From assembly GCA_043803685.1 (NCBI GenBank), contig JAZDJU010000037.1, positions 169,518-233,517 of the forward strand: a DNA stretch of 64,000 bases, written 5' to 3'. Below the pieces are notes generated by a model, which saw only the letters and a program-made list of their open reading frames with translations, ran no database searches and was not told where the DNA came from. Numbering within the stretch: position 1 is the first letter of the stretch; the number at the start of each line of letters is the position of its first letter. The DNA comes from Candidatus Omnitrophota bacterium. Lineage in GTDB: Bacteria; Omnitrophota; Omnitrophia; Omnitrophales; Aquincolibacteriaceae. Positions 1 to 64,000 of the stretch are shown one piece after another. The position numbers and the translations under genes were made by a program.

Positions 1-552
1 CGTGGCCCGCGCATTTTTCTCGAACTCGGGCATCGCATGGACCCAGTCTTTCTTGCCAACCCCGGTGTCCAAAACAACGGGCATCCCATGGATCCAGAAC
101 TTTTTTTCTTTTCGCGGCTTCAGATCGACCGGTAAATAATAAGGGGTCTCGATTTTTCCTAAAGACTGCGCCAGATCCTCATCATTCTTGGGATCGGTGG
201 GTTCGGACAGATCGACGTCCAGAATGATGGCCGCCGCCTTCCATTCGCTTAAAAGACGCGCGATGATCGCATGATAACTCCTGGGCCACGGCCAGGCCCC
301 GACTTCTTCGAGAGATGTCCGCGAGATCTCGATCAGAACAATTCCCGGATGCACCTGCCCCCAGGCCACCCGCTTGAGAAAACTATCGCGGAGAAGATCG
401 TCAAAGCGGTCCAGCTTATGAGTGGCCAACAGGAACGCAAAAACTCCGATGATCAGGAAATAGCTTCCGAACCGGATCCAATCCTGAAACCCCCTGGACC
501 GGGTACGCGAAAAAAGCTCCTCGGTCGCTTCAATGGGTTCATGCGGGGTCAT
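1..552 (-). CDS. CHASE2 domain-containing membrane sensor protein (N-terminal part; runs off the window edge)
   Basis: Not in the ORF track. Manual translation from ATG at 552 gives MTPHEPIEAT...YFLIIGVFAFLLA (TM)...GIVLIEISRTSLEEVGAWPWPRSYHAIIARLL...AIILDVDLSEPT...DEDLAQSL, the CHASE2 I-x-I-D/WPWPR/D-x-x-F-S-E pattern. Confidence 0.85.
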   Translation of the reverse strand, partial: MTPHEPIEATEELFSRTRSRGFQDWIRFGSYFLIIGVFAFLLATHKLDRFDDLLRDSFLKRVAWGQVHPGIVLIEISRTSLEEVGAWPWPRSYHAIIARLLSEWKAAAIILDVDLSEPTDPKNDEDLAQSLGKIETPYYLPVDLKPRKEKKFWIHGMPVVLDTGVGKKDWVHAMPEFEKNARAT

Positions 553-662
553 AAGGCGGGAAATTCCCCTGCGGAAGAAAGCTGATATTTGTTACAGATG
601 GACATCATGGAGGAAAATTCTATCGTATTTTCATCCAAAGAGCCAGCAAAGGCCGTGCCTGG

Positions 663-735
663 GTAAGGCGTACAGAGTACGGCGTTGCGGCAAAAATATT
701 TTCGCCGTACGCAACGCGCCTTGCGCCGTACAGCG
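663..735. repeat. Heptamer-built palindrome (GTACGGC-like x3-4, AT-rich loop, GCCGTAC-like x4)
   Basis: gtaaggc gtacaga gtacggc gttgcggc aaaaatatttt c gccgtac gcaacgc gccttgc gccgtac, immediately after the nrdJ stop; related element at 12404-12455. Confidence 0.8.
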
Positions 736-3700
736 TTAGGAGCACCCCATGCTGTTGCCACAATTCAGGCATTTATAACAGGATCCGCTTCGCACGGTGA
801 CGTGCCCGCAGTTCGTGCAAAAAGGAGCGTCGCCCATCATGTTCGAAAGATGTTCATTGGCCCCTGCGGCGGCCAGCGACGTGTTCTTTTTGACCGTACT
901 CACCTGCGGCACCGGGTCCTTCGCGGGAGCGGACACTTCGATCGCCGGAGCCTGCGCGACGACCGAAACCGTCTTTTTATTGACCTGGAGATCTTCCGGC
1001 GCCGGCGGGATCTGGACGAATTCGGTCATCCCGAGATATTCCATACCAAGCACGCGGAAAAGATAATCCACGATCGAGGTAGAGAGCTTGATATTCGGAT
1101 GATCCACAAGTCCCTGCGGCTCAAAACGCGTGAATGTGAAAACATTCACAAATTCCTCGAGCGGCACGCCGTATTGCAGACCCAGAGAAACGGCGATCGC
1201 GAAACAATTCATCATGGAGCGGAACGCGGCGCCTTCCTTGTGCATATCAACAAAGATCTCGCCGATCGACCCGTCCGGATATTCGCCGGTCCGGAGATAG
1301 ATCTTTTGTCCTCCGACGCGGGACTCCACCGTGATCCCCGCGCGTTTTTTGGGAAGACGCCTGCGCTGAAGCGCCGGAGGATGCGCGCTCTGGAGTTCGG
1401 TCTTTTTCTCACTTTTTTTGTCCGAAGCTGAATCTCCGGATTTCGTGTTGAGCGGCTGAGACAGCTTGGAACCATCCCGGTAAAGCGCCACAGCCTTCAG
1501 CCCCATTTTCCAGGCCTCGACATAGATCCTCTCGATCTCCTCAACGGTGCTTTCGTGCGGAAGGTTCACCGTTTTCGAGATGGCCCCGGAAATAAAAGGC
1601 TGCGCCGCTGCCATCATCCGGACGTGCGTCATGGGTTCGATAAAACGTTTACCGTGTTTACCGCACCGGTTCGCGCAGTCAAACACAGGAAGATGTTCCG
1701 CCTTGAGATGCGGCGCACCTTCGACCGTCATCGTGCCACAAACCACGTTATTGGCTTCTTCGATCTCGGTCTTTGAGAATCCAAGCGCTTCGAGGACGTT
1801 GAAACGAAGATGGTTGTAATCTTCCGGCTTGAAGCCGAGCCTTTTAAGCGTATCTTCTCCGAGCGTCCATTTGGTGAAGGCGAAACTCAGATCGAAGACC
1901 GAAGGAAGCATGGCGTCGATCTTGTCCAGTTCAGGGCTTGTAAAACCTTTGGTCCCCAGGGTCGCGCGATTGATCCACGGAGTCCCTTCGAGACGCGAAG
2001 TGCCCTGGATATACTCGATGATGTCCTGGATCTCACTTTCAGAATATCCGAGCTTGTGCAGAGCTGCGGGAACACCCTGATTGATGATCTTGAAATAACC
2101 ACCGCCAGCGAGCTTTTTGAATTTCACGAGCGCAAAATCCGGCTCGATCCCGGTGGTGTCACAATCCATCAGAAGCCCGATCGTCCCGGTCGGAGCGATC
2201 ACAGACACTTGCGCGTTCCGATAGCCATAAAGTTTCCCGATCTCCAGAGCCTCCTCCCAATCCTCGTGTGCCGCCACGAGAATATCCTGCCAGCAATGCT
2301 CCGAAGGGATCTTGTGCGCCGCCGCGCGATGCTTTTCGATCACGCGCATCATGGAGCTCGTATTCCTGGGATAATCGGAGAACGGACTCTTCGAGGCCGC
2401 GATCTCGGCGGAAGTCCTGTACGCGTGTCCGGTCAAAACGGCCGTGAGCGCACTGCAGATCGCAGAAGCCTGCGGACTGTCGTACGGGATTCCGCTCACC
2501 ATCAGAAGACTTCCGAGATTGGCGTATCCGATTCCAAGAGGCCGGTAGACGTGACTGTTCCCGGCGATCTGTTCCGTTGGATACGAAGCGTAATCCACCA
2601 GGATATCCATGGCCGTAATAAAAACGCGTGTCGTGTGGCGGAACCCCTCGACATCAAAGGTCCCGTCCGGCCGCAAATACTTCATGACATTGATCGAGGC
2701 GAGATTGCATGCCGAGTCATCCAGGAACATATACTCCGAACACGGATTGGAAGCGTGGATGCGGTCGGTGTCAGCACAGGTGTGCCAGTCGTTGATCGTC
2801 GTGTCGAACTGAACACCCGGATCCGCGCACGCCCATGCGGCAAAAGCGATCTGGTCCATCATGTCCTTGGCCTGGAATGTTTCACACACATCCCCGTTCG
2901 TCCGGAAACGCGTCTGCCATTTTCCGTCGCTGAGATAAGCGTGCATGAATTCGTCCGAAATTCTGACCGAATTATTCGAATTCTGTCCGGCAACCGTTTT
3001 ATAGGCTTCTCCATTAAAGTCTGAGGGATACCCAGCAGCGATCAAGGCCGCCACTTTCTTTTCTTCGCGGACTTTCCAGTTAATGAAATCCAGGATCTCA
3101 GGATGATCGAGGTCCAGACACACCATCTTGGCCGCCCGGCGCGTCGTCCCTCCGGATTTTGTCGCGCCCGCCCCGCGATCCAGAACTTCCAGGAACGACA
3201 TGAGCCCCGAAGAAGTGCCGCCACTCGAAAGTTTTTCCTGCCGGCCACGAAGTTTTGAGAAATTCGTCCCGGTCCCGGAACCATATTTGAAAAGGCGCGC
3301 TTCGTTCTTGAGCAGATCGAAAATGGACATCAGATTATCATCCACGGACTGGATGAAACAGGCCGAACATTGCGGATTCGAATAAGAATCCGTAGATTCC
3401 AGGATCGTGTCCGTCGCAGAATCCCAATGGAAGTTGCCGCCACTCCCCTTGATCCCGTAAAGATCCATCCCGCAATTGAACCATACCGGAGAATTAAAGG
3501 CGCACTTTTGATGGATCAGCAAATGAAGCATTTCTTCTTCAAAAACCTGGGCATCCGCCGGGGTCTTGAAATAGCCGCCGAGTTTTTCTCCCGCGACGCG
3601 GATCGAATGAGCGATGCGATAGACCACTTGCCGCGCGCTGACCTCGGTACCCGTTTCAGGAACACCTGCCTTCCGGAAATATTTGGAAACAATGATGTCG

Positions 3701-3909
3701 GTCGCCAGTTGGCTCCAGCTTTCAGGAACTTCCACATTTTCCATTTTAAAAACCACGGACCCATCGGGATTGGTAATAACGGAGGTGCGTTTGGCGTACT
3801 TGATCTCATCCAGCGGGGATACTCCGGCCTTCGTAAAAAACCTTCCGAATACAAGCCCTTGGCCTAGACTTTGTCCTTCCCGCAGGGATGGCAACTTTTC
3901 TGTTTTCAT
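736..3909 (-). CDS. nrdJ: Vitamin B12-dependent (class II) ribonucleotide reductase with C-terminal TSCPD and Zn-ribbon
   Basis: 1057 aa; FNSPVWFN, QCSACFI, SNPCSEY catalytic motif, IAPTGTIG, GAISKTVN, YRDGSK, C-terminal CxxC...CxxC..GCS. Confidence 0.96.
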   Translation of the reverse strand: MKTEKLPSLREGQSLGQGLVFGRFFTKAGVSPLDEIKYAKRTSVITNPDGSVVFKMENVEVPESWSQLATDIIVSKYFRKAGVPETGTEVSARQVVYRIAHSIRVAGEKLGGYFKTPADAQVFEEEMLHLLIHQKCAFNSPVWFNCGMDLYGIKGSGGNFHWDSATDTILESTDSYSNPQCSACFIQSVDDNLMSIFDLLKNEARLFKYGSGTGTNFSKLRGRQEKLSSGGTSSGLMSFLEVLDRGAGATKSGGTTRRAAKMVCLDLDHPEILDFINWKVREEKKVAALIAAGYPSDFNGEAYKTVAGQNSNNSVRISDEFMHAYLSDGKWQTRFRTNGDVCETFQAKDMMDQIAFAAWACADPGVQFDTTINDWHTCADTDRIHASNPCSEYMFLDDSACNLASINVMKYLRPDGTFDVEGFRHTTRVFITAMDILVDYASYPTEQIAGNSHVYRPLGIGYANLGSLLMVSGIPYDSPQASAICSALTAVLTGHAYRTSAEIAASKSPFSDYPRNTSSMMRVIEKHRAAAHKIPSEHCWQDILVAAHEDWEEALEIGKLYGYRNAQVSVIAPTGTIGLLMDCDTTGIEPDFALVKFKKLAGGGYFKIINQGVPAALHKLGYSESEIQDIIEYIQGTSRLEGTPWINRATLGTKGFTSPELDKIDAMLPSVFDLSFAFTKWTLGEDTLKRLGFKPEDYNHLRFNVLEALGFSKTEIEEANNVVCGTMTVEGAPHLKAEHLPVFDCANRCGKHGKRFIEPMTHVRMMAAAQPFISGAISKTVNLPHESTVEEIERIYVEAWKMGLKAVALYRDGSKLSQPLNTKSGDSASDKKSEKKTELQSAHPPALQRRRLPKKRAGITVESRVGGQKIYLRTGEYPDGSIGEIFVDMHKEGAAFRSMMNCFAIAVSLGLQYGVPLEEFVNVFTFTRFEPQGLVDHPNIKLSTSIVDYLFRVLGMEYLGMTEFVQIPPAPEDLQVNKKTVSVVAQAPAIEVSAPAKDPVPQVSTVKKNTSLAAAGANEHLSNMMGDAPFCTNCGHVTVRSGSCYKCLNCGNSMGCS

Positions 3910-3952
3910 AGATCTTTGCTTCTCCTTAAACTTTTTAAAAGCTTATTAAACA

Positions 3953-3999
3953 ATACTAGGTATGGTGCTTTCTGAAAGAGATGACACTATATGTAGTGA
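3953..3999. promoter_or_regulatory. Tandem NrdR boxes
   Basis: ATACTAGGTATGGTGC (3953-3968) and ACACTATATGTAGTGA (3984-3999) match consensus acaCwAtATaTwGtgt, start 31 bp apart, directly upstream of nrdJ. Confidence 0.85.
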
Positions 4000-4266
4000 C
4001 GAGTTTGAATTTTATGGCAGGCAAGCTTTTGATACTGGGATCCTCTCGCGCGATGGAATCTCTGTTTCCCGGCTCTCTCATTTGACCGTTACAACTCACA
4101 TCATCAACGGTGCGACTTGCCGGAGTCTGAAACAAAAGAAATTATTTCAAATCTTTTTTAAAAATTTTCGTCTGATCTTTAATTTTGCGGTCAGCGAATG
4201 GGATTCTAACAAAGAAATTTTTGAAGTCAAACGCTTATTCGAATTTTTTTTAGAATTTTTTTGATT

Positions 4267-5658
4267 TTATTTGCCAATGCAGAATTCCGCGAAGATCACG
4301 TCCAAAAGATCCTCGGAATAAACCTCTCCGGTCAATTCTTTCATGGATTCCAAGGCGGCGCGAAGGTCCGGCGTCACGCATTCCAACGACATCTCCGTTT
4401 GAAATGAACGCTCCGCGCGCTGCAGTGACTCCAGGGAGATCTCTAACGCCTTTTTATGACGAAGCTTCGTGATCTGTTCCCCGATCTCGGAAGTGCCGCA
4501 TTCCAAACAGCCCGCGATCGTTTCTTCAAGCACCTCAAACCCTTCGCGCGTCTTTGCGGAGAGCTTGATGCAGGGCCGGCCCCCCAAAAGAACCGCCATC
4601 TCCTCGGCTCCCACCTTCGAGGAAAGATCGGACTTGTTCACAAGCGCGATCACCGGCTTGTTTTGAGGGATTTGTCGCAGAATATGGCGATCGACCGTCT
4701 CGAGAGGCGCGGAACCATCGATCACATAAAGCACGACATGACTTTCTTGCAACGTTCCAAGCGTACGATCCATGCCCATTTGATCCAGGGGATTTCCAGG
4801 CGCGGACGTCAACCCCGCCGTGTCCCGAAGCCGGACATAAAAACCGCGGATCTCAAGAGCTTCTTCCAAATGATCGCGCGTCGTGTGTGGAAGATCAGAA
4901 ACAAGCGCGCGGTCACGCTCAAGCAGCGCGTTAAAAAGCGAGGACTTCCCGACATTAGGTTTTCCCGCGAGCGTCACGAGCAGTCCTTCGCGGATCAACT
5001 GATTGCGCTCAAAGCCCGTAATGAGCGACCGGATCTTCGCTTGAACGTTCGCGAATTGCTCCCGGAAGCTCGCTTTCGTCTGAGCTTCAAGATCTTCCTC
5101 CGGGAAATCAAGATGCGCTTCCATGTGGGCCAAAAGCCGCACTAGAGCATCTTTTAATTCTTTAAGCGTACGGGAAAGAGATCCGGAGAGTTGACGAATG
5201 GCGACATCCAGTGACCGTTCGCTTCTGGCATGGATCAGATCCAGCACCGCCTCAGCCTGCGTCAGATCGAGTTTTCCATTCAGGAAAGCGCGGCGTGTGA
5301 ATTCTCCGGGCTCCGCGTGGCGAACGCCTTTCCCGAGAAAAACTCCCAGGATCTTTCGGGTGACCGCAAGCCCGCCGTGACAGCTGATCTCGATCACGTC
5401 CTGTCCGGTATAGGACCGCGGAGCGCGAAAACAACTCACAAGCACCTGATCCACAAGATGTCCGGAGGGATCGGTGAATTTTCCCCAACGGATCGTGTTA
5501 GCGGGCATCTCTTTCAAGGTTCCGCGTTCTGAAGAAACAAAGAACGGCTCGACCGCTTCCATCGCCCCGGGACCGCTCACGCGGATCACCGCAAGCCCGC
5601 CTTCTCCGGCCGGTGTTGCAACCGCCGCGATCGTGTCATCTAATTCGAATTTAGACAT
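4267..5658 (-). CDS. mnmE: tRNA uridine-5-carboxymethylaminomethyl(34) synthesis GTPase
   Basis: DTIAAVATP, SYTGQDVIEISCHGG, AEPGEFTRRAFLNGKLDLTQAE, GKPNVGKSS, DTAG, NKSD, C-terminal FCIGK. Confidence 0.97.
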   Translation of the reverse strand: MSKFELDDTIAAVATPAGEGGLAVIRVSGPGAMEAVEPFFVSSERGTLKEMPANTIRWGKFTDPSGHLVDQVLVSCFRAPRSYTGQDVIEISCHGGLAVTRKILGVFLGKGVRHAEPGEFTRRAFLNGKLDLTQAEAVLDLIHARSERSLDVAIRQLSGSLSRTLKELKDALVRLLAHMEAHLDFPEEDLEAQTKASFREQFANVQAKIRSLITGFERNQLIREGLLVTLAGKPNVGKSSLFNALLERDRALVSDLPHTTRDHLEEALEIRGFYVRLRDTAGLTSAPGNPLDQMGMDRTLGTLQESHVVLYVIDGSAPLETVDRHILRQIPQNKPVIALVNKSDLSSKVGAEEMAVLLGGRPCIKLSAKTREGFEVLEETIAGCLECGTSEIGEQITKLRHKKALEISLESLQRAERSFQTEMSLECVTPDLRAALESMKELTGEVYSEDLLDVIFAEFCIGK

Positions 5659-5673
5659 ATTTTAAAAACCGTA

Positions 5674-5733
5674 CCACACACCACGAACCACGGGCAATGT
5701 AAAAGCGTGGCTCGTGGCCCTTGGACCGTGGCC
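5674..5733. repeat. Heptamer-built palindrome (CCACGnn / nnCGTGG)
   Basis: ccacaca ccacgaa ccacggg caatgtaaaag cgtggct cgtggcc cttggac cgtggcc fills the folC-mnmE spacer. Confidence 0.85.
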
Positions 5734-6978
5734 CTATTTTAGAATTTTCCTCGCTTCCCCGACTAAATAGAATGATCCGGTGATAACAGCGGTCTCTTTC
5801 GCCGCCGCAGATCTCTTTAAAAGCCCCAAAGCCTCTTCTATATCATGAGCCGTGAGAATACAATTAAAAAGCCCCTTGGCTTCCTCGACCAGCATGGCCG
5901 CGGACTTCGCTCGATTCCCCGCGATCTCCGTCAGGATCACTTTCGAGAAAAATCCGCTCAATATCTTCAGCATCCCTTGGCTGTTTTTATCACGCATTGC
6001 GCCAAAGACAAGCCAGGGATCCCGGATCTTCATGGCCTTCAAAGAACTTATCAGCTCTTTTACGGAAAGGGGATTATGCGCGCCGTCCAGGATCAATCGG
6101 CTGCCGCCCCGGTAAAAACTTTCCATCCTCCCTTGCCAGTTCCGACATTGTAACCCTTTTCCAGAACGCTCAGGATCGATCGGAAAGTGAAACCGTTTCG
6201 CCAGGATCTCCGCGGCTTTCAGCGCGGTTCCGGCATTCATCTTTTGAAAATTTCCGGCAAGTCCGAGCGGAAGACCGGAAACAGGTTTTGCCGTCCACAA
6301 GGATCCCCGGTTCGCTCTCACGGCACGGCGGATCACTTCGAACGCTTCCGGGAATTGTTTCCCGGTCACTACATGGGTTTGTGGTTTGATGATCCCGGCT
6401 TTTTCGGCGGCGATCTTGGCAATCGTGTTTCCCAGGAACGCCTCATGATCGAGATGGATCGGCGTCAGGATCACAAGCGACGCCTTCAGAACATTGGTCG
6501 CATCAAGCCGCCCGCCAAGCCCGATCTCGAAGATCCCGACCGCCACACCCCTTTGCGCGAAGACCCAGATCGCAAGAAAAGTCAGGATCTCAAAATAAGT
6601 CAGAATGCCGAGCCGTTCCGGGACGGAATTCTTCCGAAGAAGTTTTTGGATCCAAGAAAGACCTTCTGCCCAGACCTTGGGCGAAGTCATAGCCCCGCGG
6701 ACGCGGATACGTTCCCGAGGATCCTCGACATGTGGCGAATGATAGTAGCCGGTCGAAATCCCGTTGGCCTCGAGGATCGACTCGAGGAAAAATCCCGTGG
6801 AGCCTTTGCCCGTGGTTCCGGCGATCAGAACAGGGAAAAACTTTTTCTCCGGATGCCCGCCGATCCGAAGCAGATGCTCCATCCGCTTGAGATTGAAAAA
6901 GGAGTTCTTCGGAAATTGCGCGAGTTTTTCGAGATCGGTGAACGTATTGAGATAACGAAGGGCTTGGGAATAGTTCAT
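5734..6978 (-). CDS. folC: Bifunctional folylpolyglutamate synthase/dihydrofolate synthase
   Basis: IAGTTGKGST, SPHV...ERI, TYFE, EIGLGGRLDATNV, DH, EKAGIIK, DGAHNP, TGSFYLVGE. Start set at MNYSQ (6978) because the upstream extension is repeat sequence. Confidence 0.95.
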   Translation of the reverse strand: MNYSQALRYLNTFTDLEKLAQFPKNSFFNLKRMEHLLRIGGHPEKKFFPVLIAGTTGKGSTGFFLESILEANGISTGYYHSPHVEDPRERIRVRGAMTSPKVWAEGLSWIQKLLRKNSVPERLGILTYFEILTFLAIWVFAQRGVAVGIFEIGLGGRLDATNVLKASLVILTPIHLDHEAFLGNTIAKIAAEKAGIIKPQTHVVTGKQFPEAFEVIRRAVRANRGSLWTAKPVSGLPLGLAGNFQKMNAGTALKAAEILAKRFHFPIDPERSGKGLQCRNWQGRMESFYRGGSRLILDGAHNPLSVKELISSLKAMKIRDPWLVFGAMRDKNSQGMLKILSGFFSKVILTEIAGNRAKSAAMLVEEAKGLFNCILTAHDIEEALGLLKRSAAAKETAVITGSFYLVGEARKILK

Positions 6979-6990
6979 GGGTAAGCCGTA

Positions 6991-7051
6991 CCACGCACCA
7001 CGATCCACGGGCCACGTAAAAACGTGGCTCGTGGCCCTTGGCTCGTGGCCC
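6991..7051. repeat. Heptamer-built palindrome (CCACGnn x4 / CGTGGnn x4)
   Basis: ccacgca ccacgat ccacggg ccacgta aaaa cgtggct cgtggcc cttggct cgtggcc fills the purH-folC spacer. Confidence 0.85.
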
Positions 7052-7053
7052 TC

Positions 7054-8631
7054 TTAGTGTTTAAAATGCCGCTCGCCGGTGAAGGCCATGGCGATACCCG
7101 CCTGGTCGCACGCCGCGATCACGTCCGCGTCACGGATCGAACCGCCCGGCTGAATGATGGCCTTGATCTTATGCTTGGCCGCGAACTCGATCGAGTCCGG
7201 CATTGGAAAGAACGCGTCGCTTCCGAGCATCGCGCCTTCAGAAAGATACCCGGCCTTTTGCATCGCGATCTGCACCGAATCCACGCGCGACATCTGTCCC
7301 GCTCCGATACCGACCGTGTGCTTGCCTTGCGTCAGCACAATGGCGTTCGACTTCACGACCTTCGAACACTGGAAAGCGAAGATCAGATCCTCAGTCTCCG
7401 CGTCGGAAAGCTTGGCTTTTGTCAAAAATCGGAGTTTCTTTTTGAGCTCTTTGATGTGCTCCTTGATGGGGCGATTCTTTTCCTGCACAAGGATCCCCGT
7501 ACGCAGGAACTTCACGTCATAAAGGTTCTCATCGCGGAACTGATGGACCTCGATCAGCCGGAGGTTCTTCCGGGCCTTGAGAAGCTTGAGCGCCCCGGCC
7601 TTAAAAGACGGCGCGACCAGCACTTCGAAGAACGCGAGTTTTTCAAGGACCTTTTGAGCGATCTTTGCGTCGCAACAACGATTCACTCCGACGATCCCGC
7701 CGAAGGCCGACAGGATGTCGCCCTCGATCGCTTTTTCGACCGCGACCAGCGCTTGCGAGTCCTGCGCGATCCCGCACGGATTGTTGTGCTTGATCACGCA
7801 CGCCGCCGGCGCGTTGAATTCCGCGAGAACGTCCAGCGTCGCGTCCACGTCCATGAGATTATTGAAGGAAAGTTCCTTGCCGTGAAGCTGGGTCCACGAA
7901 GCCTCGGCCTTGTGCGTGGTCGGCACGTAATAAGCGGCCTTCTGATGCGGGTTCTCCCCGTACCGGAGGTCCTGCGCTTTCTTGAAATGGAAAACGAATT
8001 GCGGCGGAAGCACGGCTTCTTCAGTAGACTTTTTCTTGTGTTTGGCCATGTACTGGCTGATCACGGCGTCATAAGCCGAAGTTTTCTCGAAAACTTTTTG
8101 AGAAAGGGCAAAGCGCGTTTCGTCCGTCACGCTTCCTTTGTGCTCATCGAGTTCTTTCGCGACACGTTCATAATCCTGCACGTCCGTGATCACGGTCACG
8201 GCTTCATAATTTTTCGCCGCCGAGCGCAGCATCGAAGGCCCGCCGATATCGATGAACTCTTTGGCCTCGTCCATGCTCAAATTCCCCTTGCTCGTCGCCT
8301 CTTCGAAAGGATAAAGGTTCACGACCACGAGATCGATAGGCTTGATACCGTGCGCCTTGACCTGTTGCTGATGGCTTTTCTTGTGGCGGAGAAAAAGAAG
8401 GCCTCCGTGGATCTTCGGATGGAGGGTCTTCACGCGCCCGTCGAGCATTTCGGGAAATCCAGTGTAATCCTCCACCGCCATCGCCGGAACCTTGGCTTCT
8501 TTGAGAGATTTCAACGTGCCCCCGGTAGAAAGAATTTCCACGCCGTGCTTGCGCAGGGTTTTGGCGAAAGGGATTAGGCCGGTTTTATCGGAAACGCTAA
8601 TGAGCGCGCGGCGAACGGTATGACGTGACAT
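7054..8631 (-). CDS. purH: Bifunctional AICAR transformylase/IMP cyclohydrolase
   Basis: RALISVSDKTG, STGGT, GRVKTLHP, IDIGGP, LRYGENPHQ, KHNNPCG, GAGQMSRVD, SDAFFP, TGERHFKH. Confidence 0.97.
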   Translation of the reverse strand: MSRHTVRRALISVSDKTGLIPFAKTLRKHGVEILSTGGTLKSLKEAKVPAMAVEDYTGFPEMLDGRVKTLHPKIHGGLLFLRHKKSHQQQVKAHGIKPIDLVVVNLYPFEEATSKGNLSMDEAKEFIDIGGPSMLRSAAKNYEAVTVITDVQDYERVAKELDEHKGSVTDETRFALSQKVFEKTSAYDAVISQYMAKHKKKSTEEAVLPPQFVFHFKKAQDLRYGENPHQKAAYYVPTTHKAEASWTQLHGKELSFNNLMDVDATLDVLAEFNAPAACVIKHNNPCGIAQDSQALVAVEKAIEGDILSAFGGIVGVNRCCDAKIAQKVLEKLAFFEVLVAPSFKAGALKLLKARKNLRLIEVHQFRDENLYDVKFLRTGILVQEKNRPIKEHIKELKKKLRFLTKAKLSDAETEDLIFAFQCSKVVKSNAIVLTQGKHTVGIGAGQMSRVDSVQIAMQKAGYLSEGAMLGSDAFFPMPDSIEFAAKHKIKAIIQPGGSIRDADVIAACDQAGIAMAFTGERHFKH

Positions 8632-9484
8632 CGTGTTGGATCCTCCTTTTAAAAAAACGGTGCAGTTTTAACGTAACAGGACCGGGTTTTCCGTTGCCGA
8701 TCGCGCGACCGTCAAGCTCGCGAACCGGTAGAACTTCCCAGGAAGTATTGCAAAGAAAAGCTTCATCCGCGTTGAAAAATTCGTGCCGGGTGAGCGGGAC
8801 TTCCCGGACCTTCATCCCGAGCGCGAGGGCGCAGTTTATCACAATCTTCCGGGTCACTCCATTCAAGATTAGGTGTTCCGGTGGTGTCAGAAGGATCGCT
8901 TCACCCCTTTTCACACCCCGGGGGTGTACCGTTTCACACCTCCGGGGTGCGGAACGGTATTTTACGATGAAAAAGTTCCCGACCCGGGTTTCTGTGAGCC
9001 CGCCTCCCTGCTCCAGAAAGATCCACTCATAGATCTTGTCCGGATGCGGCTCGGTCGTAGCCAGGATCGCCTGCTGATAGACCGACGCTTTGGCCTGCCA
9101 GGGAAAGGTGTTCGGCCCTCCGCGCGGAAAAGAGGCCATCTTGAGCGCCACACCCTTTTCGTAAAGCTCTTTCGAGTGCTCTCGTGAACCGAGGATCACG
9201 AAAGTGCTTCCCTCCCACAAAGTCAGCCGGACATAACATTCTCTTTCGCCGGAAGCCTTGAACGCCGCTCTCATTTCCCGTCGAAGTTTCGCGGCATCCG
9301 GAAAGGGCTTGTAGCCCACGGTCCTTGCGGACTCCAAAAGCCGGGAAAGATGTTCTTCCACGTGAAGGACTTTGCCGCCATAAGCGCGCATGCTTTCAAA
9401 AATACCAACAGCCTCCGTTCGCATGAGCGCGAACGGCATCTTTCCTGTCACTTCTTTTCCGTCTTGATAGATCTTGTAGTTCAT
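8597..9484 (-). CDS. pabC: Class IV PLP aminotransferase (aminodeoxychorismate lyase/IlvE-like)
   Basis: GIFESMR, HLSRL, E...NFFIVK, LTPP..ILNGVTR, ADEAFLCNT, GKPGPVT; follows pabB. The symbol rests on context. Confidence 0.75.
   Translation of the reverse strand: MNYKIYQDGKEVTGKMPFALMRTEAVGIFESMRAYGGKVLHVEEHLSRLLESARTVGYKPFPDAAKLRREMRAAFKASGERECYVRLTLWEGSTFVILGSREHSKELYEKGVALKMASFPRGGPNTFPWQAKASVYQQAILATTEPHPDKIYEWIFLEQGGGLTETRVGNFFIVKYRSAPRRCETVHPRGVKRGEAILLTPPEHLILNGVTRKIVINCALALGMKVREVPLTRHEFFNADEAFLCNTSWEVLPVRELDGRAIGNGKPGPVTLKLHRFFKRRIQHDVTSYRSPRAH
8909..8950. repeat. Two tandem CACCCC-G-GGGGTG palindromes inside the aminotransferase CDS
   Basis: tttcacaccccgggggtgt (8909-8927) and tttcacacctccggggtgc (8932-8950), 23-bp period, in a loop that is normally only a few residues long. 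Confidence 0.75.
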
Positions 9485-9492
9485 AATTTCGC

Positions 9493-10974
9493 TCAACGTT
9501 CTACGGGCAACGCACAACGCGAAAAACGGGCTTGGTTCTTTTCGTTGAGCGTTGCGCTTTGCTCGTTGCGCCTAGTGTCAGCTTCCCGAAGCGCCTGGAT
9601 CAACGCTTCCGCCTTGTGAAGCGTCTCTTCATATTCTTTCTCAGGATCCGAATCGTGCACGATCCCTGCGCCTACCTGAAGATGACCTTTCCCGTTCTTT
9701 AAAAGAAGGGTCCGGATCACAATGTTCAGGTCCATATCGCCGTAACGATCGATATATCCCAAAGAGCCGGTATAAAGGCCACGCCGCACAGGTTCGAGCT
9801 CATCAATGATCTCCATGCAACGGATCTTGGGACATCCCGTGATCGTCCCGCCCGGGAACACCGCGCGGATCAGATCCAGCACGTCCTTGCCTTTTTTGAG
9901 TCGTCCCGTGACCCTGGAAACCAGGTGCACCACGTGGGAATACTTCTCAAGCGTCATGAACTCTTCGACCTTCACGGAACGGTAACCGCAAACGCGCCCG
10001 AGATCATTGCGCTCAAGGTCCACGAGCATCAAATGCTCGGCCCTTTCTTTTTCATTTCGAAGAAGTCTCTTGCGCCATTCAGAAAGCTTGCCTGAGGAGC
10101 CGCGAGCCGGACACGTTCCCGCGATCGGACGCGTCTCGCAAAGATCGCCTTTTTTCCGGATCAATCGCTCCGGAGACGAACTGACGACCTCGAGCTCCCG
10201 TGTTTTCAGAAAACAGGAAAAAGGAGACGGGTTGATCGCTCGAAGTTTTCCGTACAGCGCGAGAGAGGACCCGCCATATCCAAAAGAAAAACGCTGGGAC
10301 AGATTCGCCTGATAAATATCCCCGGCCGCAATGTACTCCTTGGCTTTTCTCACCATGCGCGTGAACCGCCCTTGGGTCATTTCCGCCGCAAACTTTTTCA
10401 GTTTAAAAGGACGCGCCGACCGCGCCGAAGATTCCGCAAAATAACTTTTGAGTTTTTTTACTCCCCGCTCCACACTCTGCGCTCCATGCCCGTTTATCAC
10501 AAGGTGATAAACGCGTTTCTGCTGGTCGTACACGATCACGTTCCGGAAAAGCCCGAAATAAAGACGCGGCATGTCCGGCGCGAGCTTGGCTCTGAATTGG
10601 ATTTTGTCGCAAAGATCCGCGGTCTCATAACCGAAATAGCCGATGAACCCTCCGGTGAAAAAGGGGTGCGGATTCCGTCCGCGAATCTGATGCTTTTTGA
10701 GGATGTTTTTGAACGCGGGGAAAAATTTTTCGGCAGGATATTTTTCGCGCCGCTCGCCTTCCACAAGAACGGTCTTCTCATCCAGCCGGATCTCAAGATC
10801 GGGATCCATTCCGATGTACGAATAAAGATTCGAACGGCCCTGCCCCTTGAGATACCGCGTTCGATCCGAGTCAGGACTGTCTAAAAAAAAACAGGCCTTG
10901 GAATTCGCGTGGACCGCTTGAAAAATTTCCCAGGGAGTCTTGGAAGAACGGAGACTTTCGATCACAAAAGACAT
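9493..10974 (-). CDS. pabB: Aminodeoxychorismate/anthranilate synthase component I
   Basis: FTGGFIGYFGYE, GDIYQANLSQR, SSSPER, TRPIAGT, KERAEHLMLVDLERNDLGRV, FPGGTITGCPK, GAGIVHDS, EYEETLHKA. Confidence 0.88.
   Translation of the reverse strand: MSFVIESLRSSKTPWEIFQAVHANSKACFFLDSPDSDRTRYLKGQGRSNLYSYIGMDPDLEIRLDEKTVLVEGERREKYPAEKFFPAFKNILKKHQIRGRNPHPFFTGGFIGYFGYETADLCDKIQFRAKLAPDMPRLYFGLFRNVIVYDQQKRVYHLVINGHGAQSVERGVKKLKSYFAESSARSARPFKLKKFAAEMTQGRFTRMVRKAKEYIAAGDIYQANLSQRFSFGYGGSSLALYGKLRAINPSPFSCFLKTRELEVVSSSPERLIRKKGDLCETRPIAGTCPARGSSGKLSEWRKRLLRNEKERAEHLMLVDLERNDLGRVCGYRSVKVEEFMTLEKYSHVVHLVSRVTGRLKKGKDVLDLIRAVFPGGTITGCPKIRCMEIIDELEPVRRGLYTGSLGYIDRYGDMDLNIVIRTLLLKNGKGHLQVGAGIVHDSDPEKEYEETLHKAEALIQALREADTRRNEQSATLNEKNQARFSRCALPVER
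9494..9570. repeat. Heptamer-built palindrome (CAACGnn / CGTTGnn) translated as the PabB C-terminal tail
   Basis: caacgtt ctacggg caacgca caacgcg ...loop... cgttgag cgttgcg ctttgct cgttgcg. Confidence 0.8.
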
Positions 10975-11016
10975 AAGGCCCCCGAAAAAGGGCTGAGGAC
11001 TTCGCGCGTTTTGGAA

Positions 11017-12351
11017 TTATTCCTGATGCGAATAAAAAACAAGCCCTGTCGCGAGCTTGGGATAGAAATAGGTGGACTTTTGCGGCATCCGCTCGTTCAC
11101 AGCGCCCATTTTTTCGAGCATGTCGACCCTGGGAGGTTGTAAAAGAAAAACGGCCTGGGCTTCGCCTGTCTTGAGAGGTGCGACGGCCCCTTCGACCGTA
11201 TGTTCGAACTTAAGCACCGACTCCCACTGTTCTTCCTTAAGACCCAACAGTTCGGAAAAGATCAAGTGGGCTAGCACATTCACGTTCAGATCGTACCAAA
11301 CCTCGGGCTTGCCCTGCACCATCCGGGCCTTCGCCTTTTCCTTGTCGATCATGGTCAGAAGAAAACAACCTTCCTCAAGGACTAACCCGAAGATCTTTCC
11401 TTCTTGATCATAGGAAAGCGTCATCTCTTTGAGCTTCGCGAGAGAAACCTCTTCCACCTTGAAATATTCTCCGAGACGACGGATCACGTCACCGCCCGTC
11501 ATGCCAAGCTTTGTCACGATCCGGTGCGTTGGCAGCACGATGAACCCCGGATCATCAAAACTCACAAGTGCCATATACATATAATCGAAGGGAAAAAGCA
11601 CGAGATCCGACGAGCGGTGCTCTTCCCGCTGTTGTTTGGCATATTCAAGCGCGGTCTCGTAACGATGGTGACCGTCCGCGATATAAACCTTTTTATTCCG
11701 CAGGATCTTATGAAGCTTCGTGAGAATGTCCTGGTCCTCGATCGCCCAAAGGGTGTGCCCGATCTTATCTTCATCCTCGGCCTCGAAGATGGGATTCGAG
11801 TTCATAGGATCCTGGATGATGCTCCGGATCTCGTACCCGTTATCTTTGTAAAGACCGAAAGCGGGAGAAAAATTGGTCTTGACCGTCCGGAGGAGCTTCA
11901 TGCGATCTTCTTTAGGTCCACGGAGCGTCTTCTCGTGAGGAACGATGATCCCTTTTTCGAAAGGCTCAAGCCGTACACGGCCCAGCAACGCGAACCGGTT
12001 CTTGACCGCCTCGGTCACGGGATCTTTGAAGGTCTGCCGGTACACGTAATAACAAGGTTCCTGCTCCTGAACAAGAATGCCTTTCCGTTGCCACTCGAGG
12101 AACACGTCGCGCGCCCGCGTATAGGCATTGTTCTGCTCCGTATCCGCGGGATCCTTCTTGTTAAGGATGAGACGGATGCTGTTGAACGGCGAATTCTCGT
12201 AAAGTTTATATTGCTTTTCAACGGAGATGACGTCGTAGGGAGGCGCTAAAACCGCGGCCATTTTCACGCGTTCGGGGTCGTAACGCCAAGCCCGGAACGG
12301 CTGAAAATCAAGATGCTTTGTGGAATGACGAGAGCCGCGGAAGTCGTTCAT
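11017..12351 (-). CDS. DUF1015 family protein
   Basis: PFRAWRY, APPYDVIS, PHEKT, YIADGHHRYETA, PTHR, MPQKSTYFYPK. Start set at MNDFR (12351) because the upstream extension is repeat sequence. Confidence 0.9.
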   Translation of the reverse strand: MNDFRGSRHSTKHLDFQPFRAWRYDPERVKMAAVLAPPYDVISVEKQYKLYENSPFNSIRLILNKKDPADTEQNNAYTRARDVFLEWQRKGILVQEQEPCYYVYRQTFKDPVTEAVKNRFALLGRVRLEPFEKGIIVPHEKTLRGPKEDRMKLLRTVKTNFSPAFGLYKDNGYEIRSIIQDPMNSNPIFEAEDEDKIGHTLWAIEDQDILTKLHKILRNKKVYIADGHHRYETALEYAKQQREEHRSSDLVLFPFDYMYMALVSFDDPGFIVLPTHRIVTKLGMTGGDVIRRLGEYFKVEEVSLAKLKEMTLSYDQEGKIFGLVLEEGCFLLTMIDKEKAKARMVQGKPEVWYDLNVNVLAHLIFSELLGLKEEQWESVLKFEHTVEGAVAPLKTGEAQAVFLLQPPRVDMLEKMGAVNERMPQKSTYFYPKLATGLVFYSHQE

Positions 12352-12360
12352 AGGGGCAGA

Positions 12361-12389
12361 ATGGTAACACAGGGCCTGTTCTTTGACAA
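12361..12389 (-). promoter_or_regulatory. Sigma70-type promoter of the DUF1015 gene
   Basis: Minus strand TTGTCA-17 bp-TACCAT with TGn extension, 9 nt before the ATG. Confidence 0.55.
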
Positions 12390-12403
12390 GAATATCACCG
12401 CGC

Positions 12404-12627
12404 AAGGCGTACGGAGTACGGTGTACGGCGAAAAAAATTTCGCGTAACGCCGTACGCACTGAACAACCGATAAAGCTTCAATGAAGTTTAGTGCTGCCCA
12501 AGTCTTTATTTCTTTTCCTTAATGGCGACTTGGACTGCACTGATTTCCGATCCATTTTAATAAAAATCAGGTGCTGTCCCAATCAACTCAAAAAAATACG
12601 GGAAGATTGGGACGCCTTCCGCCGTAC
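12404..12627. repeat. Heptamer palindrome interrupted by a four-module hairpin array (12456-12613)
   Basis: Modules gcactgaac..gtttagtgc (12456-12494), gcccaagtc..gacttggac (12496-12535), gcactgattt..aaatcaggtgc (12537-12574), gtcccaatc..gattgggac (12576-12613), separated by single T; flanked by gccgtac | gccttcc gccgtac. Confidence 0.85.
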
Positions 12628-12632
12628 AAATT

Positions 12633-12953
12633 TTATTTAACTTTCGCCCCGTCGGAAATGGGACGTTCGGGAACGACCAGGGTCAACAGAGTAGCATCCG
12701 AAGCCGCAAGAAGCATCCCTTGAGATTCGACGCCACGGATGACGGCGGGGTCCAGATTGTCGATAATGACGATCTTCTTCCCCTTCAACTGCTCCTCGGT
12801 ATAGTGAGCCCGGATCCCGGCCACGATCTGCTTGCGCACTTCGCCCACCTTAATCCCTAGCACATAGAGACGATCCGCGTTGGGGTGAGGGGTCACGCTT
12901 TCGATCTCGGCCACTTTGATGTCTAATTTCTGGAAATCTTCATAGGAAGCCAT
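12633..12953 (-). CDS. tRNA-binding OB-fold protein (MetRS C-terminal/Trbp111/CsaA-like)
   Basis: EDFQKLDIKVAEI, HPNADRLY, KQIVAGIR, NLDPAVIRGVESQGMLLAA. Confidence 0.92.
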   Translation of the reverse strand: MASYEDFQKLDIKVAEIESVTPHPNADRLYVLGIKVGEVRKQIVAGIRAHYTEEQLKGKKIVIIDNLDPAVIRGVESQGMLLAASDATLLTLVVPERPISDGAKVK

Positions 12954-13137
12954 CGTTCATCACTCCTTTTTAATGGAAATACACTCAGCTCTTGAACAAA
13001 CTGTCCCAAGCGCTCTTTGAGAAAGGCGGTATTTTATCACAAAAGAAAACCATGCAAAGAACAAACCCTTTAAGGGTTATCGGACGCATCCTTCGTAACT
13101 TCCGCTACCCATAATGCTTAGGAACACCTTGTTTCCC

Positions 13138-13165
13138 TTGATTTTCGAAGGCTTACTGCTATGAT
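13138..13165 (+). promoter_or_regulatory. Putative sigma70 promoter of the ino1 operon
   Basis: TTGATT-16 bp-TATGAT with TGn extension; GGAGG RBS before the ATG at 13224. Confidence 0.5.
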
Positions 13166-13223
13166 ATCTCGCCGTCATCTAAAAAACCCATCGTCTTCAT
13201 ATTAAATCAACCGGGAGGAATTC

Positions 13224-14339
13224 ATGGGAAAGATCAAGATCGCTATCGCCGGCGTCGGTAATTGCGCGGCTTCGCTTGTGCAAGGGATCGAGCATTATCG
13301 AGCCATTGCCAGCCGGAAACCTGAGAAGAATAAACCCATCGAGCACCTGGGTCTCATGAATTATGACATGGGCGGTTATCTCCCCCAGGACATCGAGGTC
13401 GTAGCGGCCTTCGACATCGACAAGCGCAAAGTGGGCGAACGCCTGGATATCGCGCTTGCCGCAAAACCGAATTGCGTCTGGTCTATCGGCCCTCTCCCGA
13501 AAAGCAAGATCAAGGTCGAGATGGGCAACATTCTGGATGGAGTCTCTGAGCACATGAGCGGTTATAAAGATGACCGCACCTTCCTCCCTTCCGACAAAAA
13601 ACCCTGCAACGTCGAAAAGGTTTTGAGAGAGAGCGGCGCGGAGATCCTGATCAACTATCTTCCGGTCGGTTCCCAGAAAGCCACCGAATTTTATGCCGAG
13701 GCGTGCCTGAAAACAGGCGTGAGCCTCATCAATTGCATGCCGGTCTTCATCGTCTCGAATCCGGCCTGGGCGAAGCGTTTCGAGGCCAAGCGTATTCCTT
13801 GCGTCGGCGATGATATCAAGGCCCAGATTGGCGCGACAGTCACGCACCGCACGCTCGCGAAGCTTTTCATGGACCGCGGCGTCAAGATCGACCGCACCTA
13901 TCAGCTGAACACCGGCGGCAACACGGACTTCCTCAACATGCTCAATCGCGCGCGTCTGGAATCCAAGAAGATCTCCAAGACCTCTGCCGTCCAGAGCCAG
14001 CTCGACATTCCACTCGATGAGGACAACATCCACATCGGCCCTTCGGATTATGTTCCCTGGCAAAACGACAACAAGGTCTGTTATCTCAGGATCGAGGGCC
14101 GCGGCTTTGGCGGTTTTCCTGTCACCGCCGAGATGCGCCTTTCTGTTGAGGACTCTCCCAATAGCGCGGGCTGTTCGATCGATGCGATACGCGCCTGCAG
14201 GATCGCGCGCGACCGTAAGATCGGCGGACCGCTCATCTCCATGTCGGCCTATACCATGAAGCATCCGCCCAAACAGATCGTGGATTACGAAGCCAAGGAG
14301 CTTGTCCGCAAGTTCATCCAGGGCACCTGCCCCCGGTAA
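13224..14339 (+). CDS. ino1: Myo-inositol-1(3)-phosphate synthase
   Basis: IAGVGNCAASLVQG, NYLPVGS, GDDIKAQIGAT, YQLNTGGNTDFLNM, SKKISKT, EDSPNSAG. Confidence 0.95.
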   Translation: MGKIKIAIAGVGNCAASLVQGIEHYRAIASRKPEKNKPIEHLGLMNYDMGGYLPQDIEVVAAFDIDKRKVGERLDIALAAKPNCVWSIGPLPKSKIKVEMGNILDGVSEHMSGYKDDRTFLPSDKKPCNVEKVLRESGAEILINYLPVGSQKATEFYAEACLKTGVSLINCMPVFIVSNPAWAKRFEAKRIPCVGDDIKAQIGATVTHRTLAKLFMDRGVKIDRTYQLNTGGNTDFLNMLNRARLESKKISKTSAVQSQLDIPLDEDNIHIGPSDYVPWQNDNKVCYLRIEGRGFGGFPVTAEMRLSVEDSPNSAGCSIDAIRACRIARDRKIGGPLISMSAYTMKHPPKQIVDYEAKELVRKFIQGTCPR

Positions 14340-14345
14340 CTAGCC

Positions 14346-14942
14346 ATGTCCCTGCGCGAAACCCTTTATCCAAAGGTCGAGCCGCTCGCCAAACGGATCG
14401 TTGCCTTTTTGATCGCGCAAAACATTTCCCCGATGCAGTTGACGCTCGGAGGAGCGGCCCTGAGTCTCCTCACCGGTGTCATCTACGCCAAAGGATATCT
14501 TTTCCTCGGAGGAATCATGCTTTTCATCGCCGGGGCCGCAGATCTCCTCGATGGCCTCCTGGCGCGCTCGACGGGAAAAACCAGCACCTTCGGCGCGTTC
14601 CTGGATTCGGCCGTGGACCGCTACTCCGATTTCTTCGTATTTGCGGGCCTCGCGGCTTACTTTGTTCGTAACGGCGAGATCTTCTGGTTCTTCGTCACGC
14701 TCGGCATCCTTCTCGGATGCTTCGTGGTCAGCTATACCAAGGCGCGCGCCGAAAACTTCATTAAAAATTGCGGCATCGGCATCTTCGGAAGATCGGAGAG
14801 GGTCCTTCTCCTGATCGCGGGTACGCTTGTGGCGCCGCTCCTGAAACTCGTGTTGCTGGTTCTGCTCGTGGGAACACACGTCACCGCGATCCAGCGCATT
14901 CTCCACACAAAAAAGACCCTCGCCGAAACCCCACAGGGTTAA
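14346..14942 (+). CDS. CDP-alcohol phosphatidyltransferase (putative phosphatidylinositol-phosphate synthase)
   Basis: DLLDGLLAR...FGAFLDSAVDRYSD signature, VSYTKARAE, hydrophobic; directly after ino1. Confidence 0.88.
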   Translation: MSLRETLYPKVEPLAKRIVAFLIAQNISPMQLTLGGAALSLLTGVIYAKGYLFLGGIMLFIAGAADLLDGLLARSTGKTSTFGAFLDSAVDRYSDFFVFAGLAAYFVRNGEIFWFFVTLGILLGCFVVSYTKARAENFIKNCGIGIFGRSERVLLLIAGTLVAPLLKLVLLVLLVGTHVTAIQRILHTKKTLAETPQG

Positions 14943-16274
14943 ATGGCACGCCCAAGTCTTTGCTTTCCCTTCCTTAAGGGCGACTTGGACAGCCCCAATC
15001 TCAGAAAATCTTCGATTGATAGGTATTGGGACCGCCTAGGTCTTTGTTTTCCTTGTAGGTCTTGGGACCGCGCGTCGCGTTCCTTTTTCTGGGCCTTCCT
15101 CCTTGTCTCCTTTCTAGGCTTCGTCCCTATTTCCTTGGCGGAAACAGCATCGAGCGCGGAGCTGGAAGGCGTTCTCCGGAAGATCGAGTCCCGGCATTAC
15201 CGCTGGATCGCGATCCGCGCGGATGTACTCCTCTTTTTCGCGAAAGCCGGAGATCCAAACGCCATGTGCGGCGGCGAGCTTTTGTACCAACGTCTTGACG
15301 AGCGCATGTTCCTGACCTGCGTCGACGCGAAACAGGAGCTGCTTTTCGTCTTTCGCACGTCTGACCGCCGCTTTGATCTTTATCTTCCAGGCCAAAACAA
15401 GGTCTATCACGGATCGATCTTCGACATGGAAGACTCTCCGGACATTGAAAGCCATCTAAAAGCCCGCGACCTTTACCGGGCGCTCAAACCGACCGCCGTC
15501 GACCCCCGCCGCACACAGATCGAGCGAACCAATTCCGCGATCACGAGTTTGGACGTTTATGGCCGTAACGACAGCGAGAAACTCCTGGTAAGAAAACTGT
15601 ACCTGACGCCCGAAGGGGACGTGCGCGGCGAGCTTTTTTACGATCCCAAAGGCCGTCCTGTCACCGAAATCCAGCGCTATGATTTTCGCGAACTCCGGGG
15701 CCGTAGCGGTCTTTATGATTCCGTGATCTTCCCGAAAAAGATCACGATCTTGTCTCCCGAAACAAAAAAAGGAAGCGCGATCTTCTTTACCAACGTCACG
15801 GCCTTGGATACGGCCGACCCGTTGGATTTCATTCTAAGGGTCCCTCCCGGAACGCAGGAGATCTTCCTGGATGAAAAAGATCCGCGTTTTCAACGCTCAA
15901 AATCATCGGAAAGTGAGGTCCGCCTCGCCCCCAAAGTGGGACGCTTTACTCCCTTGACGCCTGAAAAGGCTCCCAAGAAAGCCGGAACTGCTCCGCTCTC
16001 GCCGCAAAGCGCAAAGATCGCTCCTTTGCCTGCGACCGGAACCAAACCTGTTAAAGAGAACCTTCCCGCTTCCACGAAGGAAAAACCCACTGAGTTCGAG
16101 AGCCCCTCTCCTCAGAGGGAATCCATGAAGCCCTCAACCAAAGCGACGCCGCCCGAAAACCCGGATGCGGACATCGCGCCGGAAGGCCCGCCTCCGACGG
16201 AACCGTCCGCCGCCAACCCTCAAACCACCCTTGATCCGTCTGTACAACCTTCGTTAGAAATGGCCCTTTCTTAA
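14943..16274 (+). CDS. Secreted/periplasmic hypothetical protein, possibly LolA-like beta fold, with Pro/Lys/Glu-rich tail; 120-bp hairpin array inserted near the start
   Basis: Signal-like FFWAFLLVSFLGFVPISLA-ET, beta-rich core ending FILRVPPGTQEI, low-complexity C-terminus. The fold is inferred. Confidence 0.7.
   Translation: MARPSLCFPFLKGDLDSPNLRKSSIDRYWDRLGLCFPCRSWDRASRSFFWAFLLVSFLGFVPISLAETASSAELEGVLRKIESRHYRWIAIRADVLLFFAKAGDPNAMCGGELLYQRLDERMFLTCVDAKQELLFVFRTSDRRFDLYLPGQNKVYHGSIFDMEDSPDIESHLKARDLYRALKPTAVDPRRTQIERTNSAITSLDVYGRNDSEKLLVRKLYLTPEGDVRGELFYDPKGRPVTEIQRYDFRELRGRSGLYDSVIFPKKITILSPETKKGSAIFFTNVTALDTADPLDFILRVPPGTQEIFLDEKDPRFQRSKSSESEVRLAPKVGRFTPLTPEKAPKKAGTAPLSPQSAKIAPLPATGTKPVKENLPASTKEKPTEFESPSPQRESMKPSTKATPPENPDADIAPEGPPPTEPSAANPQTTLDPSVQPSLEMALS
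14950..15069. repeat. Three-module hairpin array, in-frame within the CDS
   Basis: gcccaagtc..gacttggac (14950-14990), gccccaatc..tattgggac (14992-15032), gcctaggtc..cttgggac (15034-15068), 1-nt linkers. Confidence 0.8.
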
Positions 16275-16540
16275 AAACTCTTTTTCAGGAAATATCCGGG
16301 CGTTGTCGAGCCTAAACCCTCATTAATAAACTCCTCGCGGTCCCTTTGTTTTAAAAACCATTCGAATCGTTCCGCCCTTTTTATATATTTACTGCAGACC
16401 CTCGCTTATTGTGCTAGTTTGTTATCGTTTGAGCGAAAACTTTAGAGATGCGTCCATGCCCATCCGTCTTGGCCCGCGGTCTCTGATCGTGCAACCAAAA
16501 ACAGCGCAAAGGGTGTTCCCTATCGAAAGGTGGGTTTAAA

Positions 16541-17782
16541 ATGATCGCTCAAAATCCAGGAAACTTTTGGCCGGTACTTGTTTTAGCTCTGTCCCTTTCG
16601 TTGTTCAGCGCCTGTGATCAAAAAATCAAGGCCGTGGGAGATCCAACCCAGACCCAGGGGATCACGGATACTGAAATATTGCTCGGAAACTCTTCCCCCC
16701 AGTCGGGACACGCCCAGCATCTCGGCACCCACTATCTTCGCGGGGCCATGGTTTTTTTTGAGGATCTGAATAGCCGCGGCGGTATTTTGGGAAGAAAGAT
16801 CCGTGTGATCAGTTACGATGACCAATACGATCCTTCCCATTGCGTTTTGAATACGCAAAAGCTCATAGGACAGGATAAGGTATTCGCCCTTTTTAACTAC
16901 GTGGGAACTCCCACGACCATAAAAATTTCTCCTATCGTCGAGGAATCGAAGATCCCTCTAGTGGGCGTGTTTTCGGGCGCGGATGTCCTGAGAAACCCTG
17001 TCAAAAAATATATTTTTAACATTCGCAGTTCGTATTCTATGGAAGTCGATCAAACCGTAATGCATTGCGTAGATGATCTTGGATTTAAAAAACTAGCAGT
17101 TTTTTATCAGAATGATGCTTTCGGAATCGACGTTCTCAAGGGAATCGAGACCGCATTGAAACGCTACAAACTGAAGCCGGTCGTCACGGAAAGCTACGAA
17201 CGCGGGACCCTGAATGTGGAACGCGCCGCCAAGAGCATCCTGACATCGGGCGCTGACGCGGTGATCATGGCAGGCCTCTACAGCCCCTGCAGTAAATTCG
17301 TCCGGCTTATGAAAGATGCCGGCTCCTCCATGATCTTTTTCAGCAGTTCCTTTGTGGGCGCGGAGGAGTTCGCGAAAGAACTCGGAGAAAAAGACTCTAC
17401 CGGCGTGATCATTTCACAAGTGGTCCCTCCGCCCAGCTTCGACGTGTTAAGCACCGTCAGAAATTATAAGAAGCTCAGCAAACGCTATTTCCCCGAGAGC
17501 CAGCCCGACATCGTTGCTTTGGAGGGTTTTGTCAACGCAAAGGTTATCGCGGAAGGCCTCAAAAGGGCGGGAAAGGACCTGTCGCGGGAAAAATTCGTCC
17601 AAGCGCTCGAATCCCTGCATGATTACTCCGGCGGCATTGGGAACCCGATCGATTTCAGCGAGAGCAATCATAGTGGGCTTAGTTACGTTTTTTTCACGAG
17701 GATCAAAAATGGGGATCTCGTGTTTTTTGATGATTGGCAGGAAATCAAAAACGAGATGGCCCTAGTCCCGCGTGATATTTAA
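16541..17782 (+). CDS. Periplasmic binding protein type 1 (Leu/Ile/Val-binding family), lipoprotein, copy 1
   Basis: Lipobox-like LFSAC, GITDTEILLG, GGILGRKI..YDDQYDP, VFALFNYVGTP, AVFYQNDAFG, LEGFVNAKV. Confidence 0.9.
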   Translation: MIAQNPGNFWPVLVLALSLSLFSACDQKIKAVGDPTQTQGITDTEILLGNSSPQSGHAQHLGTHYLRGAMVFFEDLNSRGGILGRKIRVISYDDQYDPSHCVLNTQKLIGQDKVFALFNYVGTPTTIKISPIVEESKIPLVGVFSGADVLRNPVKKYIFNIRSSYSMEVDQTVMHCVDDLGFKKLAVFYQNDAFGIDVLKGIETALKRYKLKPVVTESYERGTLNVERAAKSILTSGADAVIMAGLYSPCSKFVRLMKDAGSSMIFFSSSFVGAEEFAKELGEKDSTGVIISQVVPPPSFDVLSTVRNYKKLSKRYFPESQPDIVALEGFVNAKVIAEGLKRAGKDLSREKFVQALESLHDYSGGIGNPIDFSESNHSGLSYVFFTRIKNGDLVFFDDWQEIKNEMALVPRDI

Positions 17783-17891
17783 AATTAGGAGTATGCGGTA
17801 GGGCGCCCCATGGCACTCGTTTAAGTGGTTTTGGATCGCATCAAATAAGAAATAGCGCAAAGGGAATTCCCTTTCGAAAGGTGGGTGTAAA

Positions 17892-19115
17892 ATGATCGCT
17901 CAAAATCCAGGAAACTTTTGGCCGGTGCTTGTTTTGACTCTGTCCCTTTCGCTCTTCAGCGCCTGTGATCAAAAAATCAAGCCGGTGGGAGATCCGACCC
18001 AGACCCAGGGGATCACGGAAACCGAAATATTGCTCGGGAACTCTTCCCCCTTCACAGGACACGCCCAGCATCTCGGCACCCACAACCTCCGCGGGGCCAT
18101 GATTTTCTTCAATGACCTGAATAGCCGCGGCGGGATCAACGGGAGAAAGATCCGGGTGATCAGTTACGATGATCAATACGATCCGCCCCAGTGTGTTCTG
18201 AACACTCAAAAGCTCCTAGGACAGGATAAGGTATTCGCCCTCTTCAACTATTTCGGATCCCCCACCACCCTCAAAGTTATTCCGATGCTCGAGCAGACGA
18301 AAACCCCTCTGGTCGGTGTGTTTTCAGGTGCGGATTTTTTGAGAAATCCTGTAAAAAAATATATTTTTAACATCCGTGGCTCGTATCATCTGGAAACCAA
18401 TCGAGCCGTGATGCATTTCGTCGAGGACCTTGGATTCAAAAAGCTCGCGGTTTTTTATCAAAATGATGCCTTTGGGATCGACGGCCTCAAAGGAACCGAG
18501 ATCGCGCTTGCGCACTATGGTCTGAAACCGGTCGCCGCGGAAAGTTATGATCGTGGGGCCCTGAATGTGGAGAACGCCGCCGAGATCATCCGCCAATCAG
18601 GCGCGGAGGGGGTGGTCATGGTCGCGCTCTACGGGCCAGCCAGTAAATTCATTAAACTCTTGAAAGACGCCGGCTCCCCGATGATCTTCTACGTAGTGTC
18701 TCCTGTGGGGACTTCTGAGCTTGTGAAACAACTGGGGGATAAATACAGCGACGGAGTGATCATCTCGCACGTAGTGCCGTCCCCCGACCTTGACGTGTTA
18801 AGCTCCGTCCGGGAGTATAAAATGCTCAATGAGCGCTATTATCCCGAAAGCCAGCCCAACGTTGTCGCTTTGGAGGGTTATGTCAATGCCAAGGTGATCG
18901 CGGAAGGCCTCACGCGGGCCGGTAAGGATCTCACACGAGAGAAGTTCGTCCAAGCGTTGGAGTCCTTGCGTGATTACTCTTGCGGCATCGGGAACCCGCT
19001 CAATTTCAGCGCGGAGAATCATGAAGGGATCAAATCCGTCTTTTTCACAAAGATCGAAAAAGGAGAACTTGTATTTATTTCGAATTTCCGGGAAGTCATG
19101 GAAGGCAAGGTTTAG
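17892..19115 (+). CDS. Periplasmic binding protein type 1 (Leu/Ile/Val-binding family), lipoprotein, copy 2
   Basis: Collinear paralog of 16541-17782 with near-identical N-terminus and leader. Confidence 0.9.
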   Translation: MIAQNPGNFWPVLVLTLSLSLFSACDQKIKPVGDPTQTQGITETEILLGNSSPFTGHAQHLGTHNLRGAMIFFNDLNSRGGINGRKIRVISYDDQYDPPQCVLNTQKLLGQDKVFALFNYFGSPTTLKVIPMLEQTKTPLVGVFSGADFLRNPVKKYIFNIRGSYHLETNRAVMHFVEDLGFKKLAVFYQNDAFGIDGLKGTEIALAHYGLKPVAAESYDRGALNVENAAEIIRQSGAEGVVMVALYGPASKFIKLLKDAGSPMIFYVVSPVGTSELVKQLGDKYSDGVIISHVVPSPDLDVLSSVREYKMLNERYYPESQPNVVALEGYVNAKVIAEGLTRAGKDLTREKFVQALESLRDYSCGIGNPLNFSAENHEGIKSVFFTKIEKGELVFISNFREVMEGKV

Positions 19116-19225
19116 CGCCGCATGAGAATTTAAATGAAGGGGACGCGATACAGCCCTTGTGATCCTATATTTTTTTTGAGAACAAGTGCTGTTAACCCCT
19201 AAGATCAAATGGAGAACAGGACTCA

Positions 19226-22024
19226 ATGGGGATCAGAAAAGCGCTGACGGGAGCGGTGAAAAGCAATCTCCGCGCAAAGATCACGCTCTTCTTTGCGGCC
19301 ATCGTCCTGTTCTTTGCGATCCTCAATGGGGTCGGCACCTCCTCGGTCCTCTCCTCGAGACTGACCCGGGAACTTCTCAGAGATAACGTCCTCTTCGCGG
19401 AAAGTCTTTCCAAGCACCTCATCGAACCTTTCCTGGCCCGGGATACCGGTAAGATGACGGACAATCTTTTCGATCAGAGATACGCCCACAGTTCCTTGGC
19501 CTATCTTTTTATCCTGGATGAAAAGAACCAATGCCTGGCTTCGACCTCCCTCGGCAGCGCTCTCGAAGAGGAACTGCGCCTTTTGAATCCGTTATCACCG
19601 GGCCAAACCGAGCATATCCTCCTGGTAACAACCTCGCTCGGCCCTGTTTATGATATCGCTGTGCCTCTAGCCTACGGGCGGGGCGTTCTGAGGATCGGAC
19701 TTCTTCGCAAGAATATCGACGATGTCATCCAGGGGGTGCTCGGGATGCTCCTGCTGACCACGATACTCTCGTTCTTTTTTGCCATGGTCTTCGTTCATTT
19801 TCTTGCCGGAGCTCTAACAAAACCTCTCGACTACTTTAAGCGTTCCGTGCAGCGCATTGGTCAGGGCGACCTGGATACCCGGGTCGACATCCATACCCGC
19901 GATGAGATCGGAGATCTGGCCAGGGCATTCAACCAAATGGCGGTGGATCTTAAAAAATCCAAGGAAGATCTGGAAAAAACAATGGTCTCGCATGATTCTT
20001 TATTGCAGGAAATTGCGGTGCGCAAAAAAGTCGAGGAAAACCTGGATCGCGTCAGTCAGAGAAATAAGTTGGTCCTGAATTCGGCGGCGGAGGGCATCCT
20101 GGGACTGGACCTGGAAGGCCGCCACACCTTCGTGAATCCGGCTGCGGCCAGCATGCTGGGCTACAAAATGGACGAGCTTCTTGGTCAGCCAAGTCACAGT
20201 CTTTGGCACCATACCCAGCCCGACGGAAATCCGGCCCCCCCAGAAGCCTGCGCGATCCATGCCACTTTTCGGGATGGAGCAACACGTCACGTGTCCGCGG
20301 AGGTGTTCTGGCGAAAGGACGGCACCAGCTTCCCCGTTGAGTATACAGCCGCTCCCATTTATGACGAGGGCCAGTTGTCGGGTGCGGTCGTATTTTTTTC
20401 TGACGGCACCGAGCGCCGGCGATTCGCCGAAGCAGAGAATTCCAGGATCGCAGCGGAGTTAGCCAGTAAAGCTAAAAGCGATTTTTTGGCGGCGATGTCG
20501 CATGAGATAAGAACCCCCCTGAGCGCCGTGATCGGTTACGCGGACATTCTTTCCAAAACACCTCTCAATGAGGAGCAAAAAAAGTACGTCACGACCATGG
20601 ACTCGAGCGGAAAACTTCTCCTCACCCTGATCAACGATATTCTTGATTTTTCCAAGATCGAGGCCGGTAAGATCGTTCTGGAAGATGTGTTTTTTGACCT
20701 GGAATATCTTATTAAGGACGTCTTTAAGATCGCCTCGACCAAGATCCCGCGGGGGAAGATCACGACCTACGTTGATTTTCACAAAGAAGCGCCGACCCGC
20801 GTCAAAGGCGATCCCACCCGGATGCGGCAGATCTTGCTCAATCTTCTCAATAATGCCATCAAATTCACGCGCCAGGGAGAGATCGGACTCACGGTAGAAC
20901 TCTCGACAGAGACCGCTTCTCCGGAGGAGCCTGTTGTTCTGATGACCGTTAAAGATACGGGCATCGGCATCCCCGCGGATAAGCGAACTCTTCTTTTCCA
21001 GCAGTTTTCTCAGGTGGATGTCTCCACGACGCGAAAATATGGCGGCGCCGGGCTGGGCCTATCGATCTGCAAAGCGTTGATCGAAAAAATGGGCGGCCGG
21101 ATCTGGGTCGAGTCCGAGGAAAACGTAGGCAGTGCGTTCAAATTCACAGTGAAGCTCAAGAAGGGCGCGGCTCTGATCGACAGCTCGGTGTCTTTGTTAA
21201 CGAAGGAAGAACTGGCGAGCAAAAAGATCCTTATTGTGGATGACAACCGGGTGTCGCAAGAGATCGTGGAGCGATACTGTCGCGATCTCGGTCTTTCAGT
21301 GACCTTTATCGCTTCTTCGGCAAAGGAAGCGATCGACCATCTCCAGGGTCTGGCTGGAACCGGCTCCTTCCCCGACATCCTCTTAAGCGATATTCGCATG
21401 GCAGACATGGACGGCTACCAGCTCGTGGAAAAACTCACGGCTTTGTTTCCGGACTGCGGCATGAAATTCATCGCGATCACATCGGACCTTTGGCCCGGGG
21501 CGTCCCCAAAATCAGAAATGAAAGGTTTCCACGGATTCATTGTTAAGCCGGTGCTCAGAGAGGATCTTGCCGGAGTGATCGGGATCATTTTGGGGGACAG
21601 GCGACCCGAGAAAAAGATCGTGACGAAGCATACGTTCCATGAACTTGTGTGTAAAAATATGCGCGTCCTTGTCGCCGAAGACGCGAAAACGAACCGGGAT
21701 CTTGTCGAGATCTTTTTGACCGGATGGGGTTGCCAGGTGGATTTCGCCGAGAACGGAGAAGAAGCGGTGGAAAAAGTCAGGATGAACAAATACGATGTGT
21801 GCCTGATGGACCTTCAGATGCCCAAAATGGGCGGGCTAGAAGCCACCCAGATCATCCGCCGGGAGATCTCCAAGGACCTCCCCATCATCGCACTGACCGC
21901 CGCAGCGACCGACGATATGAAAGCCGCCTGCATGAGTAGCGGCATGACGGACTATGTTCTAAAGCCGATCAATGTGGCGGAACTGAAGGAAAAGCTGATC
22001 CAACACGGCCGTCCTAGCGCTTAA
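19226..22024 (+). CDS. Hybrid sensor histidine kinase (TM-periplasmic-HAMP-PAS-HisKA-HATPase-REC-REC)
   Basis: DEIGDLARAFNQM (HAMP), PAS ..FWRKDGTSFPVEY, MSHEIRTPL, NAIKFT, DTGIGI, GAGLGL, two receiver domains. Confidence 0.94.
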   Translation: MGIRKALTGAVKSNLRAKITLFFAAIVLFFAILNGVGTSSVLSSRLTRELLRDNVLFAESLSKHLIEPFLARDTGKMTDNLFDQRYAHSSLAYLFILDEKNQCLASTSLGSALEEELRLLNPLSPGQTEHILLVTTSLGPVYDIAVPLAYGRGVLRIGLLRKNIDDVIQGVLGMLLLTTILSFFFAMVFVHFLAGALTKPLDYFKRSVQRIGQGDLDTRVDIHTRDEIGDLARAFNQMAVDLKKSKEDLEKTMVSHDSLLQEIAVRKKVEENLDRVSQRNKLVLNSAAEGILGLDLEGRHTFVNPAAASMLGYKMDELLGQPSHSLWHHTQPDGNPAPPEACAIHATFRDGATRHVSAEVFWRKDGTSFPVEYTAAPIYDEGQLSGAVVFFSDGTERRRFAEAENSRIAAELASKAKSDFLAAMSHEIRTPLSAVIGYADILSKTPLNEEQKKYVTTMDSSGKLLLTLINDILDFSKIEAGKIVLEDVFFDLEYLIKDVFKIASTKIPRGKITTYVDFHKEAPTRVKGDPTRMRQILLNLLNNAIKFTRQGEIGLTVELSTETASPEEPVVLMTVKDTGIGIPADKRTLLFQQFSQVDVSTTRKYGGAGLGLSICKALIEKMGGRIWVESEENVGSAFKFTVKLKKGAALIDSSVSLLTKEELASKKILIVDDNRVSQEIVERYCRDLGLSVTFIASSAKEAIDHLQGLAGTGSFPDILLSDIRMADMDGYQLVEKLTALFPDCGMKFIAITSDLWPGASPKSEMKGFHGFIVKPVLREDLAGVIGIILGDRRPEKKIVTKHTFHELVCKNMRVLVAEDAKTNRDLVEIFLTGWGCQVDFAENGEEAVEKVRMNKYDVCLMDLQMPKMGGLEATQIIRREISKDLPIIALTAAATDDMKAACMSSGMTDYVLKPINVAELKEKLIQHGRPSA

Positions 22025-22083
22025 GCTCTCCCGCCCTCCCGTAGGCCCGCCCCCTGAAGTGAAAAGGTTCTCAGCGAGAACTT

Positions 22084-22746
22084 TCAGTTCGCCTCGAAGT
22101 GATGGCGGACTTCCTTCCCCTGCTTCAAGTAGATGGTATCTTCGGCGATATTGTTCGAGAGATCCGCAATGCGCTCAAGATTGCGGCCGATCATGACAAC
22201 GCTTAGAGCCCGGCGGACCGTCTGGGGGTCCTTTTCCATCAACTCGGACATATCCAGATAGAGCTTGTCGTTGTAATCATCAATCTTGTCGTCGCTTTCC
22301 AGGACCTTGCGCGCGAGGTCGACATTCTCATTCATGAAACAATCCAAAGCATCCCGGACCATTTTTTTGACCGCTTCAGCCATGCGTTCCAACGGAAAAT
22401 CCATTTTAAGCGGCGGTTGCCCGATCAAGTATTGGCTTTTTTCCGCGATATTGACCGCGTGATCGCCCATGCGTTCCAGATCGGTATTGATCTTGAGGAT
22501 CATGGTGATCAGCCGGAGATCGCGGGCCATCGGTTGGAGCAGCGCGAGAAGCGTATGCCCGCTTTCGTCGATCTCGATCTCAAGCTGGTTAATGACTTTC
22601 TCGTCCTCTAGCACCGCTTTCACGCGATCCTCGGAACGCTCGACCAGCGCTTCAAAGGATTTTTCAATGGCGCCTTCGACCAAGAGCCCCATCTGAAAAA
22701 GCTTCTGCTTTAAGCCTTTAAGTTCTTCCGCGAAATGTCTTTCCAT
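22084..22746 (-). CDS. phoU: Phosphate signalling protein PhoU
   Basis: MERHFAEEL, QPMARDLR, DLERMGDHAVNIA, LERIADLSNNIAED. Start at 22746 after a GGAGG RBS. Confidence 0.95.
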   Translation of the reverse strand: MERHFAEELKGLKQKLFQMGLLVEGAIEKSFEALVERSEDRVKAVLEDEKVINQLEIEIDESGHTLLALLQPMARDLRLITMILKINTDLERMGDHAVNIAEKSQYLIGQPPLKMDFPLERMAEAVKKMVRDALDCFMNENVDLARKVLESDDKIDDYNDKLYLDMSELMEKDPQTVRRALSVVMIGRNLERIADLSNNIAEDTIYLKQGKEVRHHFEAN

Positions 22747-22765
22747 AAGTCCGCCTCCTTTTCCT

Positions 22766-22818
22766 GAGCCACGAGCCACGTCTCCCGGGCCACGTTGCGT
22801 GGACCGTGGATCGTGCAC
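22766..22818. repeat. Heptamer-built palindrome at the pstB-phoU junction
   Basis: gccacga gccacgt ctcccgg gccacgt tgcgtgg accgtgg atcgtgc. Confidence 0.8.
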
Positions 22819-22828
22819 CCGGGTTATT

Positions 22829-23581
22829 TTAGCCGTACCTTCCGGTAATATATTCCTCGGTCTGTTTTTCCCGCGGGTTCGTAAAGATCTGCTTCGTTCC
22901 ACCATATTCGACAAGTTTCCCGAGAAGCATGAAGCCTGTGCGCTCCGACACGCGGGCCGCCTGTTGCATGTTATGCGTCACGATCACGATCGTGTAATTC
23001 TTTTTAAGTTCGAACATGAGCTCTTCGATCCTTTGCGTCGCCATCGGGTCCAGCGCCGAACACGGCTCGTCCATCAACACAATGTCCGGCTTGATCGCCG
23101 CGAGCCGGGCGATGCAAAGACGCTGCTGCTGCTCCAACGAAAGGTTCAGCGCGAAACGGTCGAGCTTGTCTTTCAAGAGGTCCCAGAGCATAACGTCGGA
23201 AAGCGCCTTTTCCACGATCGCCTCGAGTTCTCCGCGGTTCTTCGTCCCGTGCGTGCGGGGACCGTAAGCGATGTTGTCGAAGATCGAGAGCGGGAACGGA
23301 TTCGGCCGCTGAAAGACCATCCCGACCTTTTTCCGGAGCAGGATCAAGTCCGTCGCGGGGTCATAGATATTCTTGCCGTCGATCAGGATCTCGCCCGTGA
23401 TCCGGACGCCGTCGATCAGATCGTTCATGCGGTTCAGGGTCCTCAGGAGCGTGGACTTCCCGCATCCGGAAGGGCCGATCAGCGCCGTGATCATTTTTTC
23501 CTCGATCCCGAGGTTCACGCCGATCAACGCCTGGAACGTGCCGTAATAAAGATCTAATTTTTTTGTTTCTATCTTTTTCAT
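22829..23581 (-). CDS. pstB: Phosphate ABC transporter ATPase (degenerate signature LSLEQ)
   Basis: [49 protein letters not shown]. Confidence 0.93.
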
Positions 23582-23595
23582 GATTTCCTATTCCG

Positions 23596-23648
23596 AACCA
23601 CGCGCCACGTCTCCCGATCCACGCTTCGTGGCTCGTGGTGCGTGGACC
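23596..23648. repeat. Heptamer-built palindrome at the pstB-pstB junction
   Basis: accacgc gccacgt ctcccga tccacgc ttcgtgg ctcgtgg tgcgtgg; clearly related to 22766-22818. Confidence 0.8.
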
Positions 23649-23652
23649 GCCT

Positions 23653-24402
23653 TTACCCAAATCTTCCGCTGATATAGTCCTGGGTCCGCGGATCCCGCGG
23701 CGCCGTAAAGACCTTGCCTGTCTCGTCGATCTCGACGAGCTCCCCCATCAGAAAAAAGGCCGTCCTGTCTCCGACCCGCGCCGCCTGCTTCACGTTGTTC
23801 GTCACAAGGATCTGCGTGTAGCGGGCCTTCAGCTCGAACATGGCCTCCTCGACCTTGGCTGTCGAGATCGGGTCGAGACCGGAACACGGTTCGTCATAAA
23901 GGATCACTTCGGGCTCCACGGCAAGCGTCCGGGCGATGCAGAGACGTTGCTGTTGGCCGCCTGAGAGTTTCATACCCGACGACGAAAGACGGTCTTTCAC
24001 CTCGTCCCAGAGAAACGCTGCTTTCAAGGTTTTCTCGACGATCTCCGCGAGCTTCTTTTTATCTTTCAGGCCGTGCCGCCGGGGTCCATAAGCAATGTTG
24101 TCGAAGATCGACATCGGAAGCGGCAGGGGGAGCGCGAAGACCATCGTGACTTTTTTCCGGACTTCCTCGGCATCCATTTCCTTCCGGATGTCCTTTCCAT
24201 TCAATTTGATCGAACCCGTCATGCGACAGGTATGATCAAGATCGTTCAAGCGGTTGATCGCGCGAAGGAACGAGGTCTTGCCGCTGTTCGAGGGACCGAT
24301 CACGCTCAGGATCTCGTTCTCTCGCACAGAAAAATTAACGTTCTTGAGCGCGGGAACATCCCCGTAGTGAATATTGAGGTTCTCAACAATGATTTTATCC
24401 AT
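23653..24402 (-). CDS. pstB: Phosphate ABC transporter ATPase (degenerate Q-loop and H-loop)
   Basis: [48 protein letters not shown]. Start MDKII. Confidence 0.92.
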   Translation of the reverse strand: MDKIIVENLNIHYGDVPALKNVNFSVRENEILSVIGPSNSGKTSFLRAINRLNDLDHTCRMTGSIKLNGKDIRKEMDAEEVRKKVTMVFALPLPLPMSIFDNIAYGPRRHGLKDKKKLAEIVEKTLKAAFLWDEVKDRLSSSGMKLSGGQQQRLCIARTLAVEPEVILYDEPCSGLDPISTAKVEEAMFELKARYTQILVTNNVKQAARVGDRTAFFLMGELVEIDETGKVFTAPRDPRTQDYISGRFG

Positions 24403-24412
24403 GATAGTTCTC

Positions 24413-24507
24413 GCTCCACGAGCCACGCTCCACGCAACACGAAATGGGGAGCGTGGTCCAGCCCGATCGATGAATGCTCCGTGGCCCGTGTCCCTTGGCC
24501 CGTGCGT
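24413..24507. repeat. Heptamer-built palindrome at the pstA-pstB junction
   Basis: ctccacg agccacg ctccacg caacacg ... ccgtggc ccgtgtc ccttggc ccgtgcg. Confidence 0.75.
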
Positions 24508-24510
24508 TGA

Positions 24511-25362
24511 TCACCATTGTTTTTTTCTCCGCATGTGAGAACGGACAAGAATGGCGACAAAATTGAGCGAAAAAACCATTCCCACAAGCACAAGCGCGGT
24601 ACCATATTGAAGCGCGGGTTTCACGTTCGGCACCTGCGTCGAAAGCACGTAGAGGTGGTACGGCAACGCCATGCATTGATCAAAGATCGACTGTGGTAAA
24701 CGTGGCAGATAGAAAGCCGCCACCGTGAAAAGAATGGGGGCCGTTTCTCCCGCCGTCCGGCTAATACCCAGAATAGAGCCGGTTAAGATCCCCGGGAGAG
24801 CGTTCGGAAGCACCACATGACGGATCGTCTGCCACCGGCTTACGCCCAAAGCGAGGCTCGCCTCCCGGAAAGAACGCGGAACGCTTAAAAGCGCTTCTTT
24901 TGAGGAGGTGATGATCACGGGCAGTTCCATGATCGCAAGCGTGAGGGCTCCCGCGAGGATCGAAGACCCGAATTGAAAGAAGATCACAAAAAGCCCGAGG
25001 CCAAAGAGGCCGTAGACCACGGAAGGCACCCCCGCCAGATTCACGATCGCGATCTCGATCATCCGTGTCCACCAGTTCTTCCGGGCATACTCCACAAGGT
25101 AGATCGCCGTGAGAACCCCGAGCGGAAGCGCGACGCCGATCGCCACCGCCACAAGGCAGAGCGTCCCCATGATCGCGGGGAAAATGCCGCCGGCCTTCAT
25201 CCCCAGGCGCGGCATGGCGGTCAGGAATTGCCAATTGATCGCGGGCAGTCCTCTTTGAATAAGGATCACCAGGATCAGAATCACCGGGATAATCACGATG
25301 AGGGCTGCCAGACCGAGTAGCGCAAAAGCGATCTTTTGTTTGGTTTGAGGCCTGATCTTCAT
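24511..25362 (-). CDS. pstA: Phosphate ABC transporter permease
   Basis: GGIFPAIMGT, NLAGVPSVVYGLFG, REASLALG, RTAGETAP. Confidence 0.95.
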   Translation of the reverse strand: MKIRPQTKQKIAFALLGLAALIVIIPVILILVILIQRGLPAINWQFLTAMPRLGMKAGGIFPAIMGTLCLVAVAIGVALPLGVLTAIYLVEYARKNWWTRMIEIAIVNLAGVPSVVYGLFGLGLFVIFFQFGSSILAGALTLAIMELPVIITSSKEALLSVPRSFREASLALGVSRWQTIRHVVLPNALPGILTGSILGISRTAGETAPILFTVAAFYLPRLPQSIFDQCMALPYHLYVLSTQVPNVKPALQYGTALVLVGMVFSLNFVAILVRSHMRRKKQW

Positions 25363-26243
25363 AGTCTTTTCCTGTGGCGCGCCATATCGGCAAGAAAATT
25401 GATAAGAAATGTGATCGCGAAGAGAACCAGGCCGATGGCAAAAAGCGAAAAATAATGCTCGCTTCCGCGCACAGTTTCTCCCATTTCAGCGGCGATCGTG
25501 GCGGTCATGGTCCTGACGGGCGCGAGGATCGTGTTCGGCATCACGGAAGCATTACCGGTGAGCATCATCACCGCCATTGTTTCGCCGATAACGCGTCCGA
25601 TCCCAAGCATGATCGCGGCCACGATCCCGGAAGAGGCCGCAGGAATGATGACCCGATAGATGGTCTGCCAATGCGTGGCCCCGAGCGCATAGGATCCTTC
25701 CTTATAAGTCCGCGGCACGGAGGTAATGGCGTCTTCCATAATGCTGACCATCGTTGGAATAGCCATAAAGGCCAGAGCGATGGATCCCGTTAGCGCGGTG
25801 AGACCCGTCGGAAGATGAAACAGGTTTTTGACAATGGGACCCAGCATGGCCATCCCGATGAAACCGATCACAATGCTTGGGATCGCGGCAAGGAGTTCCA
25901 CGCCGGCTTTAAGAAATTCGCGCATCCAGCGCGGCGCGATCTCTCCGATAAAGATCGCGCAGGCAAGACCCAGAGGAACAGAAATGACGGTTGCTCCGAT
26001 CGTCACGAACAAGGAACCAAGGAAAAGCGGCAAAATGCCGAATTGAGGCGGTTCGTTCAGCGGGCTCCAGATCCGTCCGAAAAGAAAATCCTGGATCGTA
26101 ACCGTTTTAAAAAGAGCAAGGCCGTCTTTGGCTAAAAAAACAAAGATGAGGATAACAAAGAGAATACACGCAAAGCCATTCGCGAGAATGGCTTTTTCAA
26201 TGATCACTTCCCGGAATTTTTTCATTATTTCTCTCACCGCCAT
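25359..26243 (-). CDS. pstC: Phosphate ABC transporter permease
   Basis: FGILPL, ELLAAIPSIVIG, EGSYALGAT, GRVIGETMAV. The start may be 26225. Confidence 0.95.
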   Translation of the reverse strand: MAVREIMKKFREVIIEKAILANGFACILFVILIFVFLAKDGLALFKTVTIQDFLFGRIWSPLNEPPQFGILPLFLGSLFVTIGATVISVPLGLACAIFIGEIAPRWMREFLKAGVELLAAIPSIVIGFIGMAMLGPIVKNLFHLPTGLTALTGSIALAFMAIPTMVSIMEDAITSVPRTYKEGSYALGATHWQTIYRVIIPAASSGIVAAIMLGIGRVIGETMAVMMLTGNASVMPNTILAPVRTMTATIAAEMGETVRGSEHYFSLFAIGLVLFAITFLINFLADMARHRKRL

Positions 26244-26250
26244 AATTTAC

Positions 26251-26283
26251 AGGGGACAGGCATTACGTGACTGCCTGTCCCCT
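26251..26283. terminator. Perfect 12-bp stem-loop between pstS and pstC (mRNA-stabilising or attenuating hairpin)
   Basis: aggggacaggca ttacgtgac tgcctgtcccct; no U-tract, so possibly REP-like rather than an intrinsic terminator. Confidence 0.6.
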
Positions 26284-26324
26284 ATAAAACATTCTTAAAA
26301 CCTATCCGAAAAACCGCTCAAGAT

Positions 26325-27194
26325 CTACTTCTTGCCTAGCGACACAAACCCCATATCCTCAACGATCTTCTGCCCCTTTTCGCTCTGGGCAAAATCAATA
26401 AACGCCTTGATCTCTCCCCGAGGTTTGAAGGCCGTATACACATAAAGGAACCGCCAGATCGGGTAGGTCCTGTTCGTCGCGGTCTCTTTGGATGGTTGAA
26501 CAAAGGGATCCCCGCTTTTCTTGGCAACGGCAATGGTTTTGACCTTCGAGGTCACGTAGCCAAGTCCGTCATAACCGATCGCGCTTTCGCTTGTCGAGGT
26601 TTCACTAATGATCGCCTCGGAAGACGGCAACATAAGGACCGACGGCGCAAACTGTTCCGGGCCTTTTTCATTCCCCTTCCTCAATACATGCTCCAGAAAA
26701 TACATATGGGTTCCGGAATTCCTTTCACGCGAGAGGACGAGGATCTTCTGATCTTTGCCTCCCACTTCGTTCCAGTTCGTGATTTGCCCCGTAAAAATGC
26801 CGGAAAGCTGATCGATCGTCAGCTCTTTGACAGGATTCGCCGGATTGACGATCACGGCGAGCGCGTCGATCGCCACCTCGAACTCTTCTGGATAGTATCC
26901 GGCCTTCTGGGCATCTTCGAGCTCTTTTTTCTTGATCTTGCGGCTCGCGTTGGCGAGATCGGTGGTCCCATTGATCAAAGCCGCGATCCCGGTCCCGGAA
27001 CCGCCTCCCGTCACGGCAATGCTCGCTTCGGGATGCTGGGCCATGTACTCCTCTGCCCATGCCTGGCTCAAATTCACGATCGTGTCCGACCCCTTGATCT
27101 GGATCATTTTTTCTTTCGCGTGGACCGGCAAAATCCCGACGCAAAAGATACTGAAGGCCACCCCCGCCACTTTAAGCAATCGATCGATTTTCAT
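26325..27194 (-). CDS. pstS: Phosphate ABC transporter substrate-binding protein
   Basis: Signal peptide, IKGSDT, GGGSGTG, ASR, SRERNSGT, YPIWRFLY. Confidence 0.95.
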   Translation of the reverse strand: MKIDRLLKVAGVAFSIFCVGILPVHAKEKMIQIKGSDTIVNLSQAWAEEYMAQHPEASIAVTGGGSGTGIAALINGTTDLANASRKIKKKELEDAQKAGYYPEEFEVAIDALAVIVNPANPVKELTIDQLSGIFTGQITNWNEVGGKDQKILVLSRERNSGTHMYFLEHVLRKGNEKGPEQFAPSVLMLPSSEAIISETSTSESAIGYDGLGYVTSKVKTIAVAKKSGDPFVQPSKETATNRTYPIWRFLYVYTAFKPRGEIKAFIDFAQSEKGQKIVEDMGFVSLGKK

Positions 27195-27224
27195 CTTGGA
27201 TCCTCCCTTTATGTGCTGGGTCCT

Positions 27225-27268
27225 ATTTTACAGGACCTCTGTGGTGAACGATGTAAAATCCTTGTAAA
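27225..27268 (-). promoter_or_regulatory. Pho box plus -10 element upstream of pstS
   Basis: Minus strand TTTACA (27268-27263) and TTTACA (27257-27252), 11 bp apart, then TAAAAT (27230-27225). Confidence 0.7.
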
Positions 27269-27270
27269 CT

Positions 27271-28755
27271 TTAAAACTTCCAGGTCATATCCATCTGGAA
27301 CCGGCGAACCGACTGGTCGGGCTGCATCCCGTTCGTGGTGGTCGCCCGCTGAGTGATCGGCCGCACGAGATAACACGCGCCGTTCAAGGTCAGATATTTC
27401 GTGAGGTTATAGCCCAGCTTGATGACATTTCCCGCCTTGTCGGCACCGCCATAGTTATAGCCTCCGAAGTCACTGTCATTGAAAGCGCCCACCACGGAAT
27501 TCGCGCCAATGTACTTGTATTGGTAGCTCGCTTGCCAATCGCCTTTCTTCGCGAGCTTCCCGATCGTCAGACCTAGCGACCAGGCATCCTCCCCGCCCTG
27601 CATGGAATTATTGGGCGTCGCAGCAGAGAGGCCGGAGGTATTGCTCATGTTGCGCGCAAACTCAGCGAACGGTTTGACGGGGATCCCGTGAGGGAAGATA
27701 TTGATCTCTTGATAGAAGCTCAGGATATTAAAATTCCGGGCCGACAGAGTATTTGCGTCATAGCTAGGGTTCCCGTTGGCCTGACTTGTCCCATCGATAT
27801 ACCAATTCGAAGTATTGGCATAGTTCTGATAATTGTAGACGGAGATCGCCGAGAGGGCATCCACCGGCCTTTCCAGCCCCGGCACATAGAACACGGGATT
27901 CACCCCCGCCTGATAAGCGAACAGGTTCGCGTCTTTCGTGCCCGTGGTTCCCGACTCCTTAAGAACAAATTGCCCTGCCGTCAGGTAGCTGTTGAGATCC
28001 AGGTTCTCGGTATCCAGAAGCTTGGCATCGACCTTTTCATAGATGCCCTCCGGCTTGAGGTCCCGGTCCCAGATCATATCGGTAGATCCTTTTTCAAAAG
28101 GATTGTTGAACTTGCCAGCCGTGACTTCCGCGCCAGACACCGGACCCGCCTTGGCCCATTCCGGCGTGTACGTCGCATAGGCCTTTTCGATCCAGATATT
28201 CTTGAAGTTGAAATCGTTATTGAGCGACTGATTCGTCGAGACAGGGTCTGTGTTATAACCATTCGCACCCATTTTTTCGCCGCTCGCCATTGAAAACCCG
28301 ATCTTCATTTCATCGTTGAATTTCTTTTCAAATCCGTAGCGAAGACGAAAGCGGAAACGGTTCCGGTTGGGTTCGGAAGTCGTGGCCGCGGTATTCCCGT
28401 TCAAATGGAACGCTTCATATCTCAATCGGAGGTCCCCGCTGAACTTGAGGTCTTTGAGCCATTTGTCCGCGCCGCCCGTGGTGTCTTTTAACCGTTCTTT
28501 GAATTCGACTTCGCTCATCGGCGGCGTTGCTTCGACGCCTCTCGAAGCCATCTGGAGCTTTCCTCCACCGCCCTCTTTGAGCGCCTGAAGCTCGGCCTTC
28601 TGCGCCATGACGGTCGTCTGCAATTCGTTCATTTGCCTTTGCATATTCTGGACCATGGCCATAAGCTCAGCGTCGCTCGCAAATGCAGAGGACGTAAAAG
28701 TTAAAAGGCAGACGAGCAAAACGCTCGCCAATTTAATGAAAAGGGGATATTTCAT
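27271..28755 (-). CDS. Putative outer-membrane porin (phosphate-regulated) with N-terminal coiled coil
   Basis: Signal peptide, coiled coil, FSGDLRLRYE, RNRFRFRLR, WDRD..PEG, C-terminal beta strand ending WKF; GGAGGAG RBS before MKYP. Confidence 0.85.
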   Translation of the reverse strand: MKYPLFIKLASVLLVCLLTFTSSAFASDAELMAMVQNMQRQMNELQTTVMAQKAELQALKEGGGGKLQMASRGVEATPPMSEVEFKERLKDTTGGADKWLKDLKFSGDLRLRYEAFHLNGNTAATTSEPNRNRFRFRLRYGFEKKFNDEMKIGFSMASGEKMGANGYNTDPVSTNQSLNNDFNFKNIWIEKAYATYTPEWAKAGPVSGAEVTAGKFNNPFEKGSTDMIWDRDLKPEGIYEKVDAKLLDTENLDLNSYLTAGQFVLKESGTTGTKDANLFAYQAGVNPVFYVPGLERPVDALSAISVYNYQNYANTSNWYIDGTSQANGNPSYDANTLSARNFNILSFYQEINIFPHGIPVKPFAEFARNMSNTSGLSAATPNNSMQGGEDAWSLGLTIGKLAKKGDWQASYQYKYIGANSVVGAFNDSDFGGYNYGGADKAGNVIKLGYNLTKYLTLNGACYLVRPITQRATTTNGMQPDQSVRRFQMDMTWKF

Positions 28756-28806
28756 GGGTTTCGTTCTCCTCCGGTTAAATGGGATCGGTTTTGTTGCCAT
28801 GCCGGA

Positions 28807-28860
28807 AGTATAGAAAACCTATGTCAAGTCTTCGTGATGGAGGTGTAAGGAATGGGTAAA
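28807..28860 (-). promoter_or_regulatory. Four 11-bp-spaced Pho-box half sites plus -10 element upstream of the porin gene
   Basis: Minus strand TTTACC, CTTACA, ATCACG, TTGACA starting at 28860, 28849, 28838, 28827; TATACT at 28812-28807. Confidence 0.7.
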
Positions 28861-28931
28861 ATCCGGCCCTTTCCAAGATCGGATCTGGGGAACGTGTTCC
28901 GGAAGGCTTACTTTAGGAGAAGGGGATGTAA

Positions 28932-29921
28932 CTAAAAAAACCGTCGCGCGAAAGCGTACGAGAGAGCGGCGATAGCGGCCGAGCACGGGATCGTGAGAAC
29001 CCACGCCCAGATAATGTTCCCCGCGACGCCCCACTTCACGGCGCTTAACCGTTTCAGAGAACCGATGCCCATAATGGCGCCGGTGATCGTATGCGTCGTG
29101 CTGACGGGAACGCCAAGCGAAGAGGAAACAAAAAGCGTCACGGCAGCTCCGGATTCCGCGCAAAACCCGTCCATCGGACGGAGTTTTGCGACCTTCTGCC
29201 CCATGGTTTTCACGATACGCCACCCGCCGAACATGGTCCCAAGTCCGATCGCCAGGTAACAAGAAAGTGCGACCCAAAGCGGAATTTCAAATGTCTTCCC
29301 CATCAAACCGGCGCTGAAAAGAAGGCTCGCGATAATGCCCATGGTCTTTTGCGCATCGTTCCCGCCGTGCCCGAGGCTGTAAAGGGCCGCGGAAAGAAGC
29401 TGTCCTTTGCGGAAAAGATGGTCCATCTGGGATGGCGCTTTTTTCCTGAAGATCCAGTAAACCGCGATCCCAAAAGCCAGACCAAGGATCAGCCCGGCGA
29501 CCGGGGAAATGAAGATAAAAACGACGGTTTTCATGATCCCCGCCATGACAAGGGAACTCGGCCCGGCTTTCACAAGGGCCGCGCCGATCAAGCCGCCGAT
29601 CAACGCGTGGGAGGAGCTCGTCGGAAGTCCAAAATACCAGGTAATGATGTTCCAGATACAGGCTCCCATCAGAGTTCCGAAGATCACGTGATTGTCCACG
29701 ATCGCGATGTCGATAATCCCCTTCCCCATGGTCTTCGCGACGTGGTGCCCGAAAAAAAAGAACGCGATCAAATTAAAAAAAGCGGCCCAAAGAACCGCTT
29801 TTTGAGGGGTGAGGACGCGTGTCGAGACGATGGTCGCGATTGAATTCGCGGAATCGTGGAACCCGTTCAGAAAATCAAAGAGAAGAGCCAGGAAGATGAG
29901 TGCGACGATGTAAAAGGTCAT
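28932..29921 (-). CDS. pit: Inorganic phosphate transporter, PiT family
   Basis: NGFHDSANSIAT, PTSSSHALIGG, HGGNDAQK, PVSTTH. Confidence 0.95.
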   Translation of the reverse strand: MTFYIVALIFLALLFDFLNGFHDSANSIATIVSTRVLTPQKAVLWAAFFNLIAFFFFGHHVAKTMGKGIIDIAIVDNHVIFGTLMGACIWNIITWYFGLPTSSSHALIGGLIGAALVKAGPSSLVMAGIMKTVVFIFISPVAGLILGLAFGIAVYWIFRKKAPSQMDHLFRKGQLLSAALYSLGHGGNDAQKTMGIIASLLFSAGLMGKTFEIPLWVALSCYLAIGLGTMFGGWRIVKTMGQKVAKLRPMDGFCAESGAAVTLFVSSSLGVPVSTTHTITGAIMGIGSLKRLSAVKWGVAGNIIWAWVLTIPCSAAIAALSYAFARRFF

Positions 29922-29927
29922 GCGCTC

Positions 29928-30560
29928 TTAGGCCTGCTTAACAAGGATCGACTCGACCACGTGCACGGCATCCTCGCAAACGTCGAGGACCGTTTCCGCG
30001 TCCTGATAGATGTCTTTCCATTTGATCACGGAGACAGGATCCTTGGCGTATTTTTCAAAAAGATCGCTCAGCATATCGTCGCGCATCTTGTCGCCGAGAT
30101 TCTCGAGGCTGTTCACTTCGATACAAGCTTTCAGGATCTCCTTACTCTGCTTCATGTCCCGGAGACCTTTGATAGCTTGCGAAACGCCTTTGACGGACAT
30201 TTCGATCACTCGGGAAAACTCCGCGAGGTTCCTGTCTGGGCTGAGGATCTTGTAAACGCGAAGACGCTTGGTGATGGTGTAGAGCATATCGATGATGTCA
30301 TCAAGCTCCTTGGCCAGGGCGTGGATATCCTCACGGTCGAATGGCGTGATGAAAGTCTTGTTGAGCTGGTCCATGATCTGGTGCGTCACCTGGTCTCCAC
30401 GGTGCTCGATGTCCTTCATGACCGCAACCTCTTCATCCGTCACCTTGAAGTCCGCCACGATCTTCACAAAGTGGGTCGCGGCCTGGACCGCGTAATCCAC
30501 CTGCTTGTCAAAAAGATCGAAGAAATTCCCTTCCTTGGGAAGTAAGAAACCGAAGACCAT
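29928..30560 (-). CDS. DUF47 family Pit accessory protein
   Basis: EHRGD, TFITPFDREDI, LDDIID, LENLGD, DVCEDA; adjacent to pit. Confidence 0.93.
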   Translation of the reverse strand: MVFGFLLPKEGNFFDLFDKQVDYAVQAATHFVKIVADFKVTDEEVAVMKDIEHRGDQVTHQIMDQLNKTFITPFDREDIHALAKELDDIIDMLYTITKRLRVYKILSPDRNLAEFSRVIEMSVKGVSQAIKGLRDMKQSKEILKACIEVNSLENLGDKMRDDMLSDLFEKYAKDPVSVIKWKDIYQDAETVLDVCEDAVHVVESILVKQA

Positions 30561-30747
30561 AGTGCTCTCCTCTGCTCAAATCGCTGATTGTATTCGAAGG
30601 TTTGTTGGTCCGAAAATAAGGGCTATCTTCTGGCCTCAGTTTATCCAAAACACCCGCTTTGTCTATGTAAAATTGGACGAAAAAAGTCTCGCAGGATGTC
30701 CTCCCCATGAAACCTTTCGCTGTGGTAAAATGCCCCGCTGAATTTCT

Positions 30748-31437
30748 ATGACAAACGAATCCATCCTCCTCATTGAAGATGAAAAGAACATTATCGAGCT
30801 TGTAAAATACAATCTCGAGCAGGAAGGCTTTCGTGTCCTCACCGCGACCAAAGGCAGCACTGGCCTTGAGACCGCGCTTAGAGAAAAACCGGCGCTCGTG
30901 GTCCTCGACCTGATGCTCCCGGAGATGAACGGCCTCGAGATCTGCAAAACCCTCAAACAGAACGACAAAGCTCGAACAATCCCGATCATCATGCTGACCG
31001 CTAAAGGAGCCGAATCCGACAAGATCGTAGGGCTTGAACTCGGCGCGGATGATTACATCACCAAACCTTTCAGCCCGCGCGAGCTCGTGGCCCGCATCAA
31101 GGCCGTCCTGAGACGCACTCGCGAAAAACCCGTTCAAGAGATCCTGCGCTCCGGCACCCTCGAACTCGACAGGACAAAACATGAGCTTCGCCTGAAAGGA
31201 AAACCTGTGGAGATCACCGCCAAGGAATTCGAACTTTTGAGCCTCCTTATGGCTTCCAAAGGAAGAGTGCTCACGCGCGAGATCCTTTTGTCCAAGGTCT
31301 GGGGTTACGAAAACTCCGTGAATATCGAAACGCGCACGGTCGACATGCACATTGGACAACTCCGGAAAAAGATCGGAAAAGAGGCGGAACGGATCGTCAC
31401 CGTTAAAAGCGTCGGCTACCGCTTCGACGGAGAATAA
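30748..31437 (+). CDS. phoB: OmpR-family response regulator (PhoB/PhoP)
   Basis: LDLMLP, IIMLTAK, GADDYITKPFSPREL, RTVDMHIGQLRKK; lies in the Pho cluster. Confidence 0.9.
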   Translation: MTNESILLIEDEKNIIELVKYNLEQEGFRVLTATKGSTGLETALREKPALVVLDLMLPEMNGLEICKTLKQNDKARTIPIIMLTAKGAESDKIVGLELGADDYITKPFSPRELVARIKAVLRRTREKPVQEILRSGTLELDRTKHELRLKGKPVEITAKEFELLSLLMASKGRVLTREILLSKVWGYENSVNIETRTVDMHIGQLRKKIGKEAERIVTVKSVGYRFDGE

Positions 31438-31438
31438 T

Positions 31439-33217
31439 ATGGGCCACCTCAAGATCGGCTTCGCCAAACGGCTTCTGGTTCTCTACGGCATCATCTTCAT
31501 CCTTGTCTTGATCATCAACGACTGGACACTCTCTCGTTTTCTCGAGAAGCGCGATCTTGCTGAGCTTCAAAACTCCCTGACCCGCCAAGCGGTTCTCATC
31601 CGTGAGGCGGCATTCCCTCTTTTGGGAAATAGCGAACGCCTTCAGGAACAGATCCGGAAGATCTCCGCAGGAACCGATGTTCGTGTGACGATCATAGACC
31701 TCAACGGAGTGGTGCTCGCCGATTCGAGCGAAAGTCCGGCTGAGCTCTCCCAGATGGAAAATCATGCTCTACGGCCCGAAGTCACGGCGGCTCTCCGAAA
31801 AGAAACAGGCGTGAGCATCCGTTACAGCATGACCTTAAAAACGCGGATGCTTTATGTCGCCATGCCTATCTTGGACCGGGAGCAGGTACGGGGGGTGGTG
31901 CGTGCGGCGATGCCAATCGCGCGCATCGATCAGATCCTCGCCTCGGTCCGCCGCTCCGTCATGTTCACGGCCGTCCCCGGGATCTTGATCATCCTGCTCG
32001 CGGGCATCCTTTTTAGCAATCACCTCACGAAACGTATTCGCCGCATCACCTCAGTCGCCGAACGATACGCCCGCGAAGATTGGTCGGAAAAGATCCTGAT
32101 GGACGGACAGGATGAACTCAAGATGCTCGCGAACACGATGAACCAAATGGCCGCGTCCTTGCGTTCGCGCATCGAGGACCTTGAGACTGAAAAAGGCAAG
32201 GTTGCCGTGATCCTGGATCATATGAACGAGGGCGTGATCGCCGTGGATCGCCAAAAACAGGTCGTGCTCGTGAACCCGACCGCTGAAAAACTCTTCGGGT
32301 GCATGGCCTCCGAAGTTCAGAGAAAAAGTTTGATCGAGATCACACGCCATCCCCAGATCGAAAAGATCGTGGACCTGGCCTTCAGGGAACAAAAGACCGT
32401 CTCTGAGGAACTCCATCTCTCCGGGGAAACCAAAAAGGTCCTTCGCTTGAGCGTCGTGGTCCTGAAGGGACCTGCTCGCGAGATCGACGGCATTCTTGTT
32501 TTTCATGACATGACGGAACTTCGCCGTCTCGAAAATATCCGCAAGGAGTTCGTAGCGAACGTTTCGCACGAACTTCGAACGCCGCTGACCTCGATCAAGG
32601 GATTTATCGAAACCCTGCTCGCGGGCGCCTCCAAAGACCCGGCGACCAGCGAACGGTTCTTGAAGATCGTTGCGGAAGAAACAGACCGGCTCGGACGGCT
32701 CGTGGAAGATATTCTGACGCTCGGCGAGATCGAACAGGGCGCGTCCCTGATCAAGAAAGAGAAGGTCGATCTTTCCGCCGAGCTTCCGGCCATCCTCGAA
32801 CGCTTCAAGTCACGGCTTTCAGAAAAACAAATCTCGGTCGAGAACCACATCACACCCCAACCCCTCTGGCTGTCGGGAGACCGCGACAAGATCCATCAGG
32901 TCTTCATCAACCTCCTCGACAACGCCATCAAATTCAACAAACCTGAGGGCCGGATCGTCCTTTCAGCGGATCAAAACCTCGAAGGGGTCACGATCACGAT
33001 CGAGGATACGGGATCCGGCATTCCTGAGGAAGCTCAGAGACGCATTTTTGAGCGTTTCTTTCGCGTGGATAAGGCCCGCTCGAAAGAATTGGGAGGCACC
33101 GGATTGGGGCTAGCGATTGTGAAGCACATCATGGAAGCGCACGGCGGTCATGCCACCTGCCAAAGCACGCCGGGCCAAGGCTCACGCTTTTCCGTTTTTT
33201 TCCCCGCCCCGCGCTAG
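31439..33217 (+). CDS. phoR: Phosphate regulon sensor histidine kinase
   Basis: Two TM segments, MENHALRPEV, HAMP, PAS, EFVANVSHELRTPLT, FERFFRVDKARS, GGTGLGL. Confidence 0.92.
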   Translation: MGHLKIGFAKRLLVLYGIIFILVLIINDWTLSRFLEKRDLAELQNSLTRQAVLIREAAFPLLGNSERLQEQIRKISAGTDVRVTIIDLNGVVLADSSESPAELSQMENHALRPEVTAALRKETGVSIRYSMTLKTRMLYVAMPILDREQVRGVVRAAMPIARIDQILASVRRSVMFTAVPGILIILLAGILFSNHLTKRIRRITSVAERYAREDWSEKILMDGQDELKMLANTMNQMAASLRSRIEDLETEKGKVAVILDHMNEGVIAVDRQKQVVLVNPTAEKLFGCMASEVQRKSLIEITRHPQIEKIVDLAFREQKTVSEELHLSGETKKVLRLSVVVLKGPAREIDGILVFHDMTELRRLENIRKEFVANVSHELRTPLTSIKGFIETLLAGASKDPATSERFLKIVAEETDRLGRLVEDILTLGEIEQGASLIKKEKVDLSAELPAILERFKSRLSEKQISVENHITPQPLWLSGDRDKIHQVFINLLDNAIKFNKPEGRIVLSADQNLEGVTITIEDTGSGIPEEAQRRIFERFFRVDKARSKELGGTGLGLAIVKHIMEAHGGHATCQSTPGQGSRFSVFFPAPR

Positions 33218-33228
33218 CGCGCAAAACG

Positions 33229-34683
33229 TTAATGGAAATTGAGGACGATGGCCTTGGAGCGCGTCATGGCCTCGATCGAATAACGGATCCCCTGGGTCCC
33301 CAACCCGGAGCTCTTGACCCCGATAAAAGGAAAATGATCGGGACCGCGTTCCGTTTTTCCGTTCACCTGGACCGTGCCGACATCAAGCTGAGCTCCGACC
33401 CTGAACGCGGAATCCAGATCTTCGGTAAAGACAGAGGCCTGAAGCCCATACTCCGATTCGTTCGTGATCCTCACCGCTTCTTCGACGCTCTGAACCCTCT
33501 GGATCGGAAGCACCGGGCCGAAAGGTTCTTCCCAGGCGACGCGCATCGCCCCGGTCACACGATCGAACAAGGTCGGATGGATGATGTTCCCTTCGCGTTT
33601 GTTCCCCGTGAGAAGCTTCGCGCCTTTCTGGATCGCGTCCCGGATCAGCTCCTCGACGAAATCCGCGGCTTCCGTGGAGATCAGTGGCGTGATGTCAGCG
33701 TTGTCTTCCGGCCGTCCCACGGTCATTTTTTTCACAAGCGGCAAAAGTTCCGCGATCAGTTTGTCCGCCACCGGTTCCAGCACCAAAATGCGCTTCACGG
33801 CCGTGCACCGCTGTCCGGAAAAGGAGAAAGCCCCGTCCACGATATGTTTGGCGGCCAGGACAAGGTCCGCGTCCTTCAGAACGATCGCCGCGTCTTTGCC
33901 TCCGAGTTCCATCAAGAGCGGCTTCATGCCCACGATCGACGCTATGTGCTTTCCAACCTTGCTGCTTCCCGTAAAAGCGACCATGTTGACGGCCGGATGA
34001 CTCACCAGATAATCCCCGATCGCGCGGCCCTGGCCTGTGATGACATTCAGCACACCGGCCGGGATCCCGGCTTCGCAAAAAACGCGCGCCAGATAAAGAG
34101 CGCTCACGGCCCCCTGCGTCGGCGGTTTGAAAACCACGGCATTCCCCGCCACAAGCGCCGGGGCGATCTTCGAGGCCGCCAGATTGATGGGATAATTAAA
34201 AGGTGCGACCGCAAGCACGACGCCCACAGGGACGCGGTTCACGATCGAAAGTTTTGTTTCATGGAATCCGGGGAACGCCCCCGACGAAAGGCTTTCGCCG
34301 GTAACACGCTTGCCTTCTTCCGCGGTGAAGTGGATCAGGTCGGCCGTGCGCGTAACTTCGGAAAGACAGGACTTCCGGTTCTTCGCGATCTCGCGCATCA
34401 GGACTTCCGCGATCACATCCTTTTCGCGCAACAAAATGTCCGCTGCCTTGTGAAGGATCGCCGCACGTTCACTCACCGGCACCTTCGCCCAAGCCTTTTG
34501 GGCCGCGGCCGCTGTTTTGAGGAACTCGTCCGCTTCTTCCAACCCCGCCGCAGGCACTTCCCCGACGAAGGAACCATCCGCCGGCGAAAGGATCCTGTCC
34601 CACTTTCCGGAACGCGGCGTCACCCACTGTCCGTTCAGGAGATTTTTGTATTTGTGTCCTTCACTGAAAATGCAGTTAAACAT
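33229..34683 (-). CDS. gapN: NADP-dependent non-phosphorylating glyceraldehyde-3-phosphate dehydrogenase
   Basis: ALDH motifs PFNYP, FKPPTQG, FTGSS, MELGGKD, SGQRCTAVKR, WEEPFGP, ERGPDHFPF, GTQGIRYSIEAMTR, typical of GapN. Confidence 0.9.
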   Translation of the reverse strand: MFNCIFSEGHKYKNLLNGQWVTPRSGKWDRILSPADGSFVGEVPAAGLEEADEFLKTAAAAQKAWAKVPVSERAAILHKAADILLREKDVIAEVLMREIAKNRKSCLSEVTRTADLIHFTAEEGKRVTGESLSSGAFPGFHETKLSIVNRVPVGVVLAVAPFNYPINLAASKIAPALVAGNAVVFKPPTQGAVSALYLARVFCEAGIPAGVLNVITGQGRAIGDYLVSHPAVNMVAFTGSSKVGKHIASIVGMKPLLMELGGKDAAIVLKDADLVLAAKHIVDGAFSFSGQRCTAVKRILVLEPVADKLIAELLPLVKKMTVGRPEDNADITPLISTEAADFVEELIRDAIQKGAKLLTGNKREGNIIHPTLFDRVTGAMRVAWEEPFGPVLPIQRVQSVEEAVRITNESEYGLQASVFTEDLDSAFRVGAQLDVGTVQVNGKTERGPDHFPFIGVKSSGLGTQGIRYSIEAMTRSKAIVLNFH

Positions 34684-36112
34684 CAGGACTTCACCTGGAT
34701 ACGATAGCGAACCACGACTTCCGCGTCCTTTCCCACAGAGACATCAAAACGCAGCGTGTTCGCGTCCACTTTCTTGTAGGTATGAGAACTCGTCAGAACC
34801 TTCCAGTCCGAATAAAGAGGCTCAAGGACCCCCACCACCACGGCTTCCGCCTTGTGATTGCGGATCGTCACTTCCCATTCGGTCTCGTGCATATGGTTCG
34901 AGATGTGCTTGTAATCCATCTGAACGCGCTCGGCCACCACATCAAAAGCCTTGCCGATCTTGAGGCGCACGTTCTCATCCTTGGGGGTGTGCGGGATGTT
35001 ATCCTCCCCGATGAACTGAAGACTGCCATCGGTGTCTTTTTTGTACATCCGGACCGTCCCTTGAGGGAGCGGCATCCCGACACGATTGGCCTGGGAGTTC
35101 TTGAACTCCACAAAGACGTTCACATCCTGTTTTTGTTTCTGCCCCGGCATCGCGTAAAAATAATAATTGGGCGTACCCGAGACCAGGAATTCTTTCTTCG
35201 CTCCCACACCCGAGGCCCCCAGAAGACTGATTGCTTGGTCTGTTTGTCCTTGAGCGTTGTGCGTCTCTGCAGATCATAAATATGATATTCAAAAAAAGCC
35301 TTTTCTTCGAACTGCGGCGCCGCGGCCACGGCATCCATCATCATTTCCGCCCGCATGCCTTTCCGGGCATACAGGGGCTCACTCACGCGGTTCACATCGC
35401 CGGCGACCAGTTTCAAACGGGCGTTCCGATAGACCGTACCGCTTTGGTTATCGATCGTCACCCATCCGGAAAGATCGAGCGACTTGTCGCTCCCGTCAAG
35501 CGTTGCCACATAATCGGCTTTCCAGCTGAGATCCCCGGTCAAATAGGAAACCTCGAGCTCGTGCGCCTTCGCGCTTTTGTTGGTGAAAAGCCAGGTGAGC
35601 GTCGGTTTCGAGATAAGGTTCTCGGGGATCGAGGGAACCACCTTGGTGCCCGGATATCCCAGATAAATTTCTTTACCGATCTGGTAGATCTGTCCTTCGT
35701 TATTGCTCAGGAGCGTCGCTTCGACCTCTTCTTTTTTGCTGAGGGTCTCATCCCACCGGAGGATCTTGAGCTTTTTGCCGACGTATTTATCAAGGAGGCG
35801 GGTTTCACTGATCAGGTCATACTCGTAATTCTGATCGAGCACGGAGAAATCATTCGGGAAGTTAAGCGACCTCGCGCTCACGGTCACGGGATTTATGCTC
35901 GAGGCCACATCCATGAAACGGAGTTCCCCTTCACCGGCCGGAAGTGTCAACTTCCGGGAGTCTTTGACGAGGGCGATATTGCTATTGTAAATGGTAACCT
36001 CGATCCCTTTCTGGTCTTCGATCGTGCTTTGCTGGAGCGACACAGGCGCAGCGCCACAAACGGGCATCAGGCTCATAAGAAATAAAAAAATCCCTGCAAA
36101 GCGAACCTTCAT
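34683..36112 (-). pseudogene. DUF4139 domain secreted protein split by a 1-bp frameshift near 35231
   Basis: Two overlapping ORFs. Adding one A (CAA^ATC AGT CTT CTG) gives continuous KQTKQISLLGASGVGAKKEF. Motifs VTIYNSN.ALV, QNYEYDL, SYLT..LSWKADY, LGMPLP.G-like. Confidence 0.8.
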
Positions 36113-36147
36113 AAAACCTCCTGAATTTTGATGCTTGGAACAGAACA

Positions 36148-36594
36148 TTAAGATCTCTTGCTCCCGGATCGCTTGGAATGAAGGGGGACTCGCTCGTGGA
36201 CTTTTTTCCCGGGAAAACGGCAATGGCCTACGGATGGCTCTCCGATCCGCCAGGAAAAATAGACTCGTTGACCTTCATGTATCCCGGGAAACTCCACATG
36301 CCCTGTCTCGATGTTGCGCAAAAGGCAACCGGTGGCGAATACGGCTTCGACGTCTTTGGCCAGCTCCTCGATCGCCTCCTCCAGCGCGTGGATCCCGCTT
36401 TCGAGGCCGTCCTCTTGTTCCAAAAAACCGTGGGTTCGCTCTGCCGCGCAAACAAGCTCATGCATGAAAAGAAGATCGTGCGTGCGGGCGTAAGCTTCTT
36501 TTTTGGTCCGGAGGACTTTTAAACGCTTTTCGAGCTCGGGCACAAGCCCATCCGCTTCCTGAAGAGTAAAGATCCTTTTTTTCTTCTTAGTCAC
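36148..36594 (-). CDS. DUF2203 family protein
   Basis: IFTLQEADGLVP, GCLLRNIETGHVEFP, VYFSWRIGEP.V.H; GTG start after AAGGAGG. Confidence 0.8.
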   Translation of the reverse strand: MTKKKKRIFTLQEADGLVPELEKRLKVLRTKKEAYARTHDLLFMHELVCAAERTHGFLEQEDGLESGIHALEEAIEELAKDVEAVFATGCLLRNIETGHVEFPGIHEGQRVYFSWRIGEPSVGHCRFPGKKVHERVPLHSKRSGSKRS

Positions 36595-36698
36595 AGACCC
36601 AGCCTCCTTCTCCGTGCCCGATAAGAATACTCCCGGTCGCTCCGCAAAGCAAATTCCAAATCAGGCCCAAGACTTCCGTCTCAGGTCTACTGTCTGTT

Positions 36699-38063
36699 TC
36701 ACGGAGTGAAACTCTCGGGCGCGGCATCGGACCAAAGGGCGGGCACAAGACCGCCGCCCGTTGCCACATTGATCACACTTTCGTCGCTTAAGCGGACAAA
36801 GCCGCCCGTGTATTTTCCGCCGGCCACCAGCAAATTGAAATTGAATTTTTTGTAAATGAAGTCGAGTTTCTGGTTCACGACGTCGGGAACGGTGATCACC
36901 GGGACCGGGACCTGCTCCTGGATCACCCAGTCCTCTTCCTTCAAGGCCTTGTCCACCACCGCGTTCCAGTCGCCGTCCGGCGTCTCGCGACCGATGTGCA
37001 CCCGGCGGGAGCCGTGGCTCGAACCCGAGGGCTTCAGAACGACCGTGTCCTTCTCGTCCTTCAGGAAATCGATCAGAAAAACTTTCCGGTGACCGTAAAA
37101 ATCCTCGGCGTCGGAAAGACAGCGCGTCCACGGAAGGTGCTGGCGTTTCATTTCATTTTCGTTCTCCGTGAAGAAACGGTCGCATTCCGGTGTCGTCAAA
37201 AGTGAAAAGACAGCCTTACTCGAAGCGAGTTTTGAACGCAACGGATTGGCCATGCACACGGCCTTGTCTTTGTACGCGCGCAAGAGGTCCTGAACCTCGT
37301 CTAGCCGCTGCAGGAGTTCGTCAAAGGTCGCGCGCCGGTAGATCAGGTGCACGCGGAAGCCCTTGTGATAAAGCTTTCCGCCTTTGTACTGAAGCTCCCG
37401 GGGATCCGCGATCGTCGTTTTGTAGCCTTTGGCTTCGAAGTGGCTTTTCATGTGCTCGCACTCCGGAGCCGTTCTCGCGTGCCGCCAATCCACGATCGCG
37501 ATCTGCGGGGTTTCGTAGCCGCCGAATTCCTCGTAAACCGAAAGCAGGGTGGAAAGAACGCCTTGAATGCGTTCGCTCGCGACCAAGTGATGTTCCTCGG
37601 CGAAAGACCGGACCAGCTCTTCGGAGAGGAGCGCGAACTCGAGATGGTCGGCGTAGGCAGCGCCTACCGGAGCATCGCAATTGAACTCCAGAAGTTTCAG
37701 GCTCTCACCTTCCAGAAGCGCGTCAAAGCGGCTGAAGACAACGTGCTGCGAGTAGCCTGGATCGATCTTCACAAGCTCCTCAGCCTCGGGCGAAAGATGA
37801 AAGCGGGATCTCATCTGTGCCTCTTCAAAATAAAGACGCGCCGTTTTGTTAAGGATCTGGGAAAAAGCGGAGGCGGCGCGCTTGAGAAGGTGTTGCTGCT
37901 TGGGCGTGACGAAGAAAGCTTTGTAAAAAGCCGGGACGGTGAATCGTCCGTAGGCGAATTCCGGACTGTTGAGCTTTTCTTTGAACCGGTTCAGGGCGGG
38001 AATCGCGCGGGCTTCGTGGGCCTTCAGGTATTGATCGTACGCGTAATCAAGATTCGCGGTCAT
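36699..38063 (-). CDS. Circularly permuted ATP-grasp (glutathionylspermidine-synthase-like) peptide ligase
   Basis: SRFD..LKLLEFNCDAP.G, IADPREL.Y, LIYRR, MANP, LPWTR, VLKP, WVIQE, INVATGGG. Confidence 0.85.
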   Translation of the reverse strand: MTANLDYAYDQYLKAHEARAIPALNRFKEKLNSPEFAYGRFTVPAFYKAFFVTPKQQHLLKRAASAFSQILNKTARLYFEEAQMRSRFHLSPEAEELVKIDPGYSQHVVFSRFDALLEGESLKLLEFNCDAPVGAAYADHLEFALLSEELVRSFAEEHHLVASERIQGVLSTLLSVYEEFGGYETPQIAIVDWRHARTAPECEHMKSHFEAKGYKTTIADPRELQYKGGKLYHKGFRVHLIYRRATFDELLQRLDEVQDLLRAYKDKAVCMANPLRSKLASSKAVFSLLTTPECDRFFTENENEMKRQHLPWTRCLSDAEDFYGHRKVFLIDFLKDEKDTVVLKPSGSSHGSRRVHIGRETPDGDWNAVVDKALKEEDWVIQEQVPVPVITVPDVVNQKLDFIYKKFNFNLLVAGGKYTGGFVRLSDESVINVATGGGLVPALWSDAAPESFTP

Positions 38064-38124
38064 GACACTCTTTCAAAAATATACGGGTTGTCGGTGACGA
38101 CAAAACGTGGCCATTCTGTTCTTT

Positions 38125-38269
38125 GTCATTCCCGCATGCTTGAAGCGGGAATCCAGTCCTGGATCCCCGCACTGAACGACCTATAAAGCATCATAAGAAG
38201 TTCAGTGCTGCACTCGCTTTCATTAAAGCTTTATTGAAAGCCAGCGCGATCAATACATTCGGGGATGAC
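38125..38269. repeat. GTCATTCCCGC...GCGGGAATCCAG-type palindromic repeat interrupted by a two-module hairpin array (38169-38247)
   Basis: gtcattcccgc atgcttgaa gcgggaatccag tcc tggatcccc [79 bp] gatcaatacattcggggatgac. Removing the insert restores the ccccga..tcgggg stem. Confidence 0.85.
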
Positions 38270-38290
38270 GCAACAAACTGCTGCGTTGCG

Positions 38291-39436
38291 TCATTTCCGT
38301 TCTTCGTGCGGAATGTAATACTGCTCCTGCGGTCCAATGTATTCCGCGAGCGGTCGGATCAGACGGTTGTCCAGCTGCTGCTCGATGATGTGTCCGCTCC
38401 AACCGGCTACGCGGCTTGCGGCAAAGACCGTCGTGAAAAAATCCGGCGGGAATCCGAGCACATAAAGCACCGGCGCCGAGAAAAAGTCCACGTTGCAGGG
38501 GATCTTCTTCCGGTCCATCATGACCTTCTCAACATGCGCGGCGATCTCAAGCCAGTCCATCTTCCCCGCCTTGACGCACAGGTCGTGCGCGATCTGGCGG
38601 AACGCCTCGGCGCGTGGGTCGCGGGTCTTGTAGATCCGGTGCCCGAAGCCCATCACCTTCTTTTTTTCGTCCAAAAGCTTGTTCACATAAGCGACCGCAT
38701 TTTCCGGCTTCCCGATCTCGAGGATCATTTCCATCGCGTACTGGTTCGCCGCGCCATGGAGCTCGCCCGCAAGCGTCCCGACCGCGGAAGTGACCGCCGA
38801 ATACAGGTTCGACAGAGTTCCCGTCGTCACGCGTGCCGCGAATGTCGAGGCGTTAAGCCCATGGTCCGCCAAAAGGATCAGATAGGCATCGAGCGCCTTT
38901 TCCATTTCCGGCGTCGGTTTGGTGCCGTGCATCATATAAAGGAAATTGGCCGCATGCGAAAGGCTCATGTCCGGTTCGATGGGCTCTTTGCCTTCGCGAA
39001 GCCGGTAGAAAGCCGCGATAATCGTCGGGAAAACGCCCGTCAGGTGATACGCCTTGCGCTGGGATTCCTCGGGATTCACGATATGGGCCCGCGGATCGAT
39101 ACTTCCCATCAGCGAACACATCGTCCGGAGAGCGCTCATCGGATGAGTATGCGTGGGGAGAAGTTTCAGAACCTTCAGCGCGATCTCCGATAAAGGTCTT
39201 TGCGCCTTCAGCGTCTCCTTAAAAACCCGGAGCTCTTCGGTATTGGGAAGTTTCGCGTACCAAAGGTGATACGTGACTTCCTCGAAGTGGGATTTTTCGA
39301 CAAGCTCCCCGATGGGAAAGCCACGATAAAGAAGCCGGCCGTTCTCGCCGTCCACATCGCTTAAGGATGTCTGAGCGGCAACAACCCCTTCCAGACCTTT
39401 GACCAGTTTTGACGCGCTTGAAGGCTCTTTTTTCAT
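38291..39436 (-). CDS. gltA: Citrate synthase (short type)
   Basis: GLEGV, LLYRG, DHGLNASTF, LHGAAN, MGFGHRIYK.DPR, NVDF, RLIRP. Confidence 0.93.
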   Translation of the reverse strand: MKKEPSSASKLVKGLEGVVAAQTSLSDVDGENGRLLYRGFPIGELVEKSHFEEVTYHLWYAKLPNTEELRVFKETLKAQRPLSEIALKVLKLLPTHTHPMSALRTMCSLMGSIDPRAHIVNPEESQRKAYHLTGVFPTIIAAFYRLREGKEPIEPDMSLSHAANFLYMMHGTKPTPEMEKALDAYLILLADHGLNASTFAARVTTGTLSNLYSAVTSAVGTLAGELHGAANQYAMEMILEIGKPENAVAYVNKLLDEKKKVMGFGHRIYKTRDPRAEAFRQIAHDLCVKAGKMDWLEIAAHVEKVMMDRKKIPCNVDFFSAPVLYVLGFPPDFFTTVFAASRVAGWSGHIIEQQLDNRLIRPLAEYIGPQEQYYIPHEERK

Positions 39437-39513
39437 AGGACGATTCCTGTGTTGATCGATCGGTGAACGAATGCCGTATTATACTCATCCGAAGAAAAAC
39501 TGAAACTGCTGTT

Positions 39514-40209
39514 TTAAGGTGTTGTTGAAGCGGCTTTCCAGATGCGCACGAGGAAGATACGGCGCGGATGGATGAGGCGCCCGACGAGGAGTTGCGCGTC
39601 CCTTTCGAAGAACTCATTCTCTTCCGTCCCCGAGAGATCCTTCATCTTCAATTTTAGGGAAGAGAAGAACAGATTGGTCCTGGCCGCGATCGAAAGCCGC
39701 CTCACTCGTTCTTCGAAATAACGGACATTAACCTCTTTTTCGTCCGGCGAATCGGTTTTCTCAAAGACGATAATGAAAAAGGCTTCGCGAAAAGGCGCGA
39801 CCGTTTCCTTGTAGAGAGCCTCCCCCGGCTTATCAAAATAAATCGAAGAGGGCATGCTCAGATAGCGGGCGCCGTCGGGCTCCTGCAGGATCTTGTAAAG
39901 CGTCACACGCATTCCCACCACGGGGGCCGCGAGCTCCATCCGGAGATCCTCTCCTTCACGCGCGCCGAGCGCAAACACCTGAATAAGTTCTTCATGATGC
40001 GCCCGGTTGTTCCGGTGGACCAGCAATCGCAGAGGGCGCGTGCCAAAGCCCGACAAATCCTGGATCGTCGGCGTGACGAGCTTTCCGTCCAGATAAAATT
40101 TGGGCAGCCGCGGAATATCCTCATCCGCCATCAAGGAATTCGGGAAGCCGCCGGAGAGAGAGAAAAGCAACCCTGCCACCACCCCGCAAAAGCATCGGGA
40201 CTTTTTCAT
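39514..40209 (-). CDS. Hypothetical secreted protein
   Basis: 231-aa ORF with signal-like N-terminus, co-oriented with its neighbours; no family recognised. Confidence 0.6.
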   Translation of the reverse strand: MKKSRCFCGVVAGLLFSLSGGFPNSLMADEDIPRLPKFYLDGKLVTPTIQDLSGFGTRPLRLLVHRNNRAHHEELIQVFALGAREGEDLRMELAAPVVGMRVTLYKILQEPDGARYLSMPSSIYFDKPGEALYKETVAPFREAFFIIVFEKTDSPDEKEVNVRYFEERVRRLSIAARTNLFFSSLKLKMKDLSGTEENEFFERDAQLLVGRLIHPRRIFLVRIWKAASTTP

Positions 40210-40224
40210 TTTTGAGGCAGGGTC

Positions 40225-40758
40225 CTAGGCCCAGAGCTTCGGAAGAAGGAACGGTGTCGTTTTCTTGTAAGCGCGATAAGCGTCGCCGAAACGCTGTTCG
40301 AGCTCCTTCTCCTCAATGAGTTTGATCTCGAGAACCAAAAGAACGATCAAGACAAAAGCCGCGGCCCAGGAACCCGTCCGGTTGAAGATCACGGCCCAGC
40401 CTGACAGATACAGAAAAAAACCGAGCATCATGGGATTGCGACAATACCTGTAGGGCCCCGAAGCCAGCAGTTCCCTGGTCGGCACCGCGGGAACGGGGGT
40501 CCCCTTCCCTTTCGAGAGCTGCCAAAACACAGCCCAGATCACCCACGGAATGCCCGTCGCAAAAAAAAGAAAGCTCGCAAGGACCACGATCACACCACGG
40601 ATAAAAACCTCTTCCCCCCACAACCCACACACTCCCACGAGCACCGGCCAGCCCGCGAGAAAAAGCACCGCACCCAACACCGTTGCCACCGCCCGGTAAC
40701 CCGCCGAATACTCCCTGCCCGCCCTCGTCACCAAATACTGGATCAGCTTGTCGAACAT
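40225..40758 (-). CDS. Isoprenylcysteine carboxyl methyltransferase/PEMT family membrane protein
   Basis: GKGTPVP, GPYRYCRNPMMLG, EEKELEQRFGDAYRAYKKTTP. Confidence 0.9.
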   Translation of the reverse strand: MFDKLIQYLVTRAGREYSAGYRAVATVLGAVLFLAGWPVLVGVCGLWGEEVFIRGVIVVLASFLFFATGIPWVIWAVFWQLSKGKGTPVPAVPTRELLASGPYRYCRNPMMLGFFLYLSGWAVIFNRTGSWAAAFVLIVLLVLEIKLIEEKELEQRFGDAYRAYKKTTPFLLPKLWA

Positions 40759-42491
40759 GGTCGCGCCCTCGATGTCATTTTTGTTTCTTCTTCCAAGGCT
40801 TGAGCGCCTTGTTGCGTTCCAGCGCTAACCTCTGAAATATAAATCTGCTCAAGGGCCTGTGTTGGAAAGCGCTTAACGTCTAAAGTGCGGCCGTTTGGAT
40901 ATTTTTTAAAAAATAGCTCTTCTTAAAAGAATCTCAAAAAAACGTTGCGTCTATTTATCGTCTTCGATCTCATAAACAATACCATAAGCAGATAAATCCG
41001 GCCTCTTGGCAGGATGACGCGCATTAAAAGCCCACTTTCTTTTCGAACTCGGTCCCATGGGAAGATACTCGATGATAGCGCGGACTTTCCCTCCGGGTGT
41101 CAGTAATACACTAAGCAGCTGGTAGGTCCAAGTCCAGCCCATGTCCACAACCCCACGTTTCATCAACGCCTCGGGAGTCAGCTGAGTTTGTTTGAAAGGG
41201 ATGATCCCCTTATGGCTCGCCAACGAATCGCAAAATGCGGAACAATATTTCCTCCATTGCATTGTCGCGAAAACATGCCAGGTGATCTGCGCGCAAGCTA
41301 AAACCGCCACTATCATAAAGCCACGGACCCAGGATCGCCTTTTTTGAAATTGCGGGAAGGCCCGTAATCCCAACAAAACAAAAGTAAGCGGCACTGGTAA
41401 AAAACAGTAAAACCCACGCATCTGATAATGGGTGGCCGGATGGACCCAGCCAGGGAAAAATAAGGGAATGAATCCAAGGAAAACCGCAAAAGGGCAGAAA
41501 ACCCAGAACGAAAAAGAAAAGATCCTTCTACCAGATTTACCCGCCATGAAGGGCATCGCTGACAAAAATAGGATCGCCACGAGCGACAAAAACAACATGG
41601 GGTGTTTTCCCAAGAGACCGAGATTGATTACTGAAAAAAAACCGTTCTTGAAACCCTCAAAGTTTTGTGGGCAGGAAGGCGCGATAATCGATTGCATCGC
41701 GATCAATGCGCCGGTGAAAAACCAAAACGCAATAAAGATCCAGATCGCTCGGCTGAATGGATTTTTTTCTTCGCGGCAGGATCGCCAAATCGCGAGAGCT
41801 CCCAAGATCATTCCAAGGTAGGCCATGGATTCATAGGTCCGAAAGCTCACAAAAGCCATGACGGCGAATATGGACGCTTTCCAGAAATTAAAACTCTCAC
41901 AGAAAAGAATGAAAAACAGTAACGCCCAATATAAGGACACCATCAGAAGCCCTTCAGCGACAATCACCATGGACCCATTCATAGAACCCGCAAACAATGA
42001 GATCAGCGGAAACAACAAATAGCGGAGATTCTTTCGTCCCGCCGCCCAGGCACAAAGCCATAAACTCAAAAATAAATGGAGAAAAAGAGGCGCTGAAAAC
42101 AAGAAAGACAAGGTCGGCAGGTTTCGAATCCCAGATTTAATCGCCCAAAAAACGGGCATTTGCAAAAAACCTTCTCCAAACTCCCTGGAAGCCCATGACA
42201 AGTAGGGCTTCTGATCCCTAAGAAGCCGTACGAACCACCATGACCCGTCAGCATACCAAGCTCGTCCGGAAAAGATGGCGAAAAGATCCGCGCACAGATA
42301 AAAAGTGATTCCTCCCAGTAAGGCCGCAAAGACCCAGGGATGTTGCGTCATAAAGCTTCGGCCCAGCACCGTCGCTAACGCCCGGGAACCCGCCGAATAC
42401 TCCCTGCCCGCCCGCGTCACCAGATACTGGATCAGTTTGTCGAACATGGTCGCGCCCTCGATGTCATTTTTGTTTCTTCTTCCAATGCTTG
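40673..42491. repeat. 130-bp imperfect direct repeat pair (40673-40802 and 42362-42491)
   Basis: Both copies contain the 3' end of the small CxxC gene, the spacer and the first ~29 codons MFDKLIQYLVTRAGREYSAG..; offset 1689 bp. Confidence 0.92.
40951..42447 (-). CDS. Polytopic membrane protein, possibly GT-C-fold glycosyltransferase; N-terminus borrowed from the duplicated methyltransferase start
   Basis: Many hydrophobic segments, R.WYADG motif after the first TM, visibly more AT-rich. Alternative native start MTQHPW at 42351. Confidence 0.7.
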   Translation of the reverse strand: MFDKLIQYLVTRAGREYSAGSRALATVLGRSFMTQHPWVFAALLGGITFYLCADLFAIFSGRAWYADGSWWFVRLLRDQKPYLSWASREFGEGFLQMPVFWAIKSGIRNLPTLSFLFSAPLFLHLFLSLWLCAWAAGRKNLRYLLFPLISLFAGSMNGSMVIVAEGLLMVSLYWALLFFILFCESFNFWKASIFAVMAFVSFRTYESMAYLGMILGALAIWRSCREEKNPFSRAIWIFIAFWFFTGALIAMQSIIAPSCPQNFEGFKNGFFSVINLGLLGKHPMLFLSLVAILFLSAMPFMAGKSGRRIFSFSFWVFCPFAVFLGFIPLFFPGWVHPATHYQMRGFYCFLPVPLTFVLLGLRAFPQFQKRRSWVRGFMIVAVLACAQITWHVFATMQWRKYCSAFCDSLASHKGIIPFKQTQLTPEALMKRGVVDMGWTWTYQLLSVLLTPGGKVRAIIEYLPMGPSSKRKWAFNARHPAKRPDLSAYGIVYEIEDDK

Positions 42492-42732
42492 CATCCCTTT
42501 TCGACCAGCGCCGGGGGGATATCCTTGTTCGCGCCCTTCCCGTGGATCTCGAACCAGGTGCAGATCCCCAGAAACGTATTTTCGAAATCTCTCCGGTAAC
42601 CACAGTCCCAACACATATTATCCCGCCTTTGCGGCGGCGGGATGGGGCAGTCCAAGTCGCCTTTCATAAATGAAAATAAGGACTTGGACGGTCCCAGCAA
42701 GTCGCGTTTGATTCTTGGGTTGAGCTGCTCAT
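42464..42732 (-). pseudogene. 60-aa Cys-rich (CxxC..C..C) protein interrupted by an 86-bp hairpin array
   Basis: AGGAG RBS, ATG at 42732, TGnTATAAT upstream (42791-42799). Removing 42605-42690 gives MSSSTQESNATCWDCGYRRDF...GCKHWKKKQK. Confidence 0.7.
42605..42690. repeat. Two-module hairpin array
   Basis: gtccca..tggggc (42605-42648, contains atcccgcc..ggcgggat) and perfect gtccaagtc..gacttggac (42650-42689), the same module as 12496-12535 and 14950-14990 in reverse orientation. Confidence 0.8.
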
Positions 42733-43011
42733 TGAAACTCCTGCCTGATGGATGAAGAACGACCATCTTCTGTTTTCTGGATAAGGACGGATTATATCAC
42801 AAAGAAAAACAGCGCCTCATGACGGGATAGCGCCTTCTCCCCCTGTTTGACGCGTTCCTTCGCCCGCCGGAAGTTTTCAGACTGAGCCTCGGGCCATAAG
42901 CCGCTATTTGCCCGGGCAAGTCGGTTTTGACGTCGAAATGCGAGAGTGGGGTTATGAACAAAAATCGGGGGCTGTGCTGGAGATCGCTTCGGGGATATTT
43001 ATTACGGTTAA

Positions 43012-43248
43012 TTATTTACCGTATTTTCGATATATTTCGCAACGGGTGGGGCAACTGCAGATAGTCGAATGCCCGAACGGCGCTGCGTAAGAACACACCC
43101 CATAATCTTTCTTCTCAACAAAAGCATGCTCTTCGCTAAAAAGATCTTCGATCTCACATCCCGGGCAGCAACCGTCCTTTAAACATTTAAAATCAGACGG
43201 ACATTTTGTCGTTTTCTTAAGGATTGCTTCAGCGATCTGGAATAGCAC
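43012..43248 (-). CDS. Small cysteine-rich hypothetical protein
   Basis: 78 aa, 9 Cys, AAGGAG RBS before GTG, downstream of the HTH-receiver gene. Confidence 0.7.
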   Translation of the reverse strand: MLFQIAEAILKKTTKCPSDFKCLKDGCCPGCEIEDLFSEEHAFVEKKDYGVCSYAAPFGHSTICSCPTRCEIYRKYGK

Positions 43249-43344
43249 GGTTTCTTTTGCTCCTTGTCTCTGGATGTGTGTTGATCGTCTTAAGGGATCG
43301 AACTTTCCGCCGCTCCGGATTAAAGGATTTGAGGGGGTTTGAAC

Positions 43345-43899
43345 TTAAGCGATGTTCCGCTTGATCACTTCCAAAAAATAATCCAACTCGAAAGGTTTCA
43401 TGATGAAGTTCTTCACGCCAATCGTTTCCGCTTCGTTTCTCGCGTGACTATCCTCATACGCCGTCATGATGACCTCGGGACGGATCTCTCGGCCTGTTTT
43501 TTCGCGGACCCTACGGATCGCTTTCAGCGTTTCCAAACCATCCATGCCTGGCATGCGCATGTCCGTCAGCGTCAAATTGAAATCTTCACGCTGGGATAGT
43601 TGCACCGCGGTCTTTCCGTCATGGGCGACGGTGACCGAGTAGCCCGCGCGACTGAGCATGATCCGAATGGATTCATGAACAAGAATGTCATCATCCACCA
43701 CGAGGATTTTTTTTGGCTGCGGCGCCGCCGCCTTACGCCCCGATTCAATAAGCTGGTCAAGGTCTCTTGGGTCAAAACGGTAGAGATGTCCCAAGCGAAT
43801 GGGCTTCAAAATCCCCTCTTCGATCCAGTGGTAAACGGTCCGTCGGGAAATGTTAAGGCGGGCCATGACATCTTTAACTTTGAGAAGCTGCTCGTTCAT
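43345..43899 (-). CDS. Excisionase-type HTH (HTH_17) fused to a response-regulator receiver
   Basis: LLKVKDVMARLNISRRTVYHWIEEG..YRF, then ILVVDDD, TDMRMPGMDG, MTAY, KPF. Confidence 0.88.
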   Translation of the reverse strand: MNEQLLKVKDVMARLNISRRTVYHWIEEGILKPIRLGHLYRFDPRDLDQLIESGRKAAAPQPKKILVVDDDILVHESIRIMLSRAGYSVTVAHDGKTAVQLSQREDFNLTLTDMRMPGMDGLETLKAIRRVREKTGREIRPEVIMTAYEDSHARNEAETIGVKNFIMKPFELDYFLEVIKRNIA

Positions 43900-44139
43900 G
43901 GTTAAAACCTTATGTCAAATGGGCCATAGTGTGCATTTTTGGTATTATTGCGCTATATAATGACAAGCCCTGCTTTTAAATTCAACATTTATTTTACATG
44001 TCACCCAAAGAGTATTTCTTAGTGAGAATATTCCGCTTTTTAGCAGAAGGAAGGCCTTGAAAGCAAGATCACTCTCTTAGATGGGGCGGGGCCAGGGAGT
44101 GACGACGAGCGAATCGGAACCAATAACAGTCTGGCAGGA

Positions 44140-44877
44140 CTATTCCACTGAGCTCAAAAAAAGATCAAAGCAAGGCGGGATCGCCGAGGTGAACTTCACA
44201 GCTTCGCCCGTCATGGGGTGACGGAATTCCAACTGCGACGCGTGCAACAGAAGACGCTCGGTCTTCACCACAGGCCGCATGTCCTCAAGCCATCCTTCGT
44301 GAATGTACCGCTCAAAGATCTTCGGATCAATGTAGATCTTGTCGCCGACGAGCGGATGCCCCAGAAAGGAAAGGTGCGCGCGGATCTGATGAGTGCGACC
44401 GGTCTCAGGGATGACCTTAAGAAGAGAATACCCGCCGGAGCTGTTTAAAACCTGATAGTCCGTTCGCGCTGTCTCGCCCGCAGGATCAGGAATACGAATA
44501 TGCTGGCTACAATCCGTCTTTGTTCCCAGAGAGACCGAAATCGTACCTTCCTGGGCTTCCGGCTTTCCGAACACCACCGCGTGATAAGCCTTTGCCACAT
44601 GCCGGTTCTCGAAAAGCTTCCCGAGCTTCCCCGCCGCCACGCTCGACTTCGCGACAAGTACGATCCCGCTCGTCTCGGAGTCCAACCGGTTCACGATCCG
44701 GAAGCCTTCCGGCCCTGCGCCGAGATCCCGGATCAAAAGACTAAGAAGGTTCTTTTCCTTGAAGCGCCCGACCGCGTGGACCGGAAGCGGCGCAGGCTTG
44801 TCCACCACGAGAAAGAACGCGTCTTCCCAGAGGACCTTGTATCCCGTTTCCACATAAAGATCAGCTTCCGTGCGCAT
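44140..44877 (-). CDS. RluA/RluD family pseudouridine synthase
   Basis: VVDKP, NRLDSETSG, TGRTHQIRAHL, PLVGDKIY, LLHA. Start MRTEAD. Confidence 0.92.
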   Translation of the reverse strand: MRTEADLYVETGYKVLWEDAFFLVVDKPAPLPVHAVGRFKEKNLLSLLIRDLGAGPEGFRIVNRLDSETSGIVLVAKSSVAAGKLGKLFENRHVAKAYHAVVFGKPEAQEGTISVSLGTKTDCSQHIRIPDPAGETARTDYQVLNSSGGYSLLKVIPETGRTHQIRAHLSFLGHPLVGDKIYIDPKIFERYIHEGWLEDMRPVVKTERLLLHASQLEFRHPMTGEAVKFTSAIPPCFDLFLSSVE

Positions 44878-44947
44878 GGAGGAATTGTATCCCGCCCACA
44901 CCGCCTCGTCCACTTTCGCCGAAGGGCCCCGGAGAACTGTTGGGTTT

Positions 44948-45361
44948 TTAATCTTCCGTGGGACGGCCGCGGAGTCGCTTCTTCGAGCCATGCCGCTGCT
45001 TGTCATCGAGCATTTTGTCTTTGGCGCGACGAGAACGTTTGCGTTTCTGGCGCCGGATCTTCGAGATCCGCCGGGCGTCCTCACTCTCCCGTCCCAGGAT
45101 CTGCGCTTCCAGTTTGTCGGCCAGCATCCTTCGCGCCCGGTACCGGTTCATGGACTGCGTGCGTTCCTGCTGGCATTTGACCGAAAGGCCCGTGGGCTTG
45201 TGCTTCAAAACAACGCACGTGGAGACCTTATTGACATTCTGGCCTCCCGGTCCTCCGGAGCACACGAACGATTCCTCAAGGTCCTGCTCACGGATCCCGA
45301 GCCGTTCCATCTGACTCTGGAGACCTTGTCGCTTCCTTTCAGACACCGGATAAATATTCAT
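44948..45361 (-). CDS. Peptide chain release factor-like ribosome rescue protein (ArfB/YaeJ-like)
   Basis: SGGPGGQNVNKVST, CQQERTQSMNR, basic C-terminal tail. Confidence 0.88.
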   Translation of the reverse strand: MNIYPVSERKRQGLQSQMERLGIREQDLEESFVCSGGPGGQNVNKVSTCVVLKHKPTGLSVKCQQERTQSMNRYRARRMLADKLEAQILGRESEDARRISKIRRQKRKRSRRAKDKMLDDKQRHGSKKRLRGRPTED

Positions 45362-45372
45362 ACGTAAGGCCC

Positions 45373-47058
45373 TTAAGGTTGGCTAGAAAGCTCGGAAAGG
45401 AATTTCTGGATGCGAATGCTTCCGGGAAGCGCCTGCCGTCCTTTTTCAAGGACCTCGCGCGCTTCCTTTCCCTCTCTTATCTGACAAAGGACCGCGGCCA
45501 GATTCAAATAGATCCGTTCTTCGTAGGAATAGATCGCAAGCGCCTTTTCCAAAGCCTCTCTTGCTTTCGGAAATTGTCCCAAATGAGCCAGGACCAGACC
45601 TTTTTGAAACCAGGATTGGTAAAAGTTCGGATCCATCCGGATCGCCTGGTCATATTCCGCCAAAGCCTCCCAAAACTTTGAGAGTTTTAAGTAAGACATG
45701 CCCATATTATGATGCGTCTGCGGGAATTCATCGCTGATCGCGATGGCTTTCCGGTAATACTCGATCGCGGCCTCGGGCTTTCCGCTGTCATCGAGCGCCA
45801 TCGCGTAATTGCTGGTAATCTTCGCGGACCCGGGTTCCCAGTAAAGGATATGCCGGTAAAGTTTTTCGTTCGTCGCCCACCGGCCATTATTCAGGACCGT
45901 CAGAACAGCGAGTGCCGCAAGGATCGTGATAAAAAAGATCCTCCCGAGAGGCCGCCCCACGCCTTTTGTTTCCTCGAGAGGCTGCGCGAAATCCGCCAGC
46001 ATGATCACAAGCCCCAGTCCCGGCAGGATGAACCAGTGGTCGTAAAAGATCGCGTTGATCGGGATGAGGAGATTCGAGGTCGGGAGCGTTGCGACGAGGA
46101 ACCAGAGGCCGCCCCAAACCGCCTTCGGATATTTCCTCCGACCTAGCCAAAGAGCGAACGCGGTCACAACGAGAAGAAGCGCGGAACCCCAAACCTGGAA
46201 CAACCTCAGATCCACGAATACCTTCCAAGATCGCTCATGATGCAGATCATAGGGCGCCACCCAGAGCGCCAGGGCTTTGGGGAGAGTCGTAAGATAGGTG
46301 TAGAGCCGATAAATGAAATGTTCGGTAAAAATATTCGAGTGCTGATAAAAATTGAGCGTGCTCCCGAAATTCAAGACCGTGAGACGCAGCGCCATATACC
46401 CCGCCGAGATCAAAACGAAAGGCAGAAGGCGTAGCCACACGATCTTCTCACAGCGCATCTTCTGATAGATCCAGAGAAACACCGGGAAAAGGGCCAGGCT
46501 TTCCTTCGAAGTCATGGCGAGAATATGGCACAAGACCGCGAGCCAGGGACGCTTGGAATAAGTCAGGAGCCCCACGCACAGAAAAAGGATCGCCAGAAGA
46601 TCGTTCCGCCCCGAGACATAGGCCACGAGCTCGGAGAGGAGCGGATGCACGCAAAAGAGAGCGGCGAAGGCGCCCGCGATCCTCGGAGAAAAAAGCGAGC
46701 GGAATAATTTCAGAACCGCCAACGACATCCCCAGGACCAAAAACAGATTGGTGAGATGGTGGCCCCAGGCCTGGGAACCCCACAAGTGGCTATCCAGGAA
46801 ATGCGTCAGCGCCGGGAACGGCCGGAAAAAATTACTCGGCATCCCCGCACCCGCCACCGCGTTCTTGGTTAAAAGGTCCGGCAGGAATTTCCAGTGGGTC
46901 AGGAAAACATTTTTAACGATGAGTTGCTCGTCTTCCCAGACGAAGGCCCCAGGAATGCAGTTGGCGTAGACCGCCAGGACAAGGAGTGCGAACCAGAATT
47001 CCACGCGGGAGAACAGGGCCCGGACTTTTTCACTGCTCGCGCGCAATATCGCATTCAT
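45373..47058 (-). CDS. TMTC-like membrane glycosyltransferase with C-terminal TPR repeats
   Basis: FVWED..LI..N, FFRP, HLTNL, HP..SE.VAYVSGRND, SKE, multiple TM segments, TPRs. Confidence 0.85.
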   Translation of the reverse strand: MNAILRASSEKVRALFSRVEFWFALLVLAVYANCIPGAFVWEDEQLIVKNVFLTHWKFLPDLLTKNAVAGAGMPSNFFRPFPALTHFLDSHLWGSQAWGHHLTNLFLVLGMSLAVLKLFRSLFSPRIAGAFAALFCVHPLLSELVAYVSGRNDLLAILFLCVGLLTYSKRPWLAVLCHILAMTSKESLALFPVFLWIYQKMRCEKIVWLRLLPFVLISAGYMALRLTVLNFGSTLNFYQHSNIFTEHFIYRLYTYLTTLPKALALWVAPYDLHHERSWKVFVDLRLFQVWGSALLLVVTAFALWLGRRKYPKAVWGGLWFLVATLPTSNLLIPINAIFYDHWFILPGLGLVIMLADFAQPLEETKGVGRPLGRIFFITILAALAVLTVLNNGRWATNEKLYRHILYWEPGSAKITSNYAMALDDSGKPEAAIEYYRKAIAISDEFPQTHHNMGMSYLKLSKFWEALAEYDQAIRMDPNFYQSWFQKGLVLAHLGQFPKAREALEKALAIYSYEERIYLNLAAVLCQIREGKEAREVLEKGRQALPGSIRIQKFLSELSSQP

Positions 47059-47121
47059 CTCTTTTCTTCCATGGTTTTCAGGGCGACTATTTTTGGCGAG
47101 ATTGCAGCGCTGTGGTCCTTG

Positions 47122-47156
47122 CGAAACAATGGGGTCTGCCCCCTTTTTCCCTCTAC
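47122..47156. repeat. Degenerate copy of the 29/35-bp GGGGTCTGACCCC repeat
   Basis: cgaaacaatggggtctgccccctttttccctctac versus 48626-48660, 3 mismatches. Confidence 0.85.
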
Positions 47157-47209
47157 AGCGAACTTTCGGAGCCGTAGCGCGTAACTCGTGGTCCGATGCT
47201 ACCCGCAGC

Positions 47210-48529
47210 TTACAAAGGCTGGCTGACGGGAAGCTCGAAATGGAAAATCGTTCCCTTCCCCGCTTCGCTTTCGACCCAGATCCGGCCCCCGTGCGCTTCG
47301 ACCGCCATTTTACAAAAAGTAAGACCGATCCCTTTCCCCACGCTTTTCTTCATTTCCACGTTCTGGACCTGCGCGAACTTTTCGAAGATCTTTTCGTGAT
47401 ATTCGGGCGGGATCCCCCGGCCCTCATCGCGTACTGAAAAAAGGACCGTTCCCTTTTTCTCCTGAGGCGCCGCCGTGATCTCGATCGAAGTTCCGACCGG
47501 CGAAAACTTAAAAGCATTCCCGATCAAATTGAGGAACACCCTCCGGATGAGAAAAACATCCCCGCAGATCCCGGAGACCGGCGGCTCGATCCCTGAACGC
47601 AGGGTGATCTTCCGGGTCTTGGCCATCTCTGAAAAATTCCGGAGAATGTCTTCGACCAGCTCCCCCACCTGGATCTTTTCATGCTTTAAAACCATCTTTC
47701 CTTCTTCCATCTTGCTGATGTCCAAAAGTTCGGAGATCATCGCGATCATTTCCCGGCTCTCCCTCAAACAAAGTTCCAGGACCCGGTCCACGTCCGCCTG
47801 CCCTTTTCCGCGCACTTTACCATCCAGATATTCCAACCCTTCGAATACCGCGTTCAAGGGATGGTTCAGGTCATGGACGATCATCTGCGCCAGCAATTCC
47901 TTGGTCCGCTCGAGCTCCTTGATCTGGCTAATGTCCCGGGAGACCCCGAACACGCAGGCGATCTTTCCGTCCTCGTCTCTCACGGGAGCCATGGTTTCGA
48001 GGCAGACCTCGCGCACTGAACCTTCGTGCGTATGCCGGATCTCGATCGTCTCGATATTTCCTTTCTGGGCTTCTTGAAAAGCTTCGATGAATTTATGCCG
48101 GTCCTCTTCAACAATGCCTTCCAGGAGATCACACCGCTTCGCCTCCTCGAGGTCCTTCAGACGGTGCTCCTGGAGCCCGCCGCGATTGATGTAGATCAGC
48201 TTGCGATCCATATCAAAAAGCTTGATGCAGTCCGGAGAAGTTTCCGCTAGCGACTTGTACCGCTCTTCACTCGTCCTCAATTGCTTTTCGAGTTTTCCCC
48301 GCATTTGATTTTCCCTGACAAGAGGCGCGACGCCGAACAGATAGAACAGGGGGAAAACGACAAGAGCCAGTACCGCGCTATCGAGAAAGGCTTTCAAAGA
48401 CGGTGGGATGTTCCAGGGGGCAGAGTCGAAGAGATACATGATCCCGAGCTCGATCAAAAAAATACATGCGCTCAGGAGGATCAGCAGGAAAAAAGCCGGA
48501 GACTTCTTTGTCTCTTCTGGGGTTCTCAT
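47210..48529 (-). CDS. Membrane PAS-domain sensor histidine kinase
   Basis: Two TM segments, PAS (SPDCIK..GVSRDI), MIVHDLNHPL, NAFKF, DEGRGI, GIGLTFC. Start MRTPEE. Confidence 0.9.
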   Translation of the reverse strand: MRTPEETKKSPAFFLLILLSACIFLIELGIMYLFDSAPWNIPPSLKAFLDSAVLALVVFPLFYLFGVAPLVRENQMRGKLEKQLRTSEERYKSLAETSPDCIKLFDMDRKLIYINRGGLQEHRLKDLEEAKRCDLLEGIVEEDRHKFIEAFQEAQKGNIETIEIRHTHEGSVREVCLETMAPVRDEDGKIACVFGVSRDISQIKELERTKELLAQMIVHDLNHPLNAVFEGLEYLDGKVRGKGQADVDRVLELCLRESREMIAMISELLDISKMEEGKMVLKHEKIQVGELVEDILRNFSEMAKTRKITLRSGIEPPVSGICGDVFLIRRVFLNLIGNAFKFSPVGTSIEITAAPQEKKGTVLFSVRDEGRGIPPEYHEKIFEKFAQVQNVEMKKSVGKGIGLTFCKMAVEAHGGRIWVESEAGKGTIFHFELPVSQPL

Positions 48530-48596
48530 CGTTCTTTCTTCGGCTGAAAATTCCCTTCGCTTGACCTGGAAAGTCAAGGCTACGTGGCGCGCGGTA

Positions 48597-48654
48597 CGAA
48601 ATAATGGGGTCTGACCCCTTTTTCTCGAAATAATGGGGTCTGACCCCTTTTTCT
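48597..48654. repeat. Perfect tandem 2 x 29-bp repeat with palindromic core GGGGTC-T-GACCCC
   Basis: cgaaataatggggtctgacccctttttct at 48597-48625 and 48626-48654. Confidence 0.92.
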
Positions 48655-48656
48655 CT

Positions 48657-49094
48657 CTACGTCTGTTTCGCCTGCTCGGCAAATCCGAGGATGTAACCGT
48701 TGCAATCCCGGATGTAGAATTCCTTCATCCCGTACCAGGTCGTGGCAAGATCTTTGAGCATTTCGACCCCGTTCTTTTGGAACTGGCCGTAGAGCTCGCC
48801 GACATTGTCGACATCGCAGTAGAAAGTGGCGGAGGCGCCCAGAGGCGCGCCTTTGAGCGCCGGGACATCTTCTTCGTAGACGTCCTTACGCATGAACATC
48901 ACGAACACTTCATCCCGGCACACCATGGCGTAGACATAGGACTTGCCGCTGACAAGCCCGGTCTCGACCGTCTTTTCGTTTTCCGGCACAAGCATCGCGA
49001 GCTTAAAGCCCAGCTTTTCCGTGTAGAACTTGACGGTTTGTGCCACATCGGAGACCATAAGATCCGGCGTAAGCTTCTTAAATTTGATTTCCAT
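48657..49094 (-). CDS. VOC/glyoxalase/bleomycin-resistance family protein
   Basis: LTPDLMVSDV..TVKFY..LGF, TWYGMKEFYIRDCNGYILGF. Confidence 0.9.
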   Translation of the reverse strand: MEIKFKKLTPDLMVSDVAQTVKFYTEKLGFKLAMLVPENEKTVETGLVSGKSYVYAMVCRDEVFVMFMRKDVYEEDVPALKGAPLGASATFYCDVDNVGELYGQFQKNGVEMLKDLATTWYGMKEFYIRDCNGYILGFAEQAKQT

Positions 49095-49149
49095 GGAACC
49101 CTCCTGATTTTTCAAATGCTGCCGCTCTTGTGGGTGCAAACGCCCCGAT

Positions 49150-49755
49150 TCACGCCGCTTTCGCTTTTCTCCTGAAAAAATGCTCGAAAAGCGCCAGAAG
49201 AGGAATGATCCAGAAAATATCCGCGGAGATCCACGGATTGACCTGCGACAGGATCATGGCGACCGCGGCGACGCCCATAAAAAGGAGACATTTATTCCTG
49301 CCAAAAGCAACGTTCGAACCCCCGATCTCAGGATCCACCAAACGATGTCCGCCCGTCGCGTAGGTCCAATTGACGAGGAAGAGCAGACCCACAATGAACA
49401 GATTGGCCCCAAAGAGGATCTCCGCGAGATCTTGATCCGGGAATTCCGTCACAAGCGACGTGGAAAAGGGAAAAAGCGCGATAAAAAAAAGCATGAGAAT
49501 GTTGATCCAGATATGCGCGCGGTCCGTCCGCTTGATGAAATGAGCTTGCTCATGATGCTGGATCCAGAAGATCGCCAGAAGCGCGAAGCTGAGCGCGTAA
49601 TTGACAATGTCGTGGATCTTGAGGCGCATCATCATCATAAAACCTTCGCCGTGGATCACCGTCTCCCGTTGAGGGACCACGACCGTCATCACCAAAAGCG
49701 TCATCACGATCGCGAAGATCCCGTCCACAAGCGTCTCGATCCTGTTTTTCTCCAT
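49150..49755 (-). CDS. TMEM175 (DUF1211) family potassium-channel-like protein
   Basis: RIETLVDGIFAIVMTLLV, YALSF..LAIFW..HH, LFPFSTSL. Confidence 0.88.
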   Translation of the reverse strand: MEKNRIETLVDGIFAIVMTLLVMTVVVPQRETVIHGEGFMMMMRLKIHDIVNYALSFALLAIFWIQHHEQAHFIKRTDRAHIWINILMLFFIALFPFSTSLVTEFPDQDLAEILFGANLFIVGLLFLVNWTYATGGHRLVDPEIGGSNVAFGRNKCLLFMGVAAVAMILSQVNPWISADIFWIIPLLALFEHFFRRKAKAA

Positions 49756-49852
49756 AAAGTACTCACCGAAACGACTCATCACAAAATCTCCGTTTTATAC
49801 AGGCCCCTTCAAATAGCGCCGGCACCGTTCTTGGCCGGAGAAAGCGGCCGGT

Positions 49853-50752
49853 TCACACTGAAGCGATATTCGCTTTCAAATAGTCCTGATAGATGTCCAG
49901 GATCTCTTCGCGTTCCAGGTGCAGAAAATGACCGGCGTTCGGGATAATGCGCACCTCGGTGTTAGGGATCAGCTTTGAAGCCGCCTCGAGATCGCGATTA
50001 TCAAGCAATTGATCATCGGCCCCATTAATGATCACCGTTTTCGCGCGGACTTTCCCGAGGTCCGCGTAATCCGTTAAATGGCTCGTCGAAGCGATCACCT
50101 TGATATGCTCATAAAAAGAATCGAATTGCTCGTTCGTCAAATTCTGGAACTGAAGGATCATTCTGCGCTTATTTTCTTCGGAAAGCCGCTGACCGAACAT
50201 TTCAATAATGAGTTTCGCTCCGTCGCTCCGGTGTTCGCTGAAATACAATTGGCGCGCGCCCTCGACCACCTTCATCATCTGAGGCGAAGGCTGAAGTCCG
50301 AAACTTGCCAGAAGCAGGAATTTGACGCGCTCGGGGTCCCTCGCGGCGTAGATCGCCGCAATGACCGCTCCCCAGGAGGCTCCCACCAGGTGAATGGGTT
50401 CTTCCGGTTTCAGGATCGCATGGATCAGGGAGCGCAGGACCTCGACCTGCTCATCAATGCTGACGGCGGCGCTCCCCGATAAAATAGTTCCGCGGGCCTG
50501 GCCCGGCGCATCGTAAAGAAGGATCCGATAAGAGCCCGAGAACTTCAACACAGCCGCGTGCCAGGAAGCCATGGTCTGCTGAGCCCCGTTGACACAAATA
50601 ATAAAAGGCCCCGAATGACCGTAGATCCGGTACGTGACACGGAACCGCCCGAGATCGCGCTTCCCTTTCTCCGCGGGAACGATCCGTAAAACAGGACGCG
50701 CCTCCTTTTTCACTCCGTCAGAAGAACGATCCACCTTTTCAGAATTCTGCAC
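49853..50752 (-). CDS. Alpha/beta hydrolase resembling RhlA/PhaG 3-hydroxyacyl-ACP acyltransferases
   Basis: VNGAQQTMAS, LVGASWG, INGADD, GHFLHLE. The fold is secure; the subfamily rests on remembered similarity. Confidence 0.75.
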   Translation of the reverse strand: MQNSEKVDRSSDGVKKEARPVLRIVPAEKGKRDLGRFRVTYRIYGHSGPFIICVNGAQQTMASWHAAVLKFSGSYRILLYDAPGQARGTILSGSAAVSIDEQVEVLRSLIHAILKPEEPIHLVGASWGAVIAAIYAARDPERVKFLLLASFGLQPSPQMMKVVEGARQLYFSEHRSDGAKLIIEMFGQRLSEENKRRMILQFQNLTNEQFDSFYEHIKVIASTSHLTDYADLGKVRAKTVIINGADDQLLDNRDLEAASKLIPNTEVRIIPNAGHFLHLEREEILDIYQDYLKANIASV

Positions 50753-50815
50753 GTCAAAACCCCCTCAATCAATGGCCCGCGGCCCGCGTTTTGAAATTTA
50801 GCTTTCTACCGGGGT

Positions 50816-51466
50816 TCATGCCCCTTCCTTCCGGACCACCGAGGCCATAAGGGCCTGCGAGTCCACCACAGAATGATCCCCGAACCAAATGGCCCACAGA
50901 GTACGCGCGAAAAGCTCGCTTCTCGCGTCGCCCAGTTTTTGCCCGTTCAGCTCCAAATACACACGCCCGCCGCTGATCCAGCGCATCACAAAAACATCGC
51001 CTTTATTCACCGGGCGGACAAAATAGCCTAGCATCTGTTCTACCAGGGGTTCGATCTCCCGGTATTCTGACGGCGTGGTATTCAGTTCAAAATCCTCTCG
51101 CAGGACCCGGATGATCTTTTCAGCCGGCACATTGCGGGCATATTGAATGGTCAGCTGCTTCGCGGGCCCGTCCACTAAGAGGTCCCTCACCCTGAGAGAG
51201 CCGGCGCCTCGTGGGATCTCTAAATAGTGCGCGATCGCGTAAACTCTGAAGAACCATTTGGTGCGTGCCGCGATCCCGGTCAACCGGAGCGTATGATCCT
51301 CTCCGTCTTGCGAAAACCGGACCTCGGAAGGAAAAGCGATCCCGGTCACAGGCTCCACAACACTTGTCTGAAGCTCGCCGGCGACTCCCTGCGCTCCCGC
51401 TCCCGCGACGAGCAGGAGGGATAACATCCCGGTCAAAATGAGTTTTACCTTAGGATCTTTTTTCAT
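50816..51466 (-). CDS. Secreted chalcone-isomerase-fold protein
   Basis: Signal peptide, TGIAFP, L.LTG...RTKWFFRVYAIAHY, FARTLWAIWFG. Confidence 0.85.
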   Translation of the reverse strand: MKKDPKVKLILTGMLSLLLVAGAGAQGVAGELQTSVVEPVTGIAFPSEVRFSQDGEDHTLRLTGIAARTKWFFRVYAIAHYLEIPRGAGSLRVRDLLVDGPAKQLTIQYARNVPAEKIIRVLREDFELNTTPSEYREIEPLVEQMLGYFVRPVNKGDVFVMRWISGGRVYLELNGQKLGDARSELFARTLWAIWFGDHSVVDSQALMASVVRKEGA

Positions 51467-51660
51467 GCTTTTTCCTGTGAGAGTTCGTCCTTGAGACTAA
51501 GGTCGAGCGAAAGATCCTGCAACCCCGTCCCGTGATGAATTTGGCCCATGAAGTCTTCGTCATCCACGCCCCCTGTCTTGAGCCCTTTTGCGCCGCATGT
51601 TCTATCCGAAAAATTTCATAGACGGCTCCGTCCACGCTGTGTGGCGGATATCCTTCTATT

Positions 51661-52179
51661 CTACATTTGCTGGCTGTCGTAGGCCCAGTGAAGCACGGCC
51701 TGCCGCTGTCTCGGACGGCACGCCAGGTCCCCGCGGACGCAATTCTTGCGGATCTGCGTGATGTGCCGCCTGATCGCGAGCCATCGCCGGACCTGGCGGT
51801 CATCTTCTTCCGGGATCCTCCGCCCCCTGTAATAGCGACAATACCATTGGAACCATCCCCGCGGATCTTCGGAAGAGATCCACCGTTTCTTTCTCCAGAC
51901 CGAAAGCGGCTGGCTTGCGTTCACGCCGAAAAAATTAAGGGCAGGGTCATGTTTTTCGGGGCACAGCTTCGCTTCCCGGAACCAGTCCCGAGGAAATTCT
52001 TTTTGGCAGTCCGTCATGTATTTACCGCCGAACACCCCCAGCCGCAGCATTTCCTTCGGCGTCAGTTCGGGCTTGAACCGGGGATCGAAATTCTTTCCCT
52101 CAGGCTCGGAAAGAACGTACCGGTATCCCTTTTGCATCTTATCGTTCACCGTGACCATCTTTTTTTTGCGTCTAGCCAT
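51661..52179 (-). CDS. Conserved hypothetical basic, Trp/Arg-rich protein
   Basis: PELTPKEML.LGVFGGKY, DPRGWFQWYCRYY.GRR, RQRQAVLHWAYD; AAAGGA RBS. Confidence 0.85.
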   Translation of the reverse strand: MARRKKKMVTVNDKMQKGYRYVLSEPEGKNFDPRFKPELTPKEMLRLGVFGGKYMTDCQKEFPRDWFREAKLCPEKHDPALNFFGVNASQPLSVWRKKRWISSEDPRGWFQWYCRYYRGRRIPEEDDRQVRRWLAIRRHITQIRKNCVRGDLACRPRQRQAVLHWAYDSQQM

Positions 52180-52469
52180 ATCCGCCGTTCCTTTTTCGCT
52201 TGTTCAAGGATACCGGGCACCGCGCGCCGTTCATTGTTATCCCCGTCCGCCATAAGGCGTTGGACGGATCCGCTGCTGCTGTCTGGCGGACATGAATTCA
52301 GCGGCGCTAGCTCTCATCAAAAATCTTATTGAACCTTTGACATATTCGGTGCGAAATCACCGGCCGGCACGCTCGAAACTGCAGACGTCAGATGAAAATG
52401 GCGGGGGAACCTTGCGGAGTTTCAACTTAGAAAAGCATTGCGCCGTCACCCCGCCCCCCCTAATAAAGA

Positions 52470-54101
52470 TTAAGGATAAGGAATAATGATCGGATCTTTT
52501 TTTTCTTCCGCTTTCGGCATTCGCTTCCCCATATCTTCATCCCACTTGAGAAGCGGCTTTTTCAACTGATCTACAATTTCAGGATGCTGATCAGCGACGT
52601 TAACCTGCTCATACGGATCTTTTTTGAGATCATACAGTTCCTGCGGCTCAATATTGATTTTCTGTTTTGATACAAAACCCCACCATGACATTTCTTCCAA
52701 AAAGGCCTTATTGCGCCTTAGTATCAGCTTCCAATCCTTGGTTCTGATGCCGATATCATAAAGGGGGTATTGATCCTCGGGATGTAACCGATAATAATCA
52801 ATGCATTTTGTTTTATACTTTTCGAAAAATTCCTCCTCCGCATCCGTAATCCACTGTCCACGCTCTCTTAAGCGATCTTCCACCAATGAAACTCGCAAGG
52901 CGTCTTCCCACAAAGGTATCCGGATCATATAAGCATACGGACTCAGCCCCTCTGTCTTGCCGCGCTCGATCAAAGGCATCAACGTATGGCCCTGAGACTC
53001 ATGAGGCGCGGGTATATCAAGATAATCCAGTATTGTTGGTACAATGTTAACGCCTTGCACCTGAAAATCGATCTTCTTGCCTTTAAACTTCCCCCCCGGG
53101 AACTTTATCATCAGCGCATTCTTCACTTCCGTATCGTAAATATCATAATGTGAAAAATAACCATGTTCTCCCAGGTCTTCACCATGCACGGAATACAAAA
53201 CGATCAATGTCCTGTCTAAAAGACCGGACTCTTTAAGGACCGACATGAGTTTCCCGATAAACTGATCGGTATAATGTATCCCTGCGTCATACCTTGAAAT
53301 AATGTACCCGACGTCTTCTTTCTTAAGTTTGTACGGCACAGCAGAATCGCCATAACAATAGCCTTGATAGATCCTCGAAAGAACACCCGCTGGCACCGCT
53401 TGCTTATTATTTATAAATGAAGAGCCGACCTTAAAGAACGGCTCATACCCCTTTGTATCAAAAATGCTTTTATGCGGCTCAGGAACTCTCCAAGAATAGG
53501 GCCAATGCACTGTGCCCAAAGGAAGCCATAAAAAGAATTTCTTAGACTTGTTCATCTTGATCCAGGTTAATGCTTGGTCTGGAATAACGCGGTATCTGCT
53601 CGGTTGATAGATATCAAAGGACCGGCTAAAAATACTGCCGGGATCATTTATTTTTCCATCACGGTCTTGATATTGCCGAAAAAATTCTGGCGAGCCCAAA
53701 AAGGCCGCGTTGGTATATCCGTATATTTTAAAAATATCAGGCAAAACCGGTGGGATTACAAGTTTACTATCTGTCTGAAATGAAACAACGCCGTTACTTT
53801 TCGGATATTGGGCCGAAAAGATACTCATCTGGCTTACAGGCGTTAAATAGGCCTGTACAATGAAATCATTAAAAAGCACTGCTTTTTTGGCAAGGCTATC
53901 TATGTTTTTACTTGTCTTCCTTCGATAGCCATAACATCCCAAATGGTCATTCCGGAGCGTGTCAATCCCGATAAAGATGACGTTTGTATTCTTATGCCGC
54001 GGCCGCGCCTCACCAGCATAACTGCTTGTGCCTAGAACAAAAAAACAACAAACAAGCAAGAACACCCTTTTTGCGAATAAAACATCGGTCAATATTTTCA
54101 T
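52470..54101 (-). CDS. Sulfatase-like hydrolase/transferase (non-canonical motif)
   Basis: NVIFIGIDTLR.DHL, YLTPVSQMSIFS, YSVHGE, ELYDLKKDPYE; signal peptide; AT-rich. Confidence 0.85.
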   Translation of the reverse strand: MKILTDVLFAKRVFLLVCCFFVLGTSSYAGEARPRHKNTNVIFIGIDTLRNDHLGCYGYRRKTSKNIDSLAKKAVLFNDFIVQAYLTPVSQMSIFSAQYPKSNGVVSFQTDSKLVIPPVLPDIFKIYGYTNAAFLGSPEFFRQYQDRDGKINDPGSIFSRSFDIYQPSRYRVIPDQALTWIKMNKSKKFFLWLPLGTVHWPYSWRVPEPHKSIFDTKGYEPFFKVGSSFINNKQAVPAGVLSRIYQGYCYGDSAVPYKLKKEDVGYIISRYDAGIHYTDQFIGKLMSVLKESGLLDRTLIVLYSVHGEDLGEHGYFSHYDIYDTEVKNALMIKFPGGKFKGKKIDFQVQGVNIVPTILDYLDIPAPHESQGHTLMPLIERGKTEGLSPYAYMIRIPLWEDALRVSLVEDRLRERGQWITDAEEEFFEKYKTKCIDYYRLHPEDQYPLYDIGIRTKDWKLILRRNKAFLEEMSWWGFVSKQKINIEPQELYDLKKDPYEQVNVADQHPEIVDQLKKPLLKWDEDMGKRMPKAEEKKDPIIIPYP

Positions 54102-54119
54102 ATGCCCACCACCCCTACA

Positions 54120-55565
54120 TTATGGTTTCTTATAATCTGGCGCCTGAGAATCATAAACAGGATTACAACCGGTCTCCCAACGCTTGTCAGGGTCTGAACC
54201 GAATGATTTCAAATGATCGAAAAGCCTTTGTTCCAACTCATACGCTTTCCGCTTCTCCCGGTCAACCAGGTTCAACAATTCCTTTGGATCATTGTTCAGA
54301 TCATACAACTCCCGATTCTTATTCTCCAACGTATAGATAAACTTCCAGCCGTCCACCGTGCGCACCATGCGCTTATACGTATACTGCCGATAATCAGTTT
54401 CCGCATACACATCCCTGGAACCGGGAACCCCTTTCATTTGAGGCAGCAGACTTCTTCCTTTTAACTGCCTGGTTACATTTTCCGGAAGATCAAGAGACAT
54501 CAGATCAAGGATCGTGGGCATTACATCGATACTGCTGACCTGGTCATCGATCATGCGCCCCGCGGACTGATCTGGAACAACAATGATCAAAGGGACATGG
54601 ATCAATTCATCATAAAGCGTAAACCCATGGTCTATCCTTTGATGCTCAAAAAGTTCAGTGCCATGATCCGAAGTCAAAACCAATATCGTTTTTCTTGTAA
54701 GGTCCAGTTTATCCAATTCTTTCAAAAACGCGCCAAACAGACTGTCCGAACGATTTATTTTTTCATCATAAACCGCTCTCCAGAACTGAACATCCTGTTC
54801 CCGCACATTGACTTTACCGTTTGCCAAACCCTCTTCCCGCAACGCCTCCTGCTCTTCGTTCGTGCCTTTATATTTATGATCGTATGTTTTATCTACAAAA
54901 CGATAATCAAATCCGGCCGATGGCTCAAACTGGCCATGGCAGTCATAGCCATGCAAAAACATAAAAAACTTCTTCTCCTTATTTTTGTTTAGCCATTCAA
55001 CGGCCTTGGGAATGCTGTGATCCATTCCACCGAATTTGCGGTCGTCAACATAAACATCAAAACCGCGACTAAACCCAAAAACGCCTTTCACTCCGGCATC
55101 GCCGGTAAACCCGGCTGTTGCATATCCGTTATTTTTAAAGATCTCAGCCAATGTCACCAGATCCGGCGACAATTCATTCAAGTTCGAGATTTTCTTAACC
55201 AAAGAATTGTAAATAGAGAATTTATTAACAACTTTATGCTCTGAGGGGAAAACTCCGGTAAACCATGACATCGAAGAGGGCACTGTCCACGAAGCAACCG
55301 AAAAAATGTTCCTGAAGCAAAACCCTTTCCTGGCCATGGCATCAATGGCAGGCGTAATATTCCGCTCATTCCCTAACATTTGAACATGTTTAGCCTGCAA
55401 CGCATCGAAACTTACAAAGATCACATTATAATCTTTATATTTAAATGAAGGTTTCCGGGAAGCGCTTTTCTCGTCAGCAGATGCCCATGAAGGCCGGATC
55501 AGGGAAAAACAAATAAGGAGGAAGAAAACACCCTTACCCAAAGACCGATTCAATAGACTTGCCAT
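54120..55565 (-). CDS. Sulfatase-like hydrolase/transferase (Thr motif)
   Basis: NVIFVSFDAL, SWTVPSSMSWFTG, TSDHG, HVPLII, ELYDLNNDPKE. Start MASLL after AGGAGG. Confidence 0.88.
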   Translation of the reverse strand: MASLLNRSLGKGVFFLLICFSLIRPSWASADEKSASRKPSFKYKDYNVIFVSFDALQAKHVQMLGNERNITPAIDAMARKGFCFRNIFSVASWTVPSSMSWFTGVFPSEHKVVNKFSIYNSLVKKISNLNELSPDLVTLAEIFKNNGYATAGFTGDAGVKGVFGFSRGFDVYVDDRKFGGMDHSIPKAVEWLNKNKEKKFFMFLHGYDCHGQFEPSAGFDYRFVDKTYDHKYKGTNEEQEALREEGLANGKVNVREQDVQFWRAVYDEKINRSDSLFGAFLKELDKLDLTRKTILVLTSDHGTELFEHQRIDHGFTLYDELIHVPLIIVVPDQSAGRMIDDQVSSIDVMPTILDLMSLDLPENVTRQLKGRSLLPQMKGVPGSRDVYAETDYRQYTYKRMVRTVDGWKFIYTLENKNRELYDLNNDPKELLNLVDREKRKAYELEQRLFDHLKSFGSDPDKRWETGCNPVYDSQAPDYKKP

Positions 55566-55692
55566 ACAAACCCTCCTGTTTTTACTTCTATTTGAAACCC
55601 TTCGTCCGTAAAACCGGACGGCGGCACGCTGATTAGAGCAGAACGTCACGTCCGGCAGAGCTTGCGACTGTGTTCTCCCGCCTTGCCAAGGT

Positions 55693-57066
55693 CTACTGTG
55701 AAAGGCGGTACGTCACCAACCATTCGAAACCGAGTTTGCCGGGCTTGGTGTAGATCACGGCCTTCTGCTTTCTTGGGACGATCTTCTCATAGGTCTCCCT
55801 GTTCGTCCTTAGATCTTGCCAGGCGCGTCCCGGTCTCCAGGATTGGACGGTCATCTTGTAGGTCCGGGAATGTTTGGACCTGTGGCTCCTTTTGTCCACG
55901 ATGACCATTGTGTGACCCACCGGCGCGGAGGTGTCGTTCATGCCGTTATAAAGACCCGTGAGAGCACTCCCGAGAAGCAGAAAACCCGCGAGAGCGAAAG
56001 AGCCAGCCGTCAGGATATCCCGGTGCGACCTTGAGTTCCCTGCCAGGGTGGTGACCGCGAAGTACAAAAAAATGGCCAAGGCCGGCAGGGAAAATCTCAA
56101 AGAAAAAAGGAACAGCTTCCCGGCGTCAAAGACAGGATAGTTGCTCGTAGTCCAGATCGTGCTGATAAGACCCGCGAACAGGGATCCCACGGCAAGACCG
56201 GTCATCAAAACGCGATTAAAAGCAAACCTTCCGCCTGTCCGGCCCAAAGAGGCTTCAGGAGGCGGAGGCATATCTTTTGCCAGAACTGCCATAGCTTCGG
56301 CAGTCTTCTTCAGAGCCGCAACCCTATCCGCGTGGGAAGAACTCCCCTTCGAGGTCCAGGAGGACCAGATCGCGCTGATAAGATCCGCGGTGAAGGATCT
56401 CGAGACAAGACTGAGCATCCGAACGCGGTTCAAAGCATCCCCTTCGGCGATTCCGCCTAAGGAAGCAGCGTCGGGACACGAGGGGATCTCTTGGGCCAGG
56501 ACCGCCAGCGCTTCGGAGGCGCTCTTGATGGCCGCGACCCCGTCCGCGTGCGAAGAACTCCCTTTCCAGGTGACCGTAAGGCCCTGGCCTTTATGCGTGA
56601 CAGTCGAGGCTTTTGTATCGAAAAGCCGTCTCACCGCCTCCCTTTTTTCCGGGAATAAAAAATAGCTTTGCGCGAATTGGGGCGTATCGGAGGCGATATA
56701 GAACCGCCGATTAAATTCCTCCTCCGGCGTTTGGACTTCCCGGACCACGCCGACGTTCTTGAAAAGACGTTCGGCCCCGCCCTCTCCGGAGATCTCGAAT
56801 TCTCCGCCCGTCCCCCGGCACTCCACGGAAACCGAAAAGCTCGGCGGGCTGTTGCGCGAGCCGTCATATTTCTTGTAGGAGAAGTTCAGGTCCCGGTATT
56901 GGAACGAGGGCTTCTTCTCTTCCCAACGGAGTTCCGGATCGTTCAAGGCGCTCGCCAGCATTTCCCGGAAATGTCTGTCGGACGCACGACGGGAAAAAAT
57001 CGCCGCGATCGCCGAGGCGATCACGACCACGATCACGACCAAAGACAGCCAGTTATAGGGACACAT
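55693..57066 (-). CDS. Hypothetical membrane protein with an internal 72-aa tandem duplication
   Basis: N-terminal TM, KGSSSHAD..AA..AVLA..ASLG..NRV repeated at a 216-bp offset, three further TM segments. Confidence 0.75.
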   Translation of the reverse strand: MCPYNWLSLVVIVVVIASAIAAIFSRRASDRHFREMLASALNDPELRWEEKKPSFQYRDLNFSYKKYDGSRNSPPSFSVSVECRGTGGEFEISGEGGAERLFKNVGVVREVQTPEEEFNRRFYIASDTPQFAQSYFLFPEKREAVRRLFDTKASTVTHKGQGLTVTWKGSSSHADGVAAIKSASEALAVLAQEIPSCPDAASLGGIAEGDALNRVRMLSLVSRSFTADLISAIWSSWTSKGSSSHADRVAALKKTAEAMAVLAKDMPPPPEASLGRTGGRFAFNRVLMTGLAVGSLFAGLISTIWTTSNYPVFDAGKLFLFSLRFSLPALAIFLYFAVTTLAGNSRSHRDILTAGSFALAGFLLLGSALTGLYNGMNDTSAPVGHTMVIVDKRSHRSKHSRTYKMTVQSWRPGRAWQDLRTNRETYEKIVPRKQKAVIYTKPGKLGFEWLVTYRLSQ

Positions 57067-57084
57067 CGGTCTTCCTCCTTTTTT

Positions 57085-58140
57085 TCAAACCGTCGCCCTC
57101 AGGAGCGGAACCTTCCGGATCGCGAGGACGATGAGATAGGAGCAGAGATAAATGACAAGAGCGGTCACGGGAATGGACCAGGCGGGGTGGCCTGTGTTGG
57201 CATTCAGGACAAAACCCAGCCGCCCGTGGTTGAAGATATCGATAAAGACAGGATGGATCAGATAGATCCCGAAACTCGCCGCGGAAAGACTGCGCAGGAC
57301 TTGCTTCACGCCCGCGCTCCACCGCGTTTCAAGCCGCGACACAGTTTTTTTCGCGATCACAAAAAGACTCGCGGCATACAGAACGATGTTCGGCGCCAGG
57401 TTGTCATAGACGAGCGCCGGGAACTGGTTGGCATGAAACACCACCCAACCGGAGCCCAGAAAACAAATGAGGAAAGCCGCGAACCACAAAAGCCCGGCCT
57501 TCCTTATAGAGGAAGGCTCGGATCCTTTCAGGAGCGCGAAGCCGAGAAGGAAATAGCCGAGAAAGCCCTGGGCCATCTCGACGGGGATCCGGAACCGGAG
57601 GCCGGTGTGAAAAAAAAGGCTGTCTAGCCGCGCCCAACAAGGGACGAGCGAGCCGACCAGAAAACAAAGCCCGAGAAAATAAAGCAGGTCCCTCCGCGTG
57701 GCATGCGCCGTAAAGACACGCAGGAGCGGGGTCACAAGATAAAGGCCGGTGATCAGATAGAGAAACCACAGATGGAAGTGGACTTCCCCGCTCGCGATCC
57801 GCTTCGCCGCTTCCGGGAGGCCTAGAGACGGCTCCTGAAAATATTTGCGCCACAGCAGATAAAAAACGGTCCAGGCGATGAAAGGGATCGCGATCCTTTG
57901 AAAGCGTTTGCGGAAAAAGTCGCGGTAGCTTTCGGTCCGGGGAAGAAGCAGGGCGCCGCTTATCATCACAAAAACGGGGACTGCACCCCGCGCCAGGGAA
58001 TCATAAAAATTCGCGGCCCACCACCCGCTCGCCGGCACGGATCGCCATTCCGTGATGATGTCCGCCGCCACGTGGACGACCACCACCGCCGCCATGGCGA
58101 AAACGCGAAGCACATCGACCCAAAGATATTTTTCTTTCAT
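57085..58140 (-). CDS. Acyltransferase-3 family (WecH/YiaH-like) surface polysaccharide O-acyltransferase
   Basis: WVDVLRV, VVVVHV, AVPVFVMISG, FHLWFLY, SFGIYLIHP. Confidence 0.9.
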   Translation of the reverse strand: MKEKYLWVDVLRVFAMAAVVVVHVAADIITEWRSVPASGWWAANFYDSLARGAVPVFVMISGALLLPRTESYRDFFRKRFQRIAIPFIAWTVFYLLWRKYFQEPSLGLPEAAKRIASGEVHFHLWFLYLITGLYLVTPLLRVFTAHATRRDLLYFLGLCFLVGSLVPCWARLDSLFFHTGLRFRIPVEMAQGFLGYFLLGFALLKGSEPSSIRKAGLLWFAAFLICFLGSGWVVFHANQFPALVYDNLAPNIVLYAASLFVIAKKTVSRLETRWSAGVKQVLRSLSAASFGIYLIHPVFIDIFNHGRLGFVLNANTGHPAWSIPVTALVIYLCSYLIVLAIRKVPLLRATV

Positions 58141-58459
58141 GAGCGTATCTTTTCAAAGTAAGGCGAAACTTCGCCGCCGTCCAAGCAGTCGAAAATTCCA
58201 GGACTCAATCATCCACTTCTTTCAGCGGGGTTTCAACGGATTTCTTGGCGAAAAGCAGAAGATCGAGGGAAAAATTGATGAAAAGGATTATCTTTGATAG
58301 GCTATGGGCGCGCGAGGCCTGATCGAACGCTTGAAGTATGGATCCGCGCGCGATCGAACCGCGGTCAACTATGGAGAGCGAATGAAGATCTTCTCGAAAA
58401 TATTCCCCCTGCCCCGCACCTTCGGTCTCATCTCGCCCCAACAGATCTCCTCCCGGTCC

Positions 58460-61400
58460 ATGAAAAATCTCATTCTGATCTGTTTTTTTATTTCGGGGGC
58501 TTGCGGGTTGATCTATGAGATCGCGTGGCTTCGGACGCTCGGACTTATTTTCGGGAATACGACTTTCGCGACAAGCGCCGTCCTGGCGGGTTATATGGCG
58601 GGACTGGGACTCGGCGCGTTCTGGTGGGGCCGACGGGCCGATCGCCAGGAACACCCCGTCAAGATCTACGCCTGGCTTGAGGCGGGCGTCGGGTCCTACG
58701 CGCTACTCACCCCGCTCATCTGGATCCTGATCGACCTGCTGACGATCGGTTTCTACCGGTTCATTTCTCCCTCTTTTGTTCCGGCCCTCATCTTCAAATT
58801 GATCGTCGCGTTTTTGGCGCTCCTTGTTCCTTCGTTCCTGATGGGAGCCACGCTGCCTGTGATCTCCAAATATTTTGTGCGCCATGAACAAGAAGTCGCC
58901 AAACAGGTCGGACTCCTTTACGGGCTTAACACGTTCGGGGCCATGGTCGGAGTGCTCGTAAGCGGCTTCTTCGCGATCGAGATGCTCGGTGTCCGGGAAA
59001 CCGTTTTTCTTGCCGCGGGAATGAATTTTCTGGTGTTTTTCCTTTGCTCGTACTTCCAGAGCTCCGCCGGAGATGCCGGACTTTCCGCGCCGGAAAAAGT
59101 CCAGTCTGCGGGATCCCCGGAGGCGGCATTCTCGCCTCTTGTCATCCGTCTGCTCCTGGCCGCCTTTGCCGTCTCCGGCGCTGTTTCCATGATGTATGAA
59201 GTGGCCTGGACACGGGTCCTCGCGACCGTCATGGGAAGTTCCGTCTATGCCTTTTCCATTATGCTCGCGACTTTTCTTCTAGGGATCTCTCTGGGAAGCT
59301 ACGGATTCAGCCTGGCCGCCAAAAAACTGAAGATCGATCTTTCCGTTTTTTCATTGTTCCAGATGCTCACCGCCCTCACCGCGATCCTGGGTATCTTTGT
59401 CTTCCAGGATATGCCCTATTACTTTTTGCAGATCTATGCTCGCGCGTTGGGTTCGGAATTTCTCCTCAATCTCGGCAAGTTCGCCCTTTGCGCAAGCGTA
59501 ATGTTGTTACCCACGGTGGCGATCGGCGCGATGTTCTCCTGCTTTGTCCACGTCCTCCGGCGATCCAAACCCATCGGGCGCGAGATCGGAGAAGCTTATT
59601 TCGCGAATACGCTCGGCACGATCGCGGGCTCCATTCTCACGGGCTTTGTCATCATTCCTCTCATCGGGGCCCATCATACGCTCCTTCTGGCCGCCGGCCT
59701 GAATACCGCCATCGGCCTCTTTGCTTTCGCGATCGGAAGAACGCGTCTCCAATGGAAGCGCGTTCTTCCGGTCGTGATCTCTCTGACCTTGATCGCCGTG
59801 AGCGCGTCCTTCGTAAGGCCCTGGGACCGTGGTTTTATCGCCAGCGGCCTGGCGATCAGCCCGGATTGGGCGGTTGGAAAAACGAAAAGTCAGATCCTTG
59901 ATGCGCTGAACAAAAGGGAGCTCGCCTTCTATAAAGAAGGCTTAAGTTCCACAGTCGCGGTCCATCGCGTGAACGACGTGCTGTGGCTTTCTGTCAATGG
60001 CAAGGCCGATGCCTCTTCGGATCCCCGGGACGCTGTCACCCAGGCGCTTCTCGGCTACATCCCGATGATGCTTCACCCGGACCCCAAGAAGGTCCTGATC
60101 ATCGGATTGGGAAGCGGCTTTACTGCCACTGCCGTCGCCACGCATCCGGTCCAGCAGATCGATGTTGTTGAAATTGAAAAAGCCGTCGTGGAAGCGGCAG
60201 ATCATTTCAAGGAATTCAACCGCCACGTTCTCGCGGATCCCCGTGTCCGGCTGCATATAAACGACGGACGGAATTTCGCGCTCCTCACGCCCGAAAAATA
60301 TGATGTGGTGATCTCCGAGCCTTCCAACCCCTGGATGGCGGGAGTCGCGAACCTTTTTTCCCGCGAGCACTACCAGACCCTCCGGAAAAGGCTGGCTCCC
60401 GGGGGGATCGTCTGCCAGTGGCTCCAAACGTACTCCATGTCGCCCGAAGACCTTCGCATGGTCGTCAAAACATTTGTCACTGCGTTCCCCGAAACAAGTA
60501 TTTGGACAACCCGGCAGGGCGACCTTCTTCTGATCGGAAAAAAGGAGCCCCTGGTCCTCGATATGAAAAACGCCGAGAGGTCTTTTCAGATCTCTCAGGT
60601 CCAAAAAGACCTGAAGGACTTCAGCATTCATAACGCCGAGGGGTTCTTCTCGCACGGACTGCTTTTCCAGCCGGCGGTTTCTGTATTCGCCAAGAACGGC
60701 CGTGTGAACTCGGACGATCATCCCTTCCTCGAATTTTCAGCGCCCCGGAATCTCTATCGGTCCACGGTCGAAAAAAACGCCGCGCTTCTCGAAGGTTATG
60801 CAAAAGCCGGCACGTTCCCGGAGGTCCAGGACCTGGAACCCCCGCAGGAGAAAAATGTTTCGTTCCAGAATGCTCTCGCGCGCGGCTATCTTTTTGCGGG
60901 ATATCTTGCGCTAGCCGAAGCAGCGCTTGAAAAAGCGGTCAAGATCGGGCCGCCGGACGCTGAGACTTTTCTGCTGTTGGGGATCCTCCAATATCATCTT
61001 GAGAACCAGGGAAAAGCCTTGCGCTTTCTCAGTACGGCAGCCCGCCTCCGCCCGCAAGATCCGGAGGCGCATTACTACGCGGGACTCATCTTCCAGAGCG
61101 GCGGCCGAAACCCTGAAGCCCTTGTCGCGTTCAGGAATGCCGCTCAATTGGGCCCTCAGGAATCTCTCTATCTGACGGCGCTGGCGAACCATCTTCTTCT
61201 GTCAAAACAGGACACCGCTGCGCTTGAGATGTTCACCAAGGCGCTCGCCCTCGATCCCGGAAATGTGGAAAACTGGAGAAAGCGGACCACCCTTACGTTT
61301 CAACTCGGCACTTTAAAGGAGAAGAAATACATCTGCGAGGAGGTCTTGCGCCGGTATCCGAAATATGAGATCAATTACCAGCTTTATGGGGATCTGTTGT

Positions 61401-61609
61401 TTGAGGAAGGAAATTTCGCTGAGGCGCTCTCGGTTTATTTAAAGCTTCTTGCGCTAGCCCCCCGAGTCGCGCAATCGTACATCAATCTCGCCAAACTGAG
61501 CCATAAACTCGGCAATGCGCGGGCGACCCGGACGTATCTCCGGAAAGCCATCCGCTACAGTCCCAAGCTTGCCGAAAACCTCGATATCCAGAAAATGCTT
61601 TGGGCCTAG
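58460..61609 (+). CDS. Fused membrane (MFS-like)/spermidine synthase-like protein with C-terminal TPRs
   Basis: FFISGACGLIYEIAW.R, LYGLNTFGA, VLIIGLGSG, VEIE, DGR, YDVVISEPSNPW, TPRs. Start uncertain (58382 or 58460). Confidence 0.88.
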   Translation: MKNLILICFFISGACGLIYEIAWLRTLGLIFGNTTFATSAVLAGYMAGLGLGAFWWGRRADRQEHPVKIYAWLEAGVGSYALLTPLIWILIDLLTIGFYRFISPSFVPALIFKLIVAFLALLVPSFLMGATLPVISKYFVRHEQEVAKQVGLLYGLNTFGAMVGVLVSGFFAIEMLGVRETVFLAAGMNFLVFFLCSYFQSSAGDAGLSAPEKVQSAGSPEAAFSPLVIRLLLAAFAVSGAVSMMYEVAWTRVLATVMGSSVYAFSIMLATFLLGISLGSYGFSLAAKKLKIDLSVFSLFQMLTALTAILGIFVFQDMPYYFLQIYARALGSEFLLNLGKFALCASVMLLPTVAIGAMFSCFVHVLRRSKPIGREIGEAYFANTLGTIAGSILTGFVIIPLIGAHHTLLLAAGLNTAIGLFAFAIGRTRLQWKRVLPVVISLTLIAVSASFVRPWDRGFIASGLAISPDWAVGKTKSQILDALNKRELAFYKEGLSSTVAVHRVNDVLWLSVNGKADASSDPRDAVTQALLGYIPMMLHPDPKKVLIIGLGSGFTATAVATHPVQQIDVVEIEKAVVEAADHFKEFNRHVLADPRVRLHINDGRNFALLTPEKYDVVISEPSNPWMAGVANLFSREHYQTLRKRLAPGGIVCQWLQTYSMSPEDLRMVVKTFVTAFPETSIWTTRQGDLLLIGKKEPLVLDMKNAERSFQISQVQKDLKDFSIHNAEGFFSHGLLFQPAVSVFAKNGRVNSDDHPFLEFSAPRNLYRSTVEKNAALLEGYAKAGTFPEVQDLEPPQEKNVSFQNALARGYLFAGYLALAEAALEKAVKIGPPDAETFLLLGILQYHLENQGKALRFLSTAARLRPQDPEAHYYAGLIFQSGGRNPEALVAFRNAAQLGPQESLYLTALANHLLLSKQDTAALEMFTKALALDPGNVENWRKRTTLTFQLGTLKEKKYICEEVLRRYPKYEINYQLYGDLLFEEGNFAEALSVYLKLLALAPRVAQSYINLAKLSHKLGNARATRTYLRKAIRYSPKLAENLDIQKMLWA

Positions 61610-61674
61610 GGCTCTTTTTGAAGTAAGGCGAAAAGTTTTTTGTGTGGCGTCGTACGCTTGACGCTGGCCACACC

Positions 61675-64000
61675 TTACTTCAAGAGTTGCCTCAGGACGT
61701 ATTGCAGGATTCCGCCGTGGCGGTAGTACTCGATCTCGATCGGGGTATCAATGCGGCACACGGCTTCAAGAATCTTGTTCTCCCCGCCACAGGAAACCTT
61801 GACGGTGAGAATTTTACCCGGCTTCAGCCCCTTCGCGATGCCTTCGATCGTATAGATCTCTTCGCCGGTCAATTTAAAGGAAGCGGCGTTCTGTCCCTGG
61901 AAGAACTGAAGCGGCAAGACGCCCATGCCGATCAGGTTGCTCCTGTGGATCCGTTCGTAACTTTCAGCGATCACGGCGCGAACGCCCAAAAGCGCGGGAC
62001 CTTTGGCCGCCCAATCGCGCGAAGACCCGGAGCCGTATTCCTTACCTGCCAGGATCACAAGCGGCCGGTTCTCTTCCGCGTATTTCATGGCCACGTCAAA
62101 GATCGGCATCGCGACGCCCTTCCCTTTGTCGCCAAAGTGCTTCGTCATGCCGCCTTCCACGCCTGGCACGAGCTGGTTCTTCAGGCGGATATTGGCGAAC
62201 GTTCCACGCACCATCACTTCATGATTACCACGGCGTGCGCCGTAAGAATTGAAATCCTTGGGTTCGATCCCCTGCTCGATCAGATATTTTCCGGCGGGAC
62301 TCGACGGAGCGATAGATCCTGCGGGAGAAATATGATCGGTCGTGATCGAATCGCCGAGCACGGCCAGCACGCGCGCGCCCTTGATGTCCTTAAGGTCGGA
62401 CGGCTCGGCCGGCATTTTCTTGAAATAGGGCGGCGGCTTCACGTAAACGGACTTCTTGTCCCAGACAAAGGTGTCCCCCGCGGGAGCGCTTAAGGCACGC
62501 CACGCTTCGTTCCCTTCAAAAGCGTTCTGGTAGCGCTTCCGGAACATTGCCGGGTCCACGCTCTTCAAAGCTTCACGGATCTCTGCCGCGCTGGGCCAGA
62601 TGTCCTTGAGGTATACAGGCTTGCCGTTCTTTCCTAACCCAAGCGGATCTTTTTCGAGATCGATCATCACGGTGCCCGCGATCGCGTACGCTACCACTAG
62701 CGGCGGAGACGCAAGATAGTTCGCGCGGACCTGGGAATGCACGCGCCCTTCAAAGTTCCGGTTCCCCGAGAGCACGGACGCAACAACAAGGTCTTTTTCC
62801 TTGATCGCTTTAGAGACCGGCTCCGGAAGGGGGCCTGAGTTCCCGATGCACGTCAGACAGCCGTAGCCCACCAGATTGAATTTCAAGACTTCAAGACACG
62901 AGAGAAGTCCGCTCGCCGCGAGATAATCGGTCACAACCTGGGACCCGGGCGCGAGGCTTGTCTTCACCCAAGGCTTCACATTCAGTCCTTTTTGCAGGGC
63001 TTTCTTCGCGAGGATCCCCGCTGCCAGCATCACAGAAGGGCTCGAGGTGTTGGTGCAGCTCGTGATGGAAGCGATCACGACCGCCCCTTGCTTGAGCTCG
63101 CATTTTTCGCCGTCGATCTCGACCACCGCTTTTTTCGTGAGATCAGACTTGCTCTTCACCATCTCCGTAAGCGCTTTTTTGAAAGAGGGGTTCACTTCCT
63201 TGAGCGTCACACGGTCCTGAGGACGTTTGGGTCCGGCAAGACTCGGGACGACGTCGCCGAGATCGAGCTCCACCGTGTCGGAATAAACTATTCTTTCTTC
63301 GCCGCCTTCGCGGAAAAGTCCCTGCGCCTTCAAATAGGTTTCGGCGAGATTGATCTGCTCCTCGCTGCGTCCGGTGAGCCGGAGGAAATTAAGCGTTTCC
63401 TGGTCCACCGGGAAAAACCCGGCGGTCGCGCCGTATTCGGGAGCCATATTTGCCACCACCGCGCGGTCCGCGAGCGAGAGATCGTTTACGCCGGGGCCAA
63501 AGAACTCCACGAACTTTCCGACGACACCTTTCTTACGGAGGATTTGTGTGACGGTCAGCACAAGATCGGTTGCCGTGACGCCCCCGGACAATTTCCCTGA
63601 AAATTTAAAACCGATCACTTCGGGGATAAGCATCGAGACCGGCTGTCCGAGCATTGCGGCTTCGGCTTCGATTCCGCCGACGCCCCATCCGAGGACGCCA
63701 AGTCCATTGATCATGGTGGTGTGGGAATCGGTGCCGACGAGCGTGTCGGGATAAAGAAAGGTTTTGCCGCCGTCTTTGCGGCTAAAGATCACGGGCGAAA
63801 GATATTCGAGGTTCACCTGGTGGATGATCCCGGTCGCGGGCGGCACAACGCGGACATTCTGGAACGCCTGCTGGCCCCACTTGAGGAACTGGTAGCGCTC
63901 GCGGTTGCGCTCGAACTCTCTTGTGATGTTTTTCGCGAACGAATCGGAAGCTCCGAAAAAATCCGTCTGCACGGAATGGTCGATCACAAGATCCACGGGT
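61675..64000 (-). CDS. acnA: Aconitate hydratase A (5' end outside the window)
   Basis: [68 protein letters not shown]. Confidence 0.97.

What the first reader, a model, noticed from the sequence alone, without database searches (positions are those of the whole stretch)
12456..42690. Interchangeable ~40-bp hairpin modules assembled into variable head-to-tail arrays at four loci: a candidate miniature mobile or array-building system
Seen: arrays of 4 (12456-12613), 3 (14950-15068), 2 (38169-38247) and 2 (42605-42689) modules. Each module is 35-44 bp with roughly 6-13-bp inverted arms around a mostly AT-rich loop. Modules are joined by exactly one base, so junctions read G(G/T)(A/G)C-N-G(C/T)(C/A)(C/T). 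Module types are reshuffled between loci with loops partly conserved: CCAAGTC..GGCGACTTGGAC at 12496, 14950 and (reversed) 42650; GCACTGAAC..ATAAAGC..GTTYAGTGC at 12456 and 38169; CCCAATC..ATTGGGAC at 12576 and 14992. At all four sites removal restores an intact host sequence, so these are insertions. Known parallels are REPINs/BIMEs (RAYT-associated) and Rickettsia palindromic elements, but I do not recognise this combinatorial cassette architecture. Inference: a trans-acting HUH or other recombinase adds modules stepwise at GGAC-N-G-like sites. No such enzyme is visible in this window.
Basis: partly seen in the sequence, partly recalled or inferred. Interest (0 to 1): 0.85.

Follow-up and report, generated by a model that had tools for sequence, protein, structure and literature searches.

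The report
Nesting two-hairpin miniature mobile elements
The arrays are real: they are copies of an ~80-base, gene-less mobile DNA made of two interchangeable hairpin halves that inserts into short matching sites and into its own middle, in one group of uncultured Omnitrophota bacteria; the enzyme that moves it is unknown.

Summary
Observation confirmed; interpretation partly. The genome holds about 130 such loci and at least 12 module families; related modules occur in 18 of 19 congeneric genomes. The mobile unit is not the single 40-bp module but a doublet: two hairpins joined by one base, each family with a fixed outer and inner end. 67 of 68 two-module arrays point outward, and longer arrays read as nested brackets. 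Orthologues show empty, filled, re-invaded and partly deleted states. Doublets are flanked by a repeated core whose length depends on family: YR, YNR or YTAR (66, 76). The element's central base predicts the host-side core base (p<1e-4) and, in one family, the core length (12 of 12); the pairing switches repeatedly on a weakly resolved tree. Best reading: non-autonomous elements moved in trans through a folded single-stranded circle. No enzyme was found among the Y1, IS110, IS701, DDE, integrase, RT or GIY-YIG genes checked. The scan noted an 84-base two-hairpin Omnitrophota repeat on other DNA (e1-798490, e1-1044567), probably one of these families (not verified).

The parts
12456..12613 (.). 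Locus 1: nested array S<[P>U>]partner; outer doublet inserted at a C^G site (2-bp core CG), inner P-U doublet inserted at its central junction (all junction bases t)
   Evidence: 14 orthologous intergenic regions lack this array
12456..12494 (-). module S (outer end left)
   Evidence: HMM 40.3 bits
12496..12535 (+). module P
   Evidence: HMM 36.5 bits
12537..12574 (+). module U
   Evidence: HMM 36.9 bits
12576..12613 (.). partner of S, not scored by my family models
   Evidence: sequence; inferred from the bracket grammar
14950..15032 (+). Locus 2: P-Q doublet, ancestral in part of the genus, in frame after the start codon of the host gene (core CCG in orthologues)
   Evidence: 7 of 16 orthologues empty, 4 with a plain doublet, 4 with a second nested doublet, 1 deletion remnant
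15034..15068 (+). internally deleted second P-Q copy; whole insert 120 bp, frame kept
   Evidence: inference from sequence
14943..16274 (+). host ORF (443 aa, no Pfam hit) carrying the locus 2 insert as a 40-residue N-terminal addition
38125..38269 (.). CGTC-type REP-like palindrome that hosts locus 3
   Evidence: empty form in the G003 orthologue and 6 empty copies in this genome
38169..38247 (-). Locus 3: S-R doublet, central base t, 2-bp core CG
42605..42689 (-). Locus 4: P plus X (Q variant with another inner hairpin) doublet, core CAG, inside a small CxxC-motif ORF (42464-42766, minus strand)
   Evidence: 9 of 11 aligned orthologues empty, 2 filled (one with two tandem doublets)
17768..17800 (+). 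decayed Z module
52304..52333 (+). partial R module

Best explanation
A family of non-autonomous ~75-85-bp elements. SHOWN: each is a left and a right 35-45-bp hairpin module (8-9-bp stems, AT-rich loops) joined by one base; modules have fixed outer and inner ends; doublets insert at short Y(N0-2)R cores that end up on both sides, including the central junction and loops of other doublets, which builds nested arrays and new left/right combinations; the central base and the inner terminal base are coupled to the host core. INFERRED: an enzyme encoded elsewhere (most likely an ssDNA cut-and-rejoin enzyme of HUH type, or an integron-integrase-like one) binds both hairpins on one strand. It excises a circle that keeps one copy of the core. 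That circle folds as a dumbbell in which the central junction faces the core, and re-inserts at a site matching that core. The elements are selfish passengers, tolerated between genes and in frame inside genes.
For: Bracket grammar: 67 of 68 two-module arrays outward, 7 (), 4 (()), 1 among 92 arrays in G000. Identical flanking cores in 23 of 40 P/Q-type doublets (shuffle mean 7.9, max 17) and 10 of 14 A-Z/E-A doublets (mean 3.1, max 9). Stems change sequence but stay paired (P: 485 of 544 arm pairs Watson-Crick, with A-T, T-A, G-C and C-G alternating at positions 5-8), so structure rather than arm sequence is kept. Wobble asymmetry puts both hairpins on one strand (A.C vs G.T counts: P 42:11, Q 56:6, A 19:4, S 11:1, Z 4:8). 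Modelled circles form both stems in 35 of 42 P-Q on that strand vs 13 of 42 on the other. Central base vs host-side core base: MI 0.98 bits, p 5e-5; inner Y vs host R: p 1e-4 (31 P-Q in G000), matched in 63 of 68 non-redundant copies. R-S: centre c goes with a 3-bp core 6 of 6, centre a/t with a 2-bp core 6 of 6. At least one nested insertion with a known host (L077) has a left core base that differs from the host. IS200/IS605 chooses cleavage sites by DNA-DNA pairing near hairpins on ssDNA (PMC8266576 introduction; PMC10055086 passages).
Against: No enzyme found. No bias to the G-rich strand (61 vs 47) or majority coding strand (56 vs 52), and only a weak sense bias (33 vs 18), whereas replication-coupled ssDNA transposition should show one. 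Centre and core are complementary only in the C/G classes; t/t and a/a classes are identical, not complementary, so dumbbell pairing does not explain all classes. A-Z and R-S fold both stems equally on either strand. Most wobble counts sit at arm position 2 and are inherited, so they are not independent. Arm covariation can also arise by template switching. IS608-type insertion makes no duplication, while here cores are repeated. Polarity labels were set by me per family from the commonest doublets, so the two-module count is partly circular. The CTA class is inflated by the search pattern. Copies are old (nearest copies at most 95% identical, medians 82-89%), so mutation can mimic carried bases.
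Confidence: 0.5

Rival explanations
1. MITEs of a DDE transposase: the doublet is an internal-deletion derivative with two ~40-bp terminal repeats, moved by dsDNA cut-and-paste with true 2-4-bp duplications; nesting reflects targeting of end-to-end junctions.
For: Short repeated cores such as YTAR; A and Z loops are homologous and inverted (mean alignment score 3.8 vs -3.3); MITEs are defined by TIRs plus target duplication and act in trans (PMC3184786 passages); no replication-strand bias.
Against: Outer arm sequences vary freely between and within families while pairing internally; duplication length tracks the central base; P and Q show no clear inverted homology; no module-like ends on DDE_Tnp_1, IS701-type or rve genes, and no DDE_3 gene in G000.
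Confidence: 0.2
2. One reading: single modules are added one at a time at junction-like sites, as in a cassette array.
For: t/t/t and a/a/a runs of junction bases fit repeated single insertion with a 1-base duplication; one apparently single E module flanked by CTA/TAG; many left/right combinations.
Against: 82 of 97 multi-module arrays are pairs; balanced nesting in longer arrays; orthologues gain two modules at once; c/g/c arrays do not fit direct duplication.
Confidence: 0.07
3. No dedicated enzyme: elements spread through an RNA intermediate or host repair (template switching, microhomology-mediated insertion), with cores acting as microhomologies.
For: Weak sense-strand preference (33 vs 18; A-type 13 vs 3); at locus 4 the host flank resembles the Q arm over several bases; G000 has a reverse transcriptase; no transposase found.
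Against: Precise ends and a constant 1-bp junction (101 of 117); family-specific core lengths; restriction to one clade; the RT has no modules nearby and looks DGR-like (label recalled).
Confidence: 0.13
4. Host-selected regulatory hairpins (terminators, RNA stability or protein-binding sites) that only look mobile.
For: Mostly intergenic or at gene edges (115 of 127 loci); loops partly conserved.
Against: Presence/absence at orthologous sites; both orientations; in-frame copies deep inside long ORFs; a 97%-complete congener has none; no Rfam match in the window.
Confidence: 0.04

Closest known systems
IS200/IS605 elements (IS608) and their ORF-less PATE derivatives
   Same: Two hairpin ends on one strand; gene-less minimal forms; target motif covaries with an internal sequence (PMC10055086 passages, PMC8266576 introduction).
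   Different: Here the hairpins abut with one base between them and reach the insertion boundary; the core is repeated on both sides and is 2, 3 or 4 bp; at least 12 exchangeable ends; self-nesting at the centre; no matching TnpA found.
REPINs / BIMEs with RAYT (TnpA-REP)
   Same: Doublet is the replicative unit, singlets are remnants, higher-order clusters, mostly extragenic, trans-acting enzyme (PMC3116915 passages).
   Different: No GTAG or CGTC tag; the halves are different families with 20-25-nt AT-rich loops and do not need to pair with each other; defined repeated cores; RAYT-like genes in these genomes carry other repeats.
Prokaryotic MITEs (Correia, RUP, ERIC) and the modular BOX element
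   Same: Small, non-coding, flanked by short duplications; BOX is modular (modularity recalled; review PMC3184786, passages).
   Different: Ends are self-complementary hairpins with freely covarying arms, not conserved TIRs; duplication length tied to the central base; no parent IS found.
Rickettsia palindromic elements; cyanobacterial SDR elements (SDR recalled, paper not held)
   Same: Tiny palindromic inserts, in-frame copies inside genes, nesting in other repeats, enzyme unknown.
   Different: No sequence comparison made; the doublet grammar is not something I saw described for them.

Membership tests
REP/REPIN | conserved GTAG (or CGTC) tetranucleotide at the hairpin foot | tested here: not met
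   family consensus and flanks; the CGTC-type repeat at locus 3 is the host, not the element
REP/REPIN | doublet is the replicative unit | tested here: met
REP/REPIN | cognate RAYT gene flanked by the repeats | tested here: not met
   3 Y1 loci of G000 and 48 of relatives (best-per-genome plus 20 chosen, not all listed) scanned; Y1 genes whose flanks were visible have unrelated terminal repeats (output partly cut); the Y1 domain beside a P-Q doublet lacks the HUH and catalytic Tyr and its orthologues lack the doublet
IS200/IS605 / PATE | two subterminal hairpins active on one strand | tested here: inconclusive
   strand asymmetry for P-Q (35 vs 13 of 42), none for A-Z or R-S
IS200/IS605 / PATE | no target duplication; fixed 4-5-nt target with guide pairing | tested here: not met
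   2-4-bp cores on both sides; coupling to an internal base exists but is not complementary in all classes
IS200/IS605 / PATE | ends shared with a tnpA-bearing element | tested here: not met
   7 IS200-like loci of relatives show no module
IS200/IS605 / PATE | circular ssDNA intermediate | not testable with these tools
   no sequencing run was listed
MITE of a DDE insertion sequence | target-site duplication | tested here: met
   (duplication versus carried core not resolved)
MITE of a DDE insertion sequence | conserved terminal inverted repeats | tested here: inconclusive
   A/Z loops inverted and homologous, R/S weakly, P/Q not; terminal arms vary
MITE of a DDE insertion sequence | ends match an autonomous IS | tested here: not met
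   MAGs often lack IS copies, so absence is weak
IS110/IS1111 derivative | IS110 transposase with matching ends | tested here: not met
   none in G000; 7 loci in 5 of 20 genus genomes, no module hits
Integron cassette array | attC R boxes and an adjacent integron integrase | tested here: not met
   no GTT/AAC box in the consensus ends; no module within 1.5 kb of 10 tyrosine-recombinase matches
Known structured RNA | Rfam match | tested here: not met
   0 matches in the window at gathering thresholds

The most novel reading that the evidence does not exclude
An undescribed recombinase acts on ~80-nt single-stranded dumbbells in which the stems may have any sequence and the bases at the central junction set the sequence and length (2, 3 or 4 bp) of the target core. 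This would be a minimal DNA-guided insertion system with exchangeable halves that builds nested arrays.
Probability: 0.2. Interest if true: 0.85.

Novelty: new variant of a known kind. Interest (0 to 1): 0.55.

Why it matters
How tiny palindromic repeats spread in bacteria is an open question: the REP dissemination mechanism is stated as unresolved in PMC8266576, and CGTC repeats lack a known transposase (PMC3733652). This family has unusually legible rules: fixed polarity, nested brackets, core length by family, and a centre-to-target coupling. These make sharp predictions for an assay once an enzyme is found. It also adds in-frame peptides to host proteins and makes up about 11.5 kb of this genome. 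Without the enzyme it remains a descriptive, clade-restricted repeat family.

Tried and rejected
Enzyme hunt, all negative. G000 families: Y1_Tnp 3 genes, IS110 0, DDE_3 0, tyrosine recombinases 10 matches, serine 2, RT 1, GIY-YIG 5, DDE_Tnp_1 3, rve 3. None has module-like ends; one GIY-YIG gene lies about 200 bp from an array. Relatives: Y1 (30, 31, 58, 62; modules lie 200-900 bp from five of these genes, which have their own repeats), IS701-type (82, 84; prompted by a recalled YTAR target), IS110. ORFs between arrays less than 2.6 kb apart in G000 look like ordinary genes. 104 of 160 representative ORFs next to arrays in relatives were scanned with Pfam: no transposase, one GIY-YIG inside another repeat context; 56 were not scanned. 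A metagenome scan for unpaired A ends gave 4 hits: 2 A-Z doublets, 2 apparently chance. Viral contigs: 3, 0 and 0 hits, no module found in the three. Subtraction against the module-free congener G013 left 1215 proteins, 347 after filters; the output was cut and no candidate was singled out or tested. No sequencing run was listed, so no reads were laid. The idea that all doublets are inverted homologues holds only for A-Z and weakly R-S (64). A consistent side for carried core bases was not shown. A degenerate pattern search across the family was too loose to read. Literature searches listed no description of this family; the Omnitrophota genome preprint 10.64898/2026.06.07.730766 has 0 occurrences of palindrom, inverted repeat, MITE or intergenic in its main text (42; supplements not seen). 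The cyanobacterial SDR paper was not held. PMC3337134 passages added nothing. A recalled likeness to Neisseria Correia ends was not tested.
Full report
Observation. The four arrays are present as described. The window lies on contig C37 of a 2.89-Mb, 91%-complete assembly; earlier notes call it Omnitrophota, and most named records carrying a module motif are Omnitrophota. A strict search found 53 module pairs separated by one base, against 0, 1 and 1 in shuffles. Clustering and HMMs gave families A, Z, E, P, Q, R, S, T, U, V, later W and X. They yield 279 hits at 134 loci, and 101 of 117 close neighbours are exactly 1 bp apart. A later parse gave 274 modules in 152 arrays, merged to 127 loci and 11.5 kb. 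Rfam finds nothing in the window.

The unit is a doublet. Of 97 multi-module arrays 82 are pairs, and most singles have a divergent partner or are decayed. I gave each family an outer and an inner end from its commonest doublet. Then 67 of 68 two-module arrays in G000 point outward. Of 92 arrays, 79 are balanced: 67, 7 (), 4 (()) and 1. Twelve longer ones are unbalanced, mostly where a module is unscored or interrupted. In relatives 77 of 86 pairs fit; most of the 9 misfits look like pieces of longer arrays. The two-module count is partly circular; the nested longer arrays are the real test. Window locus 1 reads S[P U]partner. Doublets also insert into module loops and into unrelated REP-like repeats.

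They are insertions. Locus 1: 14 orthologous regions lack the array, and two carry independent R-S doublets nearby. Locus 2: of 16 orthologues 7 are empty, 4 have P-g-Q (84 bp, in frame), 4 have a second doublet nested inside, and 1 has a deletion remnant; two of the nested forms break the frame from the first ATG. Locus 3: the G003 orthologue has the host palindrome without insert, and six empty copies exist in G000. Locus 4: 9 of 11 aligned orthologues are empty and 2 filled. By my crude ORF calls, 79 of 127 loci are intergenic, 36 overlap a gene edge and 12 lie inside ORFs; the three deep ones add 81 or 84 bp.

Boundaries. Counting each outer terminal base as target, the same short core lies on both sides: YTAR for A/Z/E (11 of 26 arrays), YNR for P/Q types (30 of 58), and CG (6 of 13) or CNG (5 of 13) for R/S; many misses are incompletely parsed or mutated. 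For clean doublets: 23 of 40 P/Q-type (shuffle mean 7.9) and 10 of 14 A-Z/E-A (mean 3.1); R-S at 3 bp is uninformative (4 of 11 vs 4.6). The central base predicts the host-side core base (g with c 12, t with t 9, a with a or t 3 each, of 31; p 5e-5). The inner terminal base of P predicts the host R beyond the far end (28 of 31; p 1e-4) (63 of 68 with relatives, where the CTA class is inflated by my search pattern). In R-S the centre predicts core length 12 of 12. The classes are clustered but not single clades: the g/c class needs 11 changes, at least 5 forced by well-supported branches, on a tree with only 10 of 65 branches supported. Among nearest-neighbour pairs both bases change together in 22 and one alone in 11, but one copy is in about 11 of these pairs. 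The coupling is therefore more than simple inheritance, but its rule is not uniform: complementary for C/G, identical for t/t and a/a. I leave that unexplained.

Structure. P arms take many sequences yet 485 of 544 pairs are Watson-Crick; wobble-compatible mismatches favour one strand for P, Q, A and S and the matching strand for Z. Loci 3 and 4 fold with z of -3.5 to -4.1; loci 1 and 2 only -1 to -2. Modelled circles fold at -7 to -13 kcal/mol against about 0 for shuffles, with both stems in 35 of 42 P-Q on the favoured strand and 13 on the other; A-Z and R-S show no strand difference. There is no replication-strand bias and a weak sense bias. No two doublets in G000 exceed 95% identity, so activity here is old or error-prone.

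Range. A P-Q junction pattern is found in 23 of 301 phylum genomes: G000, 18 of 19 congeners, G028, G036, G080 and one hit in G060; the reversed control is zero. A composite query adds G081 and three weak matches. G013, same genus and 97% complete, has no hit in 1.49 Mb.

Mechanism. An 80-bp double-stranded circle is hard to bend (established knowledge), stems are kept by pairing, and target choice is tied to bases at the central junction. I therefore favour excision of a single-stranded circle that folds as a dumbbell and re-inserts at a matching core (0.5). The nearest chemistry is that of HUH transposases, which act on ssDNA hairpins and choose sites by DNA-DNA pairing (PMC8266576, introduction read; PMC10055086, passages). 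Against it: repeated cores, no strand bias, and no enzyme after checks of Y1, IS110, IS630, IS701, other DDE, tyrosine and serine recombinase, RT and GIY-YIG loci (see Tried and rejected). A DDE-MITE origin (0.2) and enzyme-free spread (0.13) stay open.

Comparison. It works like a REPIN or PATE (PMC3116915 and PMC3733652, passages) but fails their membership tests: no GTAG/CGTC tag, no cognate RAYT, and a repeated core. It also lacks a parent IS. Nine literature searches listed no description; subscription journals and supplements were not seen. The scan's own notes describe an 84-base two-hairpin Omnitrophota repeat with a three-base target on other DNA. That is probably P-Q, but a sequence look-up returned nothing, so it is unverified. 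Verdict: real, new variant of a known kind, interest 0.55.

Noticed in passing
window 42464-42766 (-): The insert shifts the frame of a small CxxC-motif ORF, but the module arm restores the C-W-D-C codons and an in-element ATG is in frame; the same arm change is in G004 and G007.
   Followed up: partly
window 38210-38247; G000 C31:71401: R modules whose loop or whole body is inverted relative to the family consensus, suggesting loop inversion between the arms.
   Followed up: partly
window 37900-38500 orthologues (L005-L023): The intergenic gap after citrate synthase holds a different small repeat family in almost every relative; G036 has a tandem P/U-like array there.
   Followed up: no
L001, L003, L028-L056, L261-L280: Many RAYT-like Y1 genes in this family are flanked by gene-specific terminal inverted repeats, like the TIRYTs of PMC3733652.
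   Followed up: partly
L002 1399-2670; L269-L271: A Y1_Tnp domain lacking the HUH and catalytic Tyr, fused to a C-terminal part in relatives (422-426 aa) and split by a stop in G000; looks domesticated.
   Followed up: partly
L252 (G000 C24): Reverse transcriptase beside a small ORF resembling a DGR accessory protein (label recalled).
   Followed up: no
L255 1400-1760 (G000 C40): A 78-aa GIY-YIG gene between two tRNA-like copies, the upstream one interrupted by a palindrome.
   Followed up: no
G000 C75:1763, C75:19161, C31:147126, C40:81994, C69:7298; L104: A longer (~55-bp) right-hand module with an inner hairpin pairs with A/E modules; not modelled.
   Followed up: no
G000 C98:21307, C117:49326, C108:5475: In-frame 81-84-bp doublets deep inside long ORFs, one of over 5,000 codons.
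   Followed up: partly
window 17715-17761: A further isolated ~47-bp palindrome next to a decayed Z module.
   Followed up: no
L073, L201, L305: Tandem near-identical runs of P-Q doublets (up to at least four), pointing to a second, tandem-duplication route of array growth.
   Followed up: no
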